A stretch of DNA of 64,000 nucleotides from Eukaryota sp. TZLM1-RC. Taxonomy: Eukaryota > Protista > Metamonada: BaSk clade. Where the stretch lies: positions 1,302,001-1,366,000 of the forward strand of contig JAUPSS010000005.1 of NCBI GenBank assembly GCA_040285825.1. Reading direction: 5' to 3'. The first letter of the stretch is position 1. Every line of letters starts with the position of its first letter. Below, in pieces: positions 1-64,000 of the stretch. The translations under genes were made by a program, and so were the position numbers. A model generated the notes under the pieces. That model had not been told where the DNA came from and did no database searches. It saw nothing but the letters and a program-made list of their open reading frames with translations.

Positions 1-48
1 TCAGCAGAATTTGGGAAAATTTTTGTTGAATGATTTTTTTAAAACTGG

Positions 49-1690
49 AATATTTATTGAGATAAAAAAACCCATCTAGAATTCAATATCCTCCAAACAA
101 GCGTCACTATTACTGAACCTACTCACAGCATTACGTTCATATTCTACACCAATAGCTAAAAGTGCCTTTGAAATCATTGTTGGAATAGACTTGAAAATGC
201 AAAAAACAATTCTATTTAACCAGAAAGTGGTGTTCATTGTTTTACCAGACCTATTCAGTAACACTTTTTTAAAATTTTCAAAAAAGTGCAACCCTGAAGG
301 TCCAATATCGCCAAATAGAGAAATTGCAACAGGCACAAACTGATATTTCGCATGTTCCACTCTACCTAACTGTGCCAAAGGCTCTTCATATTTTGTTATC
401 TTCTTTTTTCGGCGTAAGATAACGGCGAATCAGCGGAATACACTAAACGAGCAGCAGAATTTTTGCAAACATCAACTGAGACAACATCTACAACATTGAG
501 AACAGCATCGATCCCTGGAGCTACTAAATCTGCCCTTCTTTTACCAAAGGAATCATCAGTTTAATCTTTTTCAGTTTAAGAGAGCAAGCTTCTTGAAGGA
601 AGTTCCACAATATCAGAGGGGAAACATTTAGCCCAAATATTGGCTGAAAGAGTTTCAATTTCTTGTTGCAAAGAAATAAGATAAGAGCTGCCACAATTTT
701 CATTGAGATGAATTTTTGCAGGAAAACGATTCACAAATTCACAAATAAAATTCTTTCCACCTCCAATGAAGGCAGCTTTACAAAGGTAGCTTGATTTATG
801 AAAATCAACACCACCAAATTTTGTACCAGAAAAAATGTGGCTTCGTAACTGAGATCAATTTCCAATAATTTTGCTAAAAAATTGGTTCTTTGTTCATTAA
901 AAATGCGACAAAACTCCAAAGAAATTGATGGTGATGTTGATCTCAATATATGAGTAAATTTTGAAGAATAACAAAATTTTAGGAAAAAGAATTTCAAATG
1001 TTTCTCAATATTTAAATTTTCTATTGATTCTAATTCAGTTCCAAATTGAGTCAACAGAGTCGAAAGTTGGCCTTTGACTTCTTCAATATTTCCGAGATAA
1101 CAACCCAAAAAACGAAAACCAGACTGATCATAATTGATATAGGGGACATTGACATCATTAATGAAAAAATCAATTGGTTCATGGCCAATAATCAAACATT
1201 TGGAGATATTCAATGAGAGTCCAATATCTTCATAACGCTGTTGAATAAAAGTTGCTATTTGTTTCAGAATTGTAATAGGAGCAATTACAGAAATGTCATC
1301 CATATATGCTACAATATTTATTTCTGGGATTTTTTCTTTTAATTCGCACATTAATGGATGAACTGCCAGACAAAAGAAAAAAGGACCAAGTGGATCACCT
1401 TGTTTAACGCCTGAAAACGAAAGCAGGTCAAAGTTTTCATAGACCATTGTGGATGACTTTCCATAAAATGAATAGAAAAAAGGCTCAACTTCAGGAAAAT
1501 GCTTTCGCAGCAAAGGTAAAATGTAAGAACGAGATACAGAATTGAAAGCATTCTTAAAATCTAAATTGAAGATGTAATGAGAATCACTAGAATTAAAAAC
1601 ACTAGAATTGAATGATTTCCAAACAATATTGGAAGAGAAAACAATGAAGAGATTTGGCACACTGCTTTTCACACGATCGGAATTTCAACG
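49..1690 (-). mobile_element. Degenerate, 5'-truncated, internally deleted CRE/SLACS-like non-LTR retrotransposon, family B (RT + restriction-like endonuclease)
   Basis: ORF 731-1672 has RT motifs LDFKNAFNSVSR, GVKQGDPLGP and AYMDD. Minus strand 380-545 translates KRRADLVAPGIDAVLNVVDV (RLE PD..D-type core). ORF 76-378 has FVPVAISLFGDIG. The element ends with a short 3' UTR and CAATAAATA near 51-60. Confidence 0.85.
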
Positions 1691-1929
1691 CAACTTCGCG
1701 CAAAGTTTTCTGAAATCAAGATCAGGACTGAATAGCATGTTATAGGTGAAGCCCATGATGTCTAATGGGGTCAAAACAGGGAACAATACAAGATTGTAAA
1801 CTAAAAATGATGTAAAAGTGATTTTGGAGGGGTATTCTGCCATTCTGAAATTCACTGCATGTTTTTTGGTGCACAATTCAATACACTAATAATTAGTGAC
1901 TAATTTGTAGATACCCTCAGTTTTTTCAC

Positions 1930-2032
1930 CAAAAAGGACAACACAGATCACGATTTTGTAGAGGAAACCTTGGTTCACTTAATTTCATCCCATTAGTTTT
2001 GAGTTTATTTCATTGAGTGCTGCAGTTCAAAC
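1930..2032 (+). mobile_element. Decayed 3'-terminal fragment of CRE-like family A
   Basis: Matches gattttgtagaggaaa..ttggtt...cccattagtt.tgagtt of the family A 3' end (compare 3205-3290, 8808-8890). Confidence 0.7.
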
Positions 2033-2455
2033 ATTTGATTTTTAAGTCCAATGAAGACATCATGTTTGGATTTGTGATTTCAAACATGACATTAAAAACT
2101 CTAATCAGTATGTCGTTAATGATTATAACCTGGCAGAACATTTGATTGATAGGTGTTGTAAGACACATTAGTACGCGACCCTTGTTGAGCGGTCCATGGG
2201 ATACAAAATTGTTGGAGTTAAGAATCTAGGATGGGTATCTGACCCAGATGCCACTAACAAGACAGTGGGACTTATTCCATCCAATGAATATAGAATTTCG
2301 AAATTGTCAAAAGTAAAGAGACATAAGCAACGATTTATTCATAACAATACAGTAGCTGACCATGTCCGAACTGTATTGATAATCTAGCTAAGACCCTTAC
2401 AGTGGCAGTCTTTATGGTTCTTGACGCTGTGGTGAGAAATTCATTGAAAGAGATG

Positions 2456-2728
2456 ATCAGTAGTTAAGGTAGAATAAAGATTATCCTCATGGAGAATAGG
2501 CTAATCGAAACAGTTATTCATCACTTAACCTAACAAGCAGTGTAACATACATACAACACCAATAGTAGGTTCCAATAGTAGGTTCCAATAGTTAAACAAA
2601 TCTAGGGTAAGAGTTTCTATAAATGAGGTTTATCAGCAGTTAAGGTAGAATGAAGGTTATCCTCAAGGAGAATAGGCTAATCGAAACAGTTATTCATCAC
2701 TTGACCTAACAAGAGCAACAACATACAG
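2456..2728 (+). repeat. Two ~85-90 bp direct repeats (2456-2540, 2632-2715) around a 13-bp tandem repeat (CCAATAGTAGGTT x2.6, 2559-2592)
   Basis: Direct sequence comparison. Confidence 0.9.
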
Positions 2729-2795
2729 GTCAACTATGAAAACGATGTAAAAGAAAACAACATTGCAACACTTTTGGTATTTCAAAAATGCCTCA

Positions 2796-3290
2796 CCCCA
2801 GTTCACCCCTCCTCATTGTCCAAAATTGACAACTTATCGTTCTTCATTACATGATGCGGTTAGAGGCCTTCTTTTCAACGTGACAAAAACTACAAGAATT
2901 TCCTGTGTTGAAGAGCCTTTCTTTAAAAAACGCTGTCATTAAACAAGTTTCGTTCTGATGACAGAGGTGATATTTAATGTGATTGGATAGATAACTCTGA
3001 ACTTGTTGTTGACTTTGTTTCCTATATTGTTGCAAATGACCCTTTGATTCAAAGGAGGAAACTTCCAAAAAATGGTGCAAGAAAAAACAATGAAAAGATT
3101 TGATATATTTTTATGGCGTTCACGGATTCAATTTGCCATTATTAATAGATTACCTCGGTTTTTCAATCGAATAAGAGAAGCTTTAGCTAGACAGCAAGCA
3201 GATCAAGATTTTGTAGAGGAAATCTTGGTTCAATGATAGTCGTCCCATTAGTTATGAGTTAATTTAATTAAGTGTGCAAATTCAATAAAT
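2796..3290 (+). mobile_element. CRE-like family A 3' fragment with internal deletions
   Basis: Homologous to 8215-8890 (tcgttcttcattacatgatgc ... EEILVQ* ... caataaata). Confidence 0.85.
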
Positions 3291-3339
3291 ACATTTACTT
3301 TAAGGAGGAAACATAATCCTGTGAATGTTCTTTCGCGAC

Positions 3340-3645
3340 TTGTTTTTTTTGCTTTCTAATTTTTTATAAACGGAAGACAATCAGTAGAATTTGGGAAATT
3401 TTTTGAAAGGATTCCACAACTTGGTTCAAGAAGACACAACACAGCGCTTTGATATTTCTACAGGAGTTCTCGAATTATATTCTTCATAATTAATACACTA
3501 TCTCAATTTTTAGATTGACTAAGAGAAACAATGGCGAGAAGACATAATGCAGTGCAGCATTATGCAGAAAAAATTTTGACTAAATGAATTTCGTCCCATT
3601 TGTTCTGAGTTTGATTAATTAAATGATGTAGATTAATACAATATA
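3340..3645 (+). mobile_element. Highly decayed family A 3' fragment
   Basis: ataaacggaagacaatcagtagaa and tcgtcccatttgttctgagtttgattaattaa resemble the RLE region and the 3' UTR. Confidence 0.55.
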
Positions 3646-3769
3646 AACATTTGTGCCTCTTTCTATCCATACTTTAAATTCCATTCCAATCCCACTAGAC
3701 ACCCACGTTCACTGTTTTGACAGTGCAGCAATTCATGGCATTTTGAGTATCAGGTCAATGCAATGACGA

Positions 3770-4330
3770 ACAAGAAAGTTATCAGCTTGCATCAGTTTGA
3801 AGCATGCGTAGGGTAAGCTGTGATGAAATGGAATAAAACCTAGGTTTATTTTAATGTTAATATAATCAATTAATAGTCAAATATAATTTCATTATTGTTG
3901 CAAAAGCTTCACTAACACAAAGTTCAAACCTTCGTGACACATTGGTCACAAAAAGTGATGAATTTGATGACTTATTTTCACACGAAGCCTTTTCCAATAC
4001 CAATGATTGAAGATCTTGATCTAAAACAACTGAGTTGGATATATTTTTTAGAAAAATCATTTTTATACTTTCCAATCATTGAAAAAGCAATATAAATATA
4101 GAGATTAATATTATTATCATTATTTTGATTCGTTTTTCCATGTTCAAAGCGTTCATGTTGATTTCACATAATTTGTTCCTGGAAAATTGCCATTAAGTGA
4201 TTGGTAAAAACATCAGTTCCATTTTTCTGTATCTATTTTCATAATTTTTTACAATTGCTATTAATGAACTACCATTACCTCCAATTATTAATAAGTTTTA
4301 CAAAATCTTGATGGCTCTTCTAAATATTGT
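3770..4330 (-). mobile_element. Decayed family A internal fragment
   Basis: ORF 3866-4075 (VLDQDLQSLVLEKASCENKSSNSSLFVTNVSRRF) matches family A VLNQDLHSLLLEKGVCENKASDSSLFVTIVPRRF. Confidence 0.75.
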
Positions 4331-4669
4331 ACTTACTTTTATTTGTGCTTGATTTAGTTGGATTAGTAGCAAAATGGGAACCTCATTTGGGATAAATTTG
4401 GCAGAAGAATTGTGCAAATCCTCTAAGTCCATCGTATTGATTACCAAATTTGCTCATTTGCTGTTTCTCTGAATAGACGTTTTGGAACAACATCCATTTT
4501 ATCGATGAATTTATGAACTTGAACAAAATGAACAAATAAGCATTTTGATTTTACATTTTTCAAAACAATTCTCAAAGTTTTCATGAGCCTTCATGATTGG
4601 GAGTGTTAGTTATGAAAATATTGCTACAGAGGCGTTAAAGGGTATAAAAACTTGTTTGGAGGAAATTGA

Positions 4670-4914
4670 TTTCCAGATTACTTAATGCTATTAGAGACAT
4701 TGTTTTTAATATGGCACGAAATGCAAGAACCTCGTGTATCAAAGAGTTTTTGCTGAAAGAAACACTGTCATTGAATAATTTTGGTTCTGATGACAGAGGT
4801 GATGTATATTGTGATTTGATTGAGAACTCTGAAACTGTTGTTGATTTTGTCTCCTGTAATGTTGCAAATCACGCTTTGGTTCAAAGAAGAAAACTTAATC
4901 CTGTAAATGTTCTT
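4670..4914 (+). mobile_element. Family A RLE fragment, left half (interrupted by the LTR element, continues at 9257)
   Basis: AIRDIVFNMARNARTSCIKE..DDRGDVYCD..RRKLNPV. The sequence resumes at 9257 with LEFKA.(K)EKHRK-like codons. Confidence 0.85.
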
Positions 4915-5027
4915 TGTTGTACTGTGGACAATTAGTCTAGTATAGACTTCACTAGTGATGGCCTTTATAAGGGCCAGTGAAATTTAAATAAATGTTCTTA
5001 ATCCCGCACATGACACAAACAGCATCA
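4915..5027 (+). repeat. 5' LTR (113 bp)
   Basis: TG...CA ends, direct repeat of 9133-9256, contains TTTATAAG and AATAAA. Confidence 0.9.
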
Positions 5028-6277
5028 TTAATTAATGACTTAAACGGCCATAGTGCAAACAATCTCTTTGCTAAGGAGAGTAATCCTCCATCTACGGAGA
5101 GTAATCCTTCTTTCGAGAAGAGTAATCCTCCTCAGGAGAGTGAACTTTCCGCTGAGAAGAGCCTTGCCTCACAGAAAGGAAATCACCTCCCCAAGAAGGA
5201 GAGTGGTAATTACGTTGTTGATGTGACAGAACTGTACACATATCCTAACAACTCTTCGGAGCTCCTTCCTTGTAGGAAGAGTTTTCTTACTCCACGCGAG
5301 CAACGGAAATTTAAAGCGTTAGCAATAACTAACAATTCCAACGTTTGTACAGAAGGTGAAGGGGGTGAAGGCGAGCAACAGTCTACGACCGGTTCTTCAC
5401 GTAAAACTCCCTCCTCACCCACTTCTGACACCATCTCAAGTGAGGAATCACAAAGTGATTCCAAAGGAACTCATAATTAGGACAACAGCAGAAGAGGGGA
5501 TGAGAGCGATGATGAACCTCCTCATACACTCAATCCTTCTAATCCAACTCCAAGTTTTTCATCTACGGAAAGGACTGCTCAAGGTCTTTACCGAAGGAAA
5601 CCAGCAATGGCAGTTGAGGCTGTAACTAGAAATTTCCTTTTGGATCTCATCGCCAATCTTCCCGATGATGTAATGGATTGGAGTGATGACGAATTATTAA
5701 AAATGGCTGAGAATGAGTCAGAACGTCTTTCGGGAGACGTAGACCCAGCCGAATGTGAGAAGGTCAGACGTGACTATTTAGCGAAACGTTGGCCCTTTCT
5801 CTTTGGGGAAGCCCACGGCAAAACACTTGACGATGTCGTCTACGAGAGTTATGATCAGAGTTCAATTCTTTTAAAGAGATTGGATATGATTTTACCGATT
5901 CGGCAGTTTCGTGTGGGATGAGTGCAGTCGAGGATTGCTATTTTAGTGCTCCTTGTTCAAAGTATCAAGCTGCTACTCCTAGACCTGCCAAATGGCATAG
6001 GGATGCGATTGATGACCGCAAAATAAATTTCAGTGGAAATCAAGAAGCTTACGACAGACTATTTTGGATAACTAAAATGTATCCTCATAATCAACACGGT
6101 AGAAACCTTAGCGGCGTCATAAGGCATTTCCTAGTGGAGAACATACACCCAAAAGATTCAATTGCGGACATTTTACTTATGCTTGGGGGTAGATTCGATG
6201 AATCTCGAGGCGACACCCTTCAATTTCATGCCAAAGAGTCCTACATTAGAGAAATAGGCACCAACAGGGATGACTAA
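4992..6277 (+). pseudogene. Frameshifted first ORF region of the LTR element (Ser/Glu/Pro-rich N-terminus followed by a globular region of unknown function)
   Basis: Overlapping or adjacent ORFs 4992-5480, 5607-5921 and 5918-6277 directly downstream of the 5' LTR. No recognisable motif. Confidence 0.5.
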
Positions 6278-6381
6278 AGCGATAAAGTACTTTAGTCACT
6301 TTACTTTACTTAAAGTAAATAAAGTATTTAATTCCTTTTTTAAGACCACTTAAGTCATCCCTGGGCACCAGGGTAATTGAA

Positions 6382-6666
6382 TTGAAAGAGCAACATGTTG
6401 GCAACAAATTAAAATTAGTTTATCCTGATGCATGGATGGCAAAACTCAAGGCATGGGTTGATAGCTGGCCCGACCAAAATGTTTTTGAGAACGTCTTAAT
6501 AAAAAAAAGTTGCCTCCCATATGATCATAAATCAGCAGGGGTCCCTAGAGGATCTAAAGATGCACCAGATTGGGTGGACTTAAGGCCACCAGCCCAGACT
6601 GTACCTGTGCAGGAGGAACCTCCTAAGACAAGATTTATCATAAAGATGGGCGAAACATTGCCTTGA
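6382..6666 (+). pseudogene. Second ORF remnant of the LTR element (possible gag N-terminus), cut by a deletion near 6690
   Basis: Position between ORF1 and the integrase core only. Confidence 0.35.
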
Positions 6667-6744
6667 AAAGAGAGGAATATGAATTTGAATTGAATGCAGT
6701 GGAGGCAACACTGCACTCCTATGGAGTGTAGTATCAATTGTTGG

Positions 6745-7479
6745 TATCCCACTGTTAATTCATAGTGACAATGGTATTGAATTTGCAAATGCCATTTTCA
6801 AAGGGTTATGCGATTTATTAAACATTGAAGTAGGTCGTTCACTGACTAGCTTTTCACAAAGCAACGGTTCAGTAGAAAGACGACACAGAGACATTTTACA
6901 AAGTCTACGAAAGATTTTGGTGGACTCTAGCAATTGGAGTGAATATAGTCCAATTGTACAACTTCAAATCAATTCAACTATTAGTAGAGTTACTGGTCAT
7001 TCGCCCTACAATTTAATGTTTGGTAGCGACCACAGCCCTAGAGCTGATCCTAGTAATATGTTTGAACTAATAAAAAAGCTAATGTTAATATTCCCTTTGT
7101 TATAGATCTTGAAGCAAAACTTGAAAAGATTTCAAAGAAGAGAGAAGAGGCAGAGCTCAGGCAAGCTCAACAACTGCCTGAAGTCAACAACCATAGGAAC
7201 CCTTTTAATAAAGATGACTTAGTTTTGCGATTAAAGACTAATGCTAAACTCCGTGGTTGCTTCGCTGGCCCTTTTCTCGTTGAAGAAGTTAAATCCAATA
7301 AAAGTTTGTTACTCAAGAATCTCGTCACTGGTTCGATGTCTACGGCAAGTATTAATCATTGTAAACTATACCTCTCTGACTTTCCTAAGGAAGATATAGA
7401 TGGGCATAACAACATTGCTGCCGGTGATATGGAAAAATCTGTGATTATTAAGATTATAGATCACTTCGATTTTCTAGAC
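6745..7479 (+). pseudogene. Ty3/gypsy integrase core and C-terminal region (frameshift near 7080)
   Basis: PLLIHSDNGIEF...SQSNGSVERRH with exactly 35 residues between D and E, then NSTISRVTGHSPYNLMFG, FAGPFLVEEV (GPY/F motif) and IIKIIDH. Confidence 0.9.
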
Positions 7480-8896
7480 ATGAATTTAGATATAAAAAAA
7501 CACATCAAATTTACCATTATAAGACTGTATTTTAGTTCCAATTTTAATCATATATTTCGATCTACAAATCCTCTCGTCACTAGACCTTTGGCTCAAAAGT
7601 TTAATGAGTTACGTGCAAAAGTTCTGTCTCAATTACTGGGATGTAAAATGTTTCAAATTCCAGATCATGCTTACCTTAGTCCACATTATGGTGGTTTAGG
7701 GTGGACGAAGGCTTCTATTCTTACCTCGTGTGCTTTTGTTGGTGGATGCAGAAATGCAATCTTTGAGTTTTCTGAAAGATTTGCAGATTGGGAAGATTTA
7801 TTGATGACAACGCAAAGTTCCACTGTTTTTGCATTAACTAAAGAAATTTCAAGAATTGATGTAGAAAAATGGGGTCGATGTTTTCCCCAATCATTCAATG
7901 GCAATATTCCAGAAAAAAAGTTTTAAATTTAAAGTACCCTCTTCGAACATTACAGAACCGATTGACTGGAATGTATGAAAAAGATCTTTATAATAATATA
8001 TGCAGCTCGGCTGTTTTAAATCAAGATCTTCACTCATTGTTATTGGAAAAGGGTGTTTGTAAAAAGAAGTCGTCAAATTCTTCACTTTTTGTAACCATTG
8101 TACCACGAAGATTTGGATTGTTTGCCACTAATGAAGCATTTGTAACAAAAATGATATTATATTTGAACATACCCATTAACCAATTATTATCAAAAGAAAA
8201 ATGTATTTGTTCGAATTCACCTCAACTCACTTTGCACCATGCTCTAAATTGCTCTAAATTGATAACTTATCGTTCTTCATTACATGATGCTGTTAGAGAC
8301 ACTGTTTTCAATATGGCACAAACTGCAAGGATATCGTGTATCAAAGAGCCCCTGCTGAAGGAAACACTTGCTCTGAATAATTTTGGTTCTGATGATAGAG
8401 GTGATGTATACTGTGATTGGATTGATAATTCTGAAGCTATTGTTGACTTTGTCTCATGTAATGTTGCAAATGATACTTTGGTTCACAGAAGAAAACTTAA
8501 TCCTGTGGCTGCTCTGGATTTTAAAGCAAAAGAAAAACATAGAAAATATGATAAAGACATTGAAGATGCAAATGTCGATAGAAATACACAGCTGGTTTTT
8601 ATTGCTTTCCCATTTTCGATAAATGGAAGATTATCAGTTGAAGCAGAAACTTTTTTGGATGACTTCCAAAAAATGGTGAAAGAAAAAACAATGAAAAGAT
8701 TTGATATTTTTTTATGGCGTTCACGGATTCAATTTGCCATTATTAATAGATTACCGCGGTTTTTCAATCGAATTAGAGAAGCTTTAGCTAGACAGCAAGC
8801 AAATCAAGATTTTGTAGAGGAAATCTTGGTTTAATGATAGTCGTCCCATTAGTATTGAGTTAATTTAATTAAGTGTGCAAGTTCAATAAATATATT
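7480..8896 (+). mobile_element. 5'-truncated family A CRE-like insertion with an 11-bp TSD ATTTTCTAGAC (7469-7479, 8897-8907)
   Basis: RT thumb region, CCHC knuckle CICSNSPQLTLHHALNC, HDAVRD, RGDVYCD..IVDF, KEKHRKY. One frameshift at an A-run near 7912-7920. Confidence 0.93.
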
Positions 8897-9132
8897 ATTT
8901 TCTAGACTCGAATGATAATAAAATTTTTTATTTCACAGCAGTTTGGTATGGCGGCGAGACATCGTCTGTTCCAGTTGCTGACGTCAAAAGCACTGAGGCA
9001 TACAAATCATATTTGCGTACCCTTGGTCCTCACACTACCAGGAAAATGAATTCCAATTCTAAATCTAAGACTAATTCCCCTGCAGTTAATTTTTATAACT
9101 CTCGCACGAGATCCAAGAGAGAGAAAAGGTAG
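8897..9132 (+). pseudogene. Remainder of the integrase C-terminus (chromodomain-like), ending in the polypurine tract
   Basis: Rejoined across the TSD it reads IIKIIDHFDFLDSNDNKIFYFTAVWYGGETSSVPVADVKSTEAYKSYLR...KREKR*. PPT AAGAGAGAGAAAAGGTAG at 9115-9132. Confidence 0.75.
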
Positions 9133-9256
9133 TGTTGTACTGTGGACAATTAGTCATGTATAGACTTCACTAGTGATGGTCATTATAAGGGCCAGTGAAA
9201 TTCAAATAAATATTCTTTATCCCGCTTTATTGTTTCACATGACACAAACAACATCA
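9133..9256 (+). repeat. 3' LTR (124 bp)
   Basis: Direct repeat of 4915-5027 with an 11-bp indel and several substitutions. Confidence 0.9.
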
Positions 9257-9615
9257 TCTTGAATTTAAAGCTTAAAGAAAACATAGAAAACATGACAAAG
9301 ATATCGAAAATGCTAATGCTGATAGAAATAGACCACTTGTTTTTATTGCTTTTTCATTTTCTATAAACGGAAGACTATCAGTTGAAGCAGGAACTTTTTT
9401 GAATGAGTTCCAGAAAATGGTTCAAGAAAAAGCAATGAGAAGATTTGATAACTGTTTATGGCACTCTCAAATTCAATTTGCCATCATTAATAAATTGCCT
9501 CGGTTTTTCAATCGAATTAGAAAAGCTTTAGCTAGACAGCAAGCAGATCAAGATTTTGTAGAGAAACTTCGACCCATTAGTTTTGAGTTTATTTTGTTAA
9601 GTGTACAAGTACATA
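9257..9615 (+). mobile_element. Family A RLE/3' fragment, right half
   Basis: NEFQKMVQEKAMRRFD..QFAIINKLPRFFNRIRKALARQQADQDFVE followed by the 3' UTR. Confidence 0.85.
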
Positions 9616-9736
9616 GTGAAAATCACGTAATTTAAAACAGCATCTTCTGCCATTAAATTGGCCCCTGATCCTTGTCACTTGAACACAATTCTATAACATC
9701 CTTGTTAAACACTTGTGATTTTATCATCCTTCAACA

Positions 9737-10762
9737 ATGAATACACACTGTTCCAAATACCTCATTATTGACACAGATGCCGGTGTTGACGATGCACAAG
9801 CTTTGATTTCTGCTCTTCGTCTTCAACATTCCTACACTATCCTTGGGATTACTACAGTTGAGGGAAACTGTCCTCGTCACCATGTTGATACCAATGTCCG
9901 TCGTGTCGTGAAGGCATGTAATTCCACTGTACCAGTTTATCCAGGATGTTCATCACATGTTGTTGAGCTACGTAAGCCTCACCAAGCATCATACGTACAT
10001 GGAGTTGATGGTCTTGGAGACGTTGATTGGAGTACAGAACTTGAAGGCACATTGGAATCCGTTTTCCCTCTACAAACCAAGAAAGCAGCTGTATTCCTTA
10101 GTGAATCTGTTGCAAAGTATAAAGACCAGCTTGACATTGTGGCACTGGGACCGCTGACCAACATCCACGTGGCACTAAAACTGGATGATTCTATTATTAG
10201 TAACATTGGTAAAGTTTTTATAATGTCTGGTTCATTATCTGGTACCGGTAATGTTACTAAAAATAGCGAATTTAACTGTTTTACCGACCCTGAAGCAGCT
10301 CACGAGTGTTTTAGACTGTTACCAAAAATAGAGTTGATCACGTGGGATTTAACTTTGTCTAGTACTGTTAATTGGGATTTTTATAATATATTGTGTAAAC
10401 AAGATTCTATTTCTAGTCGCTTTTTCAAGTTAATTTCTGCCAAAACTGCTCAATTTGTTTCAACTGAACTTAATTGCGGGTGGACTCTTCCAGATCCATT
10501 GTGTATGTTGGTCTGTCTATTTCCAGAAGTAGTCAAGAAGAGCTCATCGACACGTGTCAAGGTGCTGCTACATGGCGTTAATAGGGGTAGAACCATTCCG
10601 TTCCATCAATGGGAAGAGTTCAATGATAATGAACTTGATCTGATGTGGGAAGGTGAAGGTGAAAGAGAAGGTGAAAGAGAAGGTGTGGAGATGAATGTTA
10701 ATAATGTTGAAGAAGTGGATATGATCTTAATTGAAAAACTACTTGCTGATTCCTTGATTTAG
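9737..10762 (+). CDS. Inosine-uridine-preferring nucleoside hydrolase family protein (341 aa, intronless)
   Basis: DTDAGVDDA Ca-binding motif, GN, HGVDGLGD, LGPLTN, SEFN..DPEAA, LPDP. AATAAA lies ~35 bp after the stop. Confidence 0.95.
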   Translation: MNTHCSKYLIIDTDAGVDDAQALISALRLQHSYTILGITTVEGNCPRHHVDTNVRRVVKACNSTVPVYPGCSSHVVELRKPHQASYVHGVDGLGDVDWSTELEGTLESVFPLQTKKAAVFLSESVAKYKDQLDIVALGPLTNIHVALKLDDSIISNIGKVFIMSGSLSGTGNVTKNSEFNCFTDPEAAHECFRLLPKIELITWDLTLSSTVNWDFYNILCKQDSISSRFFKLISAKTAQFVSTELNCGWTLPDPLCMLVCLFPEVVKKSSSTRVKVLLHGVNRGRTIPFHQWEEFNDNELDLMWEGEGEREGEREGVEMNVNNVEEVDMILIEKLLADSLI

Positions 10763-11699
10763 TTGCTAGTTTAGTTTTCTTTTCTAATTAAATTATAAAT
10801 AAAATTTCTGATTTTTTTACTGTGTTGGTTGTCCGTCACATTAAGAACAAAGTTTATTCACAAAGTATTTTCCCAATGGTAAAACCAAGAAGTTACCCTG
10901 TATAATGTTCCATGCTAGTTTAGATATAGAGTATCAAGAGAAATTTCCATATGTACACGATCTATTTTCGTGCGAAATAATTACAGAAATTATCAACTAC
11001 ACAGATACTGAGGTCTTTCCTTACGATTAATTCTAGCTTCAGCAATTGCAAACATATTTTACTTATTTTACTGCAATATTAAATATATTGTCATATTATC
11101 ATCGCTGGCGCTGATGATTGTTGGACCAAAGATTTGGAAGCTACTGGATTGAAAATATAAATTATAAACATAATCATCAAACTGAACATTATCAAAATAA
11201 CAATTTAAGACAAAACATCCCACATTTAAAATGGGAATACCTAAACCACAAAAATCAACAAATTTACAAACATCAAAATAACAACATTTCAAAACCAAAC
11301 ACAAATGAAACAGTAGACTAAGCTTTTCTTCAACATCCCCAAAAAACGTCAAATTAACAGAGAAGGGGTTAACTGCTTACTTCTGCACCTTTCTGCAGTC
11401 CTATTTTTTTGGAAAAGAAATTACCTACTTTTAACAAAATGGTGGAAGAAGAGGTTGCTCTGTGTTTGACGTTTAGTGGGGTAAGATAATTGATATTTCA
11501 AGGAAGTTCAATGACAAATATTGTTAGTCGTGAAATAGTGGGGTTGTTTGAAGCATATTTCTGTTATTGAGTTTTGAATTACTGTTCACGACAATAGGTT
11601 TATATATAAATTGAACGTAACTTTTTTTATCTTAGTATCTCGACTTAAGGCTACAATGATTATTGGACTTATTTGTGTCAGTAGGTATATAGCGTAGTA

Positions 11700-12860
11700 A
11701 CAGCCAGCACCTTACTAACACCTTAGTCAACAGTAGTCAACACATGTCAAACATCTCACAGCGTGATACTCCTGACATTTCCTAAACATTTAATAACATG
11801 TAGCAAAGAGACAAGGATAGCGAGTTTTCGGACCAAGCTCCCACTTCCTTCTTCAATAAACAACCAGTCGAAAGAGTGAACGAGGTACCTCCTTTTTTGA
11901 AGTAGGTGCTCTCAAAAGAACAGGCGCGGATCCGAATACCACCTCTCCTTCTGACCCAAATTTGGTTAAAAAAGAAACTAAAACGCACTTGACACTTTCT
12001 CCCCCTAAACGCAAAATCTAATAAGGAAACGGATGGAAATCCCACCTTACATACATCAACCACTCTAGACGAGTATGATGAATTTCTTGCTCAACTAGAT
12101 AACATGAAAGGGAAAAATGACACCAGTGAGGAATTCTGCAAGTTCATAAAAGAAGATGCGGAGATTCACCTCAAATAAACAAATCTCTGTCTGCTTTCTC
12201 CTTTGTAAAGATCACCTCAAAAACGAGAGAGAAACGTCGGTTTCTAGACCCTCGGTTCGTTGATAATACCCAATAAATATCAATGATTCTTCTAAACGAG
12301 AGGAACAAACTTATCAAAGCTCTTGACAAACTGACCAGAAAGACTTACGGACGAAGCGCAGAAAATTGTCACAGAAATTCTGGAATGGACAAACGGATCA
12401 AAGAGACTATGCCCATACCTATCATAGATAAAATTGATTGAAAGGCCTCTCACTTGGACCAGTTTATATAGGCGTATACGGATACTTGCCATTGAGCAGA
12501 GAAGTAGGACTGACTGTGAGGACATCCTACTATCCAAATTGCTTGCCTAGTTTGATTCCAGGTTCGCCACTACTAATAATTAAACGGAGCTAACAGAGGA
12601 AGCTCTCACTTACTTCAGAGGTCGGAAGCGGACAAGCTTATACCAATATCCCCTTGGTTTGACGCTAATTCCTTAGATAATAAACACACGGAACGATTTA
12701 GTGTATCTACGTATAGACAGCGTTTGAAATAATTGGATTGGCAATAAGTTGCTTCGAATAAATACTACACTTAGTAGTATTGATCCATCTGTAGCTTTTT
12801 CCTTCTCACTTATGCCTCTTGCACATGATCGAAAGACATTTTGCAACTCCTTTTTCAATC
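11700..12860 (+). pseudogene. Decayed ORF region, possibly gag-like, from another LTR element
   Basis: GC and codon style resemble 4992-6277. Broken plus-strand frames start near ATG 11744. No diagnostic motif. Confidence 0.3.
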
Positions 12861-13211
12861 TTTCAAATCCCCAATTACAAATGAAAATCTTGAGTTGGAG
12901 TTGTTCCTAAGGTCCAACTGGTCTTTATGTGACATCGCAAGTTTTGTGCTTTTTGTACCCAAAAATGGAGTGAAGATGATGATGTGTGTTGAGTAATGTC
13001 AAATGTTTCTTAGTCTATTGTTTTTACGTGTTAAATTCCAGTGCCTTTGTTTTGTATTGCTCACCAATAATTGGTAATTTAAATTGGATGGTAATTTTTT
13101 TCTGAACCAGCGCTACAAAAAACAGCTCCCCTTCAACCTTCTCAAGGGACTAGTCGTTCTGATAGACAAATGAGTTTAGAGAACCTCCAATTCTCTAGAT
13201 GGGCTATTGAC

Positions 13212-13776
13212 ATGAGCATAGCCAGCAATATTCAGAGACAAGTTGATCCTCGGTTTAAAAATATCAATTACAAAACACCTCGATTATATGAAAACGACAA
13301 AATCAATAAAATGTCCATAATATCCTTATTATTGAAGTGTGAGACATGAAATAAATAAGGGCGTAAAATTTCTAATAGAAGCTTTGAATCCCAAGGACTG
13401 TCAGATTGGACTTGAGACTAGTTGATAGCTACTAAGTTATTTGAAGAAGGGGAGACACAACTGACACTAGCAAGAGTTAGAGACCTCCCTCCACATATAC
13501 AAAACGAGATCACAAAAGACATTACTCATCCTTTGGTTAGAATTGACCCATCTAGAAGAGATAAGGTCTGGCCTCCAACTCACCGTAACTCTCTGTTTAG
13601 AATCATGATGATGAGTACGTGGTCTACCAGTATTTCCAGTATAATAGACCCTAGCCTTCTATCAAAATGGCAAAGTCAAGGCTCACTCGGAGTCGATTAC
13701 ACCGACGCCGACGTCATGGTATTTCTTTTAAAAGAAACGCAATTTACCTCCTATCACGAGGCTTGTACGGTCTTAT
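13212..13776 (+). pseudogene. Repeated decayed ORF fragment (gag-like, uncertain); partial copies at 18020-18290, 55017-55495 and 56090-56362
   Basis: Frame MSIASNIQRQVDP...IATKLFEEG...VMVFLLKETQF with stops. It is clearly multicopy in this window. The gag identity is inference. Confidence 0.5.
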
Positions 13777-13857
13777 AATGGTAAATTTGATGAGTTTCTG
13801 TAGATCCAGTTTCATCATTTGGTCAATTTTTTCAGAAATTAAATTCAACTTATCAAT

Positions 13858-15951
13858 AATATCGTATTTATTGAATTTGCACACTTGATTAAATTAAATC
13901 ATAACTAATGGGACGACTATCATTAAACCAAGATTTCCTCTACAAAATCTTGATTTGCTTGCTGTCTAGCTAAAGCTTCTCTAATTCGATTGAAAAACCG
14001 CGGTAATCTATTAATAATGGCAAATTGAATTTGTGAACGCCATAAAAAAATATCAAATCTTTTCATTGTTTTTTGTTTTACCATTTTTTGGAAGTCATCC
14101 AAAAAAGTTTCTGCTTCAACTGATAATCTTCCATTTATCGAAAATGGGAAAGCAATAAAAACCAGCTGTGTATTTCTATCGACATTTGCATCTTCAATTT
14201 CTTTATCATATTTTCTATGTTTTTCTTTTGCTTTAAAATCCAGAGCAGCCACAGGATTAAGTTTTCGTCTGTGAACCAAAGTATCGTTTGCAACATTACA
14301 TGAGACAAAGTCAACAATAGCTTCAGAATTATCAATCCAATCACAGTATACATCACCTATAGCATCAGAACCAAAACTATTCAGAGAAAATGTTTACTTC
14401 AGCAGAGGCTCTTTGATACACGATATCCTTACAGTTTGTGTCATATTGAAAACAGTGTATCTAACAGTATCATGTAATGAAGAACAATAAGTTATCAATT
14501 TAGAGCAATTTAGAGCATGGCGCAAAGTGAGTTGAGGTGAATTCGAACAAATACATTTTTCTTTTGATAATAATTGGTTAATGGGGATGTTCAAATATAA
14601 TCTCATTTTTGTTACAAATGCTTCATTAGTGGCACACAATCCAAATCTTCGTGGTACAATGGTTACAAAAAGTGAAGAATCCGACGCCTTGTTTTCACAA
14701 ACACCCTTTTCCAATAACAATGAGTGAAGATCTTGATTTAAAACAGCCGAGCTGCAAATATTATTGTAAAGATCTTTTTCATACATTCCAGTCAATCTTT
14801 TCTGTAATGTTCGAAGAGTGTACTTCAAATTTAAAACATTTTTTTCTGGAATATTGCCATTGAATGGTTGGGGAAAACATCGACCCCATTTTTCTACATC
14901 AATTCTTGAAATTTCTTCATTTAATTCAAAAACAGTGGAACTTTGCGTTGTCATCAATAAATCTTCCCATTCTGCAAATCTTTCGGAAAACTCAAAGATT
15001 GCATTTCTGCATCCACCAACAAAAGCATACGAGGTAAGAATAGAAGCCTTCGTCCACCCTAAACCACCATAATGTGGACTAAGGTAAGCATGATCTGGAA
15101 TTTGAAACATTTTACATCCCAGTAATTGAGACAGAACTTTTGCACGCAATTCATTAAACTTCTGAGCCAAAGGTCTGGTGACGAGAGGATTTGTAGATCG
15201 AAATATATGATTAAAATTGGAACTAAAACACAGTCTTACAATGGTAAATTTGATGTGTTTTTGTATATCTAAATTCATCATTCGGTCAATTTTGTCAGAA
15301 GTTGAGTTCAACTTTTCAAACAATTTTTTGGTAATTTCACCATTATTTCCTAAAAACGAACCCAAATGACGAATAGCATCAATTGAATATAATTTGGCTT
15401 GAATTTCAATACCATCAACTATTGTGGAAACTGGAGAATTCGATAACAAAACACATTTAAATAAATTAAGTCGGAGACCAATTTTGGTAAATAATTCTTT
15501 AAAACATGCAGTTGCTTTTTTCACAATATTTAAATCACCAATAAGCACAACATCATCCATATATGCAATCATTTTTAGTGAAGGAAGCATCTCTTGAATT
15601 TGCAGTAGAATAGGATGAATGGCCAAACAAAACAAAAGAGGTCCTAACGGATCTCCTTGCTTTACGCCACTTGATGAACTCAAAATGTTGTTACCAAAAT
15701 GTAAATTAGAATATGTGCAATATGTTGATTGAAAATATGGTATTAATTCCGGCATATATTGCAATAGAGCACCATGGATACTGCGACGACTTAGTGAATT
15801 GAAAGCATTACTAAAAGCCAATGACATGCAAACATTGGATTCATTTTGACGAAATAAGACATCAGTAGCAAAAATCGCTGAAGAGACTCCATCTGTAGTA
15901 TTTATACCATATTGAAAGGGTAATAAAATCTTTTTAGCTTTTTCATTGAAC
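13858..15951 (-). mobile_element. 5'-truncated family A CRE-like element (dead)
   Basis: ORFs 14394-15827 (RT: GVKQGDPLGP, AYMDD; first catalytic Asp changed, LAFSNAF) and 13923-14279. Premature TAA at 14394-14396. Confidence 0.93.
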
Positions 15952-15962
15952 TTATTAATTGA

Positions 15963-16612
15963 ATTGCTCTAAATTGATAACTTATCGTTCTTCATTACAT
16001 GATGCTGTTAGATACACTGTTTTCAATATGGCAAAAACTGCAAGAATATCGTGTATCAAAGAGCCTCTGCTGAAGGAAACACTTTCTCGGAATAATTGTG
16101 GTTCTCATGACAGAGGTGATGTGTAATGTGATTGTATTGATAATTCTGAAGCTATTGTTGACTTTGTCTCATGTAATGTTGCAAATGATACTTTGGTTCA
16201 CATAAGAAAACTTAATCCTGTGGCTGCTCTGGATTATAAAGCAAAAGAGAAACATAGAAAATGTGATAAAGATATTGACGAGGCTAATGTCGATAGAAAT
16301 ACACAGCTGGTTTTTATTGCCTTCCCATTTTCGATAAATGGGAGATTATCAGTTGAAGCAGAAACTTTTTTGAATGACTTCCAAAAAATGGTGAAAGAAA
16401 AAACAATGAGAAGATTTGATATATTTTTATGGCGATCACGGAATCCATTTGCCAATATTCATAGATTACCTCGGTTTTTCAATCGAATAAGAGAAGCATT
16501 AGCTAGACAGCAAGCAGATCAAGATTTTGTAGAGGAAATCTTGGTTCAATGATAGTCGATCAATTAGTTATGAGTTAATTTAATTAAGTGTGCAAATTCA
16601 ATAAATAAATAT
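15963..16612 (+). mobile_element. Family A 3' fragment (EILVQ* subfamily), back-to-back with the preceding copy
   Basis: RLE region plus 3' UTR ending caataaataaata. Confidence 0.88.
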
Positions 16613-16972
16613 ACTATCAAACAATTCTTTGGTAACTTCATCATTATTTCCCAAAAATGAACCCAATTGACGAATAGCATCAGTTGAATATAACTTGGCT
16701 TGAATTTCAATACCATCAACTATAATTGAAACTGGAGATTTTGAAAGTAAAACACATTTAACTATGTTGAGTCGAAGGCCAATTATTTTTATCTATTTAT
16801 TTTATTTTTTTATTGTTAAATCATTCTTTGAAACAAAAAGTCATTTCTTTGACAATCGTTAAGTCACCAATTAAAACAACATCATCCATATAAGCAATCA
16901 TATTGAAGGAAAGAAACATTGCTTTAATTTGTAATAAAATGGATAACTGGCCAGACAAAGCAAAAGAGGTTC
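16613..16972 (-). mobile_element. Old decayed family A RT fragment, continuous with 13778-13857; it is the host of the 13858-16612 insertions
   Basis: Collinear with 15241-15645 once the insertions are removed. Second copy at 56365-56444 + 59207-59625. Confidence 0.8.
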
Positions 16973-17040
16973 TAATAATTAACTACCCGTTTCTGATTTA
17001 TTCGTAGTTCATTACTTAATGCCTGCCTATACTGAACCAA

Positions 17041-17606
17041 TAATTGATTGTTTCTACATGAATACCTATAGGGACATGAAATTAAACCTTTTTCGAGGTT
17101 GACCATATAACCATTTAAAACAGTTGTTATTTCACCATATTCACAATTAGCAAATTTTGGGCACTTGACACAACTTGTCTCATCATCAAATTCAGATTTT
17201 GGACAAATACAGTGACTAAAATTTGAAGAACCAATTGTTTTGGTAATTTTGTACAGTGGACAATTGATACATTGTCCTAGCAAAGGATTATCCAAATGAT
17301 AACCCAATGGACAAGGTTCACATTCCCCTACAGATCCAAGAACTGTTCTTGGCTTACAGTGACATTCGTTATTTAAATAAGATCTAGTTGAATCACAGTC
17401 GTTCATGGTAAGCTCAATTGAAGCAAAATTTGTTTGATAAGAAACTAATATTTCAATATCAACCAATGGTAAGCCAGGGATTTTTAATTCACTTGAACTT
17501 GACACATGGTGGGTACTCACTAAGTCATGGAATGATTCAATTTTAATTAAACTGAGTATTTGGGTGTAATTAATCAGTATATCTTGTGTTTTTAGGGTTA
17601 AGTTAA
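17041..17606 (-). pseudogene. Fragment of the giant surface-protein gene (Cys-rich region)
   Basis: ORF 16972-17520 closely matches the CHCKP..CEPCPLGY..CICP..CVKCP region at 39940-40505 and 60800-61370. Confidence 0.9.
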
Positions 17607-18302
17607 GCCATCTATAAAAACAACATCATCTATATATGCAATCATATTTAAAGAAAAAAACATTGCTTGATTTTGTAATTAAATGGATGAATGGCCAGAA
17701 AAAAAAGTGGTCCTAAAAGATTTCCTTGCTGAACAGCACACGATGATTTCAACATAGAATTTGCTTTCAGTTGAATCGTTGGGTAGTTGAGATTTTGAAA
17801 GAAAAAACACTATATGCTCATTCATTAAGAACTACTTATGATTGTTTTAAGTTGTCAGGTTTAAATATGTGCAGAATTGTGGAATTGCAGATCTACGTCT
17901 TTTTTTGACTGGGGTTGTAGTTAGAAATGCTGTGGTGTTGTTTTTTATCATAAATTTGTTTATTGATTTCAACCCATCAGAGAATGTCATTGCACAAAGC
18001 ACACAAATGAATGAAAAAACGAGATCACAAAAGACATTACTAATCTTTTGGTTAGGTATGACCCAGCTAGAAGAGATAAGGTCGGACCTCCAACTCACCA
18101 TTACTCTCTGTTTAGAATCATGATGATGAGTACGTGCCCTACCAGTATTTCCAGTATGATAGACCCTAGCCTTCTATCAAAATGGCAAAGTCAAGACTCA
18201 CTCGGAGTCGATTAAACCGACGCCGACGTCATGGTATTTCAATTAAAAGAAACGCAATTTACCTCCTATCACGAGACTTGTGCGGTCTTATATTGGTAAA
18301 TT
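17445..18302. repeat. ~850-bp composite direct repeat (surface-gene piece + RT piece + TM-like repeat + gag-like piece); second copy at 55522-56372
   Basis: Near-identical sequence with the same internal junctions. Confidence 0.9.
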
Positions 18303-19140
18303 TTATGTAATTTCACCATTATTTCCTAAAAACAAACCCAAATGACGAATAGCATCAATTGAATATAATTTGGCTTGAATTTCAATACCATCAACTATTG
18401 TGGAAACTGGAGAATTCGATAACAAAACACATTTAAATAAATTAAGTCGGAGACCAATTTTGGTAAATAATTCTTTAAAACATGCAGTTGCTTTTTTCAC
18501 AATATTTAAATCACCAATAAGCACAACATCATCCATATATGCAATCATTTTTAGTGAAGGAAGCATCTCTTGAATTAAACCTTTTTCGAGGTTGACCATA
18601 TAACCATTTAAAACAGTTGTTATTTCACCATATTCACAATTAGCAAATTTTGGGCACTTGACACAACTTGTCTCATCATCAAATTCAGATTTTGGACAAA
18701 TACAGTGACTAAAATTTGAAGAACCAATTGTTTTGGTAATTTTGTACAGTGGACAATTGATACATTGTCCTAGCAAAGGATTATCCAAATGATAACCCAA
18801 TGGACAAGGTTCACATTCCCCTACAGATCCAAGAACTGTTCTTGGCTTACAGTGACATTCGTTATTTAAATAAGATCTAGTTGAATCACAGTCGTTCATG
18901 GTAAGCTCAATTGAAGCAAAATTTGTTTGATAAGAAACTAATATTTCAATATCAACCAATGGTAAGCCAGGGATTTTTAATTCACTTGAACTTGACACAT
19001 GGTGGGTACTCACTAAGTCATGGAATGATTCAACTTCACATAAACTGAGTGTTTGGGTATTATTAATCAGTATATCTGGTGTTTCAGAATTAAATTGAGC
19101 TTAATAATGACGCAACTGGAATGAAACAGGTTTGAACGAC
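18303..19140 (-). pseudogene. Chimeric ORF: Cys-rich surface-protein fragment fused in frame to the family A RT YMDD segment
   Basis: ORF 18303-19013 reads ...GYMVNLEKGLI|QEMLPSLKMIAYMDD.... 18574-19033 matches 17081-17540, and 18308-18573 is nearly identical to 15331-15600. Confidence 0.9.
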
Positions 19141-19423
19141 TACATGATGATGTATAAGACGATGACATTATTATAATCATTAGAAGATTCATGAACGTTG
19201 TGTTTACAAAGAATATTCAAGGACTGTGTATGTGTAGGTTGGAAAAACATGGACAAACGTTTCCTAGAAAAAGCGAAATAAGTGAGACTAAGCTTAACTA
19301 TAACCAAATTTATATGGGAAATCATTCTGAAAACAAAAACATAACTAAGAAACAAAAACATAAATTATTGAGTAGCATCAACAACAGAAAATGACCAGAA
19401 TCGCACAAAAATCACGCTAAATT

Positions 19424-21223
19424 CTAAACTTCTCCAACAAAATTGGGCAAATTTGGATAAATTGGCTCTCTCTCTGATTGTACTGAATTCTGCTTCTGTT
19501 TTTTCAAAGCTGGAAGTACCACAGGTGGTACGAATGTGACCGGTTTTTTTGGTAAAAGTGGTGATTGCTGCTTCAATGAAGAACCATTGACCAAACTCTT
19601 TGTATTTTGATCAATTAATTTCGACTTATCGGCAGATTTCAGTGGTTTTAATGAAATTCCACTGAATGATGAATGATTATTTTCATCTTCATCGTGTCGT
19701 GATAAGCTCGGTAATTGGGTCGCAGGTTTAGAATAAAGTGGCAACATTGTGTCACTCTGTTTCAAATTTGATGGTGATTTTGATTGGCCATTATTGAGAT
19801 TCTGGACACTATCCTTTGCCTTACGGGTAAAAAAGAAATACAATACTAAAACAAGTAACAAAACGACAACCCCAATCAAAATGTAGCTTCTGTAACCAAA
19901 ATTTGCTCTGTCCTGAACTTGATTATCAACAATATCCTTTGTATCATCATTATCAGGAAGTTTGTCAATAGAGAATTCGATACCCGCCTGTGCAAAGAAA
20001 TCAGCATCAACCAACAAAATATAGGTTCCAGTTGGTCCTTCAAAGACAATATCAACTAAAATTTGCTGCTTTGAAAAATCAATAATATTTGTGTAAACCT
20101 CCACGGAAGCATTTGATTTGATGAAAAATTCCAATTGGTTAGAATAATCTTCGTCAAAAATGATGAATTGTCTAAAATAATCCATTATAGCAACAACCAG
20201 TGTTCTATTCAGAGCTGTTGAATCTGCTTCCATCCAGGCAAGACTTAATGCAAAACCATTAGTAGCTACGTCGTTTCCCCATTGGTTAGCCATACAGTTA
20301 TGGAAATTATTGCTCAAAACATCAATGAACGATTCATTAAAATTGTGAACAAAATTCAAAAAGTTTATAAACATAGCACCCCCAGCTCTGTTGGCTTGGT
20401 TATCAATAAAACTGTTGTTATTGATTGTAACATTTAAGTTGTATAAATCATCTTGAATATACAGTGATCCACCATCATGGGTTGCAAAAGAGTTGATGAA
20501 AAAATTGTCCTCACAAATGAAATTCAATGGACTAAATACAGATATACATCCACCAAAGGAGCCAATGTTACTTTCAAAAATATTATAATTATATAATAAA
20601 CTATTGGTCGATTGTTCTAGAATTATTGGGCTGAGAGGTGATTCATTGTGTTTGAAAGTACATTGCTCCAATTCGAAAGTTGAGCCATTAATGCAATGAA
20701 TTAGAACTCCATAATTATCAGTAACAGTACATTCCTTGATTAGAAGGGTACAACCAGAGCAGAGCAACAATGGTACTGTATTATTGAAGTCTGTATAAAA
20801 ATTTGTCAAAGAACTGTTTTGTAAAAGAATTTTGCTTTGATGAAATTCCAAAGCAGAATAGTCGTCTGACAACGTAACGTTATCAAAAGTACAAGAATAA
20901 AATTCCAAATTACTTTCTACGGAATGAAATAGTGGTACATTTGAATTAGCAAAAACCAACTCATTCAGGATGTAATCTGACTGAAAAGATCTGACCACTC
21001 CCTTTTTAAGTAACAAATTTTCATTAAACACAAGGCCAGCTAGGTCAATTTGAGAACTCTTGGATTCAATAAAATAAAATCCATGGTAATGATGATTTGT
21101 ATTGTTCGAGAAATTACTTAGTGATACTACAGAATCATTGAAATTGTAAATGCTATCATCGAAATAACAGTTATCAATGATGAAAGTGTCCATTTGAACA
21201 ACTGAACTGTGAGCAGTCAACAA
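19424..21223 (-). CDS. C-terminal part of the giant surface protein: Pmp-like beta-helix, single TM helix, cytoplasmic tail
   Basis: FxxN/GG(A/C/S)(I/L/M) repeats (FESNIGSFGGCI, ATHDGGSLYI, FIDNQANRAGGAMFI), TM YILIGVVVLLLVLVLYFFF-TRK and an S/K/P-rich tail. Same frame as 21227-45226, separated by one TAA. Confidence 0.8.
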   Translation of the reverse strand: MLTAHSSVVQMDTFIIDNCYFDDSIYNFNDSVVSLSNFSNNTNHHYHGFYFIESKSSQIDLAGLVFNENLLLKKGVVRSFQSDYILNELVFANSNVPLFHSVESNLEFYSCTFDNVTLSDDYSALEFHQSKILLQNSSLTNFYTDFNNTVPLLLCSGCTLLIKECTVTDNYGVLIHCINGSTFELEQCTFKHNESPLSPIILEQSTNSLLYNYNIFESNIGSFGGCISVFSPLNFICEDNFFINSFATHDGGSLYIQDDLYNLNVTINNNSFIDNQANRAGGAMFINFLNFVHNFNESFIDVLSNNFHNCMANQWGNDVATNGFALSLAWMEADSTALNRTLVVAIMDYFRQFIIFDEDYSNQLEFFIKSNASVEVYTNIIDFSKQQILVDIVFEGPTGTYILLVDADFFAQAGIEFSIDKLPDNDDTKDIVDNQVQDRANFGYRSYILIGVVVLLLVLVLYFFFTRKAKDSVQNLNNGQSKSPSNLKQSDTMLPLYSKPATQLPSLSRHDEDENNHSSFSGISLKPLKSADKSKLIDQNTKSLVNGSSLKQQSPLLPKKPVTFVPPVVLPALKKQKQNSVQSEREPIYPNLPNFVGEV

Positions 21224-21226
21224 TGA

Positions 21227-24200
21227 TTATGACTGAAAATTTGATTGAAATTTGATTGGCTTTGACTGAAAATTACTTGCCCTTTGAATATTAATTGATG
21301 CTTGACTTAAAAGATTCTGGAAAAAGACATTTCTTGCTTTGAGGTTAGAATTGGTGAATTCAAAGTGACTATCGGTAGCAGTAGAATCACGAACAAGAAC
21401 AGTATCTAAATCAATGGTAGAATCAGTAGCAGCAATAGATTGAGAATGACAAGCAACAACAGCTACATGATCAAAATCAACATTAGATTTAACAAGGGTA
21501 ATAAGAGGTTCATCATTAGCACATCCACTGATAACTTTACCATCAGAATCAACTGGACCTAAAGTATTGACGTTGGTGAAATCCAAAGTTGAGTCATCAG
21601 CATTGATAAACGAACCTGGATAAGAAGTAAGATCGATAATATCCAAATTATTTAAAGAAATTTCAGATTTAGAAATGGAATCAATCAATCTAAAAACAGA
21701 TGAATCAAGTATTTGAGAATCAATCAAAGAAAATTTACTAGAGGAAATCTTCATAAGGGCCTCAGATGGAGTATCAATATTTAAAATTTGTAGACGCAAA
21801 CCGTCAAAAACAGAACCACTCTTTACGTCAAAAACTTTACCTTCAAGATCGTTAAATTCAACATCAGTTGCAGTGAAATTAGAATTGGTTAATTGAACAT
21901 GTCCAGAAGCTTCTGAATCTAGTACATCAACATTAGTAAAGGTAACATCTGCATTGTTAATACCAACAAGAGTTTGGGCCAAATGACCAATAAGTGAGGA
22001 ATCAGCCAAAGTAACTTCTGAATTATCAACAGTAAATAAAGGGTCAGTAAATGAACAAGTTACAGTAGTTGAAGTAGTAGATTCCTTGACAATATTGATA
22101 TTATCTAAGGTTAATTCAGAATCACTTGAAGCATCAAATAAAGAACCACTATAAGTATTAGGATGAGATACCTTCAAATCATGAATTTTAATAGTAGAAT
22201 CGATTGATTTAAAAGCTGGTCTTACACAAGAACTAATAATTTCAGTTTGTTTTAAATCAATAGTGGAAGAATCAGTAATCATCATCGGATCATTATTAGT
22301 AGTGGTATCAATAACTTTAACATTTAAACCTTGAACTTTAGAATCACTGTTTACGTCAAAAACTTTACCTTCAAGATTGTTAAATTCAACATCAGTTGCA
22401 GTGAAATTAGAATTGGTTAATTCAACATGTCCAGAAGCTTCTGAATCTAGTACATCAACATTAGTAAAGGTAACATCTGCATTGTTAATACCAACAAGAG
22501 TTTGGGACAAATGACCAATAAGTGAGGAATCAGCCAAAGTAACTTCTGAATTATCAACAATAAATAGAGGATCAGTAAATGAACAAATTACAGTAGTTGA
22601 AGCAGTAGATTCCTTGACAATATTGATATTATCCAAGGTTAATTCAGAATTACTTGAAGCATCAAATAAGGAACCACTATAAGTATTGGGATGAGATACC
22701 TTCAAATCATCAATTTTAATAAAGGAATCAATAGATTCAAAAGCTGGCCTTACACAAGAATTAATAATTTCAGTTTGTTTAAAATCAATAGTGGAAGAAT
22801 CAGTAACCATCATTGGATCATTATTAGTAGTGGTATCAATAACTTTAACATTTAAACCTTGAACTTTAGAATCACTGTTTACATCAAAAACTTTACCTTC
22901 AAGATTGTTAAATTCGACATCAAATGCAGTGAAATTAGAATTGGTTAATTCAACATGTCCAGAAGCTTGTGAATCTAATACATCAACATGAGTAAAGGTC
23001 ACATCTGCATTGTTAATACCAACAAGAGTTTGGGACCAATGACCAATAAGTGAGGAATCAGCCAAAGTAACTTCTGAATTATCAACAGTAAATAAAGGAT
23101 CAGTAAATAAACAAGTGACAGTAGTTGAAGTAGTAGATTCCTTGACAATTTTGATATTATCTAAGGTTAATTCAGAATTACTTGAAGCATCAAATATAGA
23201 ACCACTATAAGTATTAGGATGAGATACCTTCAAATCAGCAATTATAACAGTAGAATCAATAGATTTAAAAGCTGGTCTTACACAAGAATTAATAATTTCA
23301 GCTTGTTTTAAATCAATAGTAGAAGAATCAGTAACCATCATTGAATCATTATTAGTATTGGTATCAATGACTTTAACATTTACACCTTCAACTTTAGAAT
23401 CACTCTTTACATCAAAAACTTTACCTTCAAGATGGTTAAATTCAACATCAGTTGCAGTGAAGTTAGAATTGGTTAATGCAAAGTGACCATCAGTAGCATT
23501 TGAATCACGAACAAGAACAGCTTCTAAATCAATAGTAGAATCAGTAGCAACAATAGACTGAGATTGACAACCAACAACAACTACATCATCAAAATCAACA
23601 TTAGATTTAACAAGAGTAATAAGGGGTTCATCATTAGCACATCCACTAATAACATTACCATCAGAATCAACTGGACCTAAAGTTTTGACATTGGTGAAAT
23701 TGAAGGTTGAATCATCAGCATTGATAAATGAACCAGTATTAGATTCATGGTGAACAATATCAAAGTCAGTAATGGTAATTGTGGAAGTTTTGGAATCAAT
23801 AATGTTACTGAATTTAGTATCAGAAAGGTCAACAGTGGTCAAGGTAAGATCAGAATTATTGATCACAATTAAGTCATCAGAATTTGAATTTGAATCAGAA
23901 ATACCAACATTGGTTCCAGTAACTTTAGCATTATCTTGAATATTGAAAACATTACCTTCAAGACCTTGGAAATTGACATCATTCATTGTCAATGTAGTTT
24001 TGGTTAATTCAAAATGACCATCAGTAGCAGTTGAATCACGAACAAGAACAGTTTCTAAATCAATAGTAGAATCAATAGCAACAATAGATTGAGATTGACA
24101 GCCAACAAGAACTACATCATCAAAATAAACATTTGATTTAACAAGGGTAATAAGGGGTTCATCATTTGCACATCCACCAATTATTTCCATCTTGTTAAAT

Positions 24201-27200
24201 GTAACAGTGGATTCTGCTAAGAAGACGAAGCGTGAAGTTCCAAAATAAATCAGTTGCACAAATGAAAATTCCAAATTGGAATTTTTTACAATAACTTCAC
24301 ATGAAATGTGTATTTCAGTCATTTTTGATTCACCTTCACCTTGAAACACTACATCCAAAAATTCAAAATCTATATCGAAATTAGTTTCATTATAAACACC
24401 TTCTTTCAGAATAATTGTCCCGTTATTACCCATTTTTTCAATGATTTTACTAACTGACAAACAAGGGTATGTAGAGGGACCACAGCACTCGTCGTTAATT
24501 CCAATGGGGGACAAGTAAAAAATTGGAGGACACATTTTCATGTTGTTTACAGTTGCAGAATCCAAAGTCAAATTACCACACGCTGAAATTACAAAACACC
24601 CCTTGAAATCAACAATTCCATCAATTACCACATTGCTGTTGATTTCTATCATACCACTGCCAACAATTTTAGAACTTTCTGAAAACACTACTTCGGAATC
24701 AAACGAAACTTTACCATCATTTGAAACATTTAATCTAGAATTGACCAACGTTTGGCATTTCGTAAACAAAAGATGAGAATCGACAAGAACCTCACCTCCG
24801 TTCAATTCACCAAAGTTGAATTCGAAAGTTCCAGATTTAACATGTAATAATTTTTGGTTTTTGTAAATAGCAGAACATCCATCAAGTTTCGCCAAAGACT
24901 GTGTTGCAATAGTAAAGTTGGGACTAGAAATCACACAGTTATCGGTACCTAGAACAGTTCCAGATTCAAAGACTCCAGACAAAATATTGAGGTTAGTATT
25001 ACAAATCTTTTCTCCATCAGTTTTTATTGTAAACTTTTGGGGGGAGAAGACTTCAGAACCAACAAACTCACCTGATTCAAAAACAAAATCTGTCACAGAC
25101 CATGCAAAAGCAGAGTTGATAACACCACCTTGAAACTGATAGTTGGTAATAATTGGATCAGAAACTAAAGATGAAACATAAAGTAAGCCACCAGTCTGTT
25201 TAAACTTATTTAAGGTAAACTCATTAGAAACATCCAAAATTTCAATTAGACCATCAGTCAAAGTGAAAAGACCGGGAGAGCTTTTGCTAGTGGTATCTTC
25301 ATCAAATGTCAGAATAGAGTTTTCATAATTAAAATCATAGTCAATGTCTCCCCAATAAACAGAACAGTTACTGAAAGTGATGAGACTATCATTTAGTACC
25401 AGATTTGGTGAGTGCAACCTAACATTAGAATTAAAAAAAGTAAATCCAGAGTTGATAGTAAGAATGGTCTCTGAGCCAATTTCAAACTGATCTGAAACAA
25501 TACCAAAGCCATTTACATTAAAGTGACCCTGTTTGAGCTTGAAACGACCAGATTGTTGGGTAATATTCCAATCAAAATTGACTACTCCAGATGTTTCAAT
25601 TACTAAATCATTTTTATTAATTAAACAAGGCAACGATGCATTTTGGTTGTCGTGTATAACCCAATTTCCTGCTTGAAGATTCAAGTCACCTTTATTGACA
25701 AATTTAGCACCAACATCACCATATAAGTCATACTTAATTAACCCAAAACCATAATTGACAAATGAAGTGCCTTCCCCAAGTACATGATAAATCTTATCTT
25801 CTTTTGGTTGATTTATTTCAGGATCTAATTTCAAGAAGAAGGTAGCTTGAGGTTCAATAAAAATAAACGATCTACCATGGATAACACCTCTGTACCAAGT
25901 GAATGAACAGGTGATGGACAACAGTTCACCAAGATGGAATTTGTAATCCCCCTTCAAAGTGAAATCACATATTTCAGTATCTTCTTCAAAAATTAACTCA
26001 GTCCCTTCCAGAATGATGCCAGTTGGTCTACACATGGTTGCATTTTCTCTTATAATAATTGTTCCAGCAGGCCCAATGACTGCAGAATCAAAGCAAACAA
26101 ACCCATCAAAAGACATTAAAGATCCAGGAGTCATTTTTATAATTGATTTTTCAGCATAAAACCAACTTTCTTCATCAAAAATATAGGGATAAGGATCACC
26201 TACTTCAAGAGTAGATCCAGGGGAGGAAAGTAAACGTGATGGATGGGAATCAAAACCTCCAGAAAGAACTTTCATTACAAAAGTTTCTGGGATTGTGATG
26301 TTTCCCTTATTCTGCAACTCCCATTCAAACTTGAATTCAATATTTTCCCAATCAGAGGTTAAATCCATCCCATGATTCACAAAGACTACTGGTAAACTAT
26401 CTGGAGTTAAATGTTGAGAAGGAATAGTGATTGGATTAGGGGAGGTCATTGGTTCATATTCATCCCAGTCATATAGTACAAAATTACCAGTATCATGAAT
26501 TTCAAGAACATCATTAAACACAATGGTAGTATTGAGACCACCTCTGATATCACTTTCTTGACGCCAAATCACTGGGCCATTGAAAATAACAGTGGATAAA
26601 TCCTTGAATTCCTTTTCAAAGATATCGATAAAAATAGAACCTTGTTCAGCATAAGTAATCGACTCATCTTGGAAACCTCCACCAGCTCTGAACTGAAACT
26701 GATTCTTGACTGTTACTGTATCAGTTCCTCCTCTGAATCCACCATTAATCAGCAACTCATCAATTATTATATGATGACCAGTAACCAGGGAAACTATAGA
26801 ATTAAAACCAAGTTCTAAGCTAGTGAAAGAAATGTCTGGATTAATGAAATCTTCAAAGAAAACTTGAGTACCCCTAACAACAACTGAAACTTCTTCAGAA
26901 ATAAAAGCATCGTCAGTGATATAGAATCGACCATTGTCCTTGATAGTACATTGTTTCAAAGAAAATCTTGTTTTTAAATAAAATATACCAGTGGGATTTC
27001 GTAGCCCAAAGAAGAAATTATTACCCTCAATGTAAGAATTGTCACCACTTTCAAAGGTAAATGGACGATCATCAACACCAACAGTTGTGCCAAACATTGC
27101 ATATACTGGACCAAAAGAACAACCACCGCCTGCAAAGTAAAACTCTCCTAAAATGAGGTTCAAAACACCATAATGTACAAAGACAAATCCACAGTCAAAT

Positions 27201-30200
27201 TGAGTAACAGTAACATCAATACTTCCATAATTAATGAAATAGGAATCCATTATTGAGTCGTTTGTGAAAGAAGCTCTTTCCCATTTGATTAAGTCAGTGA
27301 ACAGCACATGTCCTTCCTTTGCATTTATAATATTTGAACCATAACCAAGTAACTCTTGATAACCACTAAATAAAAAGTAGCCCTTATTAGTAAGTGTAGC
27401 ATTTTCTTCCATTACTCTTGTAGTGTCTGGAACAGTTGCTTCGCCATTAGTCAAGCAGAAAACATTAGAATCTTTACCAAAACCACCAGACCCTTGCCAT
27501 AAAAATTGATTTAGTACTTCTACTTGATCAGATCCATGGAGGAAACCGTGATCAATCAAAAGATCGTCAATGGTGACTACGCTTTCAGTGTTGAAGGTAA
27601 CATTACCATACTCACAGTGAACAGTATTTAAGGGAACCATTTGAGTTACCTTATTAAAAATAGCATTACCAACAACAACAGTCAAATCAAATTGATTGAC
27701 TAAAACAGCAGAATCATGGAAAACTAAAGTCCCTTCACCAACAGATACCAATTGATCAGTTTCAAAAGTACCTTGAATATAAACCGTTGTCCATTCAAAA
27801 AGATTAATTGCACCAGTTGAAAGAATATTTGAATCAGGACCCAATAATGAATCTTCAGAAGCTGAGGTGAAAGAAAAAGTTGTTCCATAATTGATTATTA
27901 AAGAACCATCACCTCGTATAAATGAAAATGCTTCAAATAAGCCCATATTCAAAGTAAACTTCCCTTCTACAAAAACTCCCCAATAGGAAACAACTCTCAT
28001 TGAAAAAGGGTCAATTGAAGCAGTTCCAAAAATTTCAATAAAAGCATCACATACCTTATCAGTATTAGTAAACCGATCAATACAATCAAACTGGCCATTA
28101 GAAACGAACTTGAGTGAACCCTCTTCAGAAACAACTAATTTTGAACCATTGTACCCAAATAAATTACCATTGGAATTCCATTCTAGTTCTTCATGAGCAA
28201 TAACAACTGCTCCTAAGTGAATTGCTTTGGGATTTTGTCCTGCAATAGTAAGAGAGGTAAACAAATCTACTGTGATATCCCCAGCAAAAGATCCTCCATT
28301 CCATTCAAAAGAAGCAGAATCTCCAATAATTTGAACATCATCATTGACTCCAAAAATTTCAGCATTTTCATCTAAAAGTCCAAAACCATCAAAAGTAATT
28401 ATACCTTGACCAGTATTGAAAAGCATTAAGGAATTACCGCGAAGATCGAAACCACGTACACTTCCTAAATCGTTGTCAAGGGAAATGAATTGCAAAACAG
28501 CATGATTAACGAGACGAATTTCAGCAATATCCAAAAGAATTGGACCAGTAAAAGTAATAGTTCCTATAGAAAAGTGCAATAAAGAAGTGCTGAAAGTACC
28601 TTGTACAATGACTTCAATAAAGGGTGTTGAAGGTTCAAATCTAGCAGCCTGAGAGAAACCTTCAATAACTTCGAAATAATGGGAATCTTTGTGAAAGTAA
28701 TGAGTCGAATTTATAGAAGAATGGCCGAATAAAAGTTCAGAGTTGCCATAACTGTAGAAAGAAGAATAGACATTCAATGGTCGTCTTGGATTAATAGTAC
28801 CCTCTTTGAGATGAAATTCCCCACTTGAAATCTCTACTGGTGCATCGAATATTCTGTAAACATTAGAAATAGCTTCTGTTAAAGGTCCCATAAATCTAAT
28901 GATATTGTTTTGACTACGTTCACGGAAATATGCATTAATCATTTCAGTATAACCCTCAATAACAATTGAGGTAGAATGGTATAGATTAACTGCATTAGTA
29001 GTATCAATAAATAATTTAGAACCAGGAAGGAAGACTAATTTAGAAGTATCCCTCAATTGTTTAGCAGAAGGGTTGGATAACCATTGGGTAGACCTACAGG
29101 TGCCAATAGTGCCCTTATTCTTAATGTAAATAGTACCAGAACCTTCAATTATACCACAATTCCATACAAATTCATTAGTAGTAATATCATCAGAGCCGCT
29201 TTTAGTACCACCATCTACAATAAGTGACTGAAAATTAAGGTGATGAGAGGTACTAAATTCAGCTTCTCCATTATATAATTCAATATCAGTAAATTCAAGG
29301 GCTTCAGAAGACTTTCTGAATCGAATAAACTCATCAGAGGACATAACAAGGGACCTTGTAGAAATTTGTTCATCGGTACCATCAATGATAAACCAACTAT
29401 GGGTATTAATATTTAATCTATCAAAGGTCCAATTGCCAGAAGCTGAACGGGAACCATCTACTAAAACGTGAGCTCTTTCAGTTAAATGAATTTCAGTAAG
29501 GTTAATAAACGCATTCTTTCCAAAAACCCAATTCCCCGTAGGTTGAATGAAAATAGGAGACATATCCCAAGTACCATCAAATAACACCTTGTTTTCTGGC
29601 GACCATTTCCTTGTGTGAGTATTAAAATTCCAACTATCCATATGAATATTACCGTCCCCAACCCCAATCACTCCATCTTTAAAAGTATGGCTGTAATGTC
29701 GCAAATGCAGACCAGAACCGTCTTCCATTAAGTATTTGGAAGAACCATAAGAAGTACTTGGTCCATTAAAAGTAATTTCAGTATTTTCTTCAGAGGTAAA
29801 TAAATTGTAGTTGTGGATAATAAAATCCAAAGTAACACTGATATCTGGGATTGGGAAATTTAAATGATTATTATTAATAAGAGTGGGTAAATTAGATCTG
29901 GAATTGGAGATAAAATCTACTGATGACGTGAATTCCATATGAGCATCATCTAAAACTGTCCAAGTACTGGGGCCAGTAAGATAGAAATCACCAGGGCCTC
30001 CAACATTAGTTGTATCATGAATATTTACATATTTGCCCTTACTAAAACCTCGATCTCCTGCATCCACAGAGTGAAGGTCAATCAAGAAATCAACATCAAC
30101 TTCAATAGAACCACCCAGCCACTGCGTGTAGTCAAAACTAACAGAATCATAACCAGCTAACAGCGAATTATTATAAGAATTGTCATTATAAATAGGTTGG

Positions 30201-33200
30201 AAATTAATACTGCTAAAACACGTAACTCTTGCTGGATCCACAGGATTCCGCATAACGAAATGATCAAAATGAACATCATGACCTGTATTAAGGCAAATAA
30301 ATCCCGAATTGATGGTAACATTGGGGTGTGACCAAGAATATTTGAAATTGTTGAACATCAAGGCACCATCATTAATAACAATGCTGGGTAAGTGAACTTG
30401 ATGGTCATGATTGGAAAGTTCTACTGAACCACCATTAATTGCCAACTTTTCAATATTCAGATTATACCTAGAATTGACAATATTGAGTCTTCCACATTGA
30501 TTTAATTCAAATAGTTCTACATTGTAGTCAGTATCAGCACCATCAACATTTTCGTGTAGCAAATGAACATCACAATTAGAAAGTACGAATTTTTTAATAG
30601 GATGACGTGCTGTAGAGAAGAGCTCAAATCGACCATAATTTTGCACATGTTCTGTAAAAAGATTAAATTGACCATTATACTTCACCCAAGCTGAATTAGT
30701 TCTGAAATCAAATGTACAAGTATCACAATTGACAATGGAAGTGGCAGTAAATAAGTGATGAGTTCTAGAGTTAATGGCTTGATTACTACCAAAAGCTAAT
30801 TTAGTATTTGGTTGTAAATCAAAAGTTGCTCTAATCACACCACCACCATCACCAAACAATAATTCAAAGTCATTTAAATAATGGATGGTATTTACGGCAA
30901 TATCAATAAACCAATCAATTCTTCTTCTATTTTGAGCTGTGGAGAAAGTGATTGTGTCCATAACATAAATGACTGGATAATTACTACTAGTAGTACTACT
31001 AAACCAAAAGTCACCAGTGATATTAGTTTCGTCTTCTAAATAAAGTTTACCATTAGAATTTCCGCGAATTTGACCATTATTCACCATAATCTCACACAAA
31101 ACTTTAGCATGTAATTCAGCAAAAATATCCTTTCTACCACTAGTTGTAAGTCTTAAAGGTTGAAGTGACTTAGTAACACCACCACAGAAACAACCTTGTT
31201 TGAAAAAGATCTCGTTATTTACATTAGCTATATCATTACCATCTCTCTTGGCGTTTGATCCGTCCAAGACTAAGTGGTCAATAGTGACTACCTTTCCAGA
31301 TGCAAGTCTTAAAGTACCATCAAGAATTTTAACTATCGGCAATTCGGGAGAGAATGAAACAAAAGACCTTAGTTCAACTAATGAGCCAGATCTAATTTCA
31401 AAATTGGGTAAAATAAAGGTAGCACTGAGACTTTGGAATAAAAAGTTCCCCCCATGGGGTTGGAATTCTTTGGTTTCAAATGTTGGCAGAGTAATAACGT
31501 TACAATAACCACCAGTACCTTGCACAAAATCAACATCAATGTAGGAAATACCATTTTTGAAAACTGTTGCTGAACCCCGTCGAGTAATTAATCGAGGACT
31601 TTCAATAAAAACATAGTTATCAACAGTTAAAGAAGTTTCACTGAGGATTTCAGTACTTACATGGAGCTCTTTAATTGTGAATAACTTGACAGAACCAGAA
31701 TATGCATGGATAAAAGGTAGAAAAGTATTACCAGAAATAGAATTAAACTCAGTTTGACCATTAAAAACAAATAGACCTTTTCTGATAATAACATCGTTAA
31801 GAATTTGACTAAACTTAACCCTAGCTGAACTAGTGGAAACATTGAAATAATCATCAATAATGAGCTTTTGTTTCAAATCAATAAAGTTGACTGCTCCACG
31901 AAGATCAAATGACTTAGGAGTAAAAACATTGTTTTCAACAGTTGTGAGATCAAATCTGTGTGAACTTCCAATATAAATGCCAGACTGAAACACCAACCAA
32001 TCTTGCAAGTTTTCCATGGTTAACTTACCATTAGTGTTACTGACTCTATTGACAAAGGTGACATTTTGTGCCACGTTTTCAATGGTAGTATGTCCTGAAC
32101 TCCCTGAAATAGTCATAGTTGAAATGTTGAAATAATTATTCAAAGTATCAATATTCACCACACCATTGGTTTGAGTGAATTCATCAATATCAACTACTTG
32201 GTTTACATTATCAATATTGAGAGTTCCTCCTGAAGAATGAATCTTTAAAAGGTCGAAAATTTGGCTCCTTTCTTTAGCTTGATGCATGTTCATTGTACCT
32301 CCACTTATCGTAATTGAATCAAGCTCATAATCAGCATGTTTCGTGAAAGTAAATCTTCCGGTAGAATGCTGGAAATCTAAAGTCAGGTTGTAATAACCAT
32401 TGAAATTGATAGTACCACCAGAACTAGTTCTTAAACGTCCTTCTAAACCATTCCAAACAGAAGATTGTTTAACCGTACCAGTGCTACTACCAATATCAAA
32501 TAGAGCACTGGGATAAATAGTAAAAAGACCATCAAGATTTGAATCACTGTTACGCTGATTAAATCGTCCATTTAAAGTAAATGTTCCAGTGCCAGTTTGA
32601 TTAAATGGAAGATTATTAGTTAAGGTAGAAGTTCCGTCTAATTTAACAAAATCACCAGTGTTGAGAATAGTAGGTCTAAAAGAAACATCAGGATACTCGA
32701 CACTTATATCAATATCAACAGCAGAAAAATCAAAGTTGGCTAAGTTGTCGCAAATAGAAGCACCACACATTTTACCATAAAAGAAAATTCCACTATTGAC
32801 TATGCTAGAGCTTCTATAAATGAAGAACGGGAAATAATGAACTAGAGTAAGCTCACCGGAGTTTTCTAATACAGAGCCATAAGCTAAATGTTTTGGTCTT
32901 TGAGTTTCTATTAAAGACTCACAATCCGAATTCAAAACAAAAGTGATAGTTGAAGTGAATGACCGAGGACTTCCAATTCTACCAGATTTCCAATTCCAAT
33001 TAGAATCCACTTGCACTGTATCAAGACCTTCAAGAATTCCGCTAATTAAATCAAGAGCACCAATATTGACATTCTGTCCAGAGTTAAATAAAACTACAGA
33101 ATCTTCAATTAAAAGAGAATGAAAATGAATAAAAGTAGATTGTTTGAAATTATTCAAAGTAATAGATCCTCCACCTTGAACAGTTACAGAGTCCAACTCT

Positions 33201-36200
33201 AATGGAACTGCTGGGGAATCGAAAACAACCATACAATGGGATGAACAATGAAAATCATCAGTATAAACATCTAAAACAGTTTCAGGACCAAAGTAAAATG
33301 AACCAGAATCAAAATCAAAAGAACTTAAGAAAAAGGAGGAATAAGTATTCAAGAATGAGAACCTATCCATTGAAAGATAACCATTAAATTCAGTAACTGA
33401 TCCAGGGAGCAAATCAAAGCTTTTATGTCCAAATTCATAACCAAATTTAGTTCTTGAGGGACCCAGTCTAATACTAGCAGAGTTATGCAAATGGAAATGT
33501 CCCTTATTATAACCCCCAGCGAGTAAGTAAATTAAACCATCAAGGAAATCCAATCGACCATTTGGCTCAATAAATAATTCAAAAGAACAATCGAAAGAAC
33601 CACCAATAGATCGAGAAACCGAACCAAATATTGAAAGTTTGGCTGAATTGTGGAAATTTCTAGACGAAGTAGATCCAGTGTAAAAAAGATTAGGACCATT
33701 CAATTCAAAAACAGAGGACTGTTCAATAACGATTTCAGTATTACTAAAACCAATAATTTGCCCTCCATCATAAACTCCGTGGGTAGTAATTGTAAACAAA
33801 ACACCTTGACGGAAATTCTTAGTTCCTTCACTAGTGAGCAAAGCAGTCACAGAAGTAACATCGGTATAGAAATGTCCTGAATTAAAAACCAAATCATCAA
33901 TAAATGCATGATCCGAGCCACCTAATGATGATGTGTCAATGGTAGCTCTGGTGATTAACAAATCATTATCAGTTGAACTGGTCAACTGGGAAGAAGATAA
34001 TGAGAGTTCTTCAATTTTAATGGAATTGGGGTTGGAATAAAATGTAATGTCTGAATTGGAACTTTCAAGTTTAGTTACCTTCAATGATTTGGTTGTTTCA
34101 GTGATGAGCTCTGCATTATTGATTTGTAAAAGAGAGTGGTAAATATTAGGGAAATTTTCATATTTGAGCTTTCCATCACTCACAAATACAGAATTTTTGA
34201 ACGTAACCGGCTTCTTAATATCTTTCCAATGAACAAAGGACTTGGAGCCATATAATTGGTAAAAGTAAACATTCAAAGAACGACGAAGATCAAAAATGTG
34301 AAGAATTCCAGAGACTTCAAGGTGATTAAGTGTCCATAAAGGACCTGAAACACCATTGAATTCTGCCTTACCTGGGTGAAATACTGTAAGGTTATGAATT
34401 TCAAATGAACATAAAGACTCAAAGTAAACAGACCCAAATTCAATCAAAACTGAAGGATTTAAGGAAAACAAGCCATTGAAAATAACAGTTGGTGAGGAGG
34501 TAATAGAAGATTCAGTATAACCAACATTGAGATAAGTAAATGGACCAATTAATCTGGAGTTTTCATCAAATTCATAAACTCCCTTGTCCAAAACATTAAA
34601 TTCACAATCGCCAATTAATTCAAGAGTTCCAGTAAAAAAAGATCCAAAAGAAAAACTGAAAAGTGTTTCATTAGCTTTTCCAATTCCATGAAACTCAACA
34701 AATAAATCAAAAATAATAGAAACACTTGTAAATTCAACATCACCACCAAGAATTAAAACATTACCTTTACTATCTTCATTATTGGAATATAAACTGGTAA
34801 ATGTTTGGAAATTAGTATTCATAGAAGATTCAAAATCAAACAAGGAATCACTTCCAAGAAGAATAGTTGGGTTTTCTATGAAATCTATGGTGTTTTTCAC
34901 CGAAATTGTAGAATCATCAATAAATTTAAAGTGCTCTGAACCTATATAAGCTTGGGCTTCTGGACCAGTTTCAATCAAAGCACTGTCAATACTACCGCCA
35001 AACCATTCAAAATATTCTGTAACAAAAAGTAAATCGTCTCCAGAAACAGTTGAATTACCATGAATTTTGACAACATCAATAGTAACATCATGATTAGTAT
35101 TGAATGAAACAAAAGTACCGTTAATGTTGAGGAATTTGAGAACAAGAGGGGTAATTAATTCATCAAAAATAAGAGAACCCCCATTTAAATCCATTCCATT
35201 TATAATTAAATTACCATATAAATCTTTGAAAATAACATCGCCTCCAGCAACTCTTAATGAATCAATAGTAATATCCTGTTCAATAGTATCAAATTCCACA
35301 ATTCCAGATAAAAGATTAATAAAAGGAATATTCACTTCACCTTCAATGTTATTAAAAGATAGTTCACCATCTTCGACAACTAAACCAGGAACAAAAACAC
35401 TACCTCCAACAAAAGTTAATTCAAACTTACCATTAGTTGTGTATAAAGGTTCATTCAAATTAAAATCACCACCAATATTGATAAAGTTAATTTCTGAATT
35501 CAGCCCAGTTAAAGAAGGAATATAAACCTTTGAGCCAACTGAATTAACGAATAACTTGGAATCAACAAGGTCAAGAGGTGTGGAAATAAGGAAATTATTA
35601 CCAATTTCAAGAAAATTAAGAACAGTATTGATAGAGATTAAAGATTCAATTAATAAATCACTTCCAATATAATCAATTTGTTTAAATGAATCAGTAAATG
35701 ATGCATTTTGGATAATGAGAGACTCTTGAATTGAAACTACAATGAAAGTGCTGTTTAAAACATCTAACATTGCAGTAATAAAAGAATTTCCGATAGAACT
35801 TATGTTAAAATCGCTGTCAAAAATTTCAACAGAATTAATTAGCCAATCATTTCCAACTATGTTTGATTTGAAAGCAGAATGAACAATTGACATTGAATTT
35901 TCCACAACAAAATTGTTGTTCACCTCTCCAAAAGTAACTGTTGAATTAATTGAATGGAAATCAAAAATTAAAACGTCTCCAGTAATAAGGCTAGAGTAAA
36001 ACAGACCATTTTCTAAATAAAATAAAGGGGTTACAAACTCACAAGACAAAGAATTTAAAACAGCCATACCCCCTGTAATGTATAATAAAGAAACATTGAA
36101 AATACCAGTGTTTGGACATTCAGAAAACTCAATAGAACCCCCTTTTTGAACAACTAAAGAAGAAATGTTGTAAACAGAGCCATCCATAAAATGTAAATAC

Positions 36201-39200
36201 CCAGAACCAAGAATTATATTAGGATCAAGTAAGAAAACACCTTCAAATAGTACAGAAGAACCATCAGTAATAAAGTAAGTGGCATCCAAGGTATTATTTA
36301 ATCCTCTTAATTTGGAATGAGAAGGAAAGATAAAATGCCCATCGGCCAATTCAAGAGTACAATTAGCACATAAAACAATATCAGAATCAAACGAACCACC
36401 TCCAGCAATTCTAAATTTAGAATCATCAATGACATTAATTTGGGCCTTTGACTCAATAAACCAAGAAATATCAAAATCATTCATCACATTTAAGACTGAA
36501 TCAGCTGAAGATAAAAGAAAAGTGGCAACTCCCTCAGCACTGTGCCAAACAGAAGGTTGAATAATAGAAATATTGGCAGAACCAAAAACTTCAAACTTTG
36601 CATTGTAATGGCCATGGAAAACACCAGAAGAATCTAAAACTAAGCTACCATGAAGAGCAATGTTCGAGTTTGGTAACAAATGCTTGTCTCCATTGCCAAG
36701 AAGAAAAGTAACAGAAGAATGTGAAAGAGTTAAATGGGAGTCACCAGTAGAAATAGACCCTTGGTTAATAAATAATTGTTCCTTAAGAAGTGTTGGATAA
36801 TTGGTGAAAGAAAAGATTCCGCTTTCTAAATCAATAAACGAAACTTGTGTCTCCGAATCTTCAATAACCATAACAGAGTCATTCTTAATAGAAATCAAAG
36901 GTAAATACAAATTGTTGCCTGTGGAGCTGGATTTAATGAGTAAATCACCTCCCATTAAATTAACGTCATGAAGATAGAGAGAATTAACTGACTCGAATAA
37001 AGAAGAACCGCCAACAGACGAAAAATTGGTCAAAATAGTGAATCCTGTAGTAGAAGTGCTAGATTCATAAACAAAATTACCATTCTCAACAAGAATAGAA
37101 GTCAATTCAATATCATCTGAGTCTTTAAAGTTCAAACTACCATCCTGATGAATGTAAAAAGGATCTAATAAATAATTGCCTGAATAAACAACACTAGCAT
37201 TAGATTTGGTAATTAAATAACTAGGAGATTGGCGAATAATTGACTTGGAATCAAAATAATAGTCTACCACTTGATCACAGAAAGGTAAATAAAAGGAATC
37301 AAAAATAACAACATTGCCGATATCTAGTGTAGTGGATTTCAAGTCACTTCCTCCTGTTAAAATTAAAGAATCAGCTATTGAAAAGACAGCATTACCAGAA
37401 ATAAAAGGATCTATGGTAGTATTTTGAAGTAAATTAATCGAACAATCCTCAAATTCAAACTCTGCTCTTGGAAATTCTACTTGTTTAAAGTGAATAGCAC
37501 TGGGGACATTGACGACATCCCGGAACAATAGTTGAGATTCACCAAACAAAAGCTCATCAACCTCGGAAGTAATATCAACCACTTTATTAAAAATTAATTT
37601 GGCTTTCGAGGTAATAGTTTTGATGGAATTAGTCTCAATTAACAAGGACGAAAGATATTCAGTAGTACCAGACTCTTCAAATGTTCCACCTGAAAAAATA
37701 GAATCTTTGTTGATGGTTAAATGATCAGAACCTTTTCTAATTGAGGAATTATAAACATTAAAATAATCATTAATAATAACATCATCTCCTGTATAAAGAC
37801 TCAGTATAGCTGAATTGAACAAAGCTAAATGAGGAATAGTTGAAGCAAATTGAAAATTATTTAAGTTTAAATTGCCGAAAAGATCAATTCCTGGAACATC
37901 AAATTCAAATTCAACATTAGCAAAAGAAAGGGTACCTTGGTCAGAAATGTCAAGATTCTCCAAAATTTTGATTGATTTTGACTTTGTTTGAGTAAAAGAA
38001 ACAGGATTATTTGATTTCAACTCAAGGTTATTGTAAACGGAATCGTCAACCGAATGGAAAACAACTCTACCAGCAGATAGTACAAAATGAGAAACATTAA
38101 TGGTGTTGATATCAACAGCCTCAAAGTGAGCTGAATTAGTGGTGTTTTGATGGAAATTATGCATTGAAATAAAATCTACTTTTGAAAATGCTGAGCTGTA
38201 TTCATTAATAAATGAATTAATTATTAATGAATCAGTAGATGAAACCAAAAAATCAGATTCTACCAAATTAAACACCTCAGAAACTTCAACAAAATCAGAA
38301 ATAAACTTAAAATAAACCACACTGAGAGAATTAATAAAGATATCAGAAGTGAAATTATGAACTTTTTCAACACCAAAAGTACTATTAACCAATGAAGAAA
38401 TGTGTGGTATTACAATTGATGAAACATCAGTCAACTTAAATTCACATGAATTAATCTGATAAATAAGAGGACTAGATAGAGAAAGAACTTGATCAAACAC
38501 AGAGAGCGAATCATGAGTTTGGTTAAATTCAATAAAGTCTAACGAATCTGAAATATATGTGGCCTTCATAGTAGAACTATTTGCTATATAAGAATCAATA
38601 GAAACTGATCTTGAATCGGTTAGAACAGTATTGGAATTGCGAGATTGATTCAAACTACCAAAAGACAGTGTCTCAACATCATTTGAAATAAAGTCAGAGG
38701 TTACAGATTCCAAAGTGCTCACAACCAAACTATTCAAAATAGAAGCCTTAAATTGAGAATCCTCATTCATTAAGATTTGGTCAATAGATACTGTTCCCAT
38801 AGTGTTGAGTTGAAGGCCAGCACTAAAAGACATTGAAACAAATGGTAGGTCTAAATCAGCTGCCATATTATCCACCACAAGTTGAGCATTAGTTAGCTGT
38901 ACAATGGGTAGTATCAAGTGATTCATATGAGAATTAACATATAATCGGGACCTAGTACCAACCAAGTTACTAATAGTAACAAGCCCAGTAAGATTGTGAA
39001 AGGTTACAGCTCCAGAAAATTCCAATGAACTAATTAATAAGGATTCTGAATTCCCAATAGCATGACCATTAAAAGAACCTCTATTAATGACAACATAATC
39101 AACTTGGATAGGAGGTAAAGATTCAAAAAGTGAAGTAACTCTGTTTAAGTTAATTTCAGATAAGATCCATTTGGTAAAAGAGAAATCTATATTGAAGAAA

Positions 39201-42200
39201 GTCAATTCACCACTTGAACCTGAGATTTCTGTTACATTTCTAATAAAAGCATTAAAGAATTTCAAAGAACCAAAAGGTTTTGAGATAAAATGAGAAGCAG
39301 AATAATTACCATAAAAAGAAATTTCCCCATAACTACCAGGATTAAGTAAACCTTTGCCGTGTACAACAGATCCTTTAACAAAAGTGACTTCATTAGAACC
39401 AGTCGAGACAAAAGAGTTTTCTGCTAGGGAAAAGGTACCATAAATACCAATTAAACCAGTAAACAAGCAGAAATGACAATAATAAGAGTCGCTGAATAAA
39501 AATTCTTGCTCCCAATATTTTCTGCAAAACCAATAATTGGCAAAAATGCAAAGAATTAGCACCAAAAACCCAAATTGATATCCAAATAATGATGCACTTA
39601 GAGAAAATGGTACAGTGATTAAAAGAATATTACCATTAACAAATACTGATAAAACCATCAAAATTCTCAAAGGACAGATAGTTTGTCCTTTAGATTGAGT
39701 AAGTGAATAAATAGCATTTTCTGAAAGTGAAGGTTTAGTTAACCGTTTCAAAACTGTGTTGTAGAAATTTCTGGAAAATTTCAGATAATATTCACCAAAT
39801 ACCAACAAAAAAGCAAGTGTTAGATTGCAAACGAGTGCAATTGTCAAAGTAAAAACATTGTTTTTAATACAAACAAAGCCATACCTATTAGTTCCTGCAA
39901 TACAGTTAGTACAATCAATTCCTCTTGTATTGAATTGACATTGATTGTTTCTACATGAATACCTATAGGGACATGAAATTAAACCTGTTTCGAGGTTGAC
40001 CATATAACCATATGAAACAGTGGTTAATTCACCATATTCACAACTAGCAAATTTTGGGCACTTGACACAACTTGTCTCATCATCAAATTCAGATTTTGGA
40101 CAAATGCATTGACTAAAATTCGAAGAACCAATTGTTCTGGTAATTTTGTACAGCGGACAATTGATACATTGTCCTAACATAGGATTATCCAAATAATAAC
40201 CCAATGGGCAAGGTTCGCACTCCCCTACAGACCCAAGAACTGTGCCTGGTTTACAATGACATTCGTTATTTAGGTTAATTCTAGTCGAATCACAGTCCTT
40301 CATGGTAAGCTCAATTGAAGCAAAATTTGTTTGATAAGAAAACAATATTTCAATATCAACCAATGGTAAGCCAGTGATTTCCAATTCACTTGAACTTGAC
40401 ACATGGTGGGTACTCACTGAGTCATGGAATGATTCAATTTCAAACAAACTGAGTATTTGGGTATAATTAATCAGTATATCTTGTGTTTTTAGGGTTAAGT
40501 TGAGCTTAATGATGACGCAACTGGAATGAAACACGTTTAAGCGACTACACTGATCAATTTGAAGAACATTAACTAATAAATCTGTTTTGAATTCTTGCAA
40601 AAGTAGAAAGTTCAACTTTGTATTACCGGCAACATTAAGTTGAGCTGAATGATTTCCTGGATGGATACCTTGACTATCAAACTGAATTGAATTAGGCGAA
40701 TTGATATAATATTCATTATAACTGAAAGTTGCAAAATTCACTAAATTATGTTGGTTAGACTCAAAACAATTAACCAGTAAGTTGAAGGCATCACGACACT
40801 GTAATTCTATAATGAAAGTGTTTGAATTCAGAATAATTGTGTCATTAGGTAGGAAAACAGAATGTGGTTCGTGAGGTTCAATTAATGCACTTAATTCTGA
40901 AGTTGAATAATAACATTCAAAAGAAGAAAATGAATAAGTGACGGCGAATGGTTCAGTAATAACTTGACTTAGGAGTGTATTGTCTAATAATGAATAAATT
41001 GAGTCCAGATTTTCCATTCTCTTTCCTGCAAATTTATAATAACCATCGATAAAAACGAAATCTCCAACAGATGTTATTCCAAGAAAATCATCAATTGGTC
41101 TCAAACACTTGCTACTTTTGTATCCATAAAGCTCTATTTCAAATATCAGTAAGTCTTCAAGTATTTCAAAGGTAATAGAGTTGACATTTCCTAAGTCAAC
41201 CTCAATACTACACATTAAAGCATCATCAAAACCATTCAAAAGTGATTCACATTTCCATAAATCATTGGTGGTATTACCAAGCCTAGTTGGTGAGTATTGG
41301 AAGGAATACGAGCATGAAGAATTTGTCGTCAATGTAATAGAAGTAATTTGGTAGGTTTCAGCAAACTGAATGATCAGCTCATCTCCAGCTCGTAAACTAG
41401 AATAGCATTCACCAGATGCAACAAAGCAACACCTAGTTTTATCGAATAAATGACTTAATGGTTCAGTATTGATAACCAAATCTGAATATTGAACATAAAA
41501 AAGTTGATCAGGAACAAAACACCGATCAACAAAAAAAGGTTCAGAATTTAACTCTAAAGTGCCAATTTCCAAGTCATAATAGTAAATACTAATCTTTACA
41601 AGGACTTTGTAAGTTGGAATAATGACCTTTTTACAAATCAGATTAAAACTATCAATCAAGACTGTAAAAAATTCATCCTCTATGACACAATATATTGGAG
41701 GTTCCAGCTCAGTATCAGTTCTAATAACAACATCTCTGGGTTCAAATATGGAGACCGTGGATTTGGATAAGAACTCAACGTCAAAAATTTGTAATTGTGA
41801 TACAATCATTGGTCCAAATAAATCAGAAATTAATTCCAAATCGACAATACTGACAGCGTTGGTCAATGTCAAATCACTTGGTTTGAAAACAATCTCAATT
41901 ATTGAAATGTAATTATTTAAATTCTTTACAAAAGAAATCAATTTCAAAGCCAAATTCTTGCCTTCAATAGAAAGATAATAATCATTGAAGCTACTGAATG
42001 CTGCTGAAATTGACAGTATTATTGTGACAGTATCACATTTAACAAAATAATTATTTCCTAACAACTCTAATTTTGGTGGTTCAACAACATCAAATATAAA
42101 CTCTTTCATAAGTTTTGACTCGTTATAATGAACCACTAATTCAATTACACAAACTTCCAATTCAGATCCAAGCACTTCCAACTCGACATTATTGAGTGTT

Positions 42201-45200
42201 GATGAATGGTTAACAAAGCATTCACCCAAAGAAGTAATTTCAAAATTTGTAAAAAGCTCGGGAAAATTAATGGCAAAATTGTAAGGAAGATTTAAAGCAA
42301 TAAACTTTGACACATGGTCCAAACTAATCATTTTTGAAACAATTTTGGAGTTTAAAGTAATGATCGTGGAGTCTGCCCGTGGACTCAAAGAATTTTCCGC
42401 AGGGTATATTTTGAAAAACTGAGAAGCGTGAAATAATTCTAAATAAGACTGAGTGTAATGGGAGTGCACAATCAATTCTGAATTAGGGAAATAAAAAGGA
42501 ACAATAACAATGAAATCATCACAATTAACAGTAAATAAATCAACAACGCTACCAAAACCAATATACTGCAATGATTGGTAACCTATAGAGGTAAAATCAA
42601 CAGTGAATGATGCAAACTGTTCTGCTACATGGGAAAGATCAATTGCTTTGCCCCCAAAGATAAATGATTTTTTCCACAAAATGCTGTTGTAGAAATCAAA
42701 ATTTTCACCTGTCAAAGTCATCAAAACATCAGTTGACCTATATTCCCATTGAACTGAACTTGGACTTAACGAATCAACCGAAACAGCCTTTGGTAAGTCA
42801 TGAATAGTGTTACAATAGAATCTGGTACATAACCTCAACCTTGCTTCGGTTTTGCCTTCCTGGAATACTAACTTGACAGACATACATCCAGTTTCAAGAA
42901 CCTTGTAGTCAATTACCTGGACGTCACCCTCACTTTGTGGATAATAATCGTATATATTGATAGAGTATAAATCTGCACATATTTCAATTATACATAATTG
43001 CTTAGTGATACATATGAATTCTGTAGGTAAAACAGAAAAATCAACAATTGGTAGTTCAATCAAATGTGCAAAATCATGAGAAAGATCAATCAGGAGCTGC
43101 AAATTATGTACTCCAGAAAGGTTAAAATGGAGCTCAAATTCAGTTGGACCAGCAACCTTCCAGTTTAAAGGAACATTTCCAACAACTTCTATTTCATTGC
43201 ATTGGGTAAGAGTATCAAAGGTTAATTTCTGATTAAATGTCAGAGTAATTACCTCAACAAAAGGGTCGAGTGACTGTGTACTCACATTATATGATGGCAA
43301 GTTGACTGACCATTTATAAATATTTGATGCTAAACCATCAACTTCAACTACAAGCGAAACATTGGAAGAAAAGTCACAAATATTGTGTACTTGTAAAGAT
43401 AATTCAGTATGATTGACAGAAGCAACAGAATAAAGTATATTTGCATTATTAAAATTAACATGAATGGCATCTGTACTGTTGAAAAAGTTTTGCCCTTTGA
43501 TGAATACAATATTTTGAAACGAAAAAGAATTAGGGTCAACATTATACAAAACAGGTAGTTCAAAACAAAAGGTCATTAATACAACAATGTCATCAAGACT
43601 TCGTTTGACTTCTAAGACATGACAACCCGTACCTGGAGGAACATTAACGGTAATGTTCTCGTGTTTGATGGGTGTCCCTGGTATAGTAAAAATAATAGTA
43701 CTACTGGAAATGAATAATAAAGCATAACCTAAATTAGTTCCATTCAATATAAATTCTTTACCCTGAGTTGGTATTGGAGGGAGTGCAACCGTGGGTGCAC
43801 ACAAGTCAAAAACTTGTTTATGGTTAAATTGTAACTGTGGTAACGAAAAATGCACTTCCAAATGACGAAGGGAGCTGTGAACAGCATAATTATCCTCAAA
43901 CATTATTGAAATAAAATCAATAGAGGAAAATATTTGTTTTGAAACAGAATGGAATACTTCAATAAACACAAAATATCTTATTAGTTCTGCATTATCAAAG
44001 CTCAACTCAATAATCCATTCCTTTGTACCAACACATTCATCAATAGATGATAATGTACCAATCATTAACTCTAAATTTAGGTATTTATCTTTGCCCAAAA
44101 TCGAGCTTTTCTCATCCAACTCAATCGACGTCGCTAATACTGAATGATTTGTATTTAAGTGCATTGTAGAATTGATAAGAGATATCTTTGTGGCAAATAA
44201 ATTGTTAGGAAACTCGAGCAAATATGCAGTCGAGTCTTTGATCGATAGTTCCAAGAAAAGTGTTACATCAACAACACAGCCAATCAAGTTTGATTGAAAA
44301 ATGATAAATGTTGAATTAATCGAATTCACCATAGAGTTTTTTTCATTGCAAGCGAAAACATTAGATATTCCATTAAAACTATGGCCAGCCATTTCTAATT
44401 TAGTCACCTCTAAATAGCTCTTGTCTATATCAAATAAGTTACCATTGACAATCGTGAGATTGGTTAAAAAAGTTCTAAGAAACTGATTAATTGATTCTAG
44501 TGAATAAAATAATGAATAAATCTCACAGTCAGAAACAAAAAAATTAATCAAACACAATTGAGAGTCAATAACTTCAATTAAGGGAGAATGAGAAATAAAA
44601 TTTTCAATGGAAATATTTCTAATGGCAACATAACTGGAGTCTTGGGCTAGCAATAACTGGCCTATTGAGTCACTAACAACAGCATTATTTAACTCAAAGC
44701 TGGATGATGTGGAATTAATGAATAAAGAGCATTGATAATTGGACAGATTTAGCGAAGTAAAAACCACTTCACTAGTGATGGCTTTTATGAGATTTACGTT
44801 GAAGTTTACAACAAAACAATCAGTAATATACATAAATGATTTGGTAGAAAAAAGAAGTGAGGGATTCAATGAACCAAAATTAGTGAACATTAATGAATTA
44901 TCAAAAGCAGTTACATCATTTGCGTAATCGATTGCTAAATCATTTTCTTCATCAGACAGTATTTCTTTAACATTATCAAATCCTAAACCGGTGGCTTGAA
45001 AGTTGCAATTGGTTAACATAATTTGCCCAACTTGTTTTGAATCACGAAAATGTACATTGTTGATAAAAATAGTGGAATCCGTGACAACAATAGATGATGC
45101 TTGTGAATCAACAACAACTACATCATCAAAATCAAGTTTAGAATTATCAAGTGTAATAAGAGGGTTTTCATTGGTACATTGATCGATAAATTCGATGTGT

Positions 45201-45226
45201 TTAAATGTAACGATGGATTCCGACAA
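21227..45226 (-). CDS. 7,999-aa uninterrupted ORF, central part of a giant modular surface protein (beta-helix repeats, IPT/TIG-like, discoidin-like, ephrin-receptor-like Cys-rich, internal TM cluster)
   Basis: 24-kb open frame in AT-rich DNA. Motifs include ILNGTNLG / IKGQNF / LTGENF, LIIQFAETYQITSITL..FEIELYG, CEPCPLGYY..CINCP, FxWxGG repeats and FYLSPIGINDECCG..PC..IILKEGVY. The listed start is not the true start. Confidence 0.9.
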   Translation of the reverse strand: MSESIVTFKHIEFIDQCTNENPLITLDNSKLDFDDVVVVDSQASSIVVTDSTIFINNVHFRDSKQVGQIMLTNCNFQATGLGFDNVKEILSDEENDLAIDYANDVTAFDNSLMFTNFGSLNPSLLFSTKSFMYITDCFVVNFNVNLIKAITSEVVFTSLNLSNYQCSLFINSTSSSFELNNAVVSDSIGQLLLAQDSSYVAIRNISIENFISHSPLIEVIDSQLCLINFFVSDCEIYSLFYSLESINQFLRTFLTNLTIVNGNLFDIDKSYLEVTKLEMAGHSFNGISNVFACNEKNSMVNSINSTFIIFQSNLIGCVVDVTLFLELSIKDSTAYLLEFPNNLFATKISLINSTMHLNTNHSVLATSIELDEKSSILGKDKYLNLELMIGTLSSIDECVGTKEWIIELSFDNAELIRYFVFIEVFHSVSKQIFSSIDFISIMFEDNYAVHSSLRHLEVHFSLPQLQFNHKQVFDLCAPTVALPPIPTQGKEFILNGTNLGYALLFISSSTIIFTIPGTPIKHENITVNVPPGTGCHVLEVKRSLDDIVVLMTFCFELPVLYNVDPNSFSFQNIVFIKGQNFFNSTDAIHVNFNNANILYSVASVNHTELSLQVHNICDFSSNVSLVVEVDGLASNIYKWSVNLPSYNVSTQSLDPFVEVITLTFNQKLTFDTLTQCNEIEVVGNVPLNWKVAGPTEFELHFNLSGVHNLQLLIDLSHDFAHLIELPIVDFSVLPTEFICITKQLCIIEICADLYSINIYDYYPQSEGDVQVIDYKVLETGCMSVKLVFQEGKTEARLRLCTRFYCNTIHDLPKAVSVDSLSPSSVQWEYRSTDVLMTLTGENFDFYNSILWKKSFIFGGKAIDLSHVAEQFASFTVDFTSIGYQSLQYIGFGSVVDLFTVNCDDFIVIVPFYFPNSELIVHSHYTQSYLELFHASQFFKIYPAENSLSPRADSTIITLNSKIVSKMISLDHVSKFIALNLPYNFAINFPELFTNFEITSLGECFVNHSSTLNNVELEVLGSELEVCVIELVVHYNESKLMKEFIFDVVEPPKLELLGNNYFVKCDTVTIILSISAAFSSFNDYYLSIEGKNLALKLISFVKNLNNYISIIEIVFKPSDLTLTNAVSIVDLELISDLFGPMIVSQLQIFDVEFLSKSTVSIFEPRDVVIRTDTELEPPIYCVIEDEFFTVLIDSFNLICKKVIIPTYKVLVKISIYYYDLEIGTLELNSEPFFVDRCFVPDQLFYVQYSDLVINTEPLSHLFDKTRCCFVASGECYSSLRAGDELIIQFAETYQITSITLTTNSSCSYSFQYSPTRLGNTTNDLWKCESLLNGFDDALMCSIEVDLGNVNSITFEILEDLLIFEIELYGYKSSKCLRPIDDFLGITSVGDFVFIDGYYKFAGKRMENLDSIYSLLDNTLLSQVITEPFAVTYSFSSFECYYSTSELSALIEPHEPHSVFLPNDTIILNSNTFIIELQCRDAFNLLVNCFESNQHNLVNFATFSYNEYYINSPNSIQFDSQGIHPGNHSAQLNVAGNTKLNFLLLQEFKTDLLVNVLQIDQCSRLNVFHSSCVIIKLNLTLKTQDILINYTQILSLFEIESFHDSVSTHHVSSSSELEITGLPLVDIEILFSYQTNFASIELTMKDCDSTRINLNNECHCKPGTVLGSVGECEPCPLGYYLDNPMLGQCINCPLYKITRTIGSSNFSQCICPKSEFDDETSCVKCPKFASCEYGELTTVSYGYMVNLETGLISCPYRYSCRNNQCQFNTRGIDCTNCIAGTNRYGFVCIKNNVFTLTIALVCNLTLAFLLVFGEYYLKFSRNFYNTVLKRLTKPSLSENAIYSLTQSKGQTICPLRILMVLSVFVNGNILLITVPFSLSASLFGYQFGFLVLILCIFANYWFCRKYWEQEFLFSDSYYCHFCLFTGLIGIYGTFSLAENSFVSTGSNEVTFVKGSVVHGKGLLNPGSYGEISFYGNYSASHFISKPFGSLKFFNAFIRNVTEISGSSGELTFFNIDFSFTKWILSEINLNRVTSLFESLPPIQVDYVVINRGSFNGHAIGNSESLLISSLEFSGAVTFHNLTGLVTISNLVGTRSRLYVNSHMNHLILPIVQLTNAQLVVDNMAADLDLPFVSMSFSAGLQLNTMGTVSIDQILMNEDSQFKASILNSLVVSTLESVTSDFISNDVETLSFGSLNQSRNSNTVLTDSRSVSIDSYIANSSTMKATYISDSLDFIEFNQTHDSLSVFDQVLSLSSPLIYQINSCEFKLTDVSSIVIPHISSLVNSTFGVEKVHNFTSDIFINSLSVVYFKFISDFVEVSEVFNLVESDFLVSSTDSLIINSFINEYSSAFSKVDFISMHNFHQNTTNSAHFEAVDINTINVSHFVLSAGRVVFHSVDDSVYNNLELKSNNPVSFTQTKSKSIKILENLDISDQGTLSFANVEFEFDVPGIDLFGNLNLNNFQFASTIPHLALFNSAILSLYTGDDVIINDYFNVYNSSIRKGSDHLTINKDSIFSGGTFEESGTTEYLSSLLIETNSIKTITSKAKLIFNKVVDITSEVDELLFGESQLLFRDVVNVPSAIHFKQVEFPRAEFEFEDCSINLLQNTTIDPFISGNAVFSIADSLILTGGSDLKSTTLDIGNVVIFDSFYLPFCDQVVDYYFDSKSIIRQSPSYLITKSNASVVYSGNYLLDPFYIHQDGSLNFKDSDDIELTSILVENGNFVYESSTSTTGFTILTNFSSVGGSSLFESVNSLYLHDVNLMGGDLLIKSSSTGNNLYLPLISIKNDSVMVIEDSETQVSFIDLESGIFSFTNYPTLLKEQLFINQGSISTGDSHLTLSHSSVTFLLGNGDKHLLPNSNIALHGSLVLDSSGVFHGHYNAKFEVFGSANISIIQPSVWHSAEGVATFLLSSADSVLNVMNDFDISWFIESKAQINVIDDSKFRIAGGGSFDSDIVLCANCTLELADGHFIFPSHSKLRGLNNTLDATYFITDGSSVLFEGVFLLDPNIILGSGYLHFMDGSVYNISSLVVQKGGSIEFSECPNTGIFNVSLLYITGGMAVLNSLSCEFVTPLFYLENGLFYSSLITGDVLIFDFHSINSTVTFGEVNNNFVVENSMSIVHSAFKSNIVGNDWLINSVEIFDSDFNISSIGNSFITAMLDVLNSTFIVVSIQESLIIQNASFTDSFKQIDYIGSDLLIESLISINTVLNFLEIGNNFLISTPLDLVDSKLFVNSVGSKVYIPSLTGLNSEINFINIGGDFNLNEPLYTTNGKFELTFVGGSVFVPGLVVEDGELSFNNIEGEVNIPFINLLSGIVEFDTIEQDITIDSLRVAGGDVIFKDLYGNLIINGMDLNGGSLIFDELITPLVLKFLNINGTFVSFNTNHDVTIDVVKIHGNSTVSGDDLLFVTEYFEWFGGSIDSALIETGPEAQAYIGSEHFKFIDDSTISVKNTIDFIENPTILLGSDSLFDFESSMNTNFQTFTSLYSNNEDSKGNVLILGGDVEFTSVSIIFDLFVEFHGIGKANETLFSFSFGSFFTGTLELIGDCEFNVLDKGVYEFDENSRLIGPFTYLNVGYTESSITSSPTVIFNGLFSLNPSVLIEFGSVYFESLCSFEIHNLTVFHPGKAEFNGVSGPLWTLNHLEVSGILHIFDLRRSLNVYFYQLYGSKSFVHWKDIKKPVTFKNSVFVSDGKLKYENFPNIYHSLLQINNAELITETTKSLKVTKLESSNSDITFYSNPNSIKIEELSLSSSQLTSSTDNDLLITRATIDTSSLGGSDHAFIDDLVFNSGHFYTDVTSVTALLTSEGTKNFRQGVLFTITTHGVYDGGQIIGFSNTEIVIEQSSVFELNGPNLFYTGSTSSRNFHNSAKLSIFGSVSRSIGGSFDCSFELFIEPNGRLDFLDGLIYLLAGGYNKGHFHLHNSASIRLGPSRTKFGYEFGHKSFDLLPGSVTEFNGYLSMDRFSFLNTYSSFFLSSFDFDSGSFYFGPETVLDVYTDDFHCSSHCMVVFDSPAVPLELDSVTVQGGGSITLNNFKQSTFIHFHSLLIEDSVVLFNSGQNVNIGALDLISGILEGLDTVQVDSNWNWKSGRIGSPRSFTSTITFVLNSDCESLIETQRPKHLAYGSVLENSGELTLVHYFPFFIYRSSSIVNSGIFFYGKMCGASICDNLANFDFSAVDIDISVEYPDVSFRPTILNTGDFVKLDGTSTLTNNLPFNQTGTGTFTLNGRFNQRNSDSNLDGLFTIYPSALFDIGSSTGTVKQSSVWNGLEGRLRTSSGGTINFNGYYNLTLDFQHSTGRFTFTKHADYELDSITISGGTMNMHQAKERSQIFDLLKIHSSGGTLNIDNVNQVVDIDEFTQTNGVVNIDTLNNYFNISTMTISGSSGHTTIENVAQNVTFVNRVSNTNGKLTMENLQDWLVFQSGIYIGSSHRFDLTTVENNVFTPKSFDLRGAVNFIDLKQKLIIDDYFNVSTSSARVKFSQILNDVIIRKGLFVFNGQTEFNSISGNTFLPFIHAYSGSVKLFTIKELHVSTEILSETSLTVDNYVFIESPRLITRRGSATVFKNGISYIDVDFVQGTGGYCNVITLPTFETKEFQPHGGNFLFQSLSATFILPNFEIRSGSLVELRSFVSFSPELPIVKILDGTLRLASGKVVTIDHLVLDGSNAKRDGNDIANVNNEIFFKQGCFCGGVTKSLQPLRLTTSGRKDIFAELHAKVLCEIMVNNGQIRGNSNGKLYLEDETNITGDFWFSSTTSSNYPVIYVMDTITFSTAQNRRRIDWFIDIAVNTIHYLNDFELLFGDGGGVIRATFDLQPNTKLAFGSNQAINSRTHHLFTATSIVNCDTCTFDFRTNSAWVKYNGQFNLFTEHVQNYGRFELFSTARHPIKKFVLSNCDVHLLHENVDGADTDYNVELFELNQCGRLNIVNSRYNLNIEKLAINGGSVELSNHDHQVHLPSIVINDGALMFNNFKYSWSHPNVTINSGFICLNTGHDVHFDHFVMRNPVDPARVTCFSSINFQPIYNDNSYNNSLLAGYDSVSFDYTQWLGGSIEVDVDFLIDLHSVDAGDRGFSKGKYVNIHDTTNVGGPGDFYLTGPSTWTVLDDAHMEFTSSVDFISNSRSNLPTLINNNHLNFPIPDISVTLDFIIHNYNLFTSEENTEITFNGPSTSYGSSKYLMEDGSGLHLRHYSHTFKDGVIGVGDGNIHMDSWNFNTHTRKWSPENKVLFDGTWDMSPIFIQPTGNWVFGKNAFINLTEIHLTERAHVLVDGSRSASGNWTFDRLNINTHSWFIIDGTDEQISTRSLVMSSDEFIRFRKSSEALEFTDIELYNGEAEFSTSHHLNFQSLIVDGGTKSGSDDITTNEFVWNCGIIEGSGTIYIKNKGTIGTCRSTQWLSNPSAKQLRDTSKLVFLPGSKLFIDTTNAVNLYHSTSIVIEGYTEMINAYFRERSQNNIIRFMGPLTEAISNVYRIFDAPVEISSGEFHLKEGTINPRRPLNVYSSFYSYGNSELLFGHSSINSTHYFHKDSHYFEVIEGFSQAARFEPSTPFIEVIVQGTFSTSLLHFSIGTITFTGPILLDIAEIRLVNHAVLQFISLDNDLGSVRGFDLRGNSLMLFNTGQGIITFDGFGLLDENAEIFGVNDDVQIIGDSASFEWNGGSFAGDITVDLFTSLTIAGQNPKAIHLGAVVIAHEELEWNSNGNLFGYNGSKLVVSEEGSLKFVSNGQFDCIDRFTNTDKVCDAFIEIFGTASIDPFSMRVVSYWGVFVEGKFTLNMGLFEAFSFIRGDGSLIINYGTTFSFTSASEDSLLGPDSNILSTGAINLFEWTTVYIQGTFETDQLVSVGEGTLVFHDSAVLVNQFDLTVVVGNAIFNKVTQMVPLNTVHCEYGNVTFNTESVVTIDDLLIDHGFLHGSDQVEVLNQFLWQGSGGFGKDSNVFCLTNGEATVPDTTRVMEENATLTNKGYFLFSGYQELLGYGSNIINAKEGHVLFTDLIKWERASFTNDSIMDSYFINYGSIDVTVTQFDCGFVFVHYGVLNLILGEFYFAGGGCSFGPVYAMFGTTVGVDDRPFTFESGDNSYIEGNNFFFGLRNPTGIFYLKTRFSLKQCTIKDNGRFYITDDAFISEEVSVVVRGTQVFFEDFINPDISFTSLELGFNSIVSLVTGHHIIIDELLINGGFRGGTDTVTVKNQFQFRAGGGFQDESITYAEQGSIFIDIFEKEFKDLSTVIFNGPVIWRQESDIRGGLNTTIVFNDVLEIHDTGNFVLYDWDEYEPMTSPNPITIPSQHLTPDSLPVVFVNHGMDLTSDWENIEFKFEWELQNKGNITIPETFVMKVLSGGFDSHPSRLLSSPGSTLEVGDPYPYIFDEESWFYAEKSIIKMTPGSLMSFDGFVCFDSAVIGPAGTIIIRENATMCRPTGIILEGTELIFEEDTEICDFTLKGDYKFHLGELLSITCSFTWYRGVIHGRSFIFIEPQATFFLKLDPEINQPKEDKIYHVLGEGTSFVNYGFGLIKYDLYGDVGAKFVNKGDLNLQAGNWVIHDNQNASLPCLINKNDLVIETSGVVNFDWNITQQSGRFKLKQGHFNVNGFGIVSDQFEIGSETILTINSGFTFFNSNVRLHSPNLVLNDSLITFSNCSVYWGDIDYDFNYENSILTFDEDTTSKSSPGLFTLTDGLIEILDVSNEFTLNKFKQTGGLLYVSSLVSDPIITNYQFQGGVINSAFAWSVTDFVFESGEFVGSEVFSPQKFTIKTDGEKICNTNLNILSGVFESGTVLGTDNCVISSPNFTIATQSLAKLDGCSAIYKNQKLLHVKSGTFEFNFGELNGGEVLVDSHLLFTKCQTLVNSRLNVSNDGKVSFDSEVVFSESSKIVGSGMIEINSNVVIDGIVDFKGCFVISACGNLTLDSATVNNMKMCPPIFYLSPIGINDECCGPSTYPCLSVSKIIEKMGNNGTIILKEGVYNETNFDIDFEFLDVVFQGEGESKMTEIHISCEVIVKNSNLEFSFVQLIYFGTSRFVFLAESTVTFNKMEIIGGCANDEPLITLVKSNVYFDDVVLVGCQSQSIVAIDSTIDLETVLVRDSTATDGHFELTKTTLTMNDVNFQGLEGNVFNIQDNAKVTGTNVGISDSNSNSDDLIVINNSDLTLTTVDLSDTKFSNIIDSKTSTITITDFDIVHHESNTGSFINADDSTFNFTNVKTLGPVDSDGNVISGCANDEPLITLVKSNVDFDDVVVVGCQSQSIVATDSTIDLEAVLVRDSNATDGHFALTNSNFTATDVEFNHLEGKVFDVKSDSKVEGVNVKVIDTNTNNDSMMVTDSSTIDLKQAEIINSCVRPAFKSIDSTVIIADLKVSHPNTYSGSIFDASSNSELTLDNIKIVKESTTSTTVTCLFTDPLFTVDNSEVTLADSSLIGHWSQTLVGINNADVTFTHVDVLDSQASGHVELTNSNFTAFDVEFNNLEGKVFDVNSDSKVQGLNVKVIDTTTNNDPMMVTDSSTIDFKQTEIINSCVRPAFESIDSFIKIDDLKVSHPNTYSGSLFDASSNSELTLDNINIVKESTASTTVICSFTDPLFIVDNSEVTLADSSLIGHLSQTLVGINNADVTFTNVDVLDSEASGHVELTNSNFTATDVEFNNLEGKVFDVNSDSKVQGLNVKVIDTTTNNDPMMITDSSTIDLKQTEIISSCVRPAFKSIDSTIKIHDLKVSHPNTYSGSLFDASSDSELTLDNINIVKESTTSTTVTCSFTDPLFTVDNSEVTLADSSLIGHLAQTLVGINNADVTFTNVDVLDSEASGHVQLTNSNFTATDVEFNDLEGKVFDVKSGSVFDGLRLQILNIDTPSEALMKISSSKFSLIDSQILDSSVFRLIDSISKSEISLNNLDIIDLTSYPGSFINADDSTLDFTNVNTLGPVDSDGKVISGCANDEPLITLVKSNVDFDHVAVVACHSQSIAATDSTIDLDTVLVRDSTATDSHFEFTNSNLKARNVFFQNLLSQASINIQRASNFQSKPIKFQSNFQS
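21841..23470 (-). repeat. 528-bp (176-aa) coding tandem repeat, ~3 copies, flanked by a second repeat type (GCANDEPLITLVKSNV...) at ~21350-21620, 23460-23740 and 24000-24180
   Basis: The marker cttcaaga recurs at 21841, 22369, 22897 and 23425. Confidence 0.92.
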
Positions 45227-46690
45227 GGAAATAGACTTTGCAATTCCAGAAAAAAAAAGAACTTGATAAAAGTGAATTCCAAATTGGAATTGCTTACAAT
45301 AACTTCACATGAAATGTGTATTTCGGTCATTTGTGAGTCACGTTCACCTTGAAATACTACATCCAAAAATTCTAAATCTAAATCGAAATTAGTTCCATTA
45401 TAAACACCTTCTTTCAAAATAATTGTCCCGTTATTACCCATTTTTTCAATGATGTTACTCATTGACAAACAAGGGTATGAAGAGGGACCACAACACTCGT
45501 CATTAATTCCATTGGGGGACAAGTAAAATTTTGAAGGACACATTTTCATGTTGTTTACAGTTGCAGAATCCAAAGTCAATGTGTGACACGCTGAATTAAC
45601 AAAACATCCATTGAAATCAACAATTCCATTAATAACCACATTACTGTTGATTTCTATTATACCAGTTCCAACAATTTTAGAACTTTCTGAAAACACTACT
45701 TCGGAATCAAACGAAACTCTACCATCATTTGAAACATTTAATCTAGAATCGACCATAGTGTGGCATTTCGTGAACAAAAGATGAGAATCAACAAGAAGCT
45801 CACCTCCGTTCAATTCAGCAAAGTTAAATTCAAAAGTTCCAGATTTAACATGTAATAATTTTTGGTTTTTGTAAATAGCAGAACATCCTTCAAGTTTGGC
45901 CAAAGATTGTGTTTCAATAGTAAAATTGGGACTAGAAACTACACAATTATCGGTACCTAGAACAGTTCCAGATTCAAAGACTCCAGACAAAAAATTGAGG
46001 TTAGTATTACAAATCTTCTCCCCATCAGTTTTGATTGTGAACTTTTGGGGGGAGAAAACTTCAGAACCAACAAACTCACCTGATTCGAAAACAAAATTTG
46101 CAACAGACCATGCAGAAGCAGAGTTAATAAGACCACCTTGGAACTGGTACTTGGTTATAATTGGATCAGAAACCAAAGATGACACATAAAGCAAGCCACC
46201 AGTCTGTTTAAACTTATTTAAGGTAAACTCATCAGAAACATTCAAAATTTCAATTAAACCATCAAACCATCAGTCAAAGTGAAAAGACCGGGAGAGCTTC
46301 CCATCACAGCATCAGTTATACTAGATGAACTTCCATCATGGAATAACAATTGACCACCAGCAACGTCCCACAACGAATCTGAAAAATCGATTCTAGAATT
46401 TTTAGTAATGTTAATTAAACCTGAATAAACTACCTCTACAATAGAAAGATTTTTGATTAAAACATCTAAAATTTGAGTAGATCCGCCAGAAATATTGAGC
46501 TTCAACTCGTCAATAATTCCAAAAGCTTGAAATTAACCCCCAGTTTGAACAATAAAACCTTTTTCAACGTAAAGATCCTGAGCAAAGGTAACTTCACCAT
46601 CATCAATCAATAACTTTCCAGAATGATCAACTAAACCATCAATAACAACATAAGATTCTGGTCTAGAAACGTGAATATTTCCAGGTGAAT
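45118..46690 (-). pseudogene. Disrupted segment of the giant locus; 45200-46299 duplicates 24180-25283
   Basis: ORFs 45118-46245 and 46254-46505. Lesions: A9 run at 45250, 8-bp duplication 46257-46272, TAA at 46533-46535, 409-bp deletion near 46690. Confidence 0.85.
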
Positions 46691-49600
46691 TTTCATATTT
46701 TTAGTAATACCAGAATCATAAATTTTACCTCCTTTCCAAGTAAAAACATTAGAAACTTCAATAATGCCAAAACCAGATCTTTTTCCACCATTCATAAAAA
46801 GATTTTCTATATAAAGATCATTAAAGGAATTGAAAAATAATTCACCCCCATCTATAATAACAGTTTCAAATAAAGGTTGGGTTTGAACAGAAGAATCAAA
46901 AATAATGAGATCGCCACCAGTTAAATGAAGAGACGAATTAATTATGGAAATTTGGAACATTGAATGGAAAACAACCTCACCACCATTAATTTCGATTTGA
47001 GATTGATTGAAATCTATAGTAGAAATTTCAAATAAATTAACAATTCCTCCATTACAAATTATTGATTGATATTGTTGAATTACTGTTCCAAATACATTGA
47101 GTTGTCCACCATTTACTTCACTATTGATCAGATTTACTTCTGAGTCTTCTTTAAAGTTGACTATTCCGCTATTTATAACAAGATTGACTTGGTCAACCAA
47201 AACATTGTTGGCAAAAGTAACTTCACCATCATCAATGAATAACTTTCCAGAATGATCAACTAAATCATCAATAACAACATAAGATTCTGGTCTAGAAACG
47301 TGAATATTTCCTAGTGAATTAGAAACAATTGAAATATTTAAAAAGTCAAAATTTCCTGTTAATTCCAATGTGCAACTTTCATCAATTTGAATTGTATTAG
47401 TAGAAAAAGAGTCTGTTCCAATTGATAAAGTACCATTTTCAATTAAAACCAAATCATGGTTTTGGAGACCCAGAAGAAATTCAAAAGTGTCAGCAGTGGA
47501 AATTTTAGCAAATATACCATAATTGATAAATAAAGGCAATGCTTCATTTTCAGAAGTGGGATTCAATTCACCTTGGCCTCCAATTTCAAAGACAGCATAT
47601 GGCTTATTGATGATTCTGGTAAAAGCACCAGCTTCAAGTGTTCCTTCAAGAAGGGTCACATTACCATAATTAACCAAAGTGTGACCATCATCTATCTCCA
47701 TTAAGGAGTCACCTTCAACCAGCATTAGTTTCATATTTTTAGTAATACCAGAATCATAAAGTTTACCCCCTTTCCAAGTAAAAACATTAGAAACTTCAAT
47801 AATGCCAAAACCAGATCTTTTTCCACCATTCATATAAAGATTTTCTATATAAAGATCATTAAAGGAATTGAAGAATAATTCACCCCCATCTATAATAACA
47901 GTTTCAAATAAAGGTTGGGTTTGAACAGAAGAATCAAAAATAATGAGATCGCCACCAGTTAAATGAAGAATGGAATTAATTATGGAAATTTGGGATAATG
48001 GATGGAAAACAACCTCACCACCATTAATTTCAATTTGAGATTGATTGAAATCTATAGTAGAAATTTCAAATAAATTAACAATTCCTCCATTACAAATTAT
48101 TGATTGATATTGTTGAATTACTGTTCCAAATACATTGAGTTGTCCACCATTTACTTCACTATTGATCAGATTTACTTCTGAGTCTTCTTTAAAGTTGACT
48201 ATTCCGCTATTTATAACAAGATTGACTTGGTCAACCAAAACATTGTTGGCAAAAGTAACTTCACCATCATCAATGAATAACTTTCCAGAATGATCAACTA
48301 AACCATCAATAACAACATAAGATTCTGGTCTAGAAACGTGAATATTTCCTAGTGAATTAGAAACAATTGAAATATTTAAAAAGTCAAAATTTCCTGTTAA
48401 TTCCAATGTGCAACTTTCATCAATTTGAATTGTATTAGTAGAAAAAGAGTCTGTTCCAATTGATAAAGTACCATTTTCAATTAAAACCAAATCATGGTTT
48501 TGGAGACCTAGAAGAAATTCAAAAGTGTCAGCAGTGGAAATTTTAGCAAATATACCATAATTGATAAATAAAGGCAATGCTTCATTTTCAGAAGTGGGAT
48601 TTAATTCACCTTGGCCTCCAATTTCAAAGACAGCATATGGCTTATTGATGATTCTGGTAAAAGCACCAGCTTCAAGTCTTCCTTCAAGAAAGGTCACAAT
48701 ACCATAATTAACCAAAGTATGACCATCATCTATCTTCATTAAGGAGTCACCTTCAACCAACATTAGTTTCATATTTTTAGTAATACCAGAATCATAAAGT
48801 TTACCTCCTTTCCAAGTAAAAACATTAGAAACTTCAATAATGCCAAAACCAGATCTTTTTCCACCATTCATAAAAAGATTTTCTATATAAAGATCATTAG
48901 AGGAATTGAAAAATAATTCACCCCCATCTATAATAACAGTTTCAAATAAAGGTTGGGTTTGAACAGAAGAATCAAAAATAATGAGATCGCCACCAGTTAA
49001 ATGAAGAGACGAATTAATTATGGAAATTTGGGACATTGAATGGAAAACAACCTCACCACCATTAATTTCGATTTGAGATTGATTGAAATCTATAGTAGAA
49101 ATTTCAAATAAATTAACAATTCCTCCATTACAAATTATTGATTGATATTGTTGAATTACTGTTCCAAATACATTGAGTTGTCCACCATTTACTTCACTAT
49201 TGATCAGATTTACTTCTGAGTCTTCTTTAAAGTTGACTATTCCGTTATTTATAACAAGATTGACTTGGTCAACCAAAACATTGTTGGCAAAAGTAACTTC
49301 ACCATCATCAATGAATAACTTTCCAGAATGATCAACTAAACCATCAATAACAACATAAGATTCTGGTCTAGAAACGTGAATATTTCCTAGTGAATTAGAA
49401 ACAATTGAAGTATTTAAAAAGTCAAAATTTCCTGTTAATTCCAATGTGCAACTTTCATCAATTTGAATTGTATTAGTAGAAAAAGAGTCTGTTCCAATTG
49501 ATAAAGTACCATTTTCAATTAAAACCAAATCATGGTTTTGGAGACCTAGAAGAAATTCAAAAGTGTCAGCAGTGGAAATTTTAGCAAATATACCATAATT

Positions 49601-50110
49601 GATAAATAAAGGCAATGCTTCATTTTCAGAAGTGGGATTTAATTCACCTTGGCCTCCAATTTCAAAGACAGCATATGGCTTATTGATGATTCTGGTAAAA
49701 GCACCAGCTTCAAGTCTTCCTTCAAGAAAGGTCACAATACCATAATTAACCAAAGTATGACCATCATCTATCTTCATTAAGGAGTCACCTTCAACCAACA
49801 TTAGTTTCATATTTTTAGTAATACCAGAATCATAAAGTTTACCTCCTTTCCAAGTAAAAACATTAGAAACTTCAATAATGCCAAAACCAGATCTTTTTCC
49901 ACCATTCATATAAAGATTTTCTATATAAAGATCATTAGAGGAATTGAAAAATAATTCACCCCCATCTATAATAACAGTTTCAAATAAAGGTTGGGTTTGA
50001 ACAGAAGAATCAAAAATAATGAGATCGCCACCAGTTAAATGAAGAATGGAATTGGCTATGGAAATTTGGGACAATGGATGGAAAACAACCTCACCACCAT
50101 TGATTTCGAG
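46592..50110 (-). repeat. 1038-bp (346-aa) near-identical coding tandem repeat, ~3.4-3.8 units, with the last unit deleted by 409 bp
   Basis: The marker cttcaccatcatcaat occurs at 46592, 47221, 48259 and 49297. Confidence 0.93.
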
Positions 50111-50746
50111 TTTAGACTGGCTGAATTCCACAACAGAATTTTCAAATAAATTAACAACTCCTCCATTGCATGTAAGTGATTCATATTGTTCAATACCAGC
50201 TCCTTGAACATTAAGTTTTCCCTTATTTATTTTGCTAGTAATTAGAGTGACATTTGAACCTTCTTTTAAGTTCACTATTCCATCAGCAAGTAGGAGTAGG
50301 TTGATTTCAAAAACATTGGCTTCCCTGGTAATGTCCATTTGAGCTTCATCAGCGATAACATTTACAAAACCAGTGAGGTTGAATGTGTTTGAAACAACCG
50401 AAAATGACGACGATGATGATGTGAGAGACACGTCACCACTTCCTTGCAGCAACGAAGTATGATTAAGATGGAATTGAGCCTTGATGTCTAGTATTGACTG
50501 TTTAGTGACTTTTATGACTCCAATTGACCACGAGTCACCCTCAACAATTAAAGAGTTTGAACTTGAACAACTAGAGATTTCATGAATCTTAATTAGTCCA
50601 TAATTATGGAACGAGATGGAAATAGTAAACTCACCACAGGTTTTTTTTTCTAACAGTGGCGGTATTTGTGTTAATAAATAAGGGGGTAATGTCATCAGAA
50701 ACATCAGTAATGCTACCTTTTCCGGTAATAATAAAGTTGGAGTCAA
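46631..50746 (-). CDS. Giant locus segment carrying 346-aa tandem beta-helix repeats
   Basis: 1371-aa ORF, joined to the upstream ORF by removing one base from the T9 run at 50641-50649. Confidence 0.75.
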   Translation of the reverse strand: MTPTLLLPEKVALLMFLMTLPPYLLTQIPPLLEKKTCGEFTISISFHNYGLIKIHEISSCSSSNSLIVEGDSWSIGVIKVTKQSILDIKAQFHLNHTSLLQGSGDVSLTSSSSSFSVVSNTFNLTGFVNVIADEAQMDITREANVFEINLLLLADGIVNLKEGSNVTLITSKINKGKLNVQGAGIEQYESLTCNGGVVNLFENSVVEFSQSKLEINGGEVVFHPLSQISIANSILHLTGGDLIIFDSSVQTQPLFETVIIDGGELFFNSSNDLYIENLYMNGGKRSGFGIIEVSNVFTWKGGKLYDSGITKNMKLMLVEGDSLMKIDDGHTLVNYGIVTFLEGRLEAGAFTRIINKPYAVFEIGGQGELNPTSENEALPLFINYGIFAKISTADTFEFLLGLQNHDLVLIENGTLSIGTDSFSTNTIQIDESCTLELTGNFDFLNTSIVSNSLGNIHVSRPESYVVIDGLVDHSGKLFIDDGEVTFANNVLVDQVNLVINNGIVNFKEDSEVNLINSEVNGGQLNVFGTVIQQYQSIICNGGIVNLFEISTIDFNQSQIEINGGEVVFHSMSQISIINSSLHLTGGDLIIFDSSVQTQPLFETVIIDGGELFFNSSNDLYIENLFMNGGKRSGFGIIEVSNVFTWKGGKLYDSGITKNMKLMLVEGDSLMKIDDGHTLVNYGIVTFLEGRLEAGAFTRIINKPYAVFEIGGQGELNPTSENEALPLFINYGIFAKISTADTFEFLLGLQNHDLVLIENGTLSIGTDSFSTNTIQIDESCTLELTGNFDFLNISIVSNSLGNIHVSRPESYVVIDGLVDHSGKLFIDDGEVTFANNVLVDQVNLVINSGIVNFKEDSEVNLINSEVNGGQLNVFGTVIQQYQSIICNGGIVNLFEISTIDFNQSQIEINGGEVVFHPLSQISIINSILHLTGGDLIIFDSSVQTQPLFETVIIDGGELFFNSFNDLYIENLYMNGGKRSGFGIIEVSNVFTWKGGKLYDSGITKNMKLMLVEGDSLMEIDDGHTLVNYGNVTLLEGTLEAGAFTRIINKPYAVFEIGGQGELNPTSENEALPLFINYGIFAKISTADTFEFLLGLQNHDLVLIENGTLSIGTDSFSTNTIQIDESCTLELTGNFDFLNISIVSNSLGNIHVSRPESYVVIDDLVDHSGKLFIDDGEVTFANNVLVDQVNLVINSGIVNFKEDSEVNLINSEVNGGQLNVFGTVIQQYQSIICNGGIVNLFEISTIDFNQSQIEINGGEVVFHSMFQISIINSSLHLTGGDLIIFDSSVQTQPLFETVIIDGGELFFNSFNDLYIENLFMNGGKRSGFGIIEVSNVFTWKGGKIYDSGITKNMKIHLEIFTFLDQNLMLLLMV

Positions 50747-53700
50747 AATTATTAATAACTCTTGTATTATTATAGCACTTCAAGTTGCCATCTTCAAAAA
50801 CACTGTAACGAGAAAGTAACAATTCATGATTTGATCCGAGGTGCTTTTCGTCAGGAGTTCTAAATAGAGTAAATTCAATACTTTCGGTAATAGCTTTCGA
50901 TTTAAGATACCCAGACTCCCAAACAAAAACGGTATTAATAACGAGAGTGCGGTCTCCTTGGCGAGTACCTCCATTCAGTAACAAAGCATCAATATATACA
51001 GGGTTAGCTTGGTCTTCAGTTTCAAAAATACCACCCGATAATTCCATATTATCAAAGTGTACATCATAAGCACCGGAAACTGTTGAAGTGAAAAGTAAAT
51101 GACCACCAGATATTGTCGCATTTGTATAATCAAATTTAGCATTATTATCAGCGATAAACTCTCCACCTGAAAGGATTAAATTGGATTGAGAAAAATCAAT
51201 CAACTTGGCAGAATTGACAGAGAGTAGTCCACCATCTTGGGAAATGATAGAAATGAAGTAAATACGACTGTTACTCAAAACGGAAACAACACCATCATTT
51301 AAAGTTCCAGAAAACGATGTTATGATGGAATTATCAGTGAAATGAAGAACACCTTGATCCACCACAAAATTAACAACTAAAACACTACTTTGATTGACAA
51401 ATTCAGCAACAGCATCTGCATGTTCAAGTTTCAAATCACCTTTTACGTCAAAAGTGCCAGAGTTAATAAAATGTGAAACCAATGAATTAAGAACAATTAG
51501 AGATTGATCAACACCATTGATTGTTGCAGTATCAGTAGAAATAAGTGTAGACTTTATGATTAAACTACTTATAGTATTGATTAAATTGGAATTAGTACCG
51601 TTACCAGAAAGAATTAATTCACCAGATTCAACATTTAGGGTAAAGTCATTGGTGAAATACCATCCAAATTCTACAGCATCATGATTAGAGTTAATCGTAC
51701 CTTCACTCCAAACAACCAAATCAGATGAATCACCAGCAGTAAATGAACATGTTCCTGTGATATCAACAGTAGAATTAGATAATACATGAATAAAAGCTTG
51801 AGCTTCACCATAAACATTACATCGAGAAAATTCAGCAGAATCAATCAATTCTAATAAATGACCATCAGTTATTGACTGTTGAGACTGAGAACTAAACTTA
51901 AACAATTTCAAAGATTTGGTTATTCCTGAACCACTCAAAGTACCATGAGTAAAAGTAAATAAATTTAATACTTCAATGGTTGATTCACCAGATCGTTTAA
52001 CATCGGAACCGTCTAGATGCAAGACATCTATTAGTACAACTTCAGCCAAATTAGCTTCAAAGTTACCACCGGTAATTGTACATTCAGCAATGATGGGCGA
52101 ACCAGTTACACTGGAAGTTTCAAATAAATAAAGCCCAGAGTTAAGATTGATTGATGCACTAGTTAGACTGAAAATGGCTCCTGATTTTGATATAAATTCA
52201 CTAGATTCAGCATCTAACAAAAAAGTTGATTCATAAGAATCAACAATACTTCCATCGAGTAAATAATATTTACCATCAGTTATTTCTACTTTTCCAATAG
52301 ACTTTGTTTGTGAATTAGCATAATGAATAACAGATCCTGAAGATTTTACTTTACAGTGGTCAATTGAATCAATAACAGCACCTGATTTAAAAGATAAATT
52401 TCCCTTTACAATGTTACAATTCAAAACGTCCACATGTCCAAAGTGGTTCAGTTGACCATCAGCAATATTCAAATTGACATGGTCAGAGGTGAAAGTCTCT
52501 GAAAAATAAACAGATCCAGTTTCCACTGTTAAACAAGTAGTGTTTTCTTGGCAATTAACTTGACCATTGAAGACAATATTGTCAGAATTAGCATAAATCA
52601 TTGCATCAGTATTAATTTCAATGATAGAAGTTAACTCTTGAACTAACTCATTACTGATGTTGAGCTGACCAGAAGAATCTAGCAATAAATTGCCTGAAAT
52701 TTCTGTAAATTGAATGAAACCAACTTTTGCATTCGAATGTAAATAAAAATCACCATCAGAGTATAAATTAACAGAGAATTCCACAACAGAGCCATCTTCA
52801 ACATGCAAATCACCCAAGTTTCTGATACCAGAACAAAAGCTACAATCATCACATGCAAAATCAAAGTTCAAAGACTTGGAGGCATCAGAAGAAAAGTTAA
52901 GAGAAACGGAATGATCTACGTAAAGTACGGCATTATCATGGAACTTGGTTGTAAAACCATCACAGCTGCCTGTACTTAATTCAAACCTACCAATTTTATC
53001 AATAAATAACCGAACGTTTTGCTCAAGTATTTTATCCTCGCAATCAGTTATAATGATTTCATTTAAAACATGGAAGTAGATGGAATCTTTTCCAATAATC
53101 CCTCCATTAAATTGCATGTCCTTGACATGAGTAGTTCCCAAAGAAGAGATCCTAGCTACGTCATTAACTTCAAGAAAATTGACCTTGGCAATACAGTCAG
53201 GTTCATCAATAACCAAACTGGCATCATTGTTTAAAATCAACACGGTCCACTGAGCACAATTTTTGGTTCCACTTGGATAAATGATCAATTTACCACCATT
53301 CATTTCAGTTGTTACATCTTTGAATTTTGTTTGAGAAGCTTGGTGTAGTGTAATATTTCCACCATTGATAAATACAATAGAATCAGTAAATGAGGGGGAA
53401 GAGCCTGGTTGTACAACAACAGTACCGTCATGAATCTTGATGTGGTCTAATTTAACATCTGAATCGTCTTCGAATACTAAAGAACCATCAAACATATCAT
53501 TAATAACTACTTTTTCAACAATGGCTCCTTCTTTAAAAACAACGTGGCAATCCTCAAACATTTCGTTAATAACAATTTGCAAAACACTACTATTTTTGAT
53601 GGTGAGTGGACCATTACATTTACCAATAATTAATCCAAGTAACTGGGTGTCAATAATGTCTAAATCAGTACCGAGTTCAGGGAGATTGACTCGTTCAGCG

Positions 53701-53843
53701 TTCACTTCTTGCCCCAACAACATAATTCCTCCAATATAATCAATAGTAACATTTACCATCAAGGTCTGTCTCAAATCTAAAAGACCATCTCTCATATATA
53801 AAATCAACATACGAATTAAAGACAAAATACAACACCAGAGCAT
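50631..53843 (-). CDS. 5'-most preserved segment of the giant locus (beta-helix repeats), probably 5'-truncated near 53790
   Basis: 1070-aa ORF with the same GGxRxG..FxWxxG repeat style. The first ~12 codons derive from a dispersed repeat. Confidence 0.75.
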   Translation of the reverse strand: MLWCCILSLIRMLILYMRDGLLDLRQTLMVNVTIDYIGGIMLLGQEVNAERVNLPELGTDLDIIDTQLLGLIIGKCNGPLTIKNSSVLQIVINEMFEDCHVVFKEGAIVEKVVINDMFDGSLVFEDDSDVKLDHIKIHDGTVVVQPGSSPSFTDSIVFINGGNITLHQASQTKFKDVTTEMNGGKLIIYPSGTKNCAQWTVLILNNDASLVIDEPDCIAKVNFLEVNDVARISSLGTTHVKDMQFNGGIIGKDSIYFHVLNEIIITDCEDKILEQNVRLFIDKIGRFELSTGSCDGFTTKFHDNAVLYVDHSVSLNFSSDASKSLNFDFACDDCSFCSGIRNLGDLHVEDGSVVEFSVNLYSDGDFYLHSNAKVGFIQFTEISGNLLLDSSGQLNISNELVQELTSIIEINTDAMIYANSDNIVFNGQVNCQENTTCLTVETGSVYFSETFTSDHVNLNIADGQLNHFGHVDVLNCNIVKGNLSFKSGAVIDSIDHCKVKSSGSVIHYANSQTKSIGKVEITDGKYYLLDGSIVDSYESTFLLDAESSEFISKSGAIFSLTSASINLNSGLYLFETSSVTGSPIIAECTITGGNFEANLAEVVLIDVLHLDGSDVKRSGESTIEVLNLFTFTHGTLSGSGITKSLKLFKFSSQSQQSITDGHLLELIDSAEFSRCNVYGEAQAFIHVLSNSTVDITGTCSFTAGDSSDLVVWSEGTINSNHDAVEFGWYFTNDFTLNVESGELILSGNGTNSNLINTISSLIIKSTLISTDTATINGVDQSLIVLNSLVSHFINSGTFDVKGDLKLEHADAVAEFVNQSSVLVVNFVVDQGVLHFTDNSIITSFSGTLNDGVVSVLSNSRIYFISIISQDGGLLSVNSAKLIDFSQSNLILSGGEFIADNNAKFDYTNATISGGHLLFTSTVSGAYDVHFDNMELSGGIFETEDQANPVYIDALLLNGGTRQGDRTLVINTVFVWESGYLKSKAITESIEFTLFRTPDEKHLGSNHELLLSRYSVFEDGNLKCYNNTRVINNFDSNFIITGKGSITDVSDDITPLFINTNTATVRKKNLW

Positions 53844-54600
53844 TTTTAACTACAACCTTAATCCAAAATAAGATGTACATCTACAAAAACAAAATTTTGC
53901 ACATGTCTAAACTTGACAACTTGAAACTCTTTTCCAAACAATAATGAACAGTGTTTATTGATTGAGCAACTGGTGATTTGATTTTCTCTATTTCAACTAT
54001 CCATTTTTTACTCAATATTGACTGCATTGACCTCCAGCAAAACCAAACTATCAACCTTGATGATTTTGAAACAGTTGTTTCTTGTTCACTATAAATCTTT
54101 TCAACTACTCTTCTCCATGAACAAATCATTCGATTGAAAAAAACTGAAATGCTGCAAAAGAAAAAAATTAATTGTATATTGTTCCACAATCAGAAATGAA
54201 GCATTAAAAAAACGCTCGTAAGTCATGCAATGAAGATGAATACTCAAAACAAGTTTATACAATTACTGTTTGATGTCCGAATTTTAGCTCAAAATTGCAA
54301 GTCAGAAGATGAACTTTAGCTGAATACTTTTAATTAAAACTAAGATTTGCTTAATTTGATTCACTAATTCAACAACTAGAATATACATTGATATGTTCTT
54401 CAATTTTTCATTCATTTTTGATTTTTATTCAAACACAGTCTCCAATGGGTTGAAATTCATAAACAAAATTAAGACAACAAACAGCACCAGAGCACTTCTG
54501 TCTATAACGTCAGCCAAACAATGATAGAAATCAACAATTACATAATTTTGCAAATATCTAAACTTCACAATCAGTCTTTGAAACAATTATTAACAGTATT
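53810..54600. repeat. Decayed dispersed repeat (53810-54015, 54315-54600), with inverted copies at 59625-59975, 17765-18020 and 55845-56090; may be a remnant of a multi-pass TM coding region
   Basis: Shared core aaaattaagacaacaaa..accagagca. One strand reads RNALVLFVVLILFIYFNP. Confidence 0.6.
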
Positions 54601-55145
54601 TGTAACAGAGTTTGTGGAGTTTCTGAAGGCGTTACGCCAAATACAGAGAAATTGGATTAGCTTTCAATCAATTCAAATGTCTTTTGATTGGTAGAACAAA
54701 AAAATTTTATTGATTGATAGTGCTCAGATTTTTTTATTTATTATGACCGACAAGCGTCGAAGTTTCCTGTATTTGGGCTCGGTTATTTGGACGACATTTA
54801 TTCCCAGTTGAACAATTTATTGGGAAAAATTGACAAGGATCTGAGTTTCATTGCTGAATGAGACATTGAAGAACACACCAAATTTTCAATTACAAAAATT
54901 TGTTATTCCAAAAAATTCACTCATAATTTAAGATATCTCATGATTTCTTCTGATCTTTCAAAAAATTTCGGGTCATGCATTTTGTTTTGCTAATTCGGAT
55001 GGGATTGGATTCACTAATGAGCATAGCCAGCAATATTCAGAGACAAATTGATCCTTGGTCTAAAGACATTAATTACAAAAGACCTCATTTATATAAAAAC
55101 GACCCAATAAATAAAATGTCGATAATATAGTTTTTATTAAAGTGT

Positions 55146-55264
55146 CAGACATGAAAGTGGTCTAATATTTATTAAACATGCTCACTTATAAAATAATTCA
55201 TAACTAATGAAAGCGAATATCCTTGATCAAGATTTTCTTTACAAAATCTTAATCTGCTTACTAT
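55146..55264 (-). mobile_element. Decayed family A 3' end inserted in the gag-like repeat
   Basis: Absent from the 13212 copy. Reverse complement of the family A terminus, flanked by a degenerate gacatg(a/g)aa duplication. Confidence 0.6.
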
Positions 55265-55521
55265 TGTGACATGGAATAAATATGAGCGAAAAATTGCTAA
55301 TAGAAGCTTTGAAGCCCAAGGACTGTCAGATTGGACTTGAGACTAGTTGATAGCTACTCAGTTGTTTGAAGAAAAGCAGACACAACTGACACTAGCAAGA
55401 GTAAGAGACCTCCATGGATATAGAAAACGAGATCACAAAGACATTATTCAGACTTTGGTTAGAATTGACATAGCTAGAAGAGATAAGGTCGGGCCTTATT
55501 CAGTACATAATTTGTTCGATA

Positions 55522-56372
55522 AGAAAACAATATTTCAATATCAACCAATGGTAAGCCAGTGATTTCCAATTCACTTGAACTTGACACATGGTGGGTACTC
55601 ACTGAGTCATGGAATGATTCAATTTCAAACAAACTGAGTATTTGGGTATAATTAATCAGTATATCTTGGGTTTTTAGGGTTAAGTTAAGCCATCTATAAA
55701 AACAACATCATCTATATATGCAATCATATTTAAAGAAAAAAACATTGCTTGATTTTGTAATTAAATGGATGAATGGCCAGAAAAAAAGAGGTCCTAAAAG
55801 ATTTCCTTGCTGAACAGCACACGATGATTTCAACATAGAATTTGCTTTCAGTTGAATCGTTGGGTAGTTGAGATTTTGAAAGAAAAAACACTATCATTAA
55901 GAACTACTTATGATTGTTTTAAGTTGTCAGGTTTAAATATGTGCAGAATTGTTGAATTGCAGATCTACGTCTTTTTTTGACTGGGGTTGTAGTTAGAAAT
56001 GCTGTGGTGTTGTTTTTTATCATAAATTTGTTTATTGATTTCAACCCATCAGAGAATGTCATTGCACAAAGCACACAAATGAATGACAAAACGAGATCAC
56101 AAAAGACATTACTAATCTTTTGGTTAGGTTTGACCCAGCTAGAAGAGATAAGGTCGGACCTCCAACTCACCATTACTCTCTGTTTAGAATCATGATGATG
56201 AGTACGTGTCCTACCAGTATTTCCAGTATGATAGACCCTAGCCTTCTATCAAAATGGCAAAGTCAAGACTCACTCGGAGTCGATTAAACCGACGCGGACG
56301 TCATGGTATTTCAATTAAAAGAAACGCAATTTACCTCCTATCACGAGACTTGTGCGGTCTTATATTGGTAAA
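55522..56372. repeat. Second copy of the 17445-18302 composite repeat
   Basis: Direct comparison. Confidence 0.9.
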
Positions 56373-56444
56373 TTTGATGAGTTTCTGTAGATCCAGATTC
56401 ATCATTTATTCAATTTTTCCAGAAATTGAATTTAACTTATCAAA

Positions 56445-59206
56445 TTCATCCGACCAAATGCAATGAATTTGCTTTCGTTTTTCAATTTTTTTTGATTTTT
56501 GGCTCAATTATGTAAAGGAAAGTATGCTATCAATATTATTTGGGAATTTTTTGGTTCTTTTTGTCCTCCTTCTGAACAAAATTTCGTTAATATTTCCGAA
56601 GATTTAACTAATGTAGCACCGAGAAATCAGTCATCCGAGAAATTAAGTAAAATTTTTGAAGACAAATGCTTGGACAACAAATGGTCCAAGGCTTTGTCAG
56701 CTTTAAGTCCCGGAGTTAAAGCACCGAACAATGAAAATACAATAGATAAACTGAAAATACTTCATCCTTATGAAGACCCTATAATGGATCAAAATTTTTA
56801 CGGCACATACTGGGAAAATTATCCATTGATGCCAACAGAAGTTTTTTCGGTTATCAAAAAGAGACCTCGTGGTAACTCTGCCGGACTTTCTGGTATTACT
56901 ATTGATCATGTAAAAGCCGCGATTATTTCTTCAGAAGATTGCCTTGGTTTATTGACCAAATTTTTCAACCAAATATTATCTGGTCAACGCAAATACCCAG
57001 AAGAATTAAGAAGTTCTCGTTTGACTGCACTTGTCAAAAATTCAAAAATGGATGTTCGTCCTATTGCAGTCTCTGAGAGCTTACACAATATTTTTTCTGC
57101 GTGTTGCTTAAGCAGGTTCAATGAAAAAGCTAAAAAGATTTTATTACTCTTTCAATATGGTATAAATACCACAGATGGAGTCTCTTCAGCGATTTTTGCT
57201 ACTGATGTCTTATTTCGTCAAAATGAATCCAATGTTTGCATGTCATTGGATTTTAGTAATGCTTTCAATTCACTAAGTCGTCGCAGTATCCATGGTGCTC
57301 TATTGCAATATATGCCGGAATTAATACCATATTGTCAATCAACATATTGCACATATTCTAATTTACAATTTGGTAACAACATTTTGAGTTCATCAAGTGG
57401 CGTAAAGCAAGGAGATCCGTTAGGACCTCTTTTGTTTTGTTTGGCCATTCATCCTATTCTACTGCAAATTCAAGAGATGTTTCCTTCACTAAAAATGATT
57501 GCATATATGGATTATGTTGTGCTTATCGGTGATTTCAATATTGTGAAAAAAAGCAACTGCATGTTTTCAAGAATTATTTACCAAAATTGGTCTCCGACTT
57601 AATTTACTTAAATGTGTTTTGTTATCGAATTCTCCAGTTTCCACAATAATTGATGATATTGAAATTCAAGCCAAATTATATTCAATTGATGCTATTCGTC
57701 ATTTGGGTTCATTTTTAAGAAATAATGATGAAATTACCAAAAAATTGTTTGAAAAGTAGACCTCAATTTCTGACAAAATTGACCGAATGATGAATTTAGA
57801 TATAAAAAAACACATCAAATTTACCATTATAAGACTGTGTTTTAGTTCCAATTTTAATCATATATTTCGATCTACAAATCCTCTCGTCACTAGACCTTTG
57901 GCTCAAAAGTTTAATGAGTTACGTGAAAAAGTTCTGTCTCAATTACTGGGATGTAAAATGTTTCAAATTCCAGATCATGCTTACCTTAGTCCATATTATG
58001 GTGGTTTAGGGTGGACGAAGGCTTCTATTCTTACCTCGTGTGCTTTTGTTGGTGGATGCAGAAATGCAATCTTTGAGTTTTCCGAAAGATTTGCAGATTG
58101 GGAAGATTTATTGATGACAACGCAAAGTTCCACTGTTTTTGAATTAAATGAAGAAATTTCAAGAATTGATGTAGAAAAATGGGGTCGATGTTTTCCCCAA
58201 TCATTCAATGGCAATATTCCAGAAAAAAATGTTTTAAATTTGAAGTACACTCTTCGAACATTACAGAAAAGATTGACTGGAATGTATCAAAAAGATCTTT
58301 ACAATAATATTTGCAGCTCGGCTGTTTTAAATCAAGATCTTCACTCATTGTTATTGGAAAAGGGTGTTTGTGAAAACAAGGCGTCGGATTCTTCACTTTT
58401 TGTAACCATTGTACCACGAAGATTTGGATTGTGTGCCACTAATGAAGCATTTGTAACAAAAATGAGATTATATTTGAACATCCCCATTAACCAATTATTA
58501 TCAAAAGAAAAATGTATTTGTTCGAATTCACCTCAACTCACTTTGCGCCATGCTCTAAATTGCTCTAAATTGATAACTTATTGTTCTTCATTACATGATG
58601 CTGTTAGAGACACTGTTTTCAATATGGCACAAACTGTAAGGATATCGTGTATCAAAGAGCCTCTGCTGAAGTAAACATTTTCTCTGAATAGTTTTGGTTC
58701 TGATGCTATAGGTGATGTATACTGTGATTGGATTGATAATTCTGAAGCTATTGTTGACTTTGTCTCATGTAATGTTGCAAACGATACTTTGGTTCACAGA
58801 CGAAAACTTAATCCTGTGGCTGCTCTGGATTTTAATGCAAAAGAAAAACATAGAAAATATGATAAAGAAATTGAAGATGCAAACGTCGATAGAAATACAC
58901 AGCTGGTTTTTATTGCTTTCCCATTTTCGATAAATGGAAGATTATCAGTTGAAGCAGAAACTTTTTTGGATGACTTCCAAAAAATGGTAAAACAAAATAC
59001 AATGAAAAGATTTGATATTTTTTTATGGCGTTCACAAATTCAATTTGCAATTATTAATAGATTACCGCGGTTTTTCAATCGAATTAGAGAAGCTTTAGCT
59101 AGATAGCAAGCAAATCAAGAATTTGTAGAGGAAATCTTGGTTTAATAATAGTCGTCCCCTTAGTTATGATTTAATTTAATCAAGTGTGCAAATTCAATAA
59201 ATATGA
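56445..59206 (+). mobile_element. Longest family A CRE-like copy (2.76 kb, 5'-truncated, dead) with a 12-bp TSD TAACTTATCAAA (56433-56444, 59207-59218)
   Basis: RT motifs SAGLSGI, SSRLTALVK..VRPIAV, QYGI, LDFSNAFNS, GVKQGDPLGP and YMDY (mutated YMDD), followed by CCHC and RLE. Several stops and a frameshift. Confidence 0.94.
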
Positions 59207-60013
59207 TAACTTATCAAACAATTCTTTGGTAACTTCATCACTATTTTCCAAAAACGAATCCGAATGAAGAATAGCATCAGTTCAATATAACTTGGCTTGA
59301 ATTGCAATACCATCAACTATAGTTGAAACTGGAGATTTTGAATGTAAAACACATTTAAGCAAATTGAGTCGAATGCCTATTATTTTAATCTATTAATTTT
59401 ATTTTATTGTTAAATAAATCTTTGAAACAAAAAGTCGCTTCTTTGACAATAGTTAAGTCACCTATAAAAATAACATCATCCATTTTAGCAATCATATTTA
59501 AGGAAAGAAACATTGCTTGAATTTGTAATAAAATGGATGAGTGGCCAGACAAAACAAAAGAGGTTCTAAGGGATCTCATTGCTGAACACCGCATGATGAA
59601 TTTCAAAATAGTATTTGGTTTCAGTTGAATTGATGAATAGTTGAGAATTCGAAGAACAAGTTGCTCATTCATTAAGTACTACTAATGATTGTTTCAATAA
59701 TTTCTTCTAGTTGTCAGGTTTGCATATGTGCAAAATTGTGTAATTGTTGACCTTAATCTTTGTTTGGCTGAAGTTTCAGTAAGAAATGCTCTGGTTTTGT
59801 TTGTTGTCTTAATTTTGTTTATTTATTTCAACCCATTGGAGACTGTTTTTGCATAAAACACACAAATGAATGACAAATTGAAGAACAGATTAATTACTAT
59901 TCTAATTTAGAATAATTGTTGAATTGTTGAAACACATTGAGCAAAACTTAGTTTCAATTTAATTTAATCAGCTAAAAATGGATCTCAACCATTCTCTCAC
60001 ATTTTGGCTACGA

Positions 60014-63000
60014 TTAAATTACATGTTTCACAAGTAATATACTACTGTAAAAAGATCCTATATATGAAAGCACAGCATTTTGCTGACCAGAATAAAAAGT
60101 TGATACAAGCAAGGCAATTGTTTGAACAACTAATTGAATGGTATATGGGAAATTTAAAAAAATCAGCAAAACAAACGATAAAAGCAATGACCGATACCTA
60201 TCATTATTTTTTTCTTCCTTGTGAATTAAATTGTAGCAATAACCACACACCACAATCAATAATAATGTTTCAATGTCAAAGTTAGAGTCGATTAATTTAC
60301 CATAAATACCAATTAAACCAGTAAACAAGCAGAAATGACAATAATAAGAGTCGCTGAATAAAAATTCTTGCTCCCAATATTTTCTGCAAAACCAATAATT
60401 GGCAAAAATGCAAAGAATTAGCACCAAAAACCCAAATTGATATCCAAATAATGATGCACTTAGAGAAAATGGTACAGTGATTAAAAGAATATTACCATTA
60501 ACAAATACTGATAAAACCATCAAAATTCTCAAAGGACAGATAGTTTGTCCTTTAGATTGAGTAAGTGAATAAATAGCATTTTCTGAAAGTGAAGGTTTAG
60601 TTAACCGTTTCAAAACTGTGTTGTAGAAATTTCTGGAAAATTTCAGATAATATTCACCAAATACCAACAAAAAAGCAAGTGTTAGATTGCAAACGAGTGC
60701 AATTGTCAAAGTAAAAACATTGTTTTTAATACAAACAAAGCCATATCTATCAGTTCCTGCAATACATTTAGTACAATCAATTCCTCTTGTATTGAATTGA
60801 CATTGATTGTTTCTACATGAATACCTATAGGGACATAAAATTAAACCTGTTTCGAGGTTGACCATATAACCATATGAAACAGTGGTTAATTCACCATATT
60901 CACAACTAGCAAATTTTGGGCACTTGACACAACTTGTCTCATCATCAAATTCAGATTTTGGACAAATGCATTGACTAAAATTCGAAGAACCAATTGTTCT
61001 GGTAATTTTGTACAGCGGACAATTGATACATTGTCCTAACATAGGATTATCCAAATAATAACCCAATGGGCAAGGTTCGCACTCCCCTACAGACCCAAGA
61101 ACTGTGCCTGGTTTACAATGACATTCGTTATTTAGGTTAATTCTAGTCGAATCACAGTCCTTCATGGTAAGCTCAATTGAAGCAAAATTTGTTTGATAAG
61201 AAAACAATATTTCAATATCAACCAATGGTAAGCCAGTGATTTCCAATTCACTTGAACTTGACACATGGTGGGTACTCACTGAGTCATGGAATGATTCAAC
61301 TTCAAATAAACTGAGTTTTTGGGTAAAATTAACCAGTAAATCTTGTGTTTTTAGGGTTAAGTTGAGCTTAATGATGACGCAACTGGAATGAAACACGTTT
61401 AAACGACTACATTGATCAATTTGAAGAACATTAACTAATAAATCTGTTTTGATTTCTTGCAAAAGTAGAAAGTTCAACTTTGTATTACCGGCAACATTAA
61501 GTTGAGCTGAATGATTTCCTGGATGGATACCTTGACTATCAAACTGAATTGAATTAGGCGAGTTGATATAATATTCATTATAATTGAAAGTTGTAGAATT
61601 CACTAAATTGGGTTGGTTAGACTCAAAACAATTAACCAGTAAGTTGAAAACATCACGACACTGTAATTCTATAATGAAAGAGTTTGAATTCAGAAAAATT
61701 CTGTCATTAGGTAGGAAAACAGAATGTGGTTTTTGAGGTTCAATTAAAGTACTTAATTCTGAAGTTGAATAATAACAATCAAAAGAAGAAAATGAATAAG
61801 TGATGGCGAATGGTTCAGTAATAACTTGACTTAGGAGTGTATTGTCTAATAATGAATAAATTGAGTCCAGATTTTCCATTCTCTTTCCTGCAAATTTATA
61901 ATAACCATCGATAAAAACGAAATCTCCAACAGATGTTATTCCAAGAAAATCATCAATTGGTCTCAAACACTTGCTACTTTTGTATCCATAAAGCTCTATT
62001 TCAAATATCAGTAAGTCTTCAAGTATTTCAAAGGTAATAGAGTTGACATTTCCTAAGTCAACCTCAGTACTACACATTAAAGCATCATCAAAACCATTCA
62101 AAAGTGATTCACATTTCCATAAATCATTGGTGGTATTACCAAGCCTAGTTGGTGAGTATTGGAAGGAATACGAGCATGAAGAATTTGTCGTCAATGTAAT
62201 AGAAGTAATTTGGTAGGTTTCAGCAAACTGAATGATCAGCTCATCTCCAGCTCGTAAACTAGAATAGCATTCACCAGATGCAACAAAGCAACACCTAGTT
62301 TTATCGAATAAATGACTTAATGGTTCAGTATTGATAACCAAATCTGAATATTGAACATAAAATAGTTGATCAGGAACAAAACACCGATCAACAAAAAAAG
62401 GTTCAGAATTTAACTCTAAAGTGCCAATTTCCAAGTCATAATAGTAAATACTAACCTTTACAAAGACTTTGTAAGTTGGAATAATGACCTTTTTACAAAT
62501 CAGATTAAAACTATCAATCAAGACTGTAAAAAATTCACCCTCTATGACACAATATATTGGAGGTTCTAGCTCAGTATCAGTTCTAATAACAACATCTTTG
62601 GGTTCGAAAATGGAAATCGTGGATTTGGATAAGAACTCAACGTCAAAAATTTGTAGTTGTGATACAATCATTGGTCCAAATAAATCAGAAATTAATTCCA
62701 AATCGACAATAGTGACAGCGTTGGTCAATGTCAGATCACTTGGTTTGAAAACAATCTCAATTGTTGAAATGTAATTGTTTAAATTCTTTACAAAAGAAAT
62801 CAATTTAAAAGCCAAATTCTTGCCTTCAATAGAAAGATAATAATCATTGAAGCTACTGAATGCTGCTGTAATTGACAGTATTATTGTGACAGTATCACAT
62901 TTAACAAAATAATTATTTCCTAACAACTCTAATTTTGGTGGTTCAACAACATCAAATATAAACTCTTTCATAAGTTTTGACTCGTTATAATGAACCACTA

Positions 63001-64000
63001 ATTCAATTACACAAACTTCCAATTCAGATCCAAGCACTTCCAACTCGACATTATTGAGTGTTGATGAATGGTTAACAAAGCATTCACCCAAAGAAGTAAT
63101 TTCAAAATTTGTAAAAAGCTCGGGAAAATTAATGGCAAAATTGTAAGGAAGATTTAAAGCAATAAACTTTGACACATGGTCCAAACTAATCATTTTTGAA
63201 ACAATTTTGGAGTTTAAAGTAATGATCCTGGAGTCTGCCCGTGGACTCAAAGAATTTTCCCCAGGGTATATTTTGAAAAACTGAGAAGCGTGAAATAATT
63301 CTAAATAAGACTGAGTGTAATGGGAGTGCACAATCAATTCTGAATTAGGGAAATAAAAAGGAACAATAACAATGAAATCATCACAATTAACAGTAAGTAA
63401 ATCAACAACGCTACCAAAACCAATATACTGCAATGATTGGTAACCTATAGAGGTAAAATCAACAGTGAATGATACAAACTGTTCTGCTACATGGGAAAGA
63501 TCAATTGCTTTGCCCCCAAAGATAAATGATTTTTTCCACAAAATGCTGTTGTAGAAATCAAAATTTTCACCTGTCAAAGTCATCAAAACATCAGTTGACC
63601 TATATTCCCATTGAACTAAACTTGGACTTAACGAATCAACCGAAACAGCCTTTGGTAAGTCATGAAGAGTGTTACAATAGAATCTGGTACATAACCTCAA
63701 CCTTGCTTCGGTTTTGCCTTCCTGGAATACTAACTTGACAGACATACATCCAGTTTCAAGAACCTTGTAGTCAATTACCTGGACGTCACCCTCACTTTGT
63801 GGATAATAATCGTATATATTGATAGAGTATAAATCTGCACATATTTCAATTATACATAATTGCTTAGTGATACATATGAATTCTGTAGGTAAAACAGAAA
63901 AATCAACAATTGGTAGTTCAATCAAATGTGCAAAATCATGAGAAAGTTCAATCAGGAGCTGCAAATTATCTACTCCAGAAAGGTCAAAATGGAGCTCAAA
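60014..64000 (-). CDS. 3' part of a paralogous giant surface protein, with a Cys-rich region and ~7-8 predicted TM segments (continues beyond the window)
   Basis: 60298-64000 is nearly identical to 39436-43138. It has a unique 94-aa hydrophobic C-terminus ending at TAA. Confidence 0.9.
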   Translation of the reverse strand, partial: FELHFDLSGVDNLQLLIELSHDFAHLIELPIVDFSVLPTEFICITKQLCIIEICADLYSINIYDYYPQSEGDVQVIDYKVLETGCMSVKLVFQEGKTEARLRLCTRFYCNTLHDLPKAVSVDSLSPSLVQWEYRSTDVLMTLTGENFDFYNSILWKKSFIFGGKAIDLSHVAEQFVSFTVDFTSIGYQSLQYIGFGSVVDLLTVNCDDFIVIVPFYFPNSELIVHSHYTQSYLELFHASQFFKIYPGENSLSPRADSRIITLNSKIVSKMISLDHVSKFIALNLPYNFAINFPELFTNFEITSLGECFVNHSSTLNNVELEVLGSELEVCVIELVVHYNESKLMKEFIFDVVEPPKLELLGNNYFVKCDTVTIILSITAAFSSFNDYYLSIEGKNLAFKLISFVKNLNNYISTIEIVFKPSDLTLTNAVTIVDLELISDLFGPMIVSQLQIFDVEFLSKSTISIFEPKDVVIRTDTELEPPIYCVIEGEFFTVLIDSFNLICKKVIIPTYKVFVKVSIYYYDLEIGTLELNSEPFFVDRCFVPDQLFYVQYSDLVINTEPLSHLFDKTRCCFVASGECYSSLRAGDELIIQFAETYQITSITLTTNSSCSYSFQYSPTRLGNTTNDLWKCESLLNGFDDALMCSTEVDLGNVNSITFEILEDLLIFEIELYGYKSSKCLRPIDDFLGITSVGDFVFIDGYYKFAGKRMENLDSIYSLLDNTLLSQVITEPFAITYSFSSFDCYYSTSELSTLIEPQKPHSVFLPNDRIFLNSNSFIIELQCRDVFNLLVNCFESNQPNLVNSTTFNYNEYYINSPNSIQFDSQGIHPGNHSAQLNVAGNTKLNFLLLQEIKTDLLVNVLQIDQCSRLNVFHSSCVIIKLNLTLKTQDLLVNFTQKLSLFEVESFHDSVSTHHVSSSSELEITGLPLVDIEILFSYQTNFASIELTMKDCDSTRINLNNECHCKPGTVLGSVGECEPCPLGYYLDNPMLGQCINCPLYKITRTIGSSNFSQCICPKSEFDDETSCVKCPKFASCEYGELTTVSYGYMVNLETGLILCPYRYSCRNNQCQFNTRGIDCTKCIAGTDRYGFVCIKNNVFTLTIALVCNLTLAFLLVFGEYYLKFSRNFYNTVLKRLTKPSLSENAIYSLTQSKGQTICPLRILMVLSVFVNGNILLITVPFSLSASLFGYQFGFLVLILCIFANYWFCRKYWEQEFLFSDSYYCHFCLFTGLIGIYGKLIDSNFDIETLLLIVVCGYCYNLIHKEEKNNDRYRSLLLSFVLLIFLNFPYTIQLVVQTIALLVSTFYSGQQNAVLSYIGSFYSSILLVKHVI

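Follow-up and report, generated by a model that had tools for sequence, protein, structure and literature searches.

The window analysed here is a 64,000-nucleotide stretch of contig JAUPSS010000005.1 from Skoliomonas litria TZLM1-RC (Eukaryota sp. TZLM1-RC), and all positions given below refer to it. The minus strand from 53843 to 19424 carries in succession five ORFs and one short open segment: piece A (50631-53843, 1070 aa), piece B (46631-50746, 1371 aa), segment B2 (46264-46688, 141 codons open in the third frame), piece C (45118-46245, 375 aa), piece D (45226-21227, an ORF of 7999 aa within an open frame of 8025 codons) and piece E (19424-21223, 599 aa, with TAG as its stop). The open stretch described in an earlier sequence-only reading as six consecutive ORFs is real, although it consists of five ORFs and the 141-codon segment. 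We divide piece D into D1 (39436-45304), the initial 1956 codons of the 7999-aa ORF and a multi-pass receptor-type gene body, and D2 (21230-39435, 6068 codons). In GenBank the locus is represented by two hypothetical proteins of 10,715 aa and 589 aa, the larger model ending at the TAA at 21227 and piece E being annotated separately. The pieces were compared and searched one by one, with X at the sole internal stop.

Much of the locus is built from repeats and modules. In piece B a repeat of 346 aa (1038 bp) stands in tandem approximately 3.5 times (46691-50281), the copies being 95-96 % alike, while segment B2 shows about 42 % identity to these repeats. Piece C is a 1.27-kb module closing with a Cys-containing motif (FYLSPNGINDECCGPSSYPC), which we take to be the start of a beta-helix domain, and a second copy of this module lies within D2 at 24031-25283 (87.6 % DNA identity). 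D2 also carries 528-bp stalk repeats (21812-23481). D1 contains a TIG domain matched by Pfam (43322-43555), a Cys-rich Ephrin_rec_like domain (40106-40225; PF07699, E 6.7e-09) and transmembrane (TM) helices 1-4 (39437-39859), all on the minus strand and the helices within the 7999-aa ORF. Apart from these TIG and Ephrin_rec_like domains, no piece had a Pfam match that passed the curated cut-off. Piece E carries two Pmp-like coils, GGSL and GGAM with F..N, at around 20327-20473, followed by a TM helix (19817-19900, minus strand) and a proline-rich tail with a YPNL end; sequence searches of this piece against PDB, Pfam and NCBIfam returned no matches.

Pmp proteins (PF02415, Chlam_PMP) are the polymorphic membrane proteins of chlamydiae, and Pmp-like surface proteins also occur in protists such as Trichomonas. 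The sequence-only reading had proposed that the locus ends in a Pmp-like beta-helix, a TM helix and a tail. The helix and tail are present, and two adjacent coils of piece E do resemble those of chlamydial Pmp (F..N...GGSL and F..N...GGAM), but the Chlam_PMP profile matched none of the pieces, which held with the cut-off relaxed to E ≤ 10 for piece E and the 1000 C-terminal residues of piece D, and NCBIfam likewise gave no match. GGA[ILVM] and GGSL each occur once in approximately 11,400 aa, both in piece E and neither in A, B, C, D1 or D2, while FxxN counts were not raised over those of shuffled sequence, except mildly in D1. Single-sequence AlphaFold modelling of the piece E ectodomain gave an unusable model (pLDDT 34). 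Neighbours of piece E in the ESM Atlas (features 0.80-0.81, structure TM 0.34-0.54; pTM 0.61 for the Atlas's own model of E) were mostly Chlam_PMP or Beta_helix proteins, scores which fall below the search's own threshold and serve as leads only. The label 'Pmp-like' is therefore a weak one, drawn from two coils and sub-threshold similarity scores. No autotransporter family or barrel was matched at the C-terminus, and the anchor differs from that of chlamydial Pmp in being a eukaryotic-type single TM helix, a hydrophobic segment followed by a proline-rich cytoplasmic tail.

The existence of a family of giant surface proteins, as had been suggested, was borne out by two hypothetical proteins of the same genome, P0002 (P9112_003278, 7,890 aa) and P0003 (P9112_009656, 6,195 aa). 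P0003 aa 565-6194 and P0002 aa 564-6003 are colinear with 39445-19430; within this, D2 aligns with P0002 aa 564-6003 at 81-87 % identity and with P0003 aa 565-5594 at 35-81 %. From the stalk through the Pmp-like coils and the TM helix to the tail, P0003 agrees with the window at 88-91 % identity, piece E being 91 % identical to P0003 aa 5596-6194 with helix and tail included, and piece C matches P0003 aa 4959-5287 at 90.6 % protein identity. P0002 resembles the window in the D2 body (81-87 %) and also in pieces A and B (80-86 %): piece A aligns with aa 6394-7447 at 80 % identity and the start of piece B with aa 7432-7889 at 86 %. In P0002, however, the A-B part follows the D2-like part, the reverse of the order in the window. 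Both paralogs begin with a signal peptide and an N-domain of 565 aa, neither of which is present in the window, and both lack the window's breaks.

D1 belongs with a different class, that of the large Skoliomonas receptors that combine a Cys-rich domain with a multi-helix membrane base (P0004 of 3,403 aa, P0005, P0007, P0008, P0009, P0011, P0017 and P0032 of 5,489 aa), of which the 3′ end of an intact member lies nearby in the window (60014-64000, minus strand) and served as the reference for D1. Between 39436-43138 and 60298-64000 (minus strand) the DNA is 98.5 % identical with no indels, and D1 matches P0004 aa 1488-3306 at 60 % identity over 1,819 aa. D1 has the same Ephrin_rec_like domain as these receptors, with 22 Cys columns shared by all 17 relatives compared, and their helices 1-4. 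The module of Cys-rich domain and membrane base stands at the extreme C-terminus in all eight of the large same-genome relatives examined, and every receptor-type relative terminates at most a few residues beyond helix 8. Unlike these, the copy in the window lacks the complete C-terminal base and runs instead into another gene, and it also lacks the N-terminal signal peptide and FYWS-type motif of these receptors. A word search for the D1-like part in proteins of 4,400-14,000 aa found none, shorter models lying outside that range. A seven-helix GPCR fold for the eight-helix base was considered and found no clear support: Foldseek against PDB gave nothing at E ≤ 0.001, and the best hits of VIA-align wide (Z 5.6) were unrelated helical proteins. 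The structural likeness to Eph, CaSR and taste-receptor cysteine-rich domains (Z about 5) is confined to the Cys-rich domain.

D1 and its neighbour differ by 16 synonymous and 41 non-synonymous changes, giving a dN/dS of 0.68 which indicates relaxed constraint. These differences fall in clusters (P = 0.0005), the distribution expected of conversion patches, and paralogs share modules at disparate identities (98.5 %, 87-91 % and 80 %) while long frames remain open despite the breaks. Such a pattern would fit a silent archive, in which a broken mosaic donates repeat modules by gene conversion to expressed giant paralogs and so diversifies the cell surface. Patchy conversion is, however, usual in any multigene family and does not require a selected archive, neither an expression site nor a switching system is known in the organism, and immune pressure is not obvious for a free-living bacterivore; we regard an archive role as quite unlikely.

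The two classes meet at 39436/39435. Identity with the neighbouring paralog stops abruptly at 39436, and homology to the single-pass paralogs begins at precisely this point, P0002 aligning from residue 564 and P0003 from residue 565; the residues that precede these (P0002 aa 1-563 and P0003 aa 1-564) have no counterpart in the window (best E 0.12). The junction (39435-39440, minus strand) is in frame and shows GGTA microhomology. It interrupts the fourth membrane helix of the receptor base: in an AlphaFold model built from 17 relatives (pLDDT 83) the cut is at residue 336 of the 430-aa module, inside helix 321-339, the fourth of eight. Beyond the equivalent point the neighbouring paralog continues for 95 more codons, encoding four more helices, to a TAA stop, and all members of the family end in this way. 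An intron at the junction, where CCTTTTCCCTAG is acceptor-like, was rejected, since GTFSLAE spans the site in P0002 and P0003 as well. Judged from these alignments and the predicted helices, the 7999-aa ORF is an in-frame chimera, in which a multi-pass receptor copy cut in helix 4 continues into a gene of the second class at its residue ~565.

At the opposite end, homology of piece A to P0002 begins only at ~53804, corresponding to P0002 residue ~6391, and the sequence upstream is unrelated and stop-rich. Among the relatives inspected, all ten have a classic signal peptide, in most followed by a Trp-containing motif; piece A starts with MLWCCILSLIRMLILYMRDG and has neither a classic signal peptide nor an FYWS-type motif. 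By homology, ~53804 is evidently a breakpoint within a gene rather than an N-terminus of the family type. The hydrophobic, Met-led start of piece A could nevertheless act as a weak signal sequence, a point which counts against reading the locus as a pseudogene. Both flanks contain reverse transcriptase fragments, the debris of retroelements, and stray copies of the Cys-rich module, in a genome for which a repeat content of 55 % has been published (PMC11316075).

Six smaller lesions interrupt the pieces, at the positions at which the sequence-only reading had placed them, and lesion-by-lesion comparison showed that each disrupts a frame which intact paralogs or repeat copies read through. Lesion 1 (50641-50649) is a 9-base homopolymer (T9 on the plus and A9 on the coding strand) that exceeds the in-frame length by one base; P0002 is uninterrupted there. 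At lesion 2 (46690/46691) the final copy of the 1038-bp repeat lacks 409 bp, shifting the frame; the ~136 aa absent here are present in P0002. Lesion 3 (46533-46535, in B2) is a TAA replacing the Gln of the repeat motif GGQL..FG, and lesion 4 (46257-46272) is an 8-bp tandem duplication in which TGATGGTT occurs twice, whereas it is single in the paralogous module at 24031-25283 and in P0003. Lesion 5 (45250-45258) is a second 9-base homopolymer (A9 on the plus strand), +2 or -1 relative to P0003 and the paralogous module, and lesion 6 (21227-21229) is a TAA where P0003 has Lys. Five of the six fall within 5.4 kb (45250 to 50641), while D2 and E together carry one lesion in 20 kb. Recoding of TAA as Gln was considered and rejected, as one TAA occupies a Gln site and the other a Lys site and the neighbouring gene terminates on TAA, which is thus a functional stop here.

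Some of this damage could originate in the assembly, which was made from Nanopore reads at 41x and polished with Illumina data (PMC11316075). The homopolymers of lesions 1 and 5 are the sole runs of at least 8 bases in the 34 kb and could be residual Nanopore errors, and the 3.7-kb repeat (98.5 %) and the 1-kb tandem repeats are weak spots for short-read polishing, so that the 409-bp deletion or the junction might perhaps reflect repeat collapse and the real genes be much less damaged. Public reads from four runs over 41200-47150 gave thin coverage, with contigs of 151-294 nt at depth 2-4, several of them paralog-derived and none bridging a lesion, and neither confirm nor refute the lesions. 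On the other hand, Illumina polishing at 206x should mend homopolymers in unique sequence, and no close copy of either site exists elsewhere in the window; neither the 8-bp duplication nor the two TAA substitutions are typical of Nanopore error; and the 5′ truncation would be left unexplained. A swap of repeat copies during assembly cannot generate a boundary between D1-type sequence and D2, and therefore such a boundary must exist somewhere in the genome. Taken together, we consider it unlikely that assembly or polishing errors account for the state of the locus.

The deposited annotation implies instead a functional gene, with a product of ~10,700 aa and a 589-aa tail protein, in which short introns skip the frameshifts and two ectodomains are held by five membrane passes. 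In its favour, the GenBank pipeline itself predicts a product of 10,715 aa that stops at the 21227 TAA, the N-terminus of piece A is hydrophobic, the frame of piece D stays open over 8,025 codons, and the in-frame junction with its four preceding helices gives a consistent topology. However, no GTWYGT-type intron donor able to bridge a lesion was found at any of the six, under a donor rule which is itself assumed, and only chance GT..AG pairs are available. As paralog coding is colinear through each lesion, any bridging intron would remove conserved codons. All relatives examined end right after a complete eight-helix base, and a model stopping at the TAA at 21227 loses the TM anchor and the tail. 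A functional gene of this form is accordingly very unlikely.

We therefore favour, as the probable explanation, a mosaic pseudogene composed of the remains of two giant surface-protein genes that lay side by side in Skoliomonas litria. The first of these, gene 1, would correspond to A-B-C-D1 (~4,800 codons) and belong to the class whose C-terminal part is an Ephrin-receptor-like Cys-rich domain with a membrane base of eight helices. Gene 2 would correspond to D2-E (~6,670 codons) and belong to the single-pass class, in which a signal peptide and an N-domain of 565 aa precede a long beta-helix-like repeat rod and the protein closes with two Pmp-like coils, a single TM helix and a tail rich in proline. 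The sequence of rearrangement events that we infer includes a single deletion between these tandem neighbours, which would have taken out the end of gene 1 from helices 5-8 to its stop codon, the spacer, and some 565 codons from the start of gene 2, thereby creating the junction; D1 may have been recently copied or converted from its neighbour, and no full-length product would be made. The proposal of one ~11,400-aa gene needing six repairs is thus not upheld, given the in-frame D1/D2 chimera and a 5′ start that lies mid-gene relative to P0002. The six real-looking lesions that it listed do break the locus, which also carries the fusion at 39436 and the 5′ breakpoint at ~53804.

Several observations sit less easily with a mosaic pseudogene, including the deposited 10,715-aa model. 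A stop-free frame of 8,025 codons is unusual in a pseudogene, although it might still be open because D1 is a recent copy or conversion. With one lesion in 20 kb, D2 and E point to a gene 2 that was intact until recently, or that may still matter. A fused frame is also topologically feasible, as four helices would return the second ectodomain to the outside. There is a slim chance that the fusion is alive, either as a two-ectodomain protein of >1 MDa, anchored by the four helices of the truncated base and the terminal TM helix and with the breaks passed by correction of assembly errors, frameshifting or read-through of TAA, or as an archive of modules feeding gene conversion.

The 10,715-aa 'protein' in GenBank very probably does not exist as a product, and lists of the largest proteins should leave the locus out. 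By itself the locus would be a decayed copy, and its main worth lies in the correction of this record and in the view it affords of the giant classes. At least two classes of giant surface protein, ranging from 2,400 to 7,900 aa, occur in Skoliomonas litria, and single Ephrin_rec_like and TIG domains are their sole matches to curated families; the eight-helix membrane base, which has no recognised fold in PDB, may merit separate study. These classes appear to swap kilobase-sized modules and to be able to fuse, and they offer a starting point for the study of the origin and turnover of huge repeat genes in a repeat-rich, free-living metamonad.

On the minus strand, 53843-19424 contains five ORFs (1070, 1371, 375, 7999 and 599 aa); between ORF 2 (1371 aa) and ORF 3 (375 aa), a further 141 codons are open in the third frame. 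The locus is real as a feature and was correctly described in the sequence-only reading; its ORFs, its open segment and its six lesions were all borne out, each lesion being located and compared with a repeat inside the locus or with an intact paralog. We identified two giant paralogs in the same genome, P0002 (P9112_003278, 7,890 aa), encoded on a different contig, and P0003 (P9112_009656, 6,195 aa), encoded on the same contig as the window. Following the minus strand 5′ to 3′, the 9-base homopolymer at 50641-50649 carries one base more than the in-frame run, P0002 reading VIKQGCGEF without interruption; a 409-bp deletion at 46691 shortens the final unit of a 1038-bp tandem repeat and removes ~136 residues present in P0002; a TAA at 46533-46535 lies at the repeat motif GGQL..FG; TGATGGTT is doubled at 46257-46272 and single both in the paralogous module at 24031-25283 and in P0003; a 9-base run at 45250-45258 is +2 or -1 relative to paralogs; and a TAA at 21227-21229 stands where P0003 has Lys at the matching position. 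TAA is a working stop in the Skoliomonas litria genome, ending the gene neighbouring this locus.

At every lesion the paralogs present colinear coding sequence across the same place, and an intron with the donor type presumed for this genome (a rule itself unverified) fits across none of the six. GenBank records a 10,715-aa product ending at TAA 21227 followed by a 589-aa protein corresponding to the last ORF, which maps to the 1.86-Mb contig JAUPSS010000005.1 of assembly GCA_040285825.1. If begun at ATG 53843, the longer model implies ~469 nt skipped as introns, roughly the amount needed to step over the breaks, and it is probably an annotation artefact over a broken locus. Both frameshift sites, 50641-50649 and 45250-45258, are the sole homopolymers of at least 8 bases in the 34-kb locus, all other A/T runs being ≤ 7, which fits either replication slippage or residual Nanopore error. 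Contigs from public sequencing runs over 41200-47150 were short and of low depth and spanned none of the breaks. The assembly was built from 41x Nanopore data polished with 206x Illumina reads, giving 31.9 Mb in 16 contigs, 55 % repetitive (PMC11316075); TZLM1-RC is the type strain of S. litria (PMC11603281), and the relatives are recorded as "Eukaryota sp. TZLM1-RC".

Five of the six lesions fall inside 5.4 kb (45250-50641; P ~0.005 against an even spread, taking a quarter of the locus as target), so the upstream part of the locus looks older, while the remainder (D1 and D2, the two parts of the 7999-aa ORF, and E, the 599-aa ORF) looks recently assembled or recently converted. Pieces A and B, the first two parts of the locus, share 80-86 % identity with P0002 residues 6394-7889, which are internal in P0002 and follow its D2-like body. 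The nearest relative of a 1.27-kb module in piece C is instead P0003 (90.6 % identity in protein), with a further copy of the module inside D2 (87.6 % DNA identity). The closest relative thus changes from segment to segment, and the locus is a patchwork. P0002 carries its D2-like body first and its A-B-like part second, the reverse of the window order, and ends, with no membrane anchor, at the point that corresponds to the 409-bp deletion of the window; the P0002 model may itself be truncated or fused. Homology of piece A begins at ~53804, upstream of which the window is unrelated and stop-rich. A clear signal peptide opens all ten relatives inspected, followed in most by a Trp motif, and both features are missing from the start of piece A.

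At the opposite end of the locus the proposed TM helix and tail are both present. This end had also been described as Pmp-like. A single GGA[ILVM] and a single GGSL occur in the ~11,400 residues, in adjacent coils of piece E with F..N in each, and the nearest neighbours in the ESM Atlas are Chlam_PMP and Beta_helix clusters (0.80-0.81 by features, TM 0.34-0.54 by structure), scores which the Atlas itself grades as leads. Neither Chlam_PMP nor other beta-helix profiles matched the pieces, each searched on its own, even at E ≤ 10, and a sequence search against the PDB returned no match. A resemblance of piece E to Pmp is plausible, short of family membership.

Midway through the 7999-aa ORF, directly after its Ephrin_rec_like Cys-rich domain, a hydrophobicity scan placed four helices (39859-39437). 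When the window was compared with itself, 39436-43138 and 60298-64000 proved 98.5 % identical, with 57 substitutions and no indels, the identity stopping abruptly at 39436. Past the equivalent point the neighbouring gene has another 95 codons, encoding four further helices, before its stop, and the minus-strand region 60014-64000 covers the 3′ end of a receptor-type gene that appears intact, with an Ephrin_rec_like Cys-rich domain and an eight-helix membrane base. A full HMMER search with its last 430 aa matched 138 proteins, and all matches whose source was looked up belong to S. litria or to the two sister strains of Skoliomonas; the module forms the extreme C-terminus in at least eight large S. 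litria paralogs, the eight identified measuring 2,446 to 5,489 aa. AlphaFold modelled the module from 17 relatives (pLDDT 83) as a Cys-rich domain plus a compact base of eight helices, and the window copy is cut at residue 336, within helix 321-339. Comparison with the PDB gave no convincing fold match for the helical base; the Cys-rich part alone resembles the cysteine-rich domains of Eph receptors and class-C receptors. Between D1 and its neighbour dS is 0.021 and dN/dS 0.68, and the 57 differences, 41 of them amino-acid-changing, are strongly clustered (14 and 17 in two bins, 0-5 in the others; P = 0.0005). Clustered, mostly non-synonymous differences suggest gene-conversion patches, or diversifying change; taken with dN/dS, the clustering suggests conversion patches and relaxed constraint.

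Both flanks contain reverse-transcriptase fragments and, amid them, stray copies of the Cys-rich module (17043-17608, 18573-19148 and 55504-55704; ~92 % identical to D1's at 39940-40554). The ORF at 18303-19013 matches both Ephrin_rec_like and RVT_1, a stray module being in frame with an RT segment. Copies of a retroelement family, 96-98 % identical and in both orientations (7480-8892, 13865-15278, 57790-59204 and others), flank the locus on either side, some of them nested. Retroelement debris also surrounds an ordinary-looking plus-strand inosine-uridine nucleoside hydrolase gene (9737-10762, 341 aa, PF01156 per stored annotation).

Alignment of P0002 (from residue 564) and P0003 (from residue 565) to the window begins exactly at the junction of D1 and D2 (39436/39435). 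Both paralogs share GTFSLAE across it, and the crossover therefore lies in GGTA common to both parents; the shared GTFSLAE likewise rules out an intron boundary at this point. Nothing in the window corresponds to the first ~565 residues of both paralogs, a classic signal peptide among them, while P0003 is colinear with the window to its very end (88-91 % identity over stalk, TM helix and tail), and on these alignments D2 and E are a P0003-type gene lacking its head. The proposal of one gene six repairs from function was not borne out, the D1 copy being cut in a helix and joined to this headless gene. In the simplest history, one deletion between two tandem neighbour genes would have produced the junction. 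The best explanation of the locus is that a mosaic pseudogene arose here from giant surface-protein genes of two classes.

Follow-up and report, generated by a model that had tools for sequence, protein, structure and literature searches.

How does a single reading frame come to carry part of a multi-pass receptor at one end and the body of a different giant surface protein at the other, and does such a composite still encode a working protein? The question is raised by the reverse strand of the 64,000-nucleotide stretch of Skoliomonas litria DNA analysed here (the window), where an ORF at 21227..45226(-) runs for 7,999 aa from a TTG within 8,025 stop-free codons, at a GC content of 33%, for which the expected spacing of stops is about 14 codons. 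S. litria is a flagellate from a soda lake, a free-living metamonad.

The junction

Self-BLAST aligns window positions 39436-43138 with 60298-64000 at 98.46% identity over 3,703 nt, ungapped and with 57 differences. The match stops precisely at 39436/60298, which is where an earlier sequence-only reading of the locus had put its end, and on the other side it leaves the window at 64000. In the DNA alignment both copies read ...GGTATTTATGGTA in common and then part ways, with no filler or transposon sequence at the 39436-39445 joint; in the translations GLIGIYG is followed by TFSLAENS at this locus and by KLIDSNF in the paralog, just as that reading had described. It had also proposed a search for the native sequence upstream of TFSLAENS as a way to define the microhomology, and this sequence was found in a public contig of 151 nt, which combines the downstream side of the window (2 mismatches in 94 nt) with the native upstream sequence ...FLIQSSNNPLIYG. 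Identity to the paralog extends down to 39436, and identity to the native copy of the downstream parent extends up to 39445 and then departs, so that the contig places the crossover within the 10-nt overlap ATTTATGGTA (39436..39445, reverse strand), which encodes I-Y-G and is common to both parents. The probability of an overlap of 10 nt or more arising by chance is about 2.4e-5. The 30-mer upstream of the junction in the native arrangement is absent from the 64-kb window, which means that the native copy is located elsewhere.

The receptor-derived half

The receptor-derived segment (39437..45226, reverse strand; ORF codons 1-1930) is 98.46% identical to the paralog and contains one beta-rich repeat, a TIG domain (Pfam, 2e-6), a long ectodomain, a Cys-rich stalk (Ephrin_rec_like, 3e-9) and membrane helices 1-4. 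It is a member of the giant multi-pass receptors of Skoliomonas (P0001/KAL0207699.1, P0002, P0004-P0008 and others): the conserved region of ~1,830 aa that ends in the Ephrin_rec_like Cys-rich stalk in P0001-like proteins is present in the ORF, and codons 104-1929 are 59% identical to P0001 residues 1481-3306 over 1,826 residues. Helices 5-7, present in every other member, are missing from the chimera, and so is an N-terminus that bears a signal peptide. The paralog (60014..64000, reverse strand) retains the ancestral ending, with the same stalk and helices 1-4 followed by helices 5-7 (60017-60298) and a stop; its continuation through further membrane helices, noted earlier from the translation, amounts to 94 residues after GLIGIYG. 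The AlphaFold model of the paralog C-terminus contains seven helices (mean pLDDT 76), of which helix 4 spans residues 291-309, and the junction falls at 306/307. The receptor was thus cut inside its membrane domain, and the "about four" helices that were thought to be kept are four by hydropathy (39437..39856, reverse strand; codons about 1791-1930), helix 4 being short of its last 3 residues.

In the family alignment (A2, 13 sequences), helices 5-7 are kept in all ten relatives, which belong to three Skoliomonas species, and in the paralog, and this locus departs after helix 4. Since all ten relatives agree with the paralog, the cut state is the derived one and, with the frame kept across the junction, the description of the ORF as an in-frame chimera is borne out. 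The complete seven-helix C-terminal membrane domain, a feature of the family, is not present at the chimera locus.

The layout of the family, with its large ectodomain, Cys-rich stalk and seven helices, is similar to that of adhesion and class C GPCRs, and the Cys-rich part superposes on the Cys-rich domains of Eph and of the calcium-sensing receptor (Z 5.4-5.8). Neither the paralog nor the chimera has a match to Pfam 7tm (7tm_2), GAIN or GPS, and comparison of the helix bundle with the PDB gave nothing above noise (Z 5.3 or less; Foldseek E above 0.01). Because the fold searches of the membrane domain returned only noise, we do not call these proteins GPCRs.

The breakpoint reads G|GTA in both copies, and the sequence-only reading had allowed that a GT at TATG|GTA could serve as a 5' splice site, in which case the two endings would be alternative exons of one gene. 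This is extremely improbable. The position lies in continuous, plain coding sequence in all relatives, the 3,403 codons of P0001 forming a single exon without interruption, and the sequence downstream of the breakpoint belongs to the coding region of a different gene, starting at codon 567 of that gene. No second copy coding for helices 5-7 occurs anywhere in the window, by which the alternative-exon reading is effectively refuted.

The downstream half

The second part of ~6,000 residues, to which the receptor was said to be fused, is the body of another giant gene for a beta-rich surface protein (A-type segment, 21230..39436, reverse strand; 6,069 codons). Its relative is P0144 (locus P9112_003278), a 7,890-aa S. 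litria protein, the start of which resembles a signal peptide (MNRLLLLLSLLCYVCANV). The homology is collinear with the body of P0144: ORF codons 1928-3303 are 81% identical to P0144 residues 564-1939 over 1,376 aa, and codons 3092-6899 are 87% identical to residues 2195-6003 over 3,809 aa. The upstream context of P0144 itself is ...EFLIQSSNSPLING|TFSLAESS, and P0144 residues 1-563 have no homolog in the window by tblastn, the homology beginning at 39445. Judged by these alignments, what the A-type segment has lost from its P0144-like parent is the signal peptide together with about 566 residues at the N-terminus.

In word-index searches with a 700-aa post-junction query, P0144 was found only in the band of proteins of 4,400-14,000 aa, and proteins of 1,650-5,250 aa gave no match; with a 400-aa query, there was no junction-crossing protein among candidates of 220-700 aa. 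None of the beta-rich parts matches Pfam, Chlam_PMP and related beta-helix repeat profiles included. The first 500 post-junction residues are modelled by AlphaFold as beta-rich but with low confidence (mean pLDDT 48), and atlas feature matches to clusters of Fil_haemagg and autotransporters reach scores of no more than 0.76-0.81; the beta-helix repeats named in the sequence-only reading are putative.

Origin of the junction

We regard the junction as a probably genuine rearrangement, derived in evolution, within a cluster of S. litria genes for giant surface proteins that is rich in repeats. It is very improbable that the assembler instead put together a receptor copy and a giant gene unconnected with it, in which case the chimera would be absent from cells. 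The assembly was made with ABruijn from R9.4 nanopore reads at 41x, the region is highly repetitive, and homopolymer-type frameshifts are found close by. The public runs, with their very sparse coverage (contigs of 151-297 nt) and among which no RNA run was found, contain no contig that crosses the junction in the arrangement of the window, and the sole contig that touches the site has the native one. Misjoins, however, arise inside long shared repeats, whereas the joint here is a repeat edge with a 10-nt overlap, clean and in frame. The downstream side of the window differs from the contig with the native context, which points to distinct copies, and a 41x consensus requires several concordant reads.

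It is also possible, though unlikely, that the deletion is polymorphic or heterozygous, the fused form being carried by one haplotype, or by part of the cells in culture, and the other form keeping the two genes separate. The contig with the native upstream sequence comes from the same sample at a depth of 2.3, compared with 2.0-4.6 for the single-copy pieces of the window; the isolates were purified by dilution, single-cell origin not being stated; and no annotated S. litria protein is closer to the region than P0144 (74% identical). The absence of an annotated native copy means little, since the protein search covered products of at most 10,000 residues and the window's own 10,715-aa product is likewise missing from it. 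The 2 differences in 94 positions between the contig and the window are high for alleles and fit a paralog. In its mechanism a polymorphic deletion overlaps with the fusion that we propose below, and it differs in population status.

The ends of the composite reading frame

The giant ORF is ended by an in-frame TAA (21227..21229, reverse strand), at which the 10,715-aa GenBank product also stops. Behind it, the same frame continues (19424..21226, reverse strand; next ORF 19424..21223) with a C-terminal part of the ectodomain, a single TM helix at about 19826-19882 (hydropathy score 3.09) and a cytoplasmic tail. The earlier statement that the ORF itself ends in a single-TM anchor therefore has to be corrected, the anchor being in the next ORF of the same frame. 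Within this continuation GenBank has a separate 589-aa gene with its start at ATG 21193 (called genes were read from L003, equivalent to window 28899-8303), and the piece itself lacks a signal peptide. Among the fetched proteins, none aligns across the TAA at 21227. We rejected, on inference, a reading of TAA as Gln: the 8,025 consecutive codons contain no TAA, TAG or TGA, and the standard code fits.

At the opposite end, the first Met of the 7,999-aa ORF is residue 70, which lies within a beta-rich repeat, and the ORF has no signal peptide. Upstream is the native 5' part of the receptor-derived gene (45121..53849, reverse strand), homologous to P0144 residues 6394-7889 and 5762-6003 and now broken into four reading-frame pieces according to the frame map and alignments. 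The alignments reveal, all on the reverse strand, two 1-nt frameshifts, one at an A9 run (50641-50649) and one close to a T9 run (45250-45266), and between them a 409-nt deletion (46691), a TAA (46533-46535) and a tandem duplication of 8 bp (46265-46272). The two frameshifts that adjoin or sit in the A9/T9 runs could be long-read assembly errors; at least three of the disabling lesions appear robust. The 5' end of the gene is cut by dispersed-repeat sequence (53801..53971), which supplies an apparent ATG at 53843 and at whose boundary, 53801, the P0144 homology begins; 53801-53927 and 53814-53971 match repeat copies at 55916-56041 and 59659-59814. The proteins P0001, P0002, P0004-P0006 and P0008 begin with hydrophobic leaders, and the signal peptide on one uninterrupted frame that is characteristic of P0001-like genes is lacking at this locus, the frame being interrupted upstream and cut off at 53801. 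Since the repeat has removed the beginning of its 5' part and frameshifts interrupt the rest, the composite has neither a native start nor a signal peptide.

Working chimera or remnant

In the GenBank model the locus is a single gene with a 10,715-aa product, and the composite ORF may conceivably be transcribed and translated, with helices 1-4 inserted in the membrane and with both the receptor ectodomain and the ~6,000-aa domain facing outward; the latter would have a free end at the TAA, unless read-through carried translation on to the anchor. The frame is kept across the junction, 8,025 codons are open at 33% GC, and the lesion-free stretch is non-random. The topology argument made in the sequence-only reading is sound on paper, as four helices that start from an outside N-terminus end outside, and the hydropathy of helix 4 is even slightly higher in the chimera (1.19 -> 1.46). 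Nevertheless, we regard such a functional chimera as quite unlikely: an N-terminal domain of 1,790 residues that lacks a signal peptide would remain cytosolic and the topology would be inverted, the apparent ATG at 53843 belongs to a dispersed repeat and is no native start, at least three apparently robust disabling lesions separate it from the ORF, and the TAA precedes the anchor. An intact, anchored 7,999-aa double-ectodomain protein, as had been envisaged, thus finds no support at either end, given the TAA and the lack of a Met and signal peptide behind a broken 5' part.

The state of the open frame itself has to be accounted for. The six lesions are significantly clustered outside the stop-free run (P about 0.005), and the ORF could therefore be under selection. 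Between the receptor-derived segment and the paralog pN/pS is 0.68, and there are no stops where about 3 would be expected. A run of 8,025 open codons permits only about 0.3% or less of neutral divergence, which counts against a remnant. Such a run is at odds with simple decay, and it follows that the fusion is either young or selected.

On balance, we think it probable that the locus is a derived in-frame microhomology fusion which is now a young, non-functional remnant and not a working double-ectodomain receptor. One parent would have been a copy of the lineage-specific receptor gene, with a long beta-rich/TIG ectodomain, an Eph-like Cys-rich stalk and a seven-helix membrane domain, and the other a P0144-like giant gene for a beta-rich surface protein. 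A recombination or deletion at the 10-nt microhomology ATTTATGGTA (39436-39445) may have brought the two together in frame, which fits the earlier suggestion of a deletion or recombination between giant genes. In this event the first gene would have lost helices 5-7 together with its stop, and the second its signal peptide and about 566 residues from the N-terminus. The composite, parted from the membrane anchor by the TAA, is presumably a young non-functional remnant, and the 24 kb that are still open would reflect a recent origin of both halves from functional genes.

Comparison with known systems and implications

Hybrid genes created by deletion or unequal recombination between neighbouring paralogs are known from haemoglobin Lepore (delta-beta) and CYP21A1P/CYP21A2. 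As in those hybrids, a single event joined a 5' part to a 3' part in the same orientation with the removal of the intervening sequence, and both parents persist as separate copies. Unlike in those hybrids, the partners here are non-homologous at the joint and two architectures were merged in the middle of a membrane domain. With only 10 nt in common at the joint, the event is better described as microhomology-mediated than as homologous unequal crossing-over.

The var genes of Plasmodium falciparum undergo mitotic recombination, and the mosaic VSGs of Trypanosoma brucei are built from pseudogene donors. The genes considered here resemble both in belonging to a large, fast-evolving, lineage-specific family of surface proteins in which modules are shuffled, broken copies are numerous and recombinants arise in frame at short tracts of identity; the order of the shared modules differs between P0144 and the window. 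In contrast to var and VSG genes, which recombine homologous domains and keep the architecture, the joint described here destroys a membrane domain, and we found no evidence of programmed switching or expression sites. It is distinctly doubtful, but conceivable, that the fusion is a snapshot of a recombination regime in which modules of kilobase scale are shuffled, or one of its working products, the 24-kb frame being kept as an expressed double-domain protein or as a donor cassette. If so, modules would be moved among the giant surface-protein genes of Skoliomonas; an expressed product would be a membrane protein with two outward-facing giant domains, and a donor would be an open cassette for further mosaics.

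The locus provides a cleanly resolved, apparently microhomology-mediated fusion of two among the largest genes of a free-living metamonad, with both parental states recoverable. Expression of the open frame would make the locus an unusual natural experiment in membrane-protein topology, and a frame that is not expressed would amount to ordinary gene decay in a repeat-rich region. The 10,715-aa GenBank gene and the separate 589-aa gene represent a bridged composite and should not be taken as one native protein. More generally, the giant receptor and adhesin-like families of Skoliomonas undergo duplication, retroelement truncation and recombination. In one family member, P0003, the membrane domain is cut short in a similar way, next to an LTR element. 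In the window, no called gene was found for the ORF at 57787-58671; a retroelement copy at 13860..15951, for which GenBank calls an RVT_1 gene, has an inverted partner at 57116..59208 (97.9% identity), and the pair flanks the whole composite locus.

An in-frame junction between two giant genes

The minus-strand ORF at 21227..45226, which begins at TTG and encodes 7,999 aa, is composite. Self-BLAST of the window showed that its stretch 39436-43138 matches 60298-64000, within a receptor copy (the paralog) at 60014-64000 on the same strand, with 98.46% identity over 3,703 nt, 57 differences and 0 gaps; the match ends sharply at 39436/60298, and its other end is cut off by the window edge at 64000. 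Read along the minus strand, the two copies share ...GGTATTTATGGTA and diverge directly after, the chimera protein continuing as ...FTGLIGIYG|TFSLAENSFVSTG... and the paralog as ...FTGLIGIYG|KLIDSNFDIETLLL..., with 94 further residues to the paralog end. The DNA alignment and the translations thus bear out the sequence-only reading that identity stops at 39436 and that GLIGIYG is followed by different continuations. The stop-free run comprises 8,025 codons, against a mean of ~14 at the base composition of the window (33% GC), the junction is in frame, and the observation as a whole is far beyond chance.

The receptor half

A full-library HMMER search with the last 400 residues of the paralog returned 45 proteins at E<=1e-10, and the 9 at E<=1e-30 come from Skoliomonas isolates in every case where the source was looked up. 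In all ten aligned relatives (P0001, P0002, P0004-P0008, P0012, P0023 and P0025; 456-5,489 aa) the whole module occupies the extreme C-terminus and runs on beyond the breakpoint as in the paralog, e.g., ...GLIGIYS-KLIDLRLDVEVFLL... in P0001. An AlphaFold model of the paralog C-terminus, built on a 14-sequence alignment (mean pLDDT 76; 80-94 in the membrane part), contains seven long helices, and the junction falls between its residues 306 and 307, within helix 4 (291-309). Since all ten relatives continue past the breakpoint and the junction lies inside a modelled helix, the locus is a derived truncation that kept helices 1-4 and lost 5-7, as expected from the earlier proposal of a receptor cut inside its TM domain with about four helices kept. 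A Lys/Arg-rich loop of 45 residues after helix 1 argues for an N-terminus outside and a C-terminus inside, and from hydropathy the cut would then lie where helix 4 reaches the outer face of the membrane.

By sequence, the upstream half belongs to this unnamed Skoliomonas multi-pass receptor family, but two defining features of the family, the seven helices and the leader, are absent from it. The likeness of the receptor to GPCRs is one of layout: the membrane bundle had no match in Pfam, and none above noise among PDB folds, so "GPCR-like" is a description and membership is without support. The seven-helix bundle (paralog membrane domain, 60017-60700) may represent an undescribed multi-pass fold specific to the lineage. 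Only the Cys-rich stalk resembles known folds, the Cys-rich domains of Eph and calcium-sensing receptors (Z 5.4-5.8). GenBank lists relatives of the proteins encoded in the window as hypothetical proteins of 'Eukaryota sp. TZLM1-RC'; this isolate is the type of Skoliomonas litria (PMC11603281). No paper tying Skoliomonas to surface proteins was found in the literature searched.

The closest intact relative, P0001 (L001 10001-20212, JAUPSS010000008.1), carries an extracellular RCC1 propeller (WD40_RLD, 6e-114) before the conserved region, and its gene is solitary among unrelated housekeeping genes, with no tandem cluster. P0003 (1,068 aa; L002 10001-14289, JAUPSS010000001.1) diverges from the other family members within its membrane domain, past helix 2/3, and therefore the window is not the sole place with truncated receptor copies; P0003 requires a spliced model and adjoins a 2,379-aa Ty3-like LTR retrotransposon gene.

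The second parent and the crossover

The sole long relative of the post-junction sequence (21230-39436) is P0144 (KAL..., P9112_003278), a protein of 7,890 aa from another contig with the N-terminus MNRLLLLLSLLCYVCANV. ORF codons 1928-3303 correspond to P0144 564-1939 at 81% and codons 3092-6899 to P0144 2195-6003 at 87%; homology starts at 39445, and P0144 1-563 has no counterpart anywhere in the window. By these matches and this absence, the downstream half derives from a second giant gene, for a secreted or surface protein, and represents its body, minus its leader and ~566 residues; "beta-helix" would be a plausible description of this half.

At the point equivalent to the junction P0144 reads ...NTEFLIQSSNSPLING|TFSLAESSFVSTGSNEVTFVKG.... 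The public runs cover the region by sparse short contigs only, one of which (X1 record 2; 151 nt, depth 2.3) matches 39352-39445 with 2 mismatches in 94 nt and then departs, reading FLIQSSNNPLIYG|TFSLAENS... in the ORF frame. This is the native context as in P0144, from a copy far nearer to the window, and with it the native sequence upstream of TFSLAENS, sought to define the microhomology, was recovered. Identity to the receptor parent holds at 39436 and above and to the other parent at 39445 and below; the overlap, ATTTATGGTA, is 10 nt long (chance of >=10 nt, ~2.4e-5), and neither filler nor a transposon end is present at the joint. Judged from one low-depth contig and the P0144 protein sequence, the joint appears to bear the signature of microhomology-mediated joining. 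It may have arisen by a deletion between two same-orientation genes, or by a template switch, across the 10 nt; the deletion or recombination between giant genes suggested earlier fits both the overlap and the lack of filler. The event is of a known kind, in which rearrangement at a microhomology, within a gene cluster rich in repeats, creates a hybrid gene.

The window lies at about 1302001-1366000 of contig JAUPSS010000005.1 in assembly GCA_040285825.1, which was made by ABruijn from R9.4 nanopore reads (41x) with Illumina correction (206x) (PMC11316075). A misjoin by the assembler is unlikely: although no junction-spanning read is found among the sparse public-run contigs, assemblers go wrong inside long repeats, not at the edge of one over 10 nt, and the native-context contig is not identical to the copy downstream of the joint. 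That contig could come from another haplotype or subpopulation, in which case the deletion would be polymorphic, or alternatively from a paralog. Splicing at the breakpoint, which would make the two ends alternative exons, is rejected, as the window holds no second helix 5-7 exon, the breakpoint is coding sequence in all relatives aligned, and P0001 is a single exon.

Lesions and the state of the gene

The TAA at 21227-21229 is followed by 600 more same-frame codons, where the only strong single TM helix is found (hydropathy 3.09), together with a tail. In GenBank this TAA terminates a 10,715-aa product, and the remainder is annotated as its own 589-aa gene, with ATG 21193 as its start and no leader. 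The anchor that had been placed at the end of the second ectodomain thus lies outside the ORF.

At its other end, the ORF starts partway through a beta-rich repeat, reaches its first Met only at residue 70 and has none that is followed by a leader. Upstream on the minus strand, a chain of overlapping stop-free pieces reaches back to 53849; these pieces share homology with P0144 (6394-7889 and 5762-6003) and with P0001 in the stretch before its conserved region. This chain is the native 5' part of the gene, and five lesions break it: a 1-nt change within an A9 run (50641-50649), a 409-nt deletion (46691), a TAA (46533-46535), an exact 8-bp tandem duplication (46265-46272) and a 1-nt frameshift beside a T9 run (45250-45266). 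The deletion is internal to the last unit of a tandem array (46582-50281; 1,038-bp, or 346-aa, units, 95-96% identical) and shifts the frame. Assembly error could account for the two homopolymer changes, but it does not typically yield lesions such as the deletion, the duplication and the TAA codons. P0144 homology begins at 53801, the exact start of a dispersed repeat, and ATG 53843, the start for the long model, lies within repeat sequence. The GenBank product is ~157 codons short of the 53843-21227 span; if its model starts at ATG 53843, this would be the size expected from short introns that jump the lesions.

The open frame offers ~1,014 site-equivalents where one substitution makes a stop, and the presence of none implies neutral divergence of <= ~0.3%. 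The six lesions over 34.4 kb leave a 70% lesion-free gap (P ~0.005), and the receptor-derived segment (39437-45226) differs from the paralog by 1.5%, with pN/pS 0.68 and 0 stops against ~3 expected. The zero stops, the clustered lesions and pN/pS argue that both halves were under selection until recently, and either the fusion is very young or the frame is still maintained. Several things suggest that the chimera is not an intact gene. We favor a young remnant, because the 1,790-residue N-terminal domain, lacking a leader, would not be exportable and the predicted topology would fail; for the same reason, and with the anchor behind the TAA, a double-ectodomain protein with its second ectodomain outward is not supported.

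Repeats and module order around the locus

Pieces of the receptor Cys-rich stalk (185-580 nt, 91-98% identical; counterparts 39940-40505 and 60802-61367) lie at 17043-17608, 18573-19148 and 55506-55690, to either side of the locus, within repeats associated with retroelements; GenBank annotates one as a 198-aa protein, P0009 (18303-18899), with an Ephrin_rec_like match. Two inverted 2.1-kb reverse-transcriptase-bearing element copies, 13860-15951 and 57116-59208 (97.9% identical), flank the whole 34-kb composite locus and could allow the segment between them to invert.

P0144 and window 24530-53801 contain the same modules in different order: P0144 has the A body (564-6003) first and the B part (6394-7889) after it, whereas the order in the window is B part (53801-49313), receptor segment, A body. 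Two copies of a ~240-aa module (P0144 5762-6003) are present in the window, at 45538-46263 and ~24530-25255, with different sequence after each copy. The sequence directly 3' of the paralog stop (59711-59976) has an inverted copy at 54315-54570 (80.5% identity), ~470 nt upstream of the point where the composite locus is truncated at its 5' end.
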